Source: Fimbriosthenelais zetlandica (lineage: Eukaryota). From it: a stretch of DNA of 64,000 nt. The first letter of the stretch is position 1; every line of letters starts with the position of its first letter. Shown here in pieces: positions 1-64,000 of the stretch. The DNA lies in NCBI GenBank assembly GCA_977030845.1, contig OZ365116.1:18662001-18726000 (forward strand), written 5' to 3'. The translations under genes and the position numbers were made by a program. The notes beneath the pieces are model-generated. The model searched no databases, was not told the origin of the DNA, and worked only from the letters and a program-made list of their open reading frames with translations.

Positions 1-3000
1 ACTTGAAATATAGAGTAATGTCTTATTACTTAGTGTTACGGGTGGCATCTCCCTCGTTTAAGTGGACATTTTCTCCTATAATCTTCTGACAAACATTATA
101 TCTCAATCTCACTTGTCATACCGTCCCTAACGCAATTTTACATTTCAATGCCTTTGTAAAGTACTTGTAAATGGCGACACCTGAACAAATATCTTTCTGT
201 ATTGGGTTTCCACCTCTTGCATTGACAAGTATGGGTGAGAATTGATCCCTGAAATACTGTCAATAGATGGGTATCTCTGAACCCTATGATTGAGACACCT
301 GGAAATAGAGAAAGGCATCTATTTGATGTCTCCGTACGAGCTACAGACTAGTAGACACGTGACGATGCCAATTCACAGACACCTGATGAATGGATCCATC
401 CAGGGGTTAAAAATACTGATCACCACTGGCGAAATACTCCCTGCCAATTCCCTCCTTTTCCCCTCTTCCAGTCTTCCCTATATCTATACTCTTTGCCAAA
501 GTTCCAGCTACAATATATATGTAAAACATGGATCCATACAAGTTGTCATTGAGTATAGATCTGTCTTCCTTTCAAGTGTAACACTGTACTAACTGGAGAG
601 CAGCCATCCCCCATGTAAGAGTTTCAAGTTTTAAGGAGACATTTTGTGTAGGGAGCTGTATAAATGTATATATGCTGGGCGTCTGCCATAGAATTTGGGA
701 AGGGTACTGTCAGGTTACAAATAGTTGATTCAACTACATGTTCCCTCACCTCGCTAGACTTTTATATAATGTTGGTTATCTGGAAATGAAATATGGTCTT
801 GTTTTCGGGAGATGAGTGGAAGTTTGTTTCTAGCTTATTCTATAGACTTGATTGACAAAGTGCCAGAGGGTGAAGGGATATATTATTCGTGATAAGTTTG
901 CCGAATCAAATGCTTCATTTGCCTCAATGCTCTTGTTGGAATATTCATACACATGATATTCCATGCTGCACCAAGGAACTATTTTTCTGTATGTTATATA
1001 ACCTGCTTAATACACAATGTTTCAGCTGCATTGATCGTTTAGTGAAAGTGAAATTAACAAGAAATATTTAGAAGAAACATTGAGAAAAAATGGTAGCTCT
1101 TTACACATGTATAAACCATACAATTATTCCAGAGATGGATTCCATTCAGAATACTGTGATTTAGAACACTGTGATAAGAACATTAATTGAGTACTGTTAT
1201 ATAGCAATTCAATTGGTGTCGTGAGGCGACAAAGAGCAAACCGGTCTATCGATGTACCTGTATCATATTTCTACAAGAAAGGAACGTGTCTGTCATGCAC
1301 AACTGGTTCCGCTGGTAGAAGTCTTCTTTTTAGATGTGATTTTCTGGAGTTGGGTCATGACTTTCTTTTTTAATGGATTAGTTTAATTCATGATCTTGGC
1401 AGTGAAGATAGAACTATCTCAGAAAATAACTTATTTGGCATCGATTTGTTCTACTTATAATTCATATAATGAGTTGAATACTGGACGTGGAGCAAGCAGG
1501 CCAGCCTACATGTATGTTTGATACGAGGCGCCATCTTGTGAGGACCTTTTGTATAGAATCTCAATCATAAAGTCAGGTTATAAAGCTGAGTGGCATTCAC
1601 AAGTGATGCTTTGATCTGCAAATAAACTTAGAAATTGCTTACTTAGAGTACTTCTCAGTGTTTGAAGTGGTTTCTAATGAATGTATCAAAAGCAGAATGA
1701 GGTTTATATATGACCTTAGTCGTACACTGGTGCATACTTAGCTTCCCCATCTCTCTGGGAATCTTTACAAGGTATTATTTGAGAACACCACCCGCAGAGT
1801 TCAAGAGGACGTGGGATGAACAATATAATTATATTTATTGGGCCCCTATGGCACCAGTCGTTGGCTTCTGTAAAATATGTGTCATCCATCTGAATCTTCT
1901 CAGTCCCATCCTTGACAAAAATCAAAGCCATCAGTATCTGAAGTGTCTGATAGATTTTGTTTTTCCACAATCGGTTATTGTCCTCTCAGATTAAGTTTAA
2001 TGGGTCTAAGTTTACACAGTATAGGCCAGGCTTTTAGAGATCAAAACCAAGTTGAAGCATAACCATTGAGTATCACATGAACCACTACAAATTGATTTAT
2101 ACAAACCAGACATTTTAATCGGGACAGAAAGGCCCTTTGTATGCCTAACCTCAGAGATATTGGATCAGGGCATGTGGCTTTTTTTTGCCTTACCCAGCCC
2201 TGTCAACCTGCATATGTCAGTGTGATACCTGCAGGTTCACTGAACCACAAAGCTGTCCTCATCAAAGCTGGGATTGTGTTTTTGATTCCCGTCTCAGCAG
2301 CCCTCAGACACTGACTAGCATGCCTTTAGGTCATCATTTACCACTACACTTACATGATGAATGGCTCTATCATATGGGTTCTGACACAATACCCTTCTCT
2401 TATTGGTTCTGAAAGTATATCTTTTTTAGAATAATATAGAAATATCTGATTTCTGTAGTTCCAGGGGACATGAAAGTCCTAGCATTATCTCCGTTCTGTA
2501 TGAAGCTCGTGTATATATACAGTGAATGTGTCAAGCTGGCCTGCTTTCCCTTTCATAATCTATCTTCTAAATCAGCTTAGAGAGGAAGACTTGAAGGGTC
2601 ACAGGGGGTGGGGGCTCATTGTAGTAATGCCCTGACCAGCAAACCTCTGGCTGTTTTTATGTCTCATGTAGTCATGCTTGACTACCAGTCGCCACGCCTG
2701 ACCAAAGTTACCCCCTTTTTACAATCTTATAGATATTATAATGCACCGACACGTCGTCTTTCCCTTTCACATATTTTGTGAAATAAGACAACCAAAAGCA
2801 CAAAATGACTTGATTGATCTGTCAGTCTTAGAGACTTTATTAAGTGACAATGATGGATGGGTTTTCTATGGTTTAAAGGCCTTGAAAGGTGTTTATCTTG
2901 AACCAAAATAGACCTGTTAAGAATTGGCTCTGGTATGCTTGACTGGATTTGGCACCTCGCGGATCCGATTTGTCCCGAGTAAAGCTGATTAATGTTTCAA

Positions 3001-6000
3001 GGTAGATGGGTATTTAGGATCCAGGCCACTTTCTGTTCACGTTAAATTAAAGCAGTCATATATTGAAAGCACTTATAACAGGATTTACTCCTGCTCTCTC
3101 TATATGGCTCAAGCTATATGAGTTTGATATACCTGGTATTTAACTGAATGTATACCAAGTCGGGGATGAGGCATTTGGGTTCAAGCTTCACTAATTTTCC
3201 ACCAAAGGTCTAATTAATTGATTTAATGTGTCTATTCAATTCAGGAAATAAATCGAGAAGACTCGCTGCCTCGTAGCATGGCTGGTATTCGGTTTTGAAT
3301 TTGACTTAGACATGTTACTAAATCTCAACCTCTCACGGTCTGAATACTCCTAACACAGCCATCTCCCTACACGCTTTTGAACCATTTTTTTTCTTGTTTA
3401 TCTCAGGAGAATCATCTCTTCGTAATACCCTCATTATTATAATCTATTTTTAACATAGAAAATAACTGCTTTTATTACTTCTTTCGAAGCTATTATAATA
3501 GAACTGTGTTTAAATTATATTCCATTTGATTCCCTCATTACCTTGACACCCGCCTGACTATGTGGAGTGAATTGACAGTTTAATTTATGATCTAATGGAT
3601 ATAACAACCATGCAATCATCCCATTATAACCTTACGTATTACATATGTCAAAGATGTTCAATTATTAGCCTGAACAACCAGGAAATATGTTTATATAATC
3701 TGCTGAGGATATGTATTAGGATTTGTTCAAACAGAAGGTTGATTTATGTATAAAGGTAGGAGGAGGATTTGCGTGTAATTGGAGGCAGTATCCTGGTACA
3801 CCTCTGTCTATGCGGTACTTGTGGTACCTGTGGGTGTAGGGTAAAGAGCACCTTCATGAACCCACCTCCCACTCCACCCACTCCCAATCACATAATCTAA
3901 CTGATCCATCTCTTATTTGTCAGTATTCAGTCCTTCTAGAACATCTGGAGTGGAACATTGGTTAATCTATATATTGTTGAGAATTTTGAATTCTTTTATT
4001 TTTCTGTTTCGGTATAGTGATGGGAGTGGTCTGTGGTTTGTATTTGGCACAGACATATAAATGGATTCATCTGTTAAACCACATTTATAAAGCAGGCTAC
4101 CTCCCTCTGTACCTTCAGTATATAATGTGTTTAGACACATTTTGTTCTAGTCTGTTTTCTTTGTCTATGAAGTACTTGTTCTATCAAATCGTGCGCCTTG
4201 GCAGCCCTTTGTAATTATTTCCCCTTTGAACCTATTCATCTACCACTTTCCTTGATAACTGAGATTATCTCTCCTCGGAACACGAATTGTCAGTGATCTT
4301 TGCAATGAAATATAATTATTGATGATTACATTTTAAAATATTATCTCTGAGGTTCTAAGTGTTGTGTATTTCATGTATCCAGGGACCATATCTGCCCCTC
4401 CTCCATGGCTTCCTGCCATCTGGTGACGGTTGTTATCAGAACATATCTAATTGATATAATAATCTCCCTCCTTATTTCAACTCTTTGGTTACTGGATGAT
4501 TCAGGAAAAGAACCCTTCAACATTTAATTGACTATAATCACCTCGAAAAAAGTTTACTGAAGATTGCATACCGTCACAAATACATCCTCTCTAGTAAGAG
4601 CTGAAAAATTCAAACAAGGGCCTGGAAATGTTCCACATTCACTTTATCAACTCCAGTTTCATTTTGTCCGGAGTGAATAACAGTAATGTTAAGAACATTT
4701 GAGGGAAGAAATCGGCAGGACTTCACTTCGCTGCTTCTAAATGTAATATATCTGCTTGTGCCAAAGTTACTTTCCCGGTATGGCCTACTGCCAGATGCCC
4801 TATAAAGGCAGATTGTTCTCTCTCCCTCATCTTACACGTCTTTACACCATCTCTCTATGCTGGCGGACCCAGCCCTCGGCTAATTGTGAACCAGGGAGGT
4901 TTGTCTTCCCGTTTTGATCTGATTTGGGTAAAGTAATGATCAGATGGAGGGAGCAAGAGTAAGATTGTCCACTTACAGGATGAGTCAACACCTCCCGTCA
5001 CACTCAGATATCTAAATGATGATCATATGACGTCTGTCACTTGATTCTCAACTTTTATTAACAGATAGTAAACTTTATCATCTGCATGCTGATGCCTCTA
5101 CAGTTATCATTCAGAAATATTGCCTTGGTCTTTGTCTCAATTTTGAATGACTCATCCCAAGGTTCTTTCAATATATGTAGGATAGAAATGCGTCTGGTGC
5201 CAGTTCTACGTCTCCCAGTCTTTGTCATTCAGTTGAACCTAATGAATTTTATTGCATTGACAGTATGGAATCAGTCTATAATCCATATATTGAATAGATT
5301 TTCATCCAACATTATGTGCTGGAATGACGAAATGTGGTTTTAAAATGGCTGGGAAACCATAGCAACCAAAACACACAATGCAAACCTGATTCAACTTGTT
5401 GGCCACATTGGTGGATGGTATTGATGTATCTCTGGGGCTTTGCATGAATAATGCCCCTCTGTGCATAGTCATAATGCTAATCATGCTATAGTCAGCTTAT
5501 CCATCACCACCGGGATCAATGCCTAGATTGTACTTTTACTTATTTTTATGTCTCATGTTTGATTATGCTCAACTGTTCAGCATTGAACCAAATCTGAATG
5601 TTACATCCCTGTCATGCTTCCAGAAGCCCAACTTCCCCTTACTATTGTCATATATTTATTTTAGGATGTTCTTGTTTAAAAAAATGTCAAAGTACAATCT
5701 ATTGTTCACTGCACACCTTCTTGGATGGAAGCGAAGTGGTTCCCATTCAATGGAAAGGAACAATAGCATTCCAATTGTGTTCACGAAGGACCATCCACCA
5801 TTGAAAAATACTTTACATTTTTTGGTTTAGATCTTGTACCTGTTAGTTAGAACTACATGTCAGTGTGACAGGTCGAGTTGAGGTTCAAAGACCTCAGCAT
5901 TTGACAAGCCTAGAGGGCTGGCAGCAATCATTCCTTTATTCATCCTTTGACAAACGCCCGTAGAACTGAAAATTACATTTTCTGGATGGAGTTGAGCATT

Positions 6001-8229
6001 CTTTGAACATACCTACTTGTACTACTGGTACTTAATATTACAGGATTTAACTGACGCTGAATTCTCCCCCAGTACTTGGTAGACCTATACCAGATATCTG
6101 TTTCTTCATCTGGAAATATTGCCTACACAGACCATGAAATGTATCTTGTTTTTTTACTTTACGTACATACACTTGGCTGTGGGTTGGTGTACACTACCAT
6201 CTAGTCGTGATGACACCCACCACCTCTACAATCCCTGTCATGGATCTCTTGCTGCGATGAAAAGCAAAATTCCAGAGTTCCACCAGAGAGCCCAAAGTGG
6301 CCACCCATTCATGAGTTGGGTTAGCTAAGTGATACATACTGTCATATTCTGGTACTAACACCTGTAAATCTCAGGTCCTAGTTTATGGGAGGAGACTGGC
6401 TCTAAATTCAACTGCAAACTGGTTTGCTCAGTTGACACATTTCCAAAGCATCACCACATTATTATAAGTACTAGCTATACCATCAATCAGTCTTCACACT
6501 ATACCAACATCATTATTTCATTCATGAACACCCTAATTGTCATATTTGGCAACATGAGCTGTTTCCCCTGTACATTTGAAATACCCCCATGTAGACTAGT
6601 CATTATACTGTACCTGAGTAGACGAGTGGTAACCACCAAGTGAAGCTGATCACCATCCAAATCATCGTCTTTGTCTGGTCTTGATCCTCCTTCAACAATT
6701 TTTCTCTTTTTCCGGCCTTGCTAGCTCAAGAATGCTCTCCCCGTCTCCTGTTCTATACATTTACTCCGGTAAGAATAAAAAAGTTACACATTGTCCTCCT
6801 TTACTTGTCCCCTTTGCTTGTTCTCTTGGTTCCACCCTTACAGATAAAAATTTAGCTTCTCAAATCCACCTGACTGATACTTGGCAATTCCTGGGTAAAT
6901 ATTTGAAGTATCATCTTGGCCATCCACTCAGCGAAAGTGTCCTCCTTATTATTTTTTTTAAGTCAGTCACACTTTGTTGCCTTTCAGTTCAACTCTATGA
7001 TCAGCAATGCTGGGAATCCCCTTCTATAGTAGCTCAGTGCCTCTAGGACTGTTGCAGTCATTCCAGGCTAGGTCTTGTTCAGCCTCTAGTCGATCCACAT
7101 GGTTGTAAATGTTACCTCCATGTATCATGTGTCTATGTATTATGACCGTGGAGGAGGATCTACCATGAAGGGTTGATGTGTAGGGGTGAGGTATGATTGG
7201 TGGACTGACAGGCAGGTAGAGGTGGGCCTTATACCTTGACACACGAGTTCACTCTGTTTATGTGCTAGTGGGAACCTTACAACCAGAGACACCCAACCGT
7301 AAACCCTCCCCTTAATTATCCTCTCAAAAAACCACATGTTTTACTACTACCATGAAAGACAATGTTGGGAATTAGAGCATGATCCCCTTGCATCTAATTT
7401 CATTATATTTGTCACATAGAATTAATTCCTTGGATATTGCTTATTAAGCATAATCTTGAGTAGTATGTTCTTTTAAGACAAACATTTTGATATTATATTC
7501 AAAGAAAGTGTAATTAGAGATTTTCTGGTATATTCACTGAGAAAAAAAGCAAAATTTTGCTAAGTGAGTCATTGAAGGCTAACGGACAGATAGATAATTT
7601 GTGACATGTACATCAGCAGCCAACCTAAATAACAAAAATTAACCTTTGTATATATTAATTGTTTGAATGTGAATTGAGAGGTGTGTCGATGTCTTACCTG
7701 CCATATTAATATCTATGTCAGGCACCTTTGTTGAGTCAGAAGGCAGTGGAGTGTGACCTATTTAGCCACGAGCATATTATGAATCACTTAAGTAATTGTA
7801 GCTTTCATATTTTGTAGTTATAAATATCTTTTAAAGTACAAGAAATATGATAAACGATCTCAAGAATATTGGGTATTCCTGGATACCTTTTCTGAAGTTT
7901 TATAACAATAATTGAAGCATTTCTGGGGCCTGAGAAAGGGTTGTAGTGAAACAGATGGACACATGAATAAATAAGCCAATCAATGGGTCATGGTATGAGC
8001 AATATGAGTGGTAAATGATGGCCATGAATCAAGAGCAGCTACCTTAAACATTAACATTGTATGATACATAATCAATATTGACCTCCTCACTTAACATACA
8101 TGTCCACGTTTAATTCCATACATATAAAGAAGGATATTATTTAATTTAATCTTTGTTGGTGAAGGATTTACTGTAGTTCGTGACCTCCTGGTTGCCTCAC
8201 CATGTGCTTGGGGACCATGAGGCATGGCT

Positions 8230-8430
8230 TTGCAAGGGTGGGAGGTTCCTTCCACGCTTCAGTTCACTCTCCCCCTTTCTCTTACCATCCTGCTACATCT
8301 GAGGGTCGTTTACACAACCAATTTATTCATAGTACCTTCTACAATGCGGACTAGAGGATGTTTGGGTTCATTACCCTCCAATATAGCAACTTTATTCTTG
8401 ATAAGAATTGCAACTGCCTTGTTTTAGATG
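8230..8430 (-). mobile_element. Possible decayed L1-like endonuclease fragment
   Basis: Minus-strand translation contains KAVAILIKNK, similar to the GVAILI motif of LINE APE endonucleases. Interrupted by stops; boundaries approximate. Confidence 0.25.
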
Positions 8431-10013
8431 GATGGGTACACCTACATCATTTTTATAGCCCCCAAACTTATTATTGATTATGATTATTAAAAGGTATCCG
8501 TATTATATGAATAATGTTCTCTGAATTCTTAAATACATAACAAAGGTCTTCCTACTTTTGCTCTTCCTACTCTTTCCATCAGAAATATTTTCCAATCCCT
8601 TTACTATTTTTTTCTCATTGAGTCTTTCTCATTGGATGTAGTTGATGTAGGAAGGCTCCAGTTGGAGCCACTAGGTTGTAGCGAGCATTGCCTGTTTAAC
8701 ATTCATACCTTGACATCCGGTAGAGGGTGTGCTGTGCACCTCCCTCCCTGGCCAGGCATCATGTTACTGTACAGATCATGTCCACTTTTTCTCCTCCTCC
8801 TGGCTCCTAAATAAGGCTTCATTTCCTGCCCTAATTTAGCTTGTTGCTGCGGAGGCAACTGCGCCTTCTGTATAAAAAAAGGCCACTCTGTGTTTTTTTT
8901 TGTGTGTGCCAATGTTCCTTTTTGTTTCATAAACATCATATTGCAGTAATATCCATTGCATGGAATTTCACTACTGATTATTCAGTCTTTATTATAAGAC
9001 CTTCTATTTGTGACGAGATAATGAATAATAATAATAATGGAGCTTTTAGTTATAAGACAAAGCAGGAGGTTCATGTATGTGAGTAATTAGGCTGCTCTTT
9101 TTGTGCTTCATCTGATATATTTTTATGATCTGGTTTTGCAGGTGAGTCCCCGTCAGATGTCATAATCTTAATTACCGAGAACATCAGGTTTGTCTTTCAT
9201 TTAGAAGTGTACTGATAAGAAACCATATCTTCATTCGTTTCTTTTACTTGTTAGATGTCATGTCTTCCATATATTGAATTGCGCAGTTGCCGCATAATTT
9301 CTGGAGGACACTGTATGCATGGTAGAAACACACCTGTAAGCATTATTAAAATGGTAGAAATGATGTTTTATTCTGACAAATTCCCTCCTATGCTCTTTGT
9401 GTAGGTACCAAGGTTTCCACTATTCAGCCTTGATGGAATAACCAGACACAGCCTTCCCTCTCTGTCGTTTTTTAAATGTTTGAAACCATTGGGACTTTTT
9501 TCTCCCCGGTAAGTCTATCCCTATGCATTGAGAGGGAAGCTGGTGCTACAATATACCGTGTTCCTCTGTGGATCGCACACATGGTATAGTTGAGAGCTTT
9601 GGCAAATAAGTGAAATCGATAATTGTGTCTGGAAAAAAGAAACCTCTAAGGCACACTTTATTAACTCAAGGGTTTTGTGAATTCTGTCTTTAGAGATCTG
9701 AAGTAGAATTCTTTTTTTCGATTATGCGGATGTTCTTTAACATGTTAAAGCCATCTGACTTGTCTAATGACTGGGAGTATTTAGAATTTATGATTGAAAA
9801 AAGTAATGAATAACCAAGTGAATGGCGGAGATATAGTGACCAATGTGTGGGAGAGGCTGTTGAAGCTGTGAGTGGCTGTGGATGGAGGAGGGGATGTATA
9901 TATGTTGATGGTAATGTGATGAAGAGTTCACGTCTCTAGGATATCAACCTGACTGCCATCCGAGAGGCATGGCTTCCATATTGGTAAACAGAACGGAAAT
10001 TGCTGGGAAGCAA

Positions 10014-10281
10014 TCAGCCTTCGATGATCAGCTTTTCTCGACCTCCTTCAATATTAAAGTCCTCTTTTTTCACTAAGAACCAGGATTGGCAACGTGAAGT
10101 GTTTTGAGAAAATTGAGATTTGGGGATTGCTTCATTCCCAGGGACAGCACAAACATGGAGTGGTGTTGAGGCCGTTTTTTCATACCGCTGTCGAGTATTA
10201 GTTTTTGTGGAATATTTTTGTGAATGAAAACGTAAATCCTTAAAGGATGATTCATAATGATGGTAGAATATCAATGACGGT
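10014..10281 (-). CDS. Candidate distal terminal exon, tail E (R-PSLIFYHHYESSFK...EKLIIEG*)
   Basis: Acceptor ctctttcatacaccatcccttataacag|A, 88 codons open in phase 2. Lacks a basic juxtamembrane cluster. Confidence 0.28.
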
Positions 10282-11361
10282 CTGTTATAAGGGATGGTGT
10301 ATGAAAGAGGCCGGCAACATGCCATATTGACGTCTATACTGTCAATACAAACATTACACCAGCCTCTTTGAAGATACTTAATGAACATATATCTCAGACA
10401 CTGTCTTAACATAACCAGTCTTTACCCACATTGACTAGATGCTGGTTATCGATTAATGCTGTTCAATACTGTCTGAGCTTAATCCTTGTCATTGTTTCTT
10501 TGTCTTTACCTGTTTGTCAGACTGCTTCACAGAGAGACCTCTAGTGTTAGAAGTCCTACACAGGTTTTGTGCTGCCTTAGTTCGGGCCACAGCTGGTGGA
10601 CCTATGGCCAGACCTCTCTCTGCACAGGGCAGGGGTTAGAACCCTGATCCAACCTCTGAAACATAACAGCAATGAAAAAACACCCAACCTTAAGAAGGAG
10701 AGGGTCAAAGAAAGACTTCTGTTAAACTAAACCTGAGAACAGAGACTAAGAGCCACCGAAATAATTAAAGGAGAAGCTTCATGTAAACCAAGCCGTGGAG
10801 CGTGCTCTTCAGTGAGGCTATGTTTAATCGTACTGATACAAACGTTTAAAAAGTCTGTCAGTAAGTTGAATATGTCACTGCTCATATTCCAGTGAAGTAT
10901 ACATGAGCCTGAGCTTGTTGAAGTTAGCAAACACTGCTCAATGTTGTCTGCGTGTTTCATCCGGCAGCTCCATTAGCCATCTAAAAACTCCACAGTTTGA
11001 CGGGGGATAGTAGACGCCTTGCTCCCACTTCGCCCTACAACAGCTTTCCTAATCAGATTTACGACCCAGCTCAATTTCCCTGACATGCTAAATATGATTT
11101 AATTAACTTTTCAAATTGAATCCCTATAACGTCTCCCCTGCTACAGATATTAGCTGGGATGAAGCACATTTTATGGCCACTTGGCAATTGTTTTAAAAGC
11201 GTTGGCATCAGCGTGATTCCAAGCAGTTTAGTTGTGCTGCATATTTACTTTAATAGGGCTGTATCAATGCCGAGCTGTTAGGGTGTAATGGGAATATGGA
11301 AGCAGGCGTGAACATTGAGGGTGTGATGATTTAGTTTTGTTAACCCTGATTGTGTAGTACG

Positions 11362-11393
11362 CACCACCATATCCCACCACCATATCCCACCAC
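11362..11393. repeat. Short tandem repeat, 12-bp unit caccaccatatcc-type, about 2.5 copies
   Basis: caccaccatatcccaccaccatatcccaccac read directly. Confidence 0.7.
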
Positions 11394-14300
11394 TGAATAA
11401 TACAATGAGGAGAAGATACATCAGATGTACTAATACCAGGGTACACCCCGAACTCTGTAAGGTAGAGACAGATGATAATCCTACAATGGAATGTCACATT
11501 ATAGCAAATATAATATTCAGACACACACGAAGTCAATTGAAAAGTGATGGATTGAAGTTGCACTCTCATGCATTTATTATCTCATTCCATTGTCACAATA
11601 AAAAGTATTAAGTTTCCCAAAGCAAATAGTATCACATATTCTCATCAGAATACAACATCGTCCCATAAAAACGTTGCTATGACCATTATTGACAAAAATA
11701 GCTATGTGACCTTAACATAAGCCAATATTGAATGTCACAAAGCCGCAGGGGGACTATTCATATTTTTGATTCTGCCCTATATATATACCCCACTGAGCAA
11801 AGACACCCCATACATGGAGAACAACCCCCAAATGTAACACGTTCATGACATAACAATAACATTTATATACACAAATCCAAATAAGCTGTATCTACATGGA
11901 CTATCAAGGCAGGAGCCTGTCAAAGCCTTTTGATAGTATGCCTGGAGTTCAAATTCAAATTCGTATTTTTTCTTGATTTCCTGCCTCTTGCTTTCTTCAT
12001 TGTACACATTTAGAATATTTCAAATTAATTAATATAAAATCGTTGCAGGCCAGTAACATTGGCAATGAAAATGGAAAGCAATTAAAATTCGCAAATCACA
12101 AGGAATGACAAAAAGTATTGAGAATTCCATTAAGTTTGCGTCCCTTTCATTTCCTGTTACTATTAGCACTCACCATTTAACAGAGGGAGAATGACTGGAG
12201 GATTTTTGTGTGAATAATTTCAGATTCCACTCATACCTTTGGCACTCTCAAGGGTCGCCGCACACTTAAAAATATTACCCCGTTATTTTTTGGTTTATTA
12301 AATGGTGGGATTAGCACAGGTTCAGAGAACCGAATACAGGCGAAATTGTGGCGACAGACACACACTCCAACTCTTATTTGAACTCAGTCCACTGAGGCAA
12401 TTTGTCGATTGACTGGTAGTCGGTGAATCCAAAAAGATTAGTAATGTGCAAATCAAATATAATTTCCCAAATATTTTAAATTGGAGTCAGGTTATCCTTT
12501 GATGCTAATTGACAAAAATCACTGTTTGGCAATTTGGCACCGACTGATGGCCTATGGTGATGAACTCAGTATGTCCCGTCCCTGCCTTAACAAAGTCACC
12601 ATACAATGACATAAACAAGGAACAGTCAAACAATCTACATGTCTCATGTAAAATATACGATTAAAATACATTTTTCTTTCATTTTCTCTCTCTATATTTT
12701 CACGGCCTTTACAACTTGTACAAAATTAGAGGATTCCCCTTTACAATTTCAAGGCGTTTTATGAGTGAAAACAACATGTTTTTGCCGGGTTTGCTCTATG
12801 TGTAGCCGTTGAAGTTCCTTTTATCGTCTCTGGGACCTAGGACCTAGTTTGTTATCAGTACACAGGATGAACTTAGAAACCTCATCAATGCTGTTTACAG
12901 ATATTTCCACACGTATTCCCCTCCTCCCTCAATACATGAGCTGTGCTATGTTCCCATTGAGACATCGCTTGTATATTGATGACAGGTATATTCTATACTC
13001 CATTCTGTCAGAATAATAGTTGGAAAGGCTAATATACATCATATGCTGGGTATATATTCCAGTATTTGTATCAGATCTTTGTATGGAGTGAATACTGTGG
13101 AAACAGAGGTCTTGTATTATTACTTATATACATAATGTTGGCTACATGTTCACTACATCACACCTTATTGCATGTTAGTCATGTATGGGTATAGGATGGT
13201 AAAATGCATGTTAATTCCCGGACTCGTGGTCCGCCAGTTAATACGCTATTTATATCCTCAATGAGCAACACAATGGTTATTTTAAATGTGTATAACAACG
13301 CTAGACAACAGGCATAATGTCAGTGTTATATTGTATGATATTAGGTTCTGGTATATAAGTCATCCGATTCAATTTATTTCATCTCATTTACACAATTAAT
13401 ATCATTATCTCCCTTATACCTGGATGCTTTTGTATAGGTTTTTACTACATACAACAATACTTGGAAACAAATAACCAATCGTTGGTTGATGAAGCAATGG
13501 GTACATTTGTGAATTCTACATTTTCGTTTCGGATTGATGATAGGAATTTTGATTTTTGAATGCTTTCCTTTTCGTGTATTTTAGGTATATTCTGTAGCAA
13601 ATTGATTCCTTTCCATTTAGGGAGGAGTATTTGTATTATTTCATGGACTGTATGAAAGTATGAAGACTTGACGTCGGTCAGTCTCAGCAACAAATATTTA
13701 CCAGGCAATAACCCAGGCATCGGGCTTACCCGTGGCATCCCTGCGGGTATTCCAGCACCATCAGTATCCCACACTCCACGCCCACCCAGCCACCTCGCGG
13801 GGCCTATGTAGCATGGATGAGGAACCAAAAACAAAATGAACATCTTGGTGATATTTTCACAGTGGAATCATAAAATGAAAAGAAAAACATCTCTGGCATT
13901 GTCCCTTATTGCATCTGGGATAAAACATACACATGGCTGGATCTGTCGGCAGTTGCTTCATCCCAGAGCGCATTATGAGGATATTTGTATTCTCTTCACA
14001 ATGAATGTATCATAGCCAACTCCTCAGACTATTCCCTTTGGTCCTGCTCCTATATCTTTTATAACAGCTCTCTTTCTCTGCTCCCACAAGTGGAGCTATT
14101 CCTATGCATGGGTCATATTTCAATCACTGTGAAGCTCTGTTGCATTCTCGGGCAGCAATTAATTCTCTTACATTTATTGAAGCCTTTGTTTTTCATAAAA
14201 ATATGGACTACATCTCACACATAAAAGTGAAGTTTCCTGTGTTGGGAATAATGCATCATGTTATCAAACCCTTGAGTATATAGAGTGCTGACCTTAAAGG

Positions 14301-14927
14301 CCCACGATAATCCTCCCTGATGATTAATCCTATAATCCATCATTACCCACTTAATTCATTGGGGGAAATCTCTTTAATCCCGGAGGGTTTAGATCCTGGC
14401 CCTAATCAGTTAACACTTCCCATGGACTAAGGAGATAGTGACAAATGCTGGTCTGCCTTGGGCGACATTTTTTCTCTAGACTGAATACCACATTCTTTTT
14501 GTAGGCCAGGAATGGATCCTCCTCTGTTCTCTAAACTAAATGATCACATGCAGCTTGTGAATAAATAAGCTCCCATGGTTAATGCAGTGTAAGTCCATTG
14601 CGCACAATAATCTGTCTTTGGTCCCCTTGGTTACTTAAACACCAATAGACCTCATCAAAAGTTTGTCCATCCATCTCTGCCGTATCCATAAGCTTCTTCT
14701 ATGCCTCAAGATCTCTATTCTACCTTTCTCTGGTCCAATCAGGCAGGTAATCTCACATAATATTGTACTTTTCTCTACCTGCATATATATCCTTAAGTCT
14801 CAACCTTATTCAGAAGTAGAGGGCAGATGACTGGAAGGAGGGGGCTCCTGTCTGCACCCTGCCTAAAGTTCACAGTTCATATCCCTTCATACTTTCCTCT
14901 AGACTGAACATTCTAAACAGGTCATCA

Positions 14928-15189
14928 TCAATATGCGAACATCATGTCGCTTGATTCTTGAGGGTATGCATTACCAGATGCCTGCTCACTGCCCAGTGTT
15001 GGTTGTTGGTTGAAGCCCACAGTAAAGGTTCCTCTGTTGGTGTCAACCTGACTGTTCTGGTACGGGTTGGGGTCGTATGGTGGCGTTTCGTACGGTACTG
15101 TATAGTAGCTGGGCTCCTCGTAGATATGATCGGTAGACATAGTGTCCACTGGATAATTACGGGCGTCCCCTTTGCCTTTTCCTTTCCTC
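14928..15189 (-). CDS. Terminal exon, cytoplasmic tail A (R-RKGKGKGDARNY...SSDMMFAY*)
   Basis: Acceptor tactcatttcattaacag|G completes AGG (Arg). 86 codons open, basic start, 9 Tyr. AATAAA on the minus strand at 14173-14178. Confidence 0.8.
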
Positions 15190-18100
15190 CTGTTAATGAA
15201 ATGAGTATATGTTAGATGAATGATTGACAGTTCTATTAGGATTGTCATAGTATCTCCATAAGACCTCTTGGTCAAGAATTAATCATTATGCTGAGCTATT
15301 ACAGGTGAATTTCACAAAGAAACATTTGAATTTGAACGTATCTCAGACAGAATTCTATTCTACAAAAAAGCAACAGGCATGCGTTAAAAACTAATATTGC
15401 CATGCAGATTTTGTCTCATTGTTTGAAATCAAAACAAGATGAACATCCTCCAGTTGCCTTTGAACTAGAAGACTTTCATCATTATAGAGGGTGCGGTCTG
15501 ATAGAGATAATGTGTATAACATCACAATGTGTTTGGCATGGCTGGGTCATGCAGGCTGGCCTGTACCTCTTGTCGCTTTGTTGGAGCTTTTTGAATGCTA
15601 CACCATGCCTTGATAGGATAACAATAGTGAGGTGAAGCCACGCTCCTGTACCATAGAGCTACAGGTATACCACCCAGCCACACCCTCACACTGTCATAGG
15701 AGATGACAAATAACTTTCTCCATCTAAATAAATCATGCGGTGTCAGATAAAAAAAAACGTTGCTAGAAATAAAGAAAATTCCATAATCTAGTGCAAGCTA
15801 AAAGTAAGACTTAGAGTAAGCAGAAAAATGCAATAATGAATCGATCACATAAAAATATTGCGTGGCAAAGCTAAGACATGTGCCTTTATTTGCTCCTGAG
15901 AGGCTTTCACATAAGTATGTGTGCATGCCCCTAAGTTACAAGTCAAAGGCAATGCTTAAGCTTATATTGTGCAAAAGGACCAAAGAAATGTGAAGGGAAT
16001 GAAAAGAGATTCAAATCAATATTTATAAATAGTAACCTTTGAAGACGCCTTTGAAGGTGGGTGCTCTATTTTTGATTTGCCTGGCCAAGGCCAATGAAGC
16101 CAGAACTTCATATCAGTTTTTGATCACATCTTTTGAGGGACTTCTTTCAGAGACATCCATGACATGAAATCTGATGTTCCCAGTTCAAAAAAGACCTAAT
16201 TTATTCAGGAAGGTTCAACATTTTTTTAGCAGTGAGACTAATTGTAACGAATTTGATCATGCAAAAAGAAAAGTTGCTTTGAGGCTCTTGCTTGATGTTG
16301 TGGTTTTTGCAATGTTGATTTCTTTCTGAACATTGCAGTGCTCGAATCTGAAATCTGATGATTTTCAGGTTTGTTGACAGAATATGGTTAAAAATTATTG
16401 AAAAGCAATATACTATACAAACTAAGGGGTGCAACAAATAGTCACATGCATCGGAATGACTTAAAAACATTTTACTGGGTTGTCTTAGATTTGGTGCGGG
16501 AGAGGTGGATGTCGTGCCCACAATGACAACAGCTGAAGACTACAGTACCATTGCCAACCATGCGACGTCAACGACATAATTCGTTTGGTCACAAACTTAC
16601 TCATCCCATGTTCGCGCACGGACATCATGAGAGACTACTATAGAGACATTTGGGGGAGGAAGTAGAGGAGGACCTGGAGCCTAATTTAGGTGGAGGTTTG
16701 AGTTGTCGATGGTTGGCAATATGTCAGAAGCTGAGAGTGTGATACTGCGGAGGGTGGTTGTGGTGAGCATGGTGGTGCTGGTAGTTATGTCTGTACGTGT
16801 GAGGCGATGGCTCAGGGATGTGATCCGCCGGAATCTCGCAGTAAACATTCTCCTCATTTCCAAATGCATCCACAGGTCCGTACTGCGCATGTGCAGCAGG
16901 GCCATAACGAGGTAGAGCATAAGGATTACCCCCCGGTGGTGGAGGGGGTATTTTGTATTTGTTTGTGGTTGTCTCATATGTATGATGGTGATGGGGGATC
17001 TTGGCTGACATTGCAGCTGCAGCCGCAGCATTTGCCCGACGTTCCCTCCGTCTTTGCCTGAAATCCCAAGTGAATTAGTAAAAGCAAGTAAAGACCAACC
17101 ACCACGATTCACACTCATCAGAAGTGGCTCCACTGCGGCAGACTAATTATTGGGGCAGAAAATTTACATATATATGGTATTTGGGAGTTAGAAATTGCAG
17201 GAATTACAAATGTCAAAGGCGAAGAAGGTTTTTTTGGCAAGGAAATCATGATGTTTACCATGAGGTGAACTGATTCATAAAGTTCAAGTTATGGGTTGGA
17301 CTGAAGACTGTCGGGATGTGTAATGTGGAGCAGAATGATAGATAGATGGGGAAGGTCCCTTAAGGCGGACTATCTATAATTTGATCACTGTTGCTTCGGT
17401 CAGAGTATCAAAGTTGCCTTTGTGTTTTAGTCTGCCTGTATGAGTGAATCAAATTGGGAGCCAATTCTGAAGTGCACTTCATTTAATATTACCGAGATAA
17501 TAGAGGTATTAACATGAGATAAAATGTGAAGAATAATCAAAGCACAGGATTAGAGAAGCACGTTTACGTTAACCAGATCCTAGGTTTACTTTAAAGAACC
17601 CAAAGCTTGACCATTGTTTTTATGATGCTGCTTTTACATGGTGTTTGATATGAGTCATGGTGAGGATCAGACCTTGTATAGATAAACATTTATCAATATT
17701 ACTGATTAGCACGGAGCTATAGAGAGGGCTAGCTATAGATATATTATAGACGGGGGATGTGTGACAGGTAAGGACTCCCTATACATGAGCTATGTTAAAA
17801 TTGCATGACAAGTGGAGTGGCTAGCTTGTGGAGACACACAAGGTTGGGAGCGGAGGTTGTGGAACTGCCCTCCAGGCTAATGGCTGAAATGACTAGAACA
17901 GCCAACAGCATAATCAAAGCTTTACTTTCATGAAAAATTCAACAGATAAAAACATCCAAATTCAAATTACGAATTTCCGTATTGAGCCAAATCAACCTCA
18001 AACGGATCTGTCAAAGTCGTTTTTGTTTTGATGGTTCTACATCGCTTTAGCATATTGTGTCAAAAGCAATATTGATTAGACAAGTCTAGGTCTGTGATGG

Positions 18101-21100
18101 CAGAAAAAAGACCTTTCTGTTCAAAGACTGCCTCTATGGGGCTTAGTTCCTCCTGAATATTGAACCATATGCTCATATTTCTTATTCACTTTCTGATTGC
18201 ACATGGCATTAAGTCTTTTGTGTTTAAGTGGCTCGTGATATTCCTTTATTGACCGGCCGCCTGTGAGCTCCAACACTCTTGTGTGAGCACTTCAAATGCC
18301 TCTTCTCTGGCTTTTACTATGGCTAACAAGCTTGGTGCAAATACTTTTGAACATACTAGAAACACTTCTTCTGCCCTACCTCCCTTTATGCTTGGTAGGG
18401 GTGGAGGAAGTTGGCAAAGGTTGCGAGTTCCTCAGCGTAATGCTAGAACAATTGTTTCTAGGTGGCAATAACAGGCTGGTATGCCTAGACCTCATGTTAT
18501 GTATAGGACTAGGTACAGACAGACAAGACTGCCTAAACTGCTGCCGCACTATAGCACTGATTGTCTCTCTGAAGATATGCCAGATGTGTCCATATCCCCA
18601 CTGGGTTTACATTTCTATTAGTAACAAATATGTTTTCTTAGGGGGAATACCAGTAAACAAGTTCTATTATGCACCGTGGAAATTCGATTTCACTATGTAC
18701 TTTTTCTACTGGAAAGGAAGTGGATTACAACCAGAGATGTCTTTCGACAAAAGAATTAAAATGATTGATTTTGTATGCAGTATGGTAATAGTTCTACATT
18801 ATGACAACATTTATGCACCTAAAGCTGACACTCACATAATAGTGTCTTCTCATACAGCGCACCTACTGAGACGACTATACAAAAAGGGTGATGGATTGGT
18901 GAATGGATTCTCTTAGGGGTAGATACATTTCTGATGAATAAATTAGCGCTGAGGAATCACCTTAAAGGCTGGCCCTCTCATTTGAGGAATGTTGTGAATT
19001 CTCTCTTACATCCAGTCATCCTCCGGGCGGGAAGCTTGATGGATGTAGCCATTGGGTGAATGACCTTAGGAGGTAAGATACTCATGGTGAATGAACAGCC
19101 ACAGGTTCCTAGCGGGGCTTAGATAGGCAGACATCCCAGCATATTGAGCACAATGCCGGGAATGGGTCAGTAAAGTGGAGAGAGAGGCAAGAAAGAGACA
19201 ATAACTATCTGTATATTGGTAGGAGAGCAGCACAGTTCCTCCTCACAGCTTGTCTCTGCTCTCCTCGACAAATCTAAGCTAAACAACCGACAACGCAATG
19301 TCATGTTTTTCTACAAAAATCGAGGTCATTAATTTGGCGAAACAGTTGATCCTGAACCAATACTAGTAACTTGATTTACACAGTCTGACTTTGTCCTTAA
19401 TTCTACGGTTTAGCACTGATTCTCAGACAGCCTGTGGCAATTGGTATGGGGAGGCTGAGCCCACTGTTGCTGCAATGATTCTTGTCTGCTTGGTTAAATG
19501 TTAGGGTCAGTCAGAGTGCAGGTACAGGTGCTGTCACAGCAGTTAGACAAGCACCAAGCCCTGGTCTACACACATTCTTTTTATCTGAACTCTTTACCCT
19601 TTTACTTGTTGGTGATTATCTGTGGAGGGTTGAGATACCATCAGGACTCTCCATCCTGTTATATCATCTCTCATACCTTATCCAGTCTTGAGATAGAAAT
19701 CATCCAGGACTGAGGGCAAGCCGAGTGAGATGGCGCAGGATGGCAGTAGGGCTAACACATAGATCACTGAGGATGACCATCTATCCTCATTGCTTGATCA
19801 CTTAACGAATATAAATCCCTCAGACCTCGTGGGACCCGGTCCCATTTACTGAATGTCCCTGATAGCTAGATATAAAAGAGGCAATATATGGAAACGAGGA
19901 ATTACAGTCCATCTCCCCTCGGCAAATTCCCTATTTCCTGATACCTGATGCTAACCACAAACAGCTATCTGTTTTATCGATAATTTAACATTTATTCCTT
20001 CCATGAAGCATTATATATTACGTCTATATGGCTTAGTTTGTAGTAGTGGTTCCATGAACATGTCCTAGCTATATACACTGAATCTTAGTAGGTGGGTGCC
20101 CCCTTTTAGTAGAACCTATCCACCATTTCTTCAGTAGATTATTAATGGTAATTGTAAGGGGAATAGTAATGTATGTTCCTGTATTGAATACTGAATGTTC
20201 CGCACCTTCTGCCTTGAGAATGTATAGAGGTAATCCTCAGCAATAATGAACTTTGCCCTACAATGGCTTATGATATACGACTACTGTAAGCATTCACACC
20301 TCCAGCTCTATATGAATGAGCTCCGGTTTAGAAAGGATCTACATAAAATCTCCCCCCTACACTAAAAGTAATATTTCCCAATCCTGGTAGGTGAAGGCCT
20401 GTTCGATGCAAGTTCTCTGCAGGCATTCTGTTGTTGCTAGGCACTATCCATAAAGAATTTCTAAATAAGAGCCTGGTATTTCGTAAGCACATCAGCAATG
20501 TATGAATGACTATATATCCGTCTCCCTCCAGCGTCTCTCACATATAGTCTTTCCCCTGGGAGTGTACGTGATATCTCTTCTTGAATATTTAAATAATTCA
20601 AGCAGTTAATCCGCCTAAACGCCTTGGATATTGTAGCAGCACTTTGATAAGCCAGACAATGACTTAGATTACTGCCTGTCTAGATCTCCCCAATGCAAAG
20701 ATCATTTATTTCTTTGTTCAAATCGTGGTTCCCCTTTCCTCTTTGGCCTTTCATAGAAATCAGAAAATAGACTGAATATTTGGTCCGGACACATGTAAAA
20801 AAAAAAATAGAACCGAATAGTCGGAGGAAGCTTTTCCCACTTCGGGGCTAAAGCTTATCCAGGAGATCTATCGCTGAGCATATTGTGGGAGTATGAAACA
20901 GAACAGAGGGGAATCTCGGGGGAAATCACTGCACATCGCGCACCTTCTCCCTCTCTAACAGGATTGTGGCAGCTTCAACAGCACGATCGTAAACTAGTTG
21001 CCTATCAAGCCCGATGCAATTGAAGTTTGCCAGCAGAACTGCTGAGAAGTTTGTTCACAAACTTCTTGGTGGCGTTTAACCGCTCAACAAATAGTCAGCC

Positions 21101-24100
21101 ACTCTTCTGAACTCTTAGTATTCTACTCGGCATTCTGCTCAGCATTCTGTCTTAAATGCAGAGTTGTAATATAAATAGGTAATATTTAAATCATTATTGA
21201 TATCATTTTGCCCAAAGGTTGTTCACTGCAGTATCCTGTTCAGTTCTCAACTGTCCGCACCAACCTGTAGTATGATATTGGGGTAGTAGTATATGCAAAA
21301 GGTGCATAGCCTCAGGCAGAGTCAATCATGCAAAGCAGGGGAGTTGGCAATTTATAAATTGCTTTTCCAGACGCATGACAACGAGGGGCTACGTTGTAGT
21401 CTTGTGTTTAAGAATCAAGATCATTCTGACAGAAAAACACTATTAAGATTACAAAAAATCATCATTCAAAAGCGTTATGTCGTCCATTAAGTTCTTTTAG
21501 CCTGATCGACAGACATTCAAAAGTTTTTGCCAACATTCAGATCTCCCCATTCACCAGGAATCTTCACCATAACCTCCCATCAGTTCCACCAAAAACCTTA
21601 GCCATCAAGAGATGTATTTCCAGCCTGATTAAAATTGTGCAAAATCAGCGCTTTCTTCCAATCCACCCTCCTTCCTACTTGGATCCATCTTTTTCTATAG
21701 GATCAAGAGAAACAGAATTAATATGTTGGATGTTAAGTCCATGGGTAAGACAGTTGGATCTCTTTTTGACACCGCTGTCTGTGCCTTTTCTCAATTAGCT
21801 GACTGCAAAACCTGCCCTGCTCCTGAAGGAGAGATAGCATTAAGGAGTGCTAATGGCTTTCAGTGACTGATATCCGAGGTAGATAATGAGATATATTAAT
21901 TCTTCTTTTTGCTCTAAGCTAAGAACATTTCCCACTTATAGGACTTGGGATTATGCCACGTGCAACTACCCGCTCTTGGGAGATACTAACAGCGGGCATG
22001 TACATCTTGGAAAAGATAATGTGATTATTTGATCTTATTTGTAGAAATTGATTTTGACATCTCACTTTTTCTCTGTATCTTCAGGTTTGATATATTTTGA
22101 GTTCAGTATGAATCCACATGCCGAATCTACTGAGCAATGAGCCCAGTATTGGTTATGAATAATATCCTCACATAATGAGCCTGTGATATTATAAGGTAGA
22201 ATGAATGCTGGGATGATGGTGATAATGACTCATGTAATTATGGAAATATTCAAGATGAAGCGTTAGTTATGCCCCCAGGAATAGACAGAGGCCATCAGAA
22301 ACGGCCCATTCATTCATCAACCAGATCTGTTTCACTAGCAGCCATAAGATCTCTTTGATCTTTATTCGTGCTGTCACATTACTGTGTATGTCATGTCTCT
22401 TATCTCCCCTCTCTATCTCTCAAACTCTCTCCTTCTGGACTTTGTTATAATCTGTCTGTTGATTGTCAAGCTATGCAGGAGGCTTTTATATTAAGTTAAC
22501 CCTGGCTAATGTATAATGATAGATGAGTATGAATCGGGGAAGCTCGTGTCATTTTGTCCGTGTTTTATGACTATGTTAGGTCAGGGTATTTGTATGTGGT
22601 CTAAATACATCCTTTAATGTCCTTCAGTGCCACCAGTAAGGCCCTGGGAGTCATATAAGAGTAGGGAAAACATCCCAGGCTTTCTGCCTGCTATCTTCCC
22701 AGTGCCTTTCATACATGTATACATGAATGCTTCTGTGATGTAAACCAGTTATGAAACAACATGCAGAAAGCATTGCTTTTTGAGCTGTTAACGCACATTC
22801 AGGTTTCACAATCCATTACCCATGCTCCTTTTTCAAAGTTCCAAATCTCCAAGTCGTTACGTTACAACAGTATCAAACACATATCGGTCCTTACTGAGCC
22901 TAAAGCAGGTATATTATTCCCGACCAGACGGCTCATTCTATCAGTATTCTTGTTGTCTTTTTCCGAATACTGCTCGGACCTATATCTGGAATGTAAATAC
23001 CTGCCATGGTAGGCTCACAAAAAAGCCCCTGTGGAATACTCACAGAATAATAAAATGCTTAGCAGTGTATGATAGTGTTTCTATGTCCTATATACTCAGG
23101 GGCATTCTGCTCGTGGAAACCACACTAGTGCTTCACTGAAAGCATTTTTTTCCTTTTCCATTCTTGTGCTCCGCCTTTGTCCTATGACATTTTCCACATA
23201 CTTCCTTCCCTCCTTATCATTGTGCCACCATTTGACTTAATGCTTATCTCATCAAAGTGCTGTTTTTTACGCGCTTCGCCTTGAAAGGAAAAACCTCAAA
23301 GAGCCTGAAGATAGTTTTGAGCCATCAGGTTGATCTAATTATGATCAGAGGGAGGAGGTGGCTTGGGAGAAATGTGTGTGGCCTGCGGACACAAGCTTAA
23401 GTGGTGTGAGATCTAGTCAGGTTATATTGGGCCCGAGCCAAGGGACTGGAAGAAGAGGCGGAAAAGACATCAGGTGTGTCTGTGTGTGTTTGGATTGGAT
23501 GGAGGGAGGGAGTTGCTCTTAGAGGAACTCATTTTCTGAACAGAATTAGAACAAGCCCATTCAGTCCCCTTGAGCTTCAAAAAGTTCACAAATTGTTGAT
23601 AAATATTTTATGCTTGCGTCCTCTAAATAAAAGTTAGAGGTCCTAAAACATGGTTTTAGACTATTGATCTATTGTTTGTAGTGCATGTATTATTGAAGCC
23701 ATTTGCCTCAGCTCACATGTATGTTACATGAAAGAATGAAACATTACACTCATAAGCCTGCCTATGCTGCCTTCAGCACACACATGTACATGCCTTCCCA
23801 CTCTTCTCTCTGCATCAAAATGCTGCATGTGCAGCCTGAATGGAGACGCTGGCATCATAGAAGCAGTTCACAATGAAAGAAACCATTCCAGCTTTTTCCG
23901 CTTGCACATCACCACATAAGAAAGGATGCGTTTGTTTTTTGCAGGAAGAGCGCACGTTGTGCTATCCCGATGCCTGTAAAATACACATCTGCGCTCTTGT
24001 CCTGGTGTCCCACCAAGCCTTAATGAAAAAAGAAATGATGTATCTCTATCTGCAAGCATAATGGTAGTTTTGTATGGAAGACTGATGCTGTGCTGATACA

Positions 24101-27100
24101 GTTATAGAGAGTGTTAGAGGGTGGATGTAGAAAGGAAGTGGGTAGAGGAATGGGAGGGTGTATTGGAGGTCCACCACTTTATTACAAATCCCGGGCGCAA
24201 ACAGAGAAACATAATTATGGCGAGGTATTATCTATTGCCATTCGGATCCAAAAAGATTTATTGCCCCAGTTCTCCATAGTGCCAGGGAAAATCTCATTAT
24301 CCCATGCAAATTCATGTTTGCATATTCACCTTCTGTCTGTAATTAGAAACACTGTTGTTTTAACGGTCAAAATATTCTGAGGACATTTGAAAGAATGATA
24401 TTTCATTCCACCGTTGCTCATCGAAGTTCTTAAGTTATTTAAACACTGTGTTTTTCCGAGAAAAGCTTTGCTTTTTCTCCTCCCATTGGGGCTTGGGAAA
24501 TTGCAACATCACTCCCTCTGCCACTCACAAAATAGTTTGGAAATTAATTAATTAAAAGAGTTTTATTGTGAAGTGTTAAATATGAACTTTAAATTGAAGG
24601 AGGATGGAGGCTGAATTGTCTCAAGTTTTGGATCTGTTCCAACTCGGTGCTCTCCGCATGAGTGAACCGCACTTCACTTCCTTTATCCAGGCACGTTTCT
24701 TGGTCGATGAGGACCAATCGGAACACTTGTCACAAAGTTTATGTAACACGTGACTGGCATTGTCCAATTAGACGAGCCCTTACAACATGGTGGAAGGTGT
24801 CATTTTGATGGAGTGCTCCACTCTGAATCCACCCTCCTGTGCCATGAGGCCCTACTTAAGCATATTTTGAGAGTTGATTTGAATCCTTTGTTAAAGCTTT
24901 CCTTGTCTCACTTTCCAATCCAAGGGGTTCAGATTTAGAGTTTGAATCCAATAGTCTACAGAATAATGAAGTCCTCCATGGAAGACCTTGAAGACAATGT
25001 TAAGTGCTTATTTCACGCCTCCAACGAAAAGTAGACGGTACTACGAGCCGATTGCCTTATTACAGCTAAAGGAATATATCCTCAATGTGCGAAACATCCA
25101 CATGTCCACCATTAAGGCCCGAATAATTATGAAGAATTGCTTGGATACAGTGATTCAAAGTGTGAATCAATACTTGTAGTTAACATAGTATAGGCAATGA
25201 CATGCCATTTTCCTATTTCATCAGTGTGGAGGACTGTAAAGTTTCTATACGTTGTGTTGTTTTGAGAGACGTGGGTGGACACTTTGTAGAATGTTTAATA
25301 ACAGGAGGTCTGTAGGTCTGGGTGGCCTACCTGTGTGTTAAGAATGGTAATATTTATCAGCCATGACACCACAGGGGCAGGATAAGAGCTGTGTGGACAA
25401 AGAAGCACTCCAAGCCGGGCCCCTCTTCACTTAATTGGTGTCAAGCTGGCTGACATTTTCATTTCACCACCTGAGCTGGCAAAACTTCCTGATAGTGAGT
25501 GGCATTATAGGCGAGGTAGCTATTTAAGTGTGAATAGGCAATGAAGTATTTTGGAGTAATGAAGGACTAAACAGCCTAGCTGCAAAGATTCTCCACTATC
25601 TTTGCTAGCTGTAGTGAGTACTGTACTTATTGGAATCTACCACTCCTCTAGGTCTTCCCTTCTAAGCTTCTAAGTATGAGACAGGAAAGACTGTGAGGAA
25701 ATATATTGATACCTTCTTAAAATATGTTTATAAAAGGTCATGATGGTCTGTATGGGGCTGGGATAGTCCTGTTTTCCTCTACTATTATCAAAGTATCGAT
25801 TTCCAGTCCATACATCTTATGTCGTTCTTTGTATTGGCTCCCATTGTGTGGTTTTGACTTTTTTCCATATTCTTTGACAAATGAACCGCTATGAGTTGAT
25901 ACTATTGTTTTTCTCCTAGCAAGGATAGAACAATACAAACTGTTTTCCCAATGAAAAAGAAATAGTCCATCAATCATTTCATGTCTTTTCTCAGATGAAG
26001 CGAGTGAAAGGCTCTCAGTAAATTAACACCTTCGATTAGGATAATGTGTGGAGGGGAGGATTTCTAGTTGAAGTCAAAGATTCATAAAAACATACCATTG
26101 ACTGGGGGCTTGAGGGCCTTGGCAAGAGACCTTGGAGATTGAACAAAGATCATGTGTCTTACACAAAGAATGGCACAGCTTCTTTGATGGTAAGAAAGTA
26201 TCATTAGAGCAGAATACACGTTTCTGGCGGCCTTGTCTATTTTTCATATTCTAATCCAATAATCTCCCTGGAAGAAAAACGCTTCGCTAAAATACTGCTT
26301 TAGTCTAAATGTATGTCCAAAACACAATAATATATCCGTACGGTGGTTGAATGGCCGAGATCTAGGACTGTTTTATGCCTGTCTGCTGCATCCTAATGAC
26401 TTACATATTAATTATATCAGGTAACAGTTCCACCTCTTCACCCAGTGAAGGCCTTGATTTCCAGCTGTAGCTGAAAACATCAGATTGTGAAGGTCCTTTG
26501 GCTTATTGTTCTCCGTGAAATGAATGTTATAGCTTTGACCCTCACCTCAATAACACCAGGGAACATAAATGAGAAATGAAAAGGCAGCAGCTACACTCTA
26601 GTCTATGGCTGGCAAGTGTTAGAATTGCATTCTGCTTTGAGCTATTACTCAGTGGCTCCCGCCGTCTACGTTATAACTTGAAGAGCTGCTGTGAGTAGTT
26701 TGATTTATTGCTCAGCCACCTCTGTTCATTAGGAACTGCCTCCTCATTGCCTCAATATAGGCTGTAAAATAATTTAAGCTTGCAGGAATAGTGAAGAAAA
26801 ACACCAGAAAGGCTTATCCAGTGCAAAGTGGTTAATCGTGTGGCGTTAATGACGCCTGATATAATAGAAAGATGATTAATTTTTGGCATAATGAATTTTA
26901 TGGATTTACGGTGACACTAGAGGCTTCTAGTCGCCCCTGATTTTTTTCAAATTAAAACGTGCTGTGGAAACGTAATTTCATTTCGGGCAGAGGATAGCTT
27001 TGCGTATTGGATACAAGGTGTAAAGGATCCCAAGCCTGAATTAATCTGGGGCAGTTGGGATTCCTCACTATGATCTATGTTTCTACCATTGATTGAGACC

Positions 27101-30100
27101 ATTCCTGACGCATTTTTAATTCAGTAGTGAGAGGCGGAGTGGGTGAGAGGAGATGAGATAAATTGAATGGGAGCCTTATTGAGCTAGTGTAGGTTTACAA
27201 GGCTAGGCAATGCTCAATTAAAGGGGCGGGATGGGGTGGGGTGGCCTCCACTGCCTGGCCTGATTACCAAGCTTGTACTTTATCACCTGGCCTACACCAA
27301 TACCAATAGCTACTGCTCCTCACGAACATGTGTCCCTACCAAATACCATCCTAGGGTAACTCTTTTCCCCCACAGGCAAGATTTCATGGTGATTTAAGCC
27401 TTTCTTATTCACTATTCCCCGGGTTTTGTGGCATCCATATGAGGAAGTCTAGAATGTCCAGAACTGATGCTATCCATATTTTTTTCTTTTTATCTTGAAT
27501 TCTTATTCTGTGGGGACCGGGGCCATTGTAGCCTGCATGACTTGGGTGAGTGAGTGGCGCTATTCCTTATCAGTGTGACCTTTTAACGAAGGTGTTTTTG
27601 ATACAGCAGGTGGGGAATGATTGGAGAGGAGCCCCGGAAAATTATGTCCCAGCCATTACTCATGGAAAGAAATAGCTCTTTGCTGCACAGAGGCTTGTAG
27701 CCATGATTATTCATCTCAAGATGGAGGATAAGATTCAGCTGAGACTGAGATATATGGTGACTTTTTATCAGACACCGATCAGGCGGCATCGCAGAGAAAT
27801 ATAGCAGGAGAATCATTGATAGACTTGGCTCGTGTAATGAATGGTTAGGGATAGAACCAGAGATGGCCAATCCCAAATCACATATATTCCCCCCTCATAT
27901 GTACATCTATATTAGTTTTGATTTCCTCCTTTAATCACTTCTGTATTTTTTTCAGGTACGTGAGCGTTCATTTACTGTCGCTGAACTGTATTCCATGTAA
28001 GTTCCTCCCATTTTTTACTATTTTCTCTTCCATGAAATGTGTTTTTGTTGAAACTGAAATAAGGGCAAACAGTTATGCTGTTGTTAAAATTATGACTTTA
28101 AAGTCAAAGTATCCCCAAAGGGGCTATAGGTCCTTTCCATTGAAAGGCAGCAGTGCATTGACTGTGAGTTTAACGTGTAGAGTGATGTATGGTCTCTGGG
28201 ACATGAAGCTTTATTGAAATGTCCCTGTGTGGATGACCCATGTAGGACGGTGTGTATTATATCACTGAGCTCTACAAATGTCCCTATTTTACATATCTAG
28301 GTCAATAGTTCCCATAAAGGCTGAGATTTATCACACCATTTCACTAATACTGCCAATTCACCACCATCACCCCCAAGATGATCTGCTATCATTCCAAATA
28401 CTGGAGGTCTCTATAGAGTAGAGCAATTGGTGACATTTTCATCATACTGGATCATTGGGCAGTGGAACTAGAAGCCAACATCCTTGAAAAGGGGCTCATC
28501 CCTCAGTGGGATGTATAGATGCCTGTGTATGAGGCGGTCTCATTAACCTGAGGTCGATGATTAGGATCATCTTCCTCCCTCCTCACAACATCTCTCACAA
28601 TATTAATCCAGCCACATGAACATTAGCGATGAAAGGACTGTCTGACTCAATTAAATACTTGCAGAAATTGACTTAATTTGTGAACATTCATGGTATCTGT
28701 TCTCCTGATTAAACTGTAGCAGCTATAGCCATGTTTCCTATTTCTATATATGTTCATTCTGTTAATCTGTATGTTGAGAAATATATGAGAATTTTCAACC
28801 TGCCTAGTGGCGAATGTTATCTAAACATAATACCCTCCCTCGTAGCTCTGTACCAGAGGTCTCGTGCGGGTCGCCATCATATTTGCCCACATTGGAGTCA
28901 ATGGACATACACAATGGTCCCCATTGACATGACTTAGTGCATTGCCTGTGTCAATGACTACCATATGTCATCGTGTTTGAAGGCATTACCTTACTATGAC
29001 AGTCTTATTTCCCTGACACTACCAGAACCCTGTCTTGTCAGGCCACTGTAATATGTGTCCCTCCCTTGAGTCGTAAGTTTCACCTTTCTGCTTTCCATTA
29101 TAGTCAGGATCACTGTAGAAAGCTTGGCTGAATGTGGGCAGACTTTCATTTGCGGATAGAGAGCGGACATTAACCCAGATTCCCTGGTCATCATTAGAAG
29201 CCTGCGTACTGTCACCTTCTCGGCTCTGTGCTCTTCCGTGCATATTGATTGATGACATAAAAGCCTGTCTGGCTGGTTATGACCCAGCACCTGGGGTTTG
29301 TCACATTCCCCTTTTGTCCTGCTCACTTTATTTATAAAGACTCGACTCTATATAAGATGCATCTTGTATTTTATGGTATGTCAAAGGCCAACAGGAAGCA
29401 GTTGGAAACCCTTATCCTGAGATGAAGGTTGCATCCGCTGTCCCTTCTACTGCCTGCACTGAAAGTCATGTAACATCCATTGGTTCTCGTGATCCACAGG
29501 CCTGGTTCTCATTTAAATTGCCTTGAAGTCCTGCCTCTGTCTTAATACGAGCTCATTGGTGTTAATAAGCTCAAATTGCGGGAGAAAGTCTTTGATTTTG
29601 AAAGAATACCATCACGTGTGGATGCGGTCCAATTTTAGCAGTTCTTGAGCTTGATCTTGTTTAATGTGAGGCGAGAATTACACTGAGGTGCCCCGTATAA
29701 ATATTGTTGAGGATGCCTGTTTTATATAAAGGCCACATTTGCATTCGAATTTGCCTTTAGGCTGACAGTCTAATGTAGGCCAAGTACATTAACGGGTTCT
29801 ATGAATTTTTCATTGACATTTAAAAGGTATTCCATTATATGCAAGTTAAACATTTTATATTGGTTACGTGCAGGGTGTATGGACATACCTTGCTACATTG
29901 TGCTCATTCTTACCTCCTGCACTTGTCGATTAAATAATCATACAGTTTTCTGCAGGACTTAATGCCAATAATGGCAAACATACCCTTGTTCAAATGGAGC
30001 CACTCACGGAAGACAAGGTTGTAAATATGTGCTGTAATCAAGTAATGTTTCTTGAGATTGAGTGGGACGAAGACATTGAAGATTTCATTACCAGGTCCTA

Positions 30101-33100
30101 ATTCACCCACCTCCATCAAGTGAACTGGTGTAATCATCCCTCATGTAATTATATCAACCATACTCCCAGGTAAACACGGAGGAGTCATCTAATTGTCATT
30201 CTAACGACCATAATAATATTAAGTTGAATTATGAGTGAGTAAACTGCACAGTAAACTGACTACTTGATGAAGTAGGGGCTTCTTATGAATAGAGATAGAA
30301 TGATATCCCATTAGCCTAAGCTCATTGTATGAGGAGTTGACATTCAAAATGGTGAGCATTTACTTTGAGGTTACCCCACTAATCCTGCATGCAGATTGCT
30401 ATAAATAGAGGCCTAAACGGGCCTATTTTTGTCACATATTCGATACTTTCAAAAGTGTCATCTTTGCCATGCAGGTTTGGTCAAGACAATGCCTGTGGTT
30501 CTCTATTCCCCTCCTTTTTGGCATTTTATCAGGTTTCAGTGGCTTCCACTGAAGAGGAGACATTTCAGCCTAATTATTTGGCCTATTAACCTTAGCTTTA
30601 AGCCGTATTCCATAACCGTGAGTAGTATAGCAAGTAGTCTAGGTGACTGGTACATTCATATTCATCAAGCTAGCTACTCAGTCAATGGCCGTCATGGCGG
30701 CACAGTCGCTCAACCACCAACAGGGACTATTTCCTCCAGCTGAATGGTTAGGGCAAGTGCAGGTGTGATGAGGTTATTTATACGGTGCTGTATTAATGCG
30801 CTGGTTGTGGGCATGATAGGATAAAAGCCCTTCCCCTCTGTTATCTCTCGTCTACCAGATGGTAGACTGATCTTGTAATGGTAGATATTACTGCCGTCAC
30901 TGCCATCATATGGCTGTATTCACACCCGACACCCACCACAGACAAAGCCATCTTATCACTGGTCATATCTGCATATTACTCTGACCTCGTGACTGATTAA
31001 ATGTTGCTGTCCACCCGCAGTATATAATAGATCATTTGGTAACATCTATCTTCATGAGAAAATATCAGCCAGAAAAACCTCTATCGTACCATACATAGTT
31101 GACCGTGTACCTCACAAGTTATATATCCTTATTAAGATGTCGCAATGCTAATAAGTCTGCCTATTTCTATTGTATAGATGATTTAACATGGACAAATATT
31201 GCCAATAAGCCTAACATACGTAATAATAAATACGCGAAATAATTCGGCATGCATGGGAATGCTGACTATCCATCCAAATACAGATGGACACTGCACAGAA
31301 TACAGAAATTATCATCAACATTTTCCTGGCCCCAACTGATAGTCCTTCATCCTCCTTTCTTGGGATAACTCAAGCCCCATATATCCCTTTTGGCAAAAGA
31401 ATCCTTTGAATTCATGTAAAAATTATGCAAAGGAGATAAGGGGAGCTAAAGCCTTGACACAGAACTGGGCTGGCCATAGCCTTTGGGTGTCATCTTGGCT
31501 CGGCCCACCACTCTGATCTGTCAGGATTGGGCCTTGTGAGTGACCAGACTTTTATGTATATTATTCCCATGACTAATATCATATGTGACGGCTGGACCAA
31601 GTGGGAGCTTTCCCTTCAACAAAAGACGCCCCAAATATGCCAGTCCACCTGGACCGACCTGTTCATCACTAAAGTCTCTCCCAGCTTCTCCCTTTAGTCT
31701 GAAAAAGTCTCCCATTTTTTCCAACTGCAGGCAGGTCTGCAGGAAGATCTTTCCTAGAAGTGTTTTTAATTAATGGGAGGTGGACGACTAATTGTCTGTA
31801 GGGTTTTAAGCCAAGTGTGACTTGTTTTCTGTCATTTTTTCGTTTTGCTGGTTTTTATGCCTCATTCGGTGGGACACGGGGAAAATCTGTGTCGAGCTTA
31901 GTGTGTGTTTCACGTGAAAAAATAAAGACGTGACAAGCTTTAATTCCTTTGGAAAATGAAATCATTTTGACGGGGTTTGTTCATAACAATGTGGATTTCA
32001 GTTTGCTGACATAAGGGCTGCTCACGTCCATGGCATTTTTCAGAGTGACTTAAAACATGTGTGTACTGAATTATGAATTAGTAATCTGCTGTATCGATCC
32101 AGGGACGTCATCTCCTATGCACAATGTCCTCTGCTCTGACCAGGAGATTAGCCACATGCATACTGATTTTATATCACTGCTAGTCCTGTCAGTTGATAGG
32201 GCAATGATATGGCAGGCCTAAAATTGAGTCACATTCCTAGCAAGGCACTCGCTTGGCCTGTCATATGGCCGGGCGTTTGACCCATGAAATGACAATTCCA
32301 ATAAGCAATTATGATGAGGACAAAAAGTTTTCGGTGATGGTATGGTTTGAGTGTTGATGAGGCTGATATATCCTCCACCACCACACACTGACTTCACATA
32401 GCTTCCCCTCCTCTATACTTCCATTCCATTTGATGTCAATGCTTAGATAGCTAGAGTGTGAAAGATACTTAAAAGGGATTGCTATGCTTCATGTCACTAG
32501 CGATCTAGTGTATGCATATGTTTATGACAGGGACCATTCTGCTCCTCCTGAGCACAACCTCTCTGTGACATGCATCACAACTATGACTGGCCATTCATAC
32601 CTCCCCGCCCATCACAAACACACCGACACAAGGCTTTCACGGCCTGGCGTTCCCCATTCACAGCGCTAGATGACTCTCAGTCGTGTGCATCACCAGTAAA
32701 TGACATATGCCAATTGATGGTCAATACCTCCTGTCTTCAGGTGCTTTTCAAATATGGTTCCATTTGAAAACCAGCCAGTCAACAATAATTGTGTTCAAAT
32801 GTCAACTGACTGACTGTGAGATTTGGATCTGACAGCATTGTGTGTAAAGCTTCCACTGATATGATCACTGCAGTGAAAGAGTAGTTTAAACTTTCATTAA
32901 GATGCTAGAAACATCTGACTTTAAATAGAATCACTTTTCAGAACTCCTGAATACTTTTCAGAACTCCATTGCAGTGTGTTTAATTTACTGTCAGCGCTTT
33001 TAAATGCCTCTTTGGAAAGTTTTGTCTTCCTGTTGAGATTTTAATCTGAAAAAGTGCTCTCATGACCAACCGGTTGATACTACAGCGGTAATCTGGCCAT

Positions 33101-36100
33101 GGTATTACATGCGTTCATTCTAGTCTGACGGTTTCAAATGTTTTTGTAATGTGAATCTCGCGAAATTAATCATATCGGGTGACTGGCAGGTTCAGTGTCT
33201 CCAGTGGCTTTGTGAAGAGCTGCAAATCATTGGGAAATGAATCACCAAGTTTAGTTGTAAATGAAGTGCATATCTGTTATTGCCTTACATGATTGGAACT
33301 CAAATAAGTCATTGAAGTGTTTGGAGAGTCATATAGACCTTCAAATCACTGCCCTTCTGTGTAAATGTAAGGTGTTGTTGTCACTCAGCAATCTAATTGT
33401 TGCCTGATATTTTTCGTTGCCTCATAATAACTTTTCCCGTGCTTTTAAGGTGATGAAAGGAACGAGTCCTAATCATAAATATCATGCAAGAAATTACAGA
33501 TTTATATTCTCGTTTTACCTGGAATCAATGAGCAGCAGCTTTGTTATTATGAATCTGTTTGGCATTAACTTCTTGACAGCCCTGATTCCGTTCCCTTGTG
33601 ACTCATTTTTGCTATTGTCAAAGGTCCTGATGCCCATGGCCCCTAATCTCTTATGGCTGCCTTTCTCTCTTATGAGGTTTTTGGGAATGCAGGCTGACAG
33701 CAGTGAAGAAAGCTAAGACAAAAGAATGTTGTTCCATCTCTGGGGTCATCATAAAAGCCTGGCCTTGTGCCCGCCTCCCTGCTCCAAGCTTTGAAGTCAG
33801 AATTCAGTTGTCTGAACGTTCCAATACCTTTTTCCTCCCACGTTTTCAAATCTATTTTAATTAAATGGTCCAACATTCAGAGGCGACTACAATGGTTAGC
33901 TTTCGCTAGACGTTCCTTCCTCTAGTTATCCTACTTGGCAAAATGAGCATGGGCATATTTTAAGGCGCAGCCCATTTGTCAAGCAAATTTAGCAAAATAA
34001 ATCATTTTGCTTTCGTTAAGGACAGTTCAGTTCCAGAGCAACAGCTAAATCAATGCAATTTTAATTAGAACTGCAAGTAAAAGAAGTTAAGCAAAATGCT
34101 TGTCATATGAGGACTGCTAAAATGACTTATAGTTCCGGGCTTGGAAGCACAGCTATATATTTTATACTTGTGTAGATGTGACCGACCCCGGTTCACATAT
34201 GACTTCATCACATACAATTATCTTCATAAGACGTACTTGAAATGACGGGAGAGGAAGATTTCACCGGCTGAGAACACCATCTCAAGTGGATGTTTCTCTA
34301 CATACTGGATGAGCTCGGGTAGTCAGGTGGACACTCACTGTGTTATTAGAAAGGATTTAACTGTCAGTCCTGTCTCAGGGGGCTGCAGGCCCACACTGAT
34401 GTATGTTAGTCAAGGGCTTTAATCCTTCTCTCGTTTCAAGAAGACACGTTAACACTAATGTCAACCTCTCAACCTCTGAGCTGGCCAGAGTGCATTAAGT
34501 GGATGCCTTCCTTCACAGAGCAAATGGATGCTGGGTGCATTAAACAGTCACAACATAACATTAATCGCTAAGCCTTTCCTGTTTATGATGGGATGTTATG
34601 TCATACTTTCAATAACATAATTTAATAACAAAATGTTCTTATTTAATCTAGAAACGTCGCCCACTCATTGACAAAGTTTTGCAAGATAAGCTTTTTTTGG
34701 TCATTCCTCCAGTTTACTGCCATATGGAGAATGAGATCCGGCCATATTGCATATATCTGTTTCTGTTACTGGACATAAGGAATATCTATGAGGCACAGGG
34801 GAAGTAAAAAAAGACTTCATGAAGTCCCGCTTTGCTTTTTCTGTTGGCCCCAGCCGGCCCTTGGAAAAAAACACATCTGGTCGAGATTGAGAGCCGTCAG
34901 ATTGATGGCATATCAGATCAAACGTCTGTGGCATATGACCACCTTCTGAATGGATGTGGATCGGCTGGCTGGCAACTCCAGCCCGGTCCACCAATCTTAT
35001 CATGTGAGATTATGGAAGTCAATGAATTGTGTTGCTGGGTTCTGGGCTACAGATAGTTACACTGTTGGGTGACTATCCTTCACCAAACTGACTGCCCTGG
35101 CGCATGCATGCTCCTACTAAAACTTCCTGTCTTGGCATTCATGCCCATTTATAAATCTCTGCTCATATTCAGTTTAAGGTCATTTTTCATGGCCTTCTGC
35201 CCACTCCTTCTTACCTCCTGTCTCACAGATCTAGTACTTCATCCCCTGCCCTCCGTCTTCTCTTGTCCAAATTACCTTTTTTACCCACTCGCTTACCTTT
35301 ACAATTCATCTATCACTCACCCACTCCATCATCTACTCACTTAGCTATGAGTCACTTCCTCCTAACCATATTACCTACCAGCATCACTCACTCATATGGT
35401 TCTTCACTCATCTGCTCTACCTCACCCACACATTGTATGGAGGGTCCATTTCTCCTTGTTCACTCCTTGCCACTTGCAGCTAAACCCTGTCACCTCACCC
35501 TGCTTTGTAAATCTATTTTCCGTCACCTGCCTCCCACCTTATAACGTGATAGTCAGTGGCCGGCTGTGATACACGGGGCTGGGTCCGTGAATTTAATATT
35601 TCACCAGCTTGCTTTATGTGGTATTGAAATGGTTAGGGCCGTCCAGAGATGAGGCCCTGTGAGTAGATAATAGCAGTTGGAAGCTTGACCCACAGGCAGC
35701 ACCTGGGGACCTAACTCTGTCTAACAGACTGCTAGTCTTCATGGGAGCTGACAGGGCTGCTTCTATGGGATTATTAGTGGATGCATGCAATAGCTGCAGT
35801 ATGAGTGTATGATTTAGATCTATCCTGACCTTCTGCAATGCAATGCCTGTGCTCCTCTCAACTGCCCCCCGCCCTCAGTCGTGCCATTTACTGCTTTGAA
35901 GCTTTATCCATTTGACATGATTCGCATATCACTCTGTAACATCAGTAGACTCTACAGATGGTTTAATTACCAATCTAACCAGAGCAAGCGTTGACCATCT
36001 AATTTCATCGCTTGTCATTTTTGGAACCTTTCTCAACTTAGATGTTCCAGTCTAGAGAGCGAGGATTGTGTCACCTATGAGGGGTTGAAGGTCTGGGTTC

Positions 36101-39100
36101 ATAAGGCCAGGACCTCAATAACATGGGTCAGTGGGTCTAGCTTGGTCCGTTCCTGGTCATAATGAAACGTTTCAATATTAATTCTCCAGCTAGTGCTTCC
36201 CCGCACTTTATAGGGTGACTACATCTAAGCTTCCCCATGGGACGCAAAACCTCATAAAAAAATCCGCCTGCCTTGTGAATGGCCTGGGGTGATAATTCAT
36301 AGCTGTTTCTTCTCCCAGCCCCTGGACGGTTAATAAGTCCATAAAAGAGAATTTTCCTGAATAATAGAGGAATACCAGGTCTAAATAAAGCCTGGCATGA
36401 AACAAACGATCTTCATTAGCAAATGCTGTGTATTAGTTGCAGTGAAGTGAAGTTGACACTCGCTCGTCCTTCACCACGTGATGAATGCTCTCACTCATCA
36501 GCTCTAATTAAATCTGAATTTCAAAAAACCCCACCAATAAAAATAACCTGTGCAAACATGGCTTCAATTTGTTTGAGCTGAGGACTTCTGGTTGCTCATT
36601 CCATTCGTTCCAGCCCAGCAGAGATTCACCATGCTTGAATGTTTAATTCCTCTTGGAATGATTTATTTAAGTGCTATCACATTTCATGGCTTGGAAAGCA
36701 CACAATTTCTCTTTTTATCATGATCTCAGTGAAAACAATCTCCCCTTTATCAAGGCCGTTAATGCTAGACTGATGTATCATACAAAGATAAAATATCGCT
36801 ACTATTTACAAAAATAGTAAAAACCGCATCTGTGTCCCACATTATTTCTTGTTCATATTGACGCCATTGGTAAATGTTTTAATTAGCCAGTGAGGGATGA
36901 AGCCTATATAAGGGCAACAGCCGAGTTACTTGCTCGTCTGTTGCCATAGGGTAAATCATTCACAAAAGGCCCACATACACCGCTTTTACCAGCTTTATAG
37001 AAGCCTTCCATTAAATGCCTGTGCTGTATTTCTCTCTTCATCAAAGCGATTAAGGAGGTCAGCTGTACATGCCAGCAACTGGCCTCCAGTTAATCTGTGA
37101 CAAGGAAGACTAGCGTGATCTGGTGACGGTTTAGAAGCCATGTGAAGGACACGTTTCCCCCATTTGCTGGGTCTCTGTGGACAGCTTCTGAAGTCTATGA
37201 GAAGAGATTAGAGAAGTGAAACAGACAAAGCTGGGTTACCTCCCCAACAAAGGCGGGGAGGCTAGCGGGTAGGGGAAGACGGGAACAGGGCTATACGGCC
37301 AGAGAGATCTTAGCCTGCGAATCATTGAAAGAGAAAAGAAAAGGTATGGAGCTTGAAATTCGATTAACGTCCAAAGTATTTGAAGCTTGCTGACAAAGCT
37401 GCCTCCCGGAGACCACCTCCATGCATACTAACTTGAAGGTGTGGACGTCTTTACCCGGATTGTGGGATACCAGGAAAGCATTTTAAATATCACTGAGAGA
37501 GAAAAAGAAATGGCAGCAGTTTGGTCGCTGCTCATATTCTCAGGCTTTGTAATGTAATATCTTTACTGTCTTTGTTTGCTATGAAACCCTGAGTAAATAT
37601 CACAGTGCTCGCAACAGATTGATGGTACGTGTATTAGTGTTGTGCTTTAGATGATCGTATTATATTATTCAGTATTGATGTGATGGTATTGGATGCACGT
37701 TCATCGTATATATGCATAAGCATTGCAATAACTGATTCATTTACTTGTCTTCTGAGCAGTGAAAGAAACCACTTGTTTAGCATTGATAATACAATCAATG
37801 AATAGGATGAAATCCTCTTAGCCAAGGAACCATCGGACATTCAAAACTTAAAGCAGCTGTGAGACAAAAATCAGATAGTGTTTCATTGCATTTCTGTGAG
37901 TGAAATATTGGATTAGTGACAGAGACTAAGATGATTTACATGAAAAGTTTAATCACGCACATCTCATCTCGTGTTTCCGACCATCCCTTCTTCTGTAGCC
38001 TTTGAGGTAGAAGGATATTAGAAAGGCAACCTTTGAGGTCTCGGCCTCCAAAGCATTGACTTATTCAAATCAAAATCACTCCTTTTCGAAAATGAAATCT
38101 TCAAGAGCAGCCTATGCTTTTGTTTGGAGCAGCCAATAATCCAATTTTTAAGCTTAGATACTAAAGTAATCTTGGTAGCAATTGCTGTTCGGAACTGAAC
38201 TGGTAAATCTTTAAAATTTTGATAACTGCCTCTGTTGGATGGGATCCGTTGCCTTTGGCAGTGAGCGAATCATTTGCCCCAAACTAATGGTTTCAGTTCC
38301 TTTAATCAAAATAGATGGCCATGTTTTCTAGAATGTGGTCATGCTCAACCAAATGATTGCTCAGTAATGGCCCGCAGTTTAAAACCGGAATTTGGGTCAG
38401 AAAATGAAAAAAACACAGCAGAGGAGAAGGGAATAATTGGGGGTCTCGATTGGGATTGTTAACGGCCTCTGTGCCCGAGGGAAAGAGCATTTAGTGTTCT
38501 GTCGCAATTCCCTAATCACTTAGATTTTCATTAACCTTTAAATGTTTTGCATTGTGGATTAATTTTTGATTCCCTCCTTAATAATCTAAAATTCCCCTTT
38601 TTCCAGAGTTTCTCATGGCATAATCCATTGATTAGATAGGAAAGATCATGACAAGAATCTCCCTTTTCATTGCTGTGTGTTGTTTGCTGGGAAATACTGA
38701 TCCCACTGGGTGCTGAGACGATGATGACAAATGGAACACAAGACCCAACTTCCTTGGGATCCAGATTGGAACCAGTCGGATGGTGGGACAGAATGATTGC
38801 AAAATGAATACTGAATTCAAAGAAAATTGTTTATGACGCAGAAGCCATTGGGTGGAAAACCCTTCTTGACACAAGCTCGCACAAATGGCAATTACTAGTG
38901 TATCTGGCTGCGGTATATTGTTTTTTGTCTTTAGCCGGGTATTTGATGATGTGTGGCTGTCTGCATTTGTGATGCAGAAGCTGGGATAGTGATGTCAGGT
39001 GAGACGTATAGTATGGCCACTGGGGGGCGCTGTCCCTGCACCCCGACCAATGGAGGGCGATATATAATGCATTATAACGAGGAAGACTAGGCGCCCTCAC

Positions 39101-42100
39101 CACACAGCCTCACTACAAGCTCATCAAATATGATAACAAGGCTTGTCAGGCGACGTGACAGTCTGGTACGGGTGTAAAACACTGTCACATGACTACCAAC
39201 TCAGTCACATGACCGGTCACATGGGTTGGTGAATGTCCCCAAAATGGCATCTTAAGAACATGTGGTGCTTTGTCTCTGTTATAAATTCAGGTTTTACCAA
39301 AGGGCAGCCTGCAATCACAGGGTGGTTTAGAAGATCACATCCTCTTGTAACCTTTCTTGCTCTGGTCAGATAGTTATGGCTTTGGCTCATACTAGTTGTG
39401 ATCTTGGGCCGTTTATATCAACCTATTATACTGCCTGGAATAGACCATATTTCCTCATAGCTCCCTTCTCCCTCTACCTCAATTCGTAGGGCCTTTTGCA
39501 TGGAGCAGGGGACTAAAGCCCACTAAGGGAGGTTATTATAGTGGGGAGATGGATGACACCAAGACAAATGCTCGTCCACTGAATGAGATCTGGAGGTGTC
39601 CAGGTAGTGTATATGCTCAGGCATATTTGGATGTAAAACGGGCCCAACAACAGTCAAACATGATGGATCCATGGCAGTCTACCATGTCAATGTGATATAT
39701 ACCCGGCTACTGTGCTATGGCCACAAGCCACAAGGGAGTAAGAGGCACAGTAGACAGGGAAAAATATAAAATACATGGGGACACCTCGAGGACTGTCAAA
39801 AAGGGACAAGGACATGGCTGCTGGTGGCTTTTACAGGAGGCTGAAGTTGCAGGCGCCTCATCTGAAAGGGCTTATCAGAAGCGGATGCCCAATGTGGGCG
39901 CCCAATGGGCATGGCTGAGAAAGTGACGCGGGCAATGATGAATTTCCCCAGAACCAGCACAGATATATGATAGGTGCTCAGATGGATGAAGACTAATGTA
40001 GAAACGGAGCCTAACCGTTTGTGACAAATATAGATAGAAAGATTACAGATCATTGGCTCTCTAAAGAGAAAGGAAGTGTTGGGGGGAGAGCCCGATGAAA
40101 GGTGGCACTGCGCCAGTCTCTGAGGCAGTTGGGAAATCTTGACAGCGGAAAGAATTGGGAGAAAATGGTGAGGACAAAGCATGAGGGAAACAAATGAGTC
40201 GGTGTGCATGCCAGGCTGAAGGATAGGTTGGAGGCGAGGAATGAATAGTGACGGCAATGAGCTATAGATCTGTGTGACTTCTTTTCCTGCTCAGTTGGTG
40301 GGAATATTTCCAACTTGATCCACATGGCATCTGATCAGCCCTTTTACTGATAAATACCATCTGCCTGCCAATCTCTTCCCTTGTTTTTAACTTCACAAGA
40401 ACCAGGATTATTTTTTGTATTTGCAGGCATGGTGGAACAGATGGTGTTGAAAAAAAATCATCCCAAAACAATCAGTTTTTAGGGAAATGGCACTTCATCG
40501 ATGGTGGCGATATTTTAAAAATATGTATTGTGGCAGAGTCATTTTAGGGCCAAATGGTATTCTTGTTAGCTCGGGTTTTCACACTATTGATTTTTGGGTG
40601 ACATATGTGCTCTGCTAACCCGGAAGCAGTTTGTCAAAAGCCGATCTCCCTAATTTGTCCCTTTCACCACATCTGCTCGTTTCAAACATGTCAGTGCTGA
40701 CTAAACCAATACATAAGTCATGACTAGAAGACTTTTAAGAATTGCTTTCTTGCTCGGCTCTTTTTCCAAGATAGAAAAGTGAACATTCATCATATCGTTA
40801 AAAAGTTCCAGTCTAAAAGACATAAACTTGACTCTAAAGATCGTCCAACAGAGCAGAATCATGAGGAATATCCATCAAAACCCATATAACGCTGAGTTAA
40901 CTGTCTAGAGAAAGAAACATTCTAACTGGTGTTCAAGGAGTTGTATATAACAATGTATAATATGGCTGGCCGTTTTGCCAGAAGCAGAGTTGTGCCACCC
41001 ACATGTGAGGTGGCACGCTAAATGCTGTCTGCTTAGTTGTATTGAACATGCATGTTGTAGGGCGAGTATTGGGAATGAGCTCTAACTTGAGATGTGGCAT
41101 ACTGGTATCTGGATGACAGGTCTTATGCCTGGAATGATTGCTCCATCAGAGATTGGCGATTCCACGCCACTAAACCATCCATGTAACAGTATTAATCCTG
41201 ATTTATGGTGTGACACGCGGCTGACCCCACCATGAATACAGGCTGAGCCGCTAACACCCATTCACCCTGCTGACAAGTTAACTTTCTCATGAACCATTCT
41301 CTCACCACTTCCTCATTCCATGTCAATAACATCTTCATGTCTCGTTTATCAGGCTGACCCATAGGCTGAGGCAGTCTCCTACTATGTTTGAGCATTAAAT
41401 CTTTCACATCCAAGTCACAAAGAAACAAATCTCTAAGATAAAATTCGCTAAGAGACACATCGGAAACGCATCTAATGATAAAAGCTCTCCCTTGGCCATG
41501 GCCATTATTGTCTCCCTCTTCCTTCAATCTGAATTCATTTTATATTAAATGCTATAAAAATGGCTTGGTTATTTGATAACGTGTGTCAAGCTAAGTAGCT
41601 TGCCAAGAGTGTATTTATGTCCTGCCAGGAGCTTCGTTGCTCCTGGAAATGTATTGATGTCGGATGTGGAGTTTTTGGAGGCTTGCTAAGTATTTTTTGA
41701 GAGAAGAGGAGCTAGGTTTTGTTATGAGTAACCTGAGTAAGAGGCCAGTACTTGATAGCCAATTAGCCGTGATAATTTACATCACATTTCCGGCCTAAAC
41801 CTTCACTGCTTTGTTCTTGACAGCTTTATTGGAGCGGGTTACTTGATATGCAGTAGTTGGTAACATATTTCAATCCATGGATGTTTGCCTGTCGGAATAT
41901 TTTGTGTCGTATTGTCATGCTGTGCTATAATTAAATGCAGCAATGATGAGATATTGTATGCAAATGATATTATGTGCTCATTGCAACTAGGAATGCCTTG
42001 AGGCACGATGAATCCTCCTATTTCACCATGACTCATAAAATTCCTAAAGGAACCGTTTTGTTAAACATTTTAAAGGATATAGCAATTACTAGACCACTCC

Positions 42101-45100
42101 CCACTTAGAAGAAAGAAGAAGGAATTGAGATTATTATTGATAAGTGAAGCACGTGCTGCTTTCCCGGGTGATAATGATAGGAATATTGCTTTTCATACCT
42201 GGCACATGCTAGAGCTGTGATGATGACGATGACAATTATCATGAGAAGTCCACCTGCCGACGCTGCTATAATGATCTCTGAAAAAAACAAGACAGTAGAC
42301 ACTTAGATCTTACTAAGCAATCTATAAAGCTTTACATATATATAAATATATAACACCTAACGATGTAGTGCTGGCTATAACTGGCCATGGTGCTGGATAT
42401 AGAGGACAAATGGAGGTAATAGACACACCTAACTGTAGACTGATGGGAGGTAAAGAGACACACAATGGTCATATCTATTAGTCAATAATCTACTTCTCAC
42501 TGTGGCAATGGCTTTCACCATATCAAACTAAAAGCCCTCCATATATAATGTAAATAGTCCCTAGACAAATCATGTTGGACTATCATTTATACTTTAGAGA
42601 TTTCACCAAATGTGGAGCCTCCATTTGTCCACGATTCTACTCAAGATAATATAACCAGATACACAATGTCCTGTCGACTATTTTACATGTATTATTAATG
42701 AACCGATTTAAAGATTGGTAAAATGTGTCCCTGGTTTTAAACGTTGATTTGTGGTATGGGTGAAAGGGGATGACAATAACTCATCCCTTACCCTTCTCTA
42801 CCCCCTAAGCAGTCGTAATCCCCTAATGCAGTATGAGTAGCATACACTGAGAGCCCCATTCCCCAGGCAACCCTTTAATCCTGCATCAAATGTAGTATGA
42901 AAAGAAATAGACCGCCCCTGCCAGGGGATTAACAGACTTCTTCCCATGTTGGCAATGGCTGGAATTAGATGCTACCTTTCCTGATTCATTTACGATATCC
43001 CATGAGAGACAAAAAGTCTGGCTCCAATAAAGGGATTGTAGACGCAGTACGGGGATGGATGTATTAGTCTTACAGGGATAGAGAAATTTACTGCTCACTC
43101 ATCTGCTCTGAGGTTACCTTTTTCCTCCCTCGTATGACGTTTCATTTCAGTTATGAAGCGGAACTTGTCATACCATTAATCATGGATCAGAAACAACCAC
43201 TTTTTTAAAAGCAAGCAATTTATATGATGTTTCTCAGATGTCAAGATGTCACAGGCCCACCAGTGTTTTAATTCCAGTCTACATTCAAAATTAAATGGGA
43301 ATCCATGTGGAAAAGAACTGCACACGCAGAACAAGTGATTTAAATTGTAAATCTCAATTCCAGATTTACTCCAGGAGATTAAGTTTTCTCCCTATATCTA
43401 ATCAATTTGAATTCAATCTCATTGACGTCCTTGAATCCACCTCCAATCTAGTCATTTACATTTAGTCTGTGGTTGTATCTGATGAAATCATTTATCAAAC
43501 ACTATGATCAAATGTAATGTTAGACGTAAGGCCCTGTGTAAATCCAGTTTAATGTGGTCGTGCCTGGCTCATTGCAAGGCCTTGTTTTGCTCTTTTCCCG
43601 TTGACTTTTTTTATATACAAAATTAATGACTTGGCTGTGATTTCACTGAAATTTGACACACCCGTTACTCCTCAATTTTTCAGGCCTCAGTTCTTTTCCA
43701 TGGAAGAGTGCAAAGCATTGCACAAGTCCTTAGGTAGTTTGTATTTTGAAACCCTTGGGAGACAATCCTTGCAGTAAGTGCAGAGGAAACATGAGTTTTT
43801 CCATGCCGCATCCATGCTGATTGGATGATGGATTCACCTGTCGCTTGACTTAATGATTTTTGTCACATTTCTCACTCTCCTCCCTTTAACACACCCAGCA
43901 ACAAATCCCAGCAGCCACTTTTTTGAAGAGTGCTGACTAATCAGCGGCATGGTACAAATCGTTGGCTGAAGGTCTTAAATCTCGGGAACAGGATGAAGAT
44001 AGTAGAATTAGATCTGATAATTCTGGGACCGGCCATATATATATTATGATTATTAGTCAGAAACTGAGTGCAGTAATATATCATCTACAATGCTGAGGTA
44101 GAGATCTAAGATTAACCGATGCCTCAATATTCTTACAATCTAATCTCTTCACCATTTTGTAATGGCTGAGCTTCTCTAGGATTTCTTCGGATTTAAAAGT
44201 CTGTAGAAAAATTCCAAGGTCACTTCCTCTTCACTAATTTGAACCAACCTACATTGATTGGATTGCACCTTCAATTACTCCCACACCACGACTTAAAATT
44301 CTGTTGCCTTGCATTAAGTCGCTCGAACGAGCAATTCCTTCATGCCATTGTAACTCTGAAAGCCAATGGGAAACCTGTAACATATTGATTATAGTCCCAT
44401 TTGGTCGACCAGGGACCTCCTCAGACCTTCTGACCAACGGGGCCATATTAAACACTGGGCTTAAGGGTAAGACTGATCATCTGTTGGGACTTATTAGAGC
44501 TAGCATCAAATTACCAGGCTTTACCCGGTATATAGGCAGCATATTAACTGGATCTCACCCAATATACATGCCGCTACTCCCCCCTCCATGCTTTATTCAT
44601 GCCATGCATGCCCAATTATCACGAGACATATTTCTATATTCCCCCGTCCCCATCCTTTATAGCCATTTTCTTTTCAAACTAATGATGCTCTAAAATACCT
44701 CCTGTCCTCGGGAAATGTAGGTTTCATTTCAATGTGGAAAATAATGCGCAGTCGGAGTCTGACTTCATGAATGCCCCTCATGAATGCATATAGGGGGATA
44801 TCGCTCCATTTGCCACTCCGTCCATCAATTACACTGCCACGCTGATTAGGGGAAAAGGCTTAGAATTGTCATCCTTCGCTTGGAAACTGCTAACCTACTT
44901 CCATCACCATTTCCTTCACTCATTCCTCCCAACATCCCTCCTATCAATCCACATAGTGGGACTTGTTGGGCGGGAGGGAGGACTTAAGAATTCCCAGAGA
45001 GTTCTTGATTAACATAAGGGTTTACCCTCTCAGAGAGTAAAGGAGGAAAACCTGAGCCCCCCGCAGGGTTATTTAGCTGCCCCTCTCCTACTCTCCTATC

Positions 45101-48100
45101 TCAATAGGGTATTCATACTTCCTTCCTAAAGCTTTAGCAAAGCTCAATACCTTTTAATCCTTTAGCTTTCATTCCATCTATTATAAAGGCATGGTAAAAG
45201 AAAATCCTCATGTATGTTTTGGAGAGCTATGTGAATGACACAAAGACTGATATGGAAGCATGTGGGGGAGTTTTAATTCTCAATTACCTCAAGGATCTAT
45301 TTAAATGAACTTAGCGTACTTATATAGTGTTTCTATAGGAGGCCTGCAGGCTTATCTCACATGAGCTTCCATCCACAGCTTCTACATGGAGCAAGACGTT
45401 AGTTCATTAATCATTTATATATCTGACTAAGCATGATTAACACTGAGCTTGGCTAGAATCATATGAAGGAATGCGTCTTGTAGACCTTTCTCCTAAATCC
45501 AGTTGAAGATGAATCTGATAGTCCATACTCTGGTACCTACAAATGCTATAGATACTATTGAACAAGCAGTTTTCATAGCGGTTTACACACAACTGTCTCA
45601 GAGTGGGTCCAGATTTTTTAGAATGGGCAGAAGGAGGCAAAACATGGGTGTACTGGGGTGGTGGAGCTGACTTAGCTAATCCGGAGGAGGTAGTTTGTAG
45701 GTGGGTGTGAGTGAGTGAGAAGACACCGCTGACGTGGGATTAACAGAAGGCTATCTGGGGAGATCTATACCCGGCCCACCCTCCCAGCCTGACAGATCGA
45801 TAAGTCCAGGGGGATTTCGTTTTTAAGCTAGTTCTATGCAGCCTGGAGATTGCCTCGGATGAAGATTTAACTCCAGAATTTCCTTTCTAAGCCATTTGTT
45901 CACAAAAGTGGCAAGAGTAAAAAGAAACAATAATTGTGGTTTCCTTGTAATGGTTAATTGCTCACAACTATTGTTAGATATGCCTCCTTGTTGTTTTTGA
46001 GAGATTGAAGATCATTTTCTACTCCGAAGAAAATGTCTATCGCTGTGTGATTGTCAGTGTTGTTTTCTTTGTCTTAGAGCATTATATACCTAAAACCCTT
46101 GTTGAAAGTTTCTCAACGTAAAACACTGATTACTTTGTACGCTTCTTTGTAGGAGACTGGGATATTGCTTTTTGAACAAAAAGATCTTATTGCATTTGTT
46201 TAATAAGTTTGTTCTGGTACATAATAATACAAACTGAGATAGATAATAGATTTTATATTGGCTGTCAGTGTCCATATCACAAGATATCATTTCTCATGTT
46301 AGAAAATTTATTAAGTTTGAGAACTTACCATTGGGAAACTTTTTCTCGGTGGCAGGCTTTAAGGCATCTTGTGGATCGACCACTCGTGGTCCTAGGTCAT
46401 TGCCACCCTTTTTCTTGGTGGTCTTATCACCAGTGGACACTGGAGTGGACAGAGAGGCTGGGTAGACACTGGTAGTACTGGACAGACTACTAGAGGTGCT
46501 GGTCTTCTGACCAACAGAGGACGGCTTAGTAATGGCTGAGATAGGCTTTCTGGTGGATGATGATGTAGATCCAATACTTGATGAATGTGTTGATGATGTG
46601 GACGATGTAGTTGATGATTTATGTCTGTCTGGTCGAGTGACTATAGATGGTTTGGACCTAGTACTGGTGGCTGTGGTGGATGTTGTGGGTTCTGTTGTAG
46701 TGGTTGTTGGGGTTGTAGTGGTGGTTGTTGGGGATGTGGTAGTTGTGGTGGGTTCTGTTGTAGTGGTTGTACTTGAAATTGTAGTTGTGATTGTACTACT
46801 GGCTTCTGTAGTTGAACTGGTTGTTGTTGTGGGAGGATGTCCACACCAAAACATTAGCTTTTCGCCTGTTGTGGCTGGAAAATAATATTGTATTGTCTAA
46901 ATCCAAGGTATCATAATACATTTTAACAGCAATAACTCAAAACATGTGATGAAAAGTAATAAGTAAAACAGCCAATTGAAATATTAATGTAAATCTATTT
47001 TGTTTAAAATCGAATATCATGCAAAGTATGCTGCACATAACTCACCCCATACACTAATATTGAAGTGTGTCAAGATGCTAAGATCATTATTCTCAAATGT
47101 CAGCTCGATGATGCGTTCAAAAGGACTACATCGTAATATCAATGGCTCGTGAAGTAAACTGCAGAATTCTCGAGACTCTAATCGATCTCGTAAAATAATC
47201 TTTTGCCCACACCACGTGCCATATTTGGTAAGGCTAAATTTGCGTGGTTGAATCTGTAAATAGAAGAAACTAAAATAAGCAAATATTCACTGTCATTCTA
47301 TGTATGAGCTGATATGTTCATTGTGTGAGATACTGTAATGTTTGATATGTAGCCATAGAAAGAATCTGTACTCTTGTGATGGCGACATATAGAATGCACC
47401 GAATATGAATCAGATTAAAAATTGTGCCTGTGAGTAAAAATAACCAACTGTTGGATGGAACGTGAGAATTATCTCATAGGTCGTTGGGAGTATTCTTCAA
47501 TGAAAAGTGACATGCCTAGTGAAGAAGGCCCAGATGTGGAAAAGGCTGCAGCTTTGAAGTGCTAGCACACACACATTGAAGCCCATTCAGACTACCTGCC
47601 TGCCAATTAAACATGCTTGAAGACCTCCAGTACGCTTCAGCAATGTGGCAGAGACATCATCACTCTTTCTCATGATGGTACACAAAAACATGTCACCGTT
47701 AAAAAGTCTCAATAGTTAGCTGCCTTTAATGTCGCCAGTGTGGGTGCATGTGTGGAAACATTCTTTAAGAAGTAAATGCAGGGAATGCAACACGCATATG
47801 ACACAGGAATAAACAGTTGTTGGCGAGGAATCCATGGGTTTCCTGTTCATATATGCACTAGCAATATTTGAAATACTCACAGGGACAGAAACAAATGGTA
47901 GCACTTCCCTGAAAATAGACCACATGTAGGTAGGATTGTGAGCAGTGGCAGTGACTTGTAGGATTGTGAATCATTGAACATTGCTATAAATGGGAGGAAG
48001 TTTATCTTCATTACTTTGATCCCCATGAGGTCCTGTTTGGTCTGGGTGAGAAATTACTATGTGAGAAAGGCGTGCTGAGCTCTAAGTTAGCTGAGCTGCA

Positions 48101-51100
48101 GGCACAAATAAGAACTGAAATGATAGTGGACCACTCAGTGACTGGCCAAGATTGCCATGTCTCAGAAAATACTCGAGTTATTCCTCTTAAAGACCCCCTA
48201 TATTATAGGTCAGCTCAGAGTGCTTCCCCGCCCCGCCCCTCCTCAAATAGGCTACTGCGTTTGGCATTTGTTTTGCATTCTCTATCTCTATCGTCCTCTC
48301 CATATATATTTATCACAGATAAAACATAGAAATGTATAGAGGGACACTGTAAATATTCTGAAGAGAAAAATAGAAGTCAGAGATTGCGATCCCAAACCTC
48401 ATGTATTAGGTGTATAGAGCAGTGTTATGTGGGATAAACATCTTGCCCATTGCCATCTGATAGTATCTGGAGGTACCTGTTATATGATATATTAATCATT
48501 GTCCTCTGGGAGTCCTCCATCACCTGCCACATAAGGCCACCATAATGCCAGGCCATGTGGTCTGACCCGCACCCATTGTTCCCTAATAGGTCTAAGGCCA
48601 GAGAGAAAGAGAAGTGAGCTACTGTTAGGGCAGGTCTTGCCCTTTGATGCCCGACTCCAGCCCTCAACCATATATATCCCATTACCCCAGATAGATTTAT
48701 TCCCAGGCAATACATTGGTAAGGTCCTTACATGATATAGTCCGCTCTGAGGCCTTCGTTATCTGTTTACAAGACATTCTGGCTGGACGCGTCCTTTTAGA
48801 TGTGCTACATCCTCTCATGTTTAAGCAAATTTCAAGTAAAGTCCTTATAGTAAATTTCCCTTCAAGCCACGGGAAGTTTGTACTGAAAGCGTTATGGTTT
48901 TAAAGGCCATCAGGTTTTGATTCATTTGCATCCATGTAACCTCGCGACCTCAATACAATTCTTTGCATTTAAAGAATCCCTGTTTGTCAAACATAAGGTC
49001 ATCAGGCCTTATTTCTTTTGTGGTCATCTTCATAAAAAGTCAATTTAGTAAGTGAACTGACAGAACCACCGTCTCTGATTGGTGGTTAATGGTTATTGCC
49101 CCCTCCACCATTTTCTGATGTAATATGAATTGGAAATTCTGATGGAAAGGCTGAGGACTTGCACTTGCCAGTCTTTTAAAAGGCTTGTCTTCGGCATTCA
49201 AAAGCCAGGGCGTTTGCTCCATTGGCAAGCCATAAAAACGATAATACATTTACGGGCTAACATTTTGTAATTATCCACTCCCGGTTTTCATCCTGGATTT
49301 TTACAGACTGTTATTGGAAAGATTAAATTGACGACAAAAAGAGTGCTTCACAAAATCAAACAATTCCCCCGACTACAAACTCTAGCAATGCTTTATGTTT
49401 ACTCATTTCTCTTTTGGATGTTGCAGTATATTTAAAAGCTCTAACAGCGACAACGTAAGACTTAGGTGAGGAATCTGTAGAGAATGTCAGTTTTTTTAAA
49501 CTGACTTCATAATTGTGTATGTCATACACTGTATTATCCTGTGTAGAACACACCCTGCCCGTAAGCAGCACATCTTCCCGCCTTTATGAGGTTTGTACAA
49601 TAGTCGGTGAGGGTTAAAAGGTTTCACAAAAGGGCTTAGTAGGCTTTTTCTGCTCCTTCCCCATGGCAATCCACTGAAAGTCTTGCTTTCTGATTTTTTA
49701 CGTCTTCTTCGTAGTCTCAACATCAATGACCATGTGTTTTTTGTGGAGTCTGTGTGTATTGATATGGTGCTGCGTTGCTAGAGTGGGAATCCCTTCATTC
49801 TTGTTCACTTTGTGCCCTGCCACACCTCCTGGGAGGCAGCCTCTACAAGTTTACAATTACTCCCCACCGGGCCATGCAATCGCCGGGGGAGGTGGCCATT
49901 GTGACAAATGTACGCCCTAAACTTGCTGTTCCTTACAAAAGCAGTGCATGCCAGAAGTACCAAGCACCATGAAAGCAAGCCGTCCATGGGACCATATCCA
50001 ATTCAACGGCTGGTCATTTACCACTTTTACCCAGACACCACCACTGCATATGGTTAAACAGTTTGCATGATACTGTCTGCCTCACGTCACCCGCATGTAA
50101 ATTGCCGAATTTTAAGGTGCCAACTCTTATAATGCGAAAAAAAGAGAAAGAGATTCCTTCTTATCTTTTTAAACTTCAGCCTATTTCTGGAATGTATTGA
50201 TATTCATCTCAGACATTTTATTCTATGTGTCGTCCTCTTTGCTGATTTAAGCGAAAGACTAGAGTAGTGTAATTATTCCTTTCCTCAGGGCCACATTATT
50301 GTAGTATGTATAGGCTGTTTGACAGGCAGCACTTCATTAGAGGTATAGTATATATTTACTGCAGTACATGGTTCATTTATAGGTACTAGGTAATCATTAC
50401 TGTTAAAAATTCACAGTACCTGATTTAACCCTGGCTGATGCATTAGACAATCAGCAGTGGACAAGTAATGAGACGAGCAGGTAGTACAGGAGCAGCTCCT
50501 GGTCTTGATAATACGCTAGGTGACCAAGTTTGCGCTCACTTTGAATCACAAGCTTCATTTACCACAGACTCCAGTACCACACGTCTCCAGCTTCTTACCA
50601 TTACATCAAAAGTAACATCATACATGCACATCAAATGCTCTTTATTATGGCAAGGTAACCTTAGACAGAGTCGTATATCCTTGCAACACCCACTACATGC
50701 CTGCCAAAGATGCTGCATTACCCATTATATGATCACATTATAGGCCTATCCAGTTGACACTTATGGTCAGATTAATGACGTGTACCTATGGGATAAGAAA
50801 AAGTCATATCCCTGCTTATCGTAGCTTTGCCTTTCGCAGAATTTGGCATCACTTCCCCACTGTCTACACAGCACGAGGTTTGATGAAGGTTTAAGTATGT
50901 TTAATACACATGCATCCTTCTATATTAAGACAAATATGATGGCACTGTGCCGTGATGATTATTTTCCAGACTTTGCTGAGTAGACACAGTCCCTAGAAAC
51001 CTTACAGACCTCACTATCTTAAAAGAAATTTCAGAGGTATTGATAGGGGAGAGAAATGGCGGTGGATACATTTATGAAATCTGATGAAAAGCTTATCCCT

Positions 51101-54100
51101 GGCAACAGCAGTGGTGCTTGTACAGGCAGTGCTCCCCACTATTGTTCCATTGGCCATCCTTGATAAAGAGGAGGACTTGTCAGAAGACAATCCTAACAGA
51201 ATTGATGTATTAAAGCATCACAACTACTGCATCTGTATAGACCGGCGAGCTGATGGAGATACTATCATGCTCTTATTCATGGAAAATCGAAGCGTTCTTC
51301 CTTCAGCGGACTAGTCCATACACCAACTTTACCCTCTAGATACCCGTGCCCGCAGAGTACAGAATAATTATCAGATTTCTGATCCTTATGAAGTTCAACG
51401 TTTGCCTTTCTGCCGGATTTGCCTTGCTTACATCAAAAGAGCAACGGTGGCATGCCAAAGCAGATTTCCTTTCACCCCCGTCCATCTCATGCATATGCTA
51501 GAACTGACAAAGGCAGGATGCAAGTGTTTGCTGTCTGAAGCTTCAACACTACACAAGCTCCAGGTCTAAACCCATTATCTTTGGATGCCTAGAAAGGCCC
51601 GCTAGTCTGTATTTATTTACTACTTCCTTGAAAATAGGGACACTAGGTCATGTGCCCTTAGATGTTTTATTGTCATGAAATGTAACGAGGAATGGGATTT
51701 GAGGCACAGAGTAATATATGACGGGAATGATTGAGTGACATCTTCCAAGTATTGTATTTGAACTTGTTATCTGCTACAGCACCCCATAATTTTTATGAAG
51801 TGCCTGAAGTACTCGTACTGCTTCTGTTATTTCACTGGTTGTATTTCCCATGGCATATCTTCTACAAGGACGACATAAATTATGAGAAGGAAGATTAAAT
51901 AATCCTGCTCCTTTTGAAATGCTCAACTTCCTGAAGACTAGTGCAGGTCTTTGCAGGAAATATTCAAAATCAAAGGCATCCTTATTTGTGAAGGAAGAAG
52001 ATCATTTTTGGGGCAAGGAACCTTTGCCTGACAATATTGTCAGAACTTTTCTGAACCCGTTGGTTTTATAGTTTTGTTAAATTTTGCTCACTGCACTGAG
52101 TGGTCCCCATCATAGAATCCACACTAAATTAAGCCGGTGCTGCTCGATGCTTCCCAGTTCTGCTGATTTCAATAAGTGTTCAGTGAACTGCACTTCAAGC
52201 GAACTCTATTCTGATTCATATTAAAAAGAGGATCTAGGTTCTATTACTAGATACAACTTCTATGTTTATATGGAGCTTTTCCGATTTGTCGGATTTTATT
52301 GATAACAGCAGTGAAAGGTGATTATCTACATCATTTATAATGGTTTTGTTCCCATAATCGCTTGTTGAAATCTCTGGGAATATACTGAATGGCAAAGCCA
52401 TAATATGACATTTTTTCTTCATTTTATTCTACATATATACATGGTGTAGAATGGTCGTTGTGAACTGGGACACTAATGAGATAGAAATGCATACTGCTTC
52501 GTCTACTACCATATTATAAAGCCATAATATCAGTATGTTTTGGATAGGAATGTGTGAACCTTTGGCTGATGAGAATGTGTCCAAAAAAGTGTCCCGTGGA
52601 AATTATAACTGGGAATCTGAATGCGGAGTGACTGACCTGGACTTCTACATTGGGCGGCACCTTGATGGTACACATACAGTCTGTACCAGAGAGGTACGGA
52701 CTGGCACCGTTAGGTACCAGACTGTGGATGTGAGCCCAAGGTAGTGGATCTCTCTGTCCTGAGCAAATGGATTTGGTCCATGCCACATCCTCGGGTAATG
52801 AAGCTGCAAAGAGAATACAGAATGATTGAAACTGGCCCGTTAGTGCTCTGAATATAATAATACTTGCTTTAGTGATGAATTAGGCAATGGTTATAGATCT
52901 ATTACTGCCTCGCCCAGTTATGGTATACATGTAGGCCATTGATAACCACCACAACACCAAACTATTCAGTTAGGTAACTTCATGTGGTGTGTTTTTGTTC
53001 AGCTGGAAGTACAAGTAATTTACTAAAGTAATTGCGACCAAAATAATGCCCGGTTCCAGATCCCATGGGGTCTGCTTTAGCGGTGTCAGGGACATTTGCC
53101 TATAGGAAATATTTCCCCAGGGGAATATTTGGCCGCAGGCTCCTCTGTCCTGAGAGCCTGCCGTACCTTATATTAACTATCCATATATCGTTTGGCCTGG
53201 TCAGCACCAAATGCCTGTGTATTGTATCCTGCACATGGTTCTAGACCAGAGGTTTAGATTTTGTGGTCAAAAATGAAGCCTGGAATATGCTCTGTAAATT
53301 TAAAAATAGTAACTTACGTGGTTCACATCTGTAAATGACATGTAAGATGTAACTTCCGGTGTGATTGGTACACCCAACCCCGTATGACAGTATTGGGAAG
53401 ACGTCCACCTCACATGATTTCTGATCGTTACATTTTCTGGCCACCGTGGAGTATGCCGTGCTCTCTGAGTAACATGACTCGTATACGTTGCGGGTCGCAC
53501 GTGAACACGCTCCGTTCAGTAACCTGCGCTTCCTGGCGCTGAGGATGCGTATAGAATGATCCCCCGTACATGAGATGGACAAACTGCCATCCTGTAGACA
53601 GTTGATCAAATCATAATCTGTAAAACAAAAAATCATGATGTAAAGAAATGAAATGTCGTGTCATGTTTCATGAGCTTGGCTATACCGATACAAAATGATA
53701 TTCATTCGTCTTTGGGCATTGTATTGCTGGCGGGAGAGGGATTTTGACTTAATAGCTTTTTCAACTGAAAATTGTGGAAACTGATTGATCAAAATGAAAA
53801 TATATCTGTCAGGAATTGACCACCTCGTCAAAATCTTGGAAATAATATTACCTAATACCTAATCATGTATTCTAATGGTCATACTTCTAATGTTCAATGT
53901 TACATTTAGGGGTATGAATGGATTATTAAAGGTCAAAGTCTTAGTCTAAACATACTGAAAGTGATTGAAAACTCATTGTTTATAGCAATGTCAGATATAG
54001 GAATAGGTCTGTCTGTGAGATTAGTTTGTCATCCGAAAATGATTTTGAGATGAAAAGATTTAGCCATGACCTAACGTGTTGTCTATTAGGCAGTGCTTTT

Positions 54101-55108
54101 ATGGAAAATCTGTGGACCTATTCTATTAGTTTCTATATTATGTGTCAACGAATGAGTCGTGAAGTAAGCAGTGATACAATGCCAGTTATTAGTGTTCTGG
54201 TAAAAACGTTTTTAAAACAAAATTTGGATGCAAGTTTAACGTTCAGAAGTTTTAATTCCACATTGCTTTATCCATGTTAATATTTTAGGGCAATTTTCTT
54301 ATCATTCTTTACAAATGACTTTTTTTTATTGGAAATAACTTCCATTATCCCTTTCAACGATTTTGTACTGCATTTGCACAACAAGAGAACGGGACCATTA
54401 AAAGCATTGCATTATTGTGGAATGCTTTTAGGCAGGGACATTTACAAAACTGTACACTCACAGGGTAGATGGGATATATTTTGGTTAGTTTGATACAGAC
54501 AAAGTATAAAATGAGCGCGTGGCCTTATCAAATCTCCACATCACAATGGCCAACTGTTTTTGCACGGCCATGCTTATCATATGTACCGACAGATCATTCA
54601 ACAGTCTTTAAATTGTTATTTTCACTATACATGAGATAATACTTAACATAATTCGGAATGGTCGCAAAAATGCAAAATAGTAAAAATTAGAATTCCTTTG
54701 AGGAATAAAATTAGTACTTCACGTGGCACAAAATGATAAAAACATAGAAAAGACAAGTAATGCCGATGGAAGTCTTATTTATGAACAAAATTTTGTCTGT
54801 ATTGACTCGAAAGTAGGCAATGGAAAGTTCAGTTTTTTCTTTGAAAAGAACAACGGATGAAAGAGAAGCCACGATGCAGAACTAAGCCACGCACAGACAA
54901 TCACAAACTGTGAACTCGGTATCTGTCAGAATTGCTATGAAAATGAAACACTACAGCTGTTTGATGAATATAGTCAAATGAAGAATAGAGATAATCATAT
55001 ATAAAATATAGAGATATAATATATTCATAATATACTGGATTCCAGAATTGCTTACATGGCTTGTCAGCTAATGGCAAAATAAATGGCAATAAAAGCATGA
55101 TGAACAGG
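14928..55108 (-). CDS. Spliced gene for a single-pass type I membrane protein: signal peptide - SUEL (Gal_Lectin/RBL)-type domain - CUB-like domain - mucin stalk - TM - Tyr-rich tail (534 aa with the 14928 tail or 558 aa with the 16724 tail, counted from ATG 55098)
   Basis: Exons 55056-55108, 53318-53617, 52637-52803, 47046-47253, 46329-46874, 42199-42277, then 16724-17057 or 14928-15189. All introns are GT-AG. Phases chain 1,1,0,1,1,2. Spliced CDS lengths of 1605 and 1677 nt are multiples of 3 with no internal stop, and the domain order is coherent. Confidence 0.88.
16724..17057 (-). CDS. Terminal exon, cytoplasmic tail B (R-QRRRERRANAAAAAAMSAKIPHHHH...PPQYHTLSF*)
   Basis: Acceptor ttgcttttactaattcacttgggatttcag|G with a TACTAAT branch-like motif. 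110 codons open in phase 2, basic start, 9 Tyr. AATAAA on the minus strand at 16200-16205 and 15885-15890. Confidence 0.78.
18283..18620 (+). mobile_element. Possible decayed L1-like ORF2 C-terminal fragment
   Basis: A frameshifted translation (MYRTRYRQTRLPKLLPHYSTDC) loosely resembles the region before the L1 C-terminal Cys motif. By eye only. Confidence 0.2.
25738..25915 (-). CDS. Candidate terminal exon, tail C (R-RKTIVSTHSGSF...PAPYRPS*)
   Basis: Acceptor tttgtattgttctatccttgctag|G, 58 codons open in phase 2, begins RRK. No motif or homology support. Confidence 0.4.
28994..29330 (-). mobile_element. Decayed non-LTR (L2/CR1-like) reverse transcriptase fragment
   Basis: Frameshifted pieces SQTGF...STE and LLMMTRESGLMS resemble the QSGF...STETAL...DLLMASDSGLIS region of L2/CR1 RTs. 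Confidence 0.35.
29914..29949 (-). CDS. Candidate 36-nt phase 2-2 cassette exon (R-KLYDYLIDKCR-)
   Basis: Acceptor cattaagtcctgcag|A, strong donor AG|gtaaga. Frame-preserving between the TM exon and any tail exon. Confidence 0.3.
32933..32967. repeat. Tandem duplication of acttttcagaactcc (20-bp period)
   Basis: Read directly. Confidence 0.7.
33000..34100 (-). mobile_element. Decayed L1-like ORF2 C-terminal region
   Basis: KTWEEKGIGTFRQLNSDFKAWSREAG resembles the W-x-x-KGI motif region of fish/amphibian-type L1 ORF2. Many stops and frameshifts; boundaries approximate. Confidence 0.4.
37634..37751 (-). CDS. Candidate terminal exon, tail D (R-RQVNESVIAMLMHIYDERASN...KAQH*)
   Basis: Acceptor gtggtttctttcactgctcag|A, 38 codons in phase 2. 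Contains HIYDE, similar to HIYEE of tail A. Confidence 0.38.
39014..39032 (+). promoter_or_regulatory. CTCF-consensus-like site TGGCCACTGGGGGGCGCTG
   Basis: Close to the CTCF core TGGCCACCAGGGGGCGCTA (3 mismatches in 19). Motif match only. Confidence 0.4.
40992..41016. repeat. 25-bp palindromic element gtgccacc-cacatgtga-ggtggcac; second degenerate copy at 59693-59718
   Basis: Perfect 8-bp arms around a CACATGTG core. With flanks, the two copies match at about 29 of 33 positions. Confidence 0.7.
42199..42277 (-). CDS. Transmembrane exon (EIIIAASAGGLLMIIVIVIITALACA-R, phase 1-2)
   Basis: About 24 hydrophobic residues. Acceptor tcttgttttttttcag, donor AG|gtatga. Ends in a split AG- codon. Confidence 0.88.
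44249..44700 (-). mobile_element. Possible decayed LINE RT fragment
   Basis: Stop-poor, purine-skewed segment with a degenerate ADD-like core (acagatgatcag). Weak. Confidence 0.2.
46329..46874 (-). CDS. Thr/Ser/Pro-rich mucin-like stalk exon (546 nt, phase 1-1)
   Basis: ORF 46294..46854 (TTTTSSTTEASSTITTTISSTTTTTEPTTTTTSP...). Acceptor attattttccag, donor G|gtaagt. Confidence 0.88.
46685..46770. repeat. Internal repeat of the mucin exon: identical 23-mer gtgggttctgttgtagtggttgt at 46685 and 46748 (63-bp period)
   Basis: Read directly. Encodes TTTTEP(T) units on the minus strand. Confidence 0.85.
47046..47253 (-). CDS. CUB-like domain, C-terminal exon (phase 0-1); not in the ORF track
   Basis: IQPRKFSLTKYGTWCGQKIILRDRLESREFCSLLHEPLILRCSPFERIIELTFENNDLSILTHFNISVW. 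Acceptor tagtttcttctatttacag, donor G|gtgagt. Open for 69 codons in exactly the phase required by both neighbours. Confidence 0.75.
52637..52803 (-). CDS. CUB-like domain, N-terminal exon (phase 1-0)
   Basis: SLPEDVAWTKSICSGQRDPLPWAHIHSLVPNGASPYLSGTDCMCTIKVPPNVEVQ. Acceptor ctgtattctctttgcag, donor CAG|gtcagt. The C...S-P-Y...C-x-C-T-I pattern resembles the first half of a CUB fold. Confidence 0.7.
53318..53617 (-). CDS. SUEL/rhamnose-binding-lectin-type domain exon (300 nt, phase 1-1)
   Basis: YDLINCLQDGSLSISCTGDHSIRILSARKRRLLNGACSRATRNVYESCYSESTAYSTVARKCNDQKSCEVDVFPILSYGVGCTNHTGSYILHVIYRCEP has 8 Cys with SUEL-like spacing (C-x9-C, I-x-I-x-x-A, C-N-x3-C, terminal Y-x-C). Acceptor ttttgttttacag, donor C|gtaagt. 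Domain call is by eye, not by HMM. Confidence 0.8.
55056..55108 (-). CDS. Signal-peptide exon (LFIMLLLPFILPLADKP)
   Basis: Acceptor ttttttattgatatcaccag, donor T|gtaagc. Hydrophobic run ends in PLA-DKP. In-frame ATG at 55098. Phase-1 exit matches the SUEL exon. Confidence 0.75.
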
Positions 55109-58100
55109 CTGGTGATATCAATAAAAAAACACACAACATTAACAGTGGTTATAACATAATGGTCATTATTTTAGGTTATCCATTTACTTGTTCATTTAGT
55201 AACAATGTGGTGTACCAATGATGTACCAAAATATTCCCCTTTGTACTTGTTTGTAATTTTTCACATATACCTTTTAAAATGCGAACTCAAATTGGGTTTA
55301 AACTGAGATTAAACATTAACTTAAGATAACCATTTGATTTATCATACTTCATGTTGAGTCTTTTTATGCACTCGGTCTTGGAGTATTGTCCCCTAAAATA
55401 TTTATTGAGGAAGAAGGGGGAGATCTGAATGTACAGGAGGTATTAACTTAGCCGGGGAGAAGAGGGGGAAGATATTCCAGTCATTGACGGAGCGAGTATA
55501 TGTATGTAGATAGCAGTGGATTAAGTGTCATTCGGGACAAGACCCCGAGATCACTCCTGATTAAGTTGGGATCGGACCAAATCTCATTCCCCTTGGCACC
55601 ACTTGAAGACAGTATGTCAACTCAATGACAGCCGTATGAGAGGTGGAGTCGCCATCCAATTGTAGGAATAAACTCTTACACTTCCCACCGGAAGAAAGAA
55701 AATATATTTTCCAGAAAAATTAAGATGAAAAATAAAACAAAAATGATTTAGAAATGCCTGACATATAGGTAATATAGACAGGACAACAATGGTGGTTGGG
55801 GGTATAGAGGTCGGGGTTGCTATAGCAACAAGGAGGGGATGTGAGGAAGTGGTCCAGTGTGGGTATGTTGGTAGGTAGGCGGGGTATCCATAGCTGGGAG
55901 GTCAGCAGGAAGGAGACATGGAGAAGGCGGAGGTGATGGGCGGTATTTTGTGTATATAGATGACACAGGACACGAGCAAAAAGAAGGTATGAAGGGTTGG
56001 ACACACCAAGCCAAAAGACAGGCTGTAATACTGACTCCAGTACCTCAGCCCCTACTAGGCCAAATGACAAAAGATATGATGCTTCCGATGAAGCTATTAC
56101 TACTTGCTAATAGTATAAATAGCTAATTTTAAGATCTTTGTCTCTAAATTTTCTGCAAGCACTTTGCAAATCGTTGCCTTTGTGTGGCTGGTGTGGGCAG
56201 CCCGGAAATTCAGCTACTGAGGGGAGCAGAGTTCGTGGGTGGGTAGACTCCGATGACAGTATTGGCAGATCAGACATCACAAGGCTGAGATATCCTAGAG
56301 GACAGACGGCGCAAGAAAAAATGTCTGGGTTGTATACATGGAGGCTCTGGCCATGCCATGTTGGCACCTGACACCCATGGTGACATGTGAGATGTAGCTG
56401 GATGGAATTATCATGCTGATATTTATCTCAACATACGCCTTGTAATCTTCTAATATTTAAAATAATAAATTTTGTTACTGTGAATTTATTGGCCATGGAT
56501 AATATAATATAGGTATTATTTATTTAATAGATTAATGTTTCTTTAGCGTGAAAATTAAGCCTATGTTTTTAGTTCTTCCTGTAATAGTGTTTCCCTTACT
56601 TTTTTACCCTACTACACTGCCTTAAGTCTATTTATTTTTCAAGGATGGTTACACATTGTCCTGATAGTTACACTGAAGGGAAGACAAACTAAACGGCCGG
56701 GAGGCCCGTGGCTGGCATGGGCAGGAGGTAGTATGGAAATTCAGGAATGGCCCGCGGCTCCTTTTCACGATATTAGGTCAGAACTACATTCCCTAAAGCC
56801 TTTTATTTGTGCAGCAATCTCGGCTGCTGACCTGAGGGCCTGGCAAGGTCAAAGAAAGTAGTCCGCGCGGAAGGCTTTGGGCGGAGTATCAGATCTCTAT
56901 AGGAAACATCCGACGCCCATGGGAGCCTCAGAGAAAAAATGTTAAGTCTCTAGGTAATGGGAGCAGTGTATTCAGAAAAAAGTTCATGTGATCTTCTATA
57001 TATCAGTTGGGCATTGTGGACAGACTGGGGTACAATAAAGAGAGGAAGACGAGGAAGCAAAGACCAAACTGGCTAGAGAGATGGGCCTGAGGCAGGCACG
57101 GGGAAAATGGATTACAGGATAGTCAATAAAATGATATTTATGGCTTAAAATGGGAGAAAAGCCTGCTATCTAAACTATGAAATGCCAATAGATAATGGAC
57201 AAGGTATAAGGACGAATGAAATAGATGTCATTTTGACGTCATTACCGGAAGGGCTGTCCATGGACGCTGTGAGTGGGAAATGGAATCAGTGAGAGAACAA
57301 ATGGCATGAGAATCAGCAAGTGGTTTTATAGAGATCACGTGGTGCATGAACGAGATTAAACGAGATATTGCCCAATCATGGGATGCTACATGAAGGAGGC
57401 CATTATATAGACACGGACATTTGCTTTCTCCATTCCTACGATAAGCGATCACGTGCTTATCATGTGACAGTGCTTAGTGCCTCGTTGATCCATTGGGAGA
57501 TCAGATGTAGCAGAGGATACCAAGGATTCCTTGTGAGAAGAGCCCCTCAACCCCCAAAATGCCCTAGATCATGTCCACATCCCCTCACAATCACTTCTAC
57601 TAGCTTACACAGATCCTTTTATAGGCAGATAGAACATTTATAGACTTACATATTCCTAGATTTGAGTTCTATCTGGAATTTATTGGTGGACCCGACTGTG
57701 CCAGAAGCGAGTTAACGTGCGAATAAAAAGGATTTATGGTCCTGGCCTAGATTGAGATAGGGATTTGAGAGTGACTTTGCCATTACTTAGTCGCCACTCA
57801 GTCCCAGTTCTGAGAAAGTCAAGTGTGATATTTCCTTTTGAGGACATATTCAGGACATAGCCTAAGCACTTTAACGCCCAACCTAGTTTCCTCCTCTTAT
57901 GAAGACACAATGTCTTAAGTGAATTTAAAAGGTCACTTTGTATACATAAGACAAATGTATATATACAGGTTTAAAAGTCATCTGCACAGTGAACAATACA
58001 GTCCATACACATAACAACCACGGTATCAAATAACATCGACAATAACGTACCAAAGACAATAACTACACTGGGCACATAAATGGATAGGATATGATTAAGT

Positions 58101-59314
58101 TCTTACCGTTTGGACTTGTTTCTTTAAAAAATTAAACTTTTTGATTTGTTTAACATTTTCAAATCTATATTGTGTTATGTGTATTTTATGCTGTGTTTTC
58201 ATGATATTTTATGTCCAGCCTAACCTCTGTCCCTTACCAATGACTGTCCCACTGACTAACAGATGCCCTCTATTCAGAACTTACCAATACACCAATCCTC
58301 AATCCCCCCAACCCCACCTCCTACCATCCCCATAAGGGAAGAATAGCTGGAGTGAGAGCGCCATGATGGATCCATGTGAGGGCGGGGATCACTGTACCCG
58401 GGGGGGAGGTAGGGGATCATGGTCAGATGAGGTCCTCACTGATTAAACCCTCACAAATCACTCACACTCCTCTGTCACAGAGGTGGTGCAGGAATCACTC
58501 AGCAGTGAGCTACAACAATAATAAGATTACAAGGCATCACATAGGCTCAGCTCACTCTCCTATATCACCGCCTGTCACTAGGTCTCTACATGCCTCTAGC
58601 TGCTCTCTACCTCCACCAGCCTGCAAAAATCCCCATTCCTTCACTGTGTAGACCGGACCGATTAATGACAGCTCTCACTGTGAGGAATTTTGATAAATTG
58701 TACACAATTATATCTATTAAGAATGTCATTTGACAGATTTGAGCTGTCTGATAATGTCATGTCCCTTACAGCTTACTATAAAATGATATCCATATATGTC
58801 TAGCTACAAGGAATCATTAAATCAATCATCCATTTCAAAAACGAGGGGTACAACACTTATCACAGGCTGATAATAGAAAATGACTATGAAAACAAAAGAC
58901 AATGTTCTGAATAACAAATAGATATATGGTCTAGAATTTGTGATTGGGAAGGTGATTTCTATTAAAAATAGGGCTATTGATTTCAAAAGGGTTGAAAATA
59001 ATAAGAAGTGCTAGTATGTCAACATGGAACATATTTGAAACAGGTGTTTGGCGTAGGGTATATACAATATGATACCGGGGGATTTCTTTATATTTTTGTT
59101 ATATTTTTGTCATAGGAGTAAGCTCCAATGCAAAGGAATGAAAGCGAGAACAAGTCCATCATATTTTTTGATGCATTGGCAGCCAGATCGTCTGCTCCTC
59201 ATTCCGGTTACCCACTATGACAGGGAAGAATAAATAAATGAAAAGAAAGCATTCCTTAGGAGGGTGGGGATGTATTTACAAAGACATTAAAAACAGACAT
59301 ATAAATTCCCATAC

Positions 59315-59326
59315 CTGTGACGTTTC
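59315..59326 (-). CDS. Candidate 12-nt microexon (GAAACGTCACAG) upstream of the signal-peptide exon; could instead be 5' UTR
   Basis: Long polypyrimidine acceptor (ctttttctctctccacaactcag) and donor CAG|gtatgg. In phase 2 it adds K-R-H-S ahead of LFIMLLLPFILPLA. Confidence 0.45.
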
Positions 59327-61430
59327 CTGAGTTGTGGAGAGAGAAAAAGTGATAGATACAAAGAAAGGTATCAGCACAAGCCGTTAGTTTCACATCATAA
59401 ACAGGAGTTTGACATGTTAGAGTAAATATTAGTGGATAAATTAGAAGATATTATCATGCTATCAGCTGCGACAATTTCAGGTAAAAGCAAAAGGATAGAG
59501 ACTGAGAGTGTTGATGCTCTAGTACAAGTAGTTAGAATTACTTACACATACATTATACATGTAACACCATACGAATTCAATTCTTTTTTTAGTCAAGCCG
59601 ATGAAATATATTTGGATGGGGAATACAATGTACGGTGGCCTTGATGAAGTTGTTCAAAGTCATTCACATTTATTAGCTCTGCTTTCTGAGCTGTGCCACC
59701 CACAATGTGAGGTAGCATGCAATTCTTTCCAATGATTCATCTACTACTTCTGCTCACTTATTATGGCAGAAACCTGATTCATGTGTGTTTCCTCAGATCT
59801 TTATTGGGGGAATTTGTTTGCATTTAGAACCCTACTTCAGTCCCCAAATAGATCCAAGACTTTAGTGTCCCATACTGGGTGTCCATAGAGAAGCTTTATA
59901 TATTAGGGATCCAGATCAGGTAGCTTGGTTAGAGTATGGATGTGGAGGGGGCATGGGCTGGGTGCACTGTGCTTATAACCCTGGCCACACTGCTTAGATA
60001 GGCAGGTAGTAAAAAACTATTCCTGGTACGCAGGCACCTGTCAAGTTGAGCTTGACATGTTTAAGCCTGTTTCCTTGGTGATAGGTGCTTCAGGTAAGCC
60101 AGGCCTGCCTCTGCCTCTCTCTCTACATCAGTTGAGTGTCACCCAACCCATGTCTTCTCGCCCACCGCACAAATACCCTTATAGTCTATCATCTTAACAC
60201 ATCCCTTATCACCCGCGGTGCACCGAGTAATATACTGATACCCATTAACGACACCCTTTGTCTTACCCAGCTCCACCTCCCACCAACTATAGCTTTTCAA
60301 GGGCCCTTTGTGTGCCACCATTTCCTCATTTTTAACACTGCCATTTCAAATATTTCCTCCAAGCACCCATTTCTTTACCAGCCTTTTTTAACCAGTGACG
60401 AATGAATTTGCCTTTAAGCATGCTATACTGTCGTATTTCCTCCACATCAGGGTGTCACTAATACCATAGGGAATAAAATATTCCACGTGAAGCGATAAAT
60501 GTAATAATAAGTGGATAAATCTCAGCCATCTATAGGGGGTTCCTACATAGCCCTGTGCTAACACCAAAGATAATTGGTTTTTCCCACGGTCCCAAGCTCA
60601 TGTGGGTTGTTTTCCCCGAAGTGTGTCACCAATTGTATGCCTGCTGAATGTGATAAATTGGCCGGCTGTAATGCTTATATAGGTGTACCCTTACCTTTGG
60701 GATATATTTATTCTGTTTAGGGACATCAACTTCTTCAAATAACAATACACTTAGTTATATAGTGTAGGTGCATCATATTACTATGGTGAACCTTGCCAGG
60801 AGTGTCAATAACAATTTACATTGCCATACCAGACTAATTGAATATTTCATATAACTTCCCGGAAATCATTTCTTGTCTTGGCATAAACAAGAAACGCTTG
60901 CGTTCTTTTCATGCTCTACTTATGAGAAGATGAAGTTCCACCACCAAATATTAATTGTCAGAAAGTTTTTCTCTGAACCGGTTTTTTTTTTATCAGGGAA
61001 TGAAATGGATCAACGAGCATCTGGAATGACTTTTTTTAGACCAGAATTTTTTAAAAGTTGTCTCGTATTACATTCCCCCATCCTATTATTCTCCAAGGGA
61101 CAATTCTTCCACCCATGACCTTAAAGCTATGCTTGGATGAGCCACCACCAGCAGTCCATTCACAAGCTGTTAGGTAAACCGTCGTGGACTCGGGGGTGTA
61201 ATGTAATTGTTTGTCTCTCTATATGTCCCATCCCTCCCACTCTTTTCCACACTATGATTTGGACCTTGCCTTTTGCTCTGTTCAGCCTTCTATGTATACT
61301 ATAGTTGCCCTTCTGTAGTTGGCGAGGGTGGTGTACGGGGCCAAAGTCGTGATGTATTGAACACACACACGTGCACCTGGCCACCTGACATGTTTAATTC
61401 TGAGTCATTATACACAAACCTGTGGGTCAG

Positions 61431-61480
61431 ACACTCACACACTCACTCACACACTCACTGACTGACAACCATTCACACAT
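61431..61480. repeat. Degenerate (CA/CACT)n microsatellite
   Basis: acactcacacactcactcacacactcactgactgac. Confidence 0.7.
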
Positions 61481-62504
61481 ACATTGCCCTTACCTGGCAT
61501 TGATATTCATTCCACAGTGTGGATCCATACCTGTCCTGGGGGATCCAATTTAACAGGGAATAAAAGGAGAGGTCGGGAATGCCAACAGCTGCCAACCCTC
61601 CTCCTACACCGCCACCCATATTGTCTGTGGTCTGGCCTTGGCAGCTAGGGACCTCCACATATACCATATAGCTCAAAGCCCTAGATGTGCCTCGGACAGC
61701 CCTATTAAATGTTCAATTGTCTCTCCTGTAACATCTTCACATATATGTGTATCTAATTATATTATATCCGAGACACACAGGAATGAATATGACAGGTAAT
61801 TTGGGACTGAAGTCAGACTTTCTTTTGATGGTATGTCTGCTGTTAGGAAACACAGGTATGTTTTTGACAGGTAGAGGTATGATTTCGAGGCAGTTCTGTT
61901 TTCATAGGTCAATAGCCCCTCAATTGATTATTTGCACAGTCCCAAAAATGTTTCTTTTATTTCATAGGTACTTAAATTCCAATCTTTCTACAGTTACCTT
62001 GCGAATTCAGTTCATTGAAAAGCCCCAAACCGAATCCATTTATTTGTGTAAAGTATCAGGGTATGCCCCCAACATATATACCCTGTGTGCTCAGAAGATT
62101 GGTCTCAGCAAATAGATTGGCCTCTGAGCAGCATGTAAAATATAGGGTCCCCCTTGAGCAGAATAACCAAGCCCTTGTAAAATATTGATAAATGATATGA
62201 AGAGGATAACCTAAGGGTGTGGTTGAGGGAAGGGAGGGCCTTGTGTCCTCAACATATTGGCTTCCAGGGAGTCAGGGCCCTAATAGAGGTAAAGGGGAAG
62301 GTTTGTGGCTATGAATAGGGGGCCAAGCTTCATGTTGATCTATAGGTACTGTCGATGCAGTGCTTGCCATACCTACCGAAATTGCAGCTTGTGGTGGGGC
62401 CAATGGTGGCTAGAAGAATCACCAATACTGGGATTAGATAGAAGGGCACGGTGGTGGTGCTAGAGGTGAACCATGGAGGGGTGGTGCTTGATGACCTGCT
62501 CACC

Positions 62505-62610
62505 ACCCTCACCCCTTTCTCCTCCTCCTCCTCCTTCTCTTCCTCCCCCTCCTGCCAAGGTTTCATCCCCCACTCGTTTCTTCTTTCTGCTTCTCCTCCT
62601 CCTTCTCCCA
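62505..62610. repeat. Pyrimidine-rich (TCC)n low-complexity tract
   Basis: cctcctcctcctccttctcttcctcccc...; accounts for the poly-Glu and poly-Ser ORFs here. Confidence 0.75.
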
Positions 62611-64000
62611 TGGCTAGCTTAGGTAAAAGGAAAATGACAGAACACATGTAAATCACAATCTGCACGAGCAATAAGGACTATCACGGTCATCCAGCGAGGC
62701 GGCAAATCCAGCCCATGGTAAGGGCAAATGTGTGTAGGTATAGATCCAAACTGGCAGGTGCTTAATGCTGTAAATGGTACTCCAGTCCCTGCTCCTTCTC
62801 CTCCAGTGGGAAGCTGATCACATTGAGGGTTAAATCACACACATAAACATACCATACAACACCAAACACTCCCTTCCTGGCCCTTACTACCATATATAGA
62901 AACGTGTAAGAATCCCTTCTCCCAGCAATTTGGACCTGGAATCAGTGTCTCTTACTCTGTGACATAGGAAGTACTAAAGGTAATTCACTCACCCCGGCGG
63001 CCGGTTCCACACTGTTGATTTTGTAGGGGGAGGTCACTCACGACTTAATCACTCTGTAAATGTGAGGGGTTTTTATACTAGTACTACCACCCGACTATTA
63101 CACTGTTTCCCCTCATCCCCTCACTCCCTATCCCTCCTCCTGACTTCCCAAAAGTATATGTGTACAACTGTTCTCTTGGACAGTCAAGCAGAGCTAATGC
63201 TGACAGATATACTACAGGTTGTCTGTGTTTGTGCTAAGTCTGGTGTGCTAAGTCTTTTTGTTCTTAAAAGGGTCACCTTTAGGCTGGCAATATTTGTAAT
63301 AATGGTATATATGTGAATAATGTGGTTCTCCAGACATATATATATATGCTGTATGTATATGAGTGCCAAAACACGCAGGTCCTAATGAAGATAATGGTGT
63401 ATATATTCAACTCAGCCAGTCACGCTTCTAGCATTAACACATCTTACATGAAGCATGACACAAGGTGAATGTTGGCTCAGTGTACGTGAGAACTGGCTCT
63501 TCACTCCCACGTCAATAGCACCATCTCTTATCTCATTACACGTAACTCACCAATCAAAGGTCTTAATGATAGAGCGGAGTCCAACCAGCTTATGGCACAA
63601 TGGATTAATATCCCTATAGGTTCTGATACATCCAGTGACATAATCACTCCAGCATTGGATCCCAGTATTCATATTTGAGACGTATTATTATCATGTTTAT
63701 CCATGGTTGTTAGTGTGCGAGTATATATATTCATACATTTTATAACAGACCATAGCAGCTATGTCATGATCTTAACCATATGTAGTGATCCTAGCCCCTA
63801 CATTATATATTATATACGTCCAGTGCTCCTGTGGAGTATCCAAACATAAATCATCCAACTTGTAGGAGTTAGGAAGGTAGTATGGTGCAAGGCGCCAAAT
63901 TGCTTACATGGCAAACCTGAAGTGGCAGCGGGAGAAAGATGAGGTGGGGTGACCAAGGAGAGGTTTTTAGCTCCCCTCTCTTTTCTCTCTTACTCCTATA

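What the first reader, a model, noticed from the sequence alone, without database searches (positions are those of the whole stretch)
14928..42277. One receptor ectodomain with an array of interchangeable cytoplasmic-tail exons (mutually exclusive last exons)
Seen: the TM exon ends in a split AG- codon. Two unrelated terminal exons, 25 and 27 kb away, both start with G to give Arg, continue RKGKGKG or QRRRERR, carry 9 Tyr each, end in their own stop and have a downstream AATAAA. Because tail B has a stop and tail A starts with a juxtamembrane basic cluster, they are alternatives rather than consecutive exons. Up to six weaker phase-2 candidates, a cassette exon and an intron read-through tail lie in or beyond the same intron. 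Known: alternative last exons and clustered mutually exclusive exons exist (Dscam varies mainly its ectodomain; paired immune receptors vary signalling through separate genes). Inference: here recognition is constant and signalling output is switched by splicing/polyadenylation. I do not recognise this gene family, and novelty cannot be confirmed without a search.
Basis: partly seen in the sequence, partly recalled or inferred. Interest (0 to 1): 0.85.

Follow-up and report, generated by a model that had tools for sequence, protein, structure and literature searches.

The report
Receptor gene with two candidate tails
A lectin-type membrane receptor gene of an invertebrate (probably a worm) is followed by two different, intact tyrosine-rich tail exons that both fit its membrane-spanning exon, so it may make two signalling versions by an ordinary kind of alternative splicing, but no RNA data could be found to show that both are used.

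Summary
The sequence facts are confirmed. On the minus strand there is one gene: a SUEL-lectin exon, two exons I read by eye as CUB-like, a Thr/Ser stalk, and a TM exon (42277-42199) ending in a split AG| codon. Tail B (17057-16724) and tail A (15189-14928) each start with G, giving Arg and then a basic cluster. Each has 9 Tyr, its own stop and downstream poly(A) signals.

They are the two clear outliers among all ORFs of the window. Nothing else on that strand between the TM exon and the tails looks like a TM exon or a protein domain. No usable donor inside B could join it to A, so as the sequence stands they are alternatives.

The wider claim of an array is not supported. The other phase-2 candidates score no better than ORFs in the wrong phases or on the other strand.

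Use of both tails is unproven. No sequencing runs were listed and no homologue of either tail was found.

My estimates are about 0.5 for a proximal/distal pair of alternative last exons, and about 0.33 that only one is used and the other is a relic of a lost tandem paralogue. Alternative last exons that swap receptor tails are well known (for example leptin receptor, integrins, CD46), so this would be a new member of a known kind. Earlier scan notes place a cluster of the same family next to this window.

The parts
53318..53617 (-). SUEL (rhamnose/galactose-binding) lectin exon. It has a phase-1 start and a phase-1 end.
   Evidence: Pfam PF02140 matches at E 1.5e-6 with 28.9 bits, below the gathering score of 31.4, over the full 1-80 profile. 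The splice sites were read. It is 56% identical to a metagenome exon fragment, P0001/L001, which has the same exon borders and phase.
52637..52803 (-). CUB-like domain, first half (SLPEDVAWTKSICSG...CMCTIKVPPNVEVQ).
   Evidence: The acceptor, donor and phase were read. Pfam does not call CUB on this half alone. The CUB name comes from my reading by eye and from earlier notes on the family, and was not confirmed here.
47046..47253 (-). CUB-like domain, second half (IQPRKFSLTKYGTWCGQ...NISVW).
   Evidence: Splice sites and phases fit the neighbouring exons. There is no Pfam hit.
46329..46874 (-). Thr/Ser/Pro-rich mucin-like stalk exon of 182 codons, ending in phase 1 (AAT G|gtaagt).
   Evidence: Its phase-1 end joins the TM exon start (G+AG = Glu). 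No homologue was found for its non-repetitive part.
42199..42277 (-). Transmembrane exon (E-IIIAASAGGLLMIIVIVIITALACA) ending in the split codon AG|. Its donor is CAG|GTATGA.
   Evidence: The donor score is similar to the gene's other donors. The acceptor is at the 99.8th percentile of AG sites. It is the only TM-like segment ending at a phase-2 GT upstream of the tails.
42105..42198 (-). Intron read-through frame after the TM exon (R-YEKQYSYHYHPGKQHVLHLSIIISIPSSFF-stop). AATAAA lies at 41830. This is a possible short-tail product if the intron is retained or polyadenylated.
   Evidence: Read, with the poly(A) signal. It is too short to tell from chance, and its use is not tested.
16724..17057 (-). 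Tail B, the proximal candidate last coding exon. It reads Arg + QRRRERR, poly-Ala, His-rich and PPPPP stretches, with 9 Tyr (including YKIP, YALP, YCEI, YHTL), then TGA.
   Evidence: Tail-likeness score 12.7, against a control maximum of 1.0. G+C is 0.53. The acceptor is at the 93.8th percentile, with a tactaat branch-point-like site. There is no good internal phase-2 donor.
16200..16205 (-). AATAAA after tail B, followed by a T-rich run. A second AATAAA lies at 15890.
14928..15189 (-). Tail A, the distal candidate last coding exon. It reads Arg + RKGKGKG, with 9 Tyr (YEEP, YTVP, YETP, YQN, and a C-terminal FAY), then TGA.
   Evidence: Tail-likeness score 11.5. G+C is 0.50 against 0.33 upstream. 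The acceptor is at the 98.8th percentile, with a tctaac branch-point-like site.
14173..14178 (-). AATAAA after tail A. An ATTAAA lies at 14378.

Best explanation
This is one type I membrane protein gene on the minus strand. It has a SUEL lectin domain, a CUB-like domain, a mucin-like stalk and a TM helix, and it ends in two tandem alternative last exons.

The TM exon donor at 42199 would be spliced to one of two acceptors. The first is the weaker, proximal acceptor of tail B (17057), with cleavage at B's own poly(A) site near 16.2 kb. The second applies when B's acceptor and poly(A) site are passed over: the stronger distal acceptor of tail A (15189), with a poly(A) site near 14.2-14.4 kb.

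The two products would share the ectodomain and TM helix but carry unrelated, probably disordered, tyrosine-rich tails. Tail A has YxxP x3, YxN and YEEP. Tail B is His/Pro/Ala-rich with YxxP x2, YxxI and YxxL. Each tail would therefore recruit a different set of phosphotyrosine-binding partners.

Shown: the anatomy, the phases, and the absence of any other compatible upstream exon. Inferred: that both junctions are made, and what the motifs bind.
For: - Both tails are exactly phase-compatible with the TM exon and start with a basic juxtamembrane cluster.
- They are the two outliers among all ORFs and among all phase-2 acceptor-ORFs, against wrong-phase and opposite-strand controls.
- Their G+C is exon-like.
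- Each has its own stop and poly(A) signals.
- There is no plausible phase-2 donor within B. All four phase-2 GTs score below 0, while the four real donors scored at their correct positions score 4-5.
- No other TM-like segment sits next to a phase-2 GT between 42190 and 15189.
- No Pfam domain appears in any minus-strand ORF of 60 aa or more in the intron or the flanks.
- No paralogous copy of any exon occurs in the window.
- A weak proximal acceptor with a strong distal one is the usual layout for a regulated choice of last exon.
- Both ORFs are intact although they share no similarity and no DNA repeat. They are therefore not recent copies of each other. By my rough estimate, an unselected 260-330-nt frame would usually be broken after a few per cent of neutral divergence.
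- There are no assembly gaps in the window.
Against: - There is no transcript evidence at all. No sequencing run was listed for the tails, so read laying could not be used.
- There is no evidence of conservation. No homologue of either tail was found among fragment-sized proteins or metagenome contigs. Full-length annotated relatives could not be searched with the tails, because of the length filter.
- The codon-usage test was underpowered and did not pick out the claimed frames.
- The 25-kb intron is much longer than the gene's other introns.
Confidence: 0.5

Rival explanations
1. Only one tail is used. The other is an orphaned last exon, left behind when the upstream exons of a neighbouring tandem paralogue were deleted. 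It would be not yet decayed, or only spliced in at noise level.
For: If the intron after the TM exon is at a conserved phase in the family, any paralogue's tail exon would fit any TM exon and would start with a basic cluster. That would explain two unrelated but compatible tails. No RNA or conservation evidence supports dual use. B has strong-looking poly(A) signals 0.5-0.8 kb downstream, which could end most transcripts before A.
Against: Both frames are fully intact, with exon-like G+C and good acceptors. No remains of a second ectodomain or TM exon were detected. An old orphan should have picked up stops or frameshifts, so the orphaning would have to be recent.
Confidence: 0.33
2. One or both tails belong to another transcription unit. 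That could be an unrecognised small gene, or an upstream cluster member splicing in from beyond the window. Alternatively, the contig is misjoined somewhere between 17 and 42 kb.
For: The 25-kb gap is unusually large for this gene. The first, signal-peptide exon of the gene was not found, so the gene model is incomplete at its 5' end. The assembly cannot be checked without reads.
Against: There are no N runs in the window and the base composition is even across it. There is no alternative TM-like exon with a phase-2 donor. No domain-bearing ORF lies on that strand in the intron or flanks. The basic cluster at the start of each tail argues that each directly follows a TM helix.
Confidence: 0.1
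3. There is a true multi-tail array: three or more tails, counting the weaker phase-2 ORFs and the intron read-through.
For: A read-through frame with 4 Tyr and an AATAAA 370 nt downstream exists. One further ORF (acceptor 25915, RKTIVSTHSGSF..., 4 Tyr) has a basic start.
Against: The third-best phase-2 candidate scores 0.6, against 12.7 and 11.5 for B and A. Control ORFs in the wrong phases and on the other strand reach 1.0. The others are hydrophobic, Cys-rich junk typical of random ORFs.
Confidence: 0.05

Closest known systems
Alternative last exons (splicing-coupled alternative polyadenylation) that swap receptor cytoplasmic tails. Examples from my own knowledge: leptin receptor isoforms, prolactin receptor long/short forms, CD46 CYT-1/CYT-2, integrin alpha6A/B and beta1A/D, CEACAM1-L/S. 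For alternative last exons in general, see PMC6411841 and PMC8055025 (listed; only titles and abstract openings were seen).
   Same: One set of ectodomain and TM exons. Two terminal exons, each with its own acceptor, stop and poly(A) signal. No splice path between them. The tails are unrelated, with different docking motifs.
   Different: Use of both exons is not shown here. The gene family is uncharacterised. The last intron is unusually long at 25-27 kb.
Dscam1-type clusters of mutually exclusive exons
   Same: Only the general idea of choosing one exon from several.
   Different: Dscam clusters consist of many homologous internal exons of similar length, each with both splice sites. Here there are two unrelated terminal exons, and no further candidate stands above chance.
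CUB-domain type I membrane proteins with Tyr-rich scaffold tails (DCBLD1/2/ESDN with YxxP repeats that bind CRK/CRKL; CDCP1). From my own knowledge.
   Same: A single-pass protein with a lectin/CUB-type ectodomain and a disordered tail carrying several YxxP motifs.
   Different: No sequence homology was tested or found. The ectodomain make-up differs (SUEL lectin and a mucin stalk), and CUB identity was not confirmed here.
The SUEL-CUB(-sushi) receptor family of this genome and its tandem cluster (earlier scan notes s1-214044, s1-207658, s1-183025)
   Same: The order SUEL lectin, CUB-like domain, TM, Tyr-rich tail, and a position next to the cluster.
   Different: This member has a long mucin stalk, no sushi-like exon was seen, and it has two candidate tails. 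No member of the cluster could be compared directly from this window.

Membership tests
Gene with alternative last exons | A shared upstream donor that is phase-compatible with each terminal exon | tested here: met
   The TM exon ends AG|. Both tails start with G and read on in frame.
Gene with alternative last exons | Each terminal exon has its own acceptor, stop codon and poly(A) signal | tested here: met
   The acceptors are at the 93.8th and 98.8th percentile of 1929 AG sites. The stops are at 16726-16724 and 14930-14928. AATAAA/ATTAAA signals lie downstream of each.
Gene with alternative last exons | No splice path that makes the two exons consecutive | tested here: met
   The four phase-2 GTs inside B score -0.5 to -6, against 4-5 for the four real donors scored at their correct positions. 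B also ends in a stop.
Gene with alternative last exons | Transcripts that join the shared donor to each terminal exon | not testable with these tools
   No sequencing run was listed, and no transcript-derived or annotated protein was found.
Dscam-type mutually exclusive exon array | Three or more homologous tandem exon variants | tested here: not met
   A and B are unrelated, there are no DNA repeats, and further candidates are at chance level.
SUEL-CUB single-pass receptor family | SUEL lectin domain | tested here: met
   PF02140 matches at E 1.5e-6 over the full-length profile, though at 28.9 bits it is below the gathering score of 31.4. The closest relative, P0001, is 56% identical.
SUEL-CUB single-pass receptor family | CUB domain | tested here: inconclusive
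   The two half-domain exons give no Pfam CUB hit when scanned separately.
SUEL-CUB single-pass receptor family | A single TM helix followed by a Tyr-rich tail | tested here: met
   A 25-residue hydrophobic exon with mean hydropathy 3.0. Both tails have 9 Tyr.
Paired activating/inhibitory immune receptors (ITIM/ITAM logic) | A canonical ITIM (S/I/V/LxYxxI/V/L) or ITAM (YxxL/I x6-8 YxxL/I) in the tails | tested here: not met
   I read the two tail sequences. No Tyr has the ITIM -2 residue together with a +3 I/V/L, and there is no ITAM spacing.

The most novel reading that the evidence does not exclude
A member of an old tandem cluster of SUEL-CUB surface receptors has captured the last exon of a lost neighbouring gene. 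It now couples one sugar-binding ectodomain to two unrelated phosphotyrosine docking tails. The choice would be made by competition between a weak proximal and a strong distal last exon, possibly with a third, very short read-through tail. That would be a route by which tandem receptor families turn gene loss into signalling diversity.
Probability: 0.4. Interest if true: 0.4.

Novelty: new member of a known kind. Interest (0 to 1): 0.3.

Why it matters
If both tails are used, one recognition module would feed two different intracellular docking platforms. That gives a simple way to study what this uncharacterised lophotrochozoan receptor family signals through, and how tandem gene clusters gain isoform diversity by keeping orphaned exons. 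The principle itself, alternative last exons that swap receptor tails, is well established in other animals. The value is therefore mainly for annotating and understanding this family, not as a new mechanism.

Tried and rejected
1. RNA evidence. The look-up of sequencing runs on 14700-17300 (RNA) and on tail A (any kind) listed no runs, so read laying could not be used.

2. Homologues of the tails.
- The search for homologous proteins gave nothing for B or A.
- Metagenome scans gave nothing for either.
- The non-repetitive part of the stalk was used to try to catch transcript-derived ORFs, and gave nothing.
- These protein searches only see proteins 0.55-1.75 times the query length.

3. The single representative-library job went on the SUEL exon, in the hope of recovering full-length family members. 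It returned 10 hits. The best is a 140-aa metagenome fragment at 56% identity, on a 721-bp contig. It says nothing about tails.

4. The codon-usage likelihood trained on 429 codons of the gene was underpowered. Both tails score above the 99th percentile of the intron null in two of their three frames, including the claimed one. That is a composition effect, and the claimed frames are not singled out.

5. I searched for a second gene or relic exons in the 25-kb intron.
- tblastn of every exon against the window found only self hits.
- Pfam on 41 + 37 minus-strand ORFs, and on 10 long ORFs of both strands, found nothing.
- A hydropathy and donor scan found nothing.

6. The search for a signal-peptide exon gave no convincing candidate in the window.

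7. Rejected readings: serial B-to-A splicing; homology between A and B; ITIM/ITAM logic (motif reading).

8. The search of earlier findings by sequence came back blank for both tails. The operators state that such a blank means nothing.
Full report
**What is there**

The window has no N runs and an even composition of about 0.38-0.44 G+C. On the minus strand a coherent gene can be read, with every splice phase fitting.

| Part | Coordinates | Notes |
|---|---|---|
| SUEL-lectin exon | 53617-53318 | Pfam PF02140, E 1.5e-6, full-length match, 28.9 bits, below the gathering score of 31.4 |
| CUB-like, first half | 52803-52637 | Pfam does not call CUB when this half is scanned alone |
| CUB-like, second half | 47253-47046 | Pfam does not call CUB when this half is scanned alone |
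| Thr/Ser/Pro-rich stalk | 46874-46329 | 182 codons, ends in phase 1 |
| TM exon | 42277-42199 | E-IIIAASAGGLLMIIVIVIITALACA, ends AG\|gtatga |

The first, signal-peptide exon was not found in the window.

**The two tails**

- Tail B starts after tttcag| at 17057. G completes Arg, followed by QRRRERRANAAAAAAMSAKIPHHHHTYE... It has 110 codons, 9 Tyr, and TGA at 16726-16724.
- Tail A starts after ttaacag| at 15189. It gives Arg, then RKGKGKGDARNYPVD... It has 86 codons, 9 Tyr, and TGA at 14930-14928.
- Poly(A) signals follow each tail: AATAAA at 16205 (with a T-rich run after it) and at 15890 for B; ATTAAA at 14378 and AATAAA at 14178 for A.

**Are they more than chance?**

Yes, for these two.
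- Among 91 stop-to-stop ORFs of 80 aa or more in six frames, they rank first and second for many Tyr with few C/W/F/L/I residues. They have 9 Tyr with 5-6 such residues, against a median of 3 Tyr with 22.
- I scored every acceptor-preceded ORF of 40 aa or more between the TM exon and 14 kb for Tyr content, lack of hydrophobic residues and a basic start. B scores 12.7 and A 11.5. The next phase-2 candidate (acceptor 25915) scores 0.6. Controls in the two wrong phases and on the opposite strand reach 1.0.
- G+C is 0.53 for B and 0.50 for A, above their flanks, like the other exons.
- On a simple score the acceptors lie at the 93.8th (B) and 98.8th (A) percentile of 1929 AG sites. The gene's other acceptors range from 93.9 to 99.8.
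- A codon-usage likelihood trained on the gene's 429 codons was too weak to single out the frames.

**Do they belong to this gene, and are they alternatives?**

I looked for any other source of an upstream exon.
- tblastn of each exon against the window finds only itself.
- None of the 41 minus-strand ORFs of 60 aa or more in the 25-kb intron has a Pfam hit. The same holds for 37 such ORFs in the flanks, and for 10 long ORFs on either strand.
- A scan for hydrophobic 19-residue segments ending within a few residues of any phase-2 GT finds only the known TM exon.
- Inside tail B, the four phase-2 GTs score -0.5 to -6 on a donor matrix. The four real donors scored at their correct positions score 4-5. 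Joining B to A in series is therefore unlikely, and B carries a stop anyway.
- A and B share no protein similarity, and there is no DNA repeat around them.

Structurally this is the common layout of a proximal, weaker last exon and a distal, stronger one.

**What could not be shown**

No sequencing run was listed for the tails, so no junction or 3'-end evidence could be obtained.

No homologue of either tail turned up among proteins of similar length or in metagenome contigs. The stalk gave nothing either. The length filter of these searches means that full-length annotated relatives were not tested with the tails.

The one unfiltered search went on the SUEL exon and found only 10 relatives. 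The best is a 140-aa metagenome fragment at 56% identity, with the same exon borders and phase, on a 721-bp contig.

**Context from earlier notes (unchecked here)**

The genome is called a probable annelid (s1-203909). A tandem row of eight to nine SUEL-CUB paralogues lies just before this window and is said to be shared with a brachiopod (s1-214044). This supplies the main rival reading. In a tandem family with a conserved phase after the TM exon, deleting the front of one gene would leave its tail exon right behind its neighbour. That exon would be phase-compatible and would start with a basic cluster.

**Weighing the readings**

Both frames are intact although they are unrelated to each other. 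By a rough estimate of my own, a 260-330-nt frame without selection would usually be broken after a few per cent of neutral divergence. A relic therefore has to be recent. That favours selection on both tails, and hence use of both behind the only available TM exon.

| Reading | Probability |
|---|---|
| A real pair of alternative last exons | about 0.5 |
| Only one tail used, the other a relic | about 0.33 |
| Another transcription unit or a misassembly | about 0.1 |
| A larger array | about 0.05 |

**Likely function**

This rests on motif reading and general knowledge, and none of it is tested.
- Tail A carries YEEP, YTVP and YETP (YxxP, the type bound by Crk/Nck/Abl SH2 domains) and YQN (YxN, the Grb2 type).
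- Tail B is rich in His, Pro and Ala, with a PPPPP run, YKIP and YALP (YxxP), YCEI and YHTL.
- Neither tail has a canonical ITIM or ITAM.

The two isoforms would present the same ectodomain but different docking sites.

**Comparison with what is known**

Alternative last exons are widespread, as the titles and abstract openings of PMC6411841 and PMC8055025 indicate. Receptor tails swapped in this way are classic: leptin and prolactin receptors, CD46, integrins and CEACAM1 (my own knowledge). The Dscam comparison does not hold, because these are two unrelated terminal exons rather than a family of internal exon variants.

**Verdict**

The 'array' is not supported. Use of both tails is unproven. 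If it is true, this is a new member of a known kind, with modest interest.

Noticed in passing
window 42105-42198 (-): Reading the TM exon on into its intron gives a 31-codon frame with 4 Tyr in its first 9 residues (RYEKQYSYHYHPGK...). It ends at TAA, and an AATAAA lies at 41830. This may be a short-tail isoform made by intronic polyadenylation, or it may be chance.
   Followed up: partly
L001 1-721 (ENA metagenome ERZ23495071 scaffold_575901): A G+C-rich metagenome contig carries a SUEL exon 56% identical to the one in the window. It has the same acceptor position and the same phase-1 donor (CCA G|gtgagt against CCA C|gtaagt). So a relative of this gene, from an unidentified animal, is present in that sample. 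After the exon comes a tandem repeat with a unit of about 60 bp.
   Followed up: partly
window 14931-15278 and 16684-17142: Several frames are open across each tail exon: three of six for A and four of six for B. The cause is the C/A-rich, stop-poor composition of the sense strand (G-C skew +0.185 over 16-18 kb). ORF length alone is therefore no evidence here.
   Followed up: yes
window 17058-42198: The last intron is 25 kb long, against 0.5-5.4 kb for the gene's other introns. It holds no N run, and none of its minus-strand ORFs of 60 aa or more (nor the few long plus-strand ORFs scanned) has a Pfam domain. Why it is so long is unexplained. Plus-strand ORFs of this stretch were only partly scanned.
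   Followed up: partly
window 53618-64000 (-): No convincing signal-peptide exon was found for the gene. The only candidate, with its donor at 63551, is weak. The 5' end may lie beyond the window or may have been missed.
   Followed up: partly
window 25741-25915 (-): A 58-codon phase-2 ORF follows a pyrimidine-rich TAG acceptor (RKTIVSTHSGSFVKEYGKKSKPHNGSQYKERHKMY..., 4 Tyr, basic). It is the best of the 'weaker candidates', but it scores within the range of the control ORFs.
   Followed up: yes
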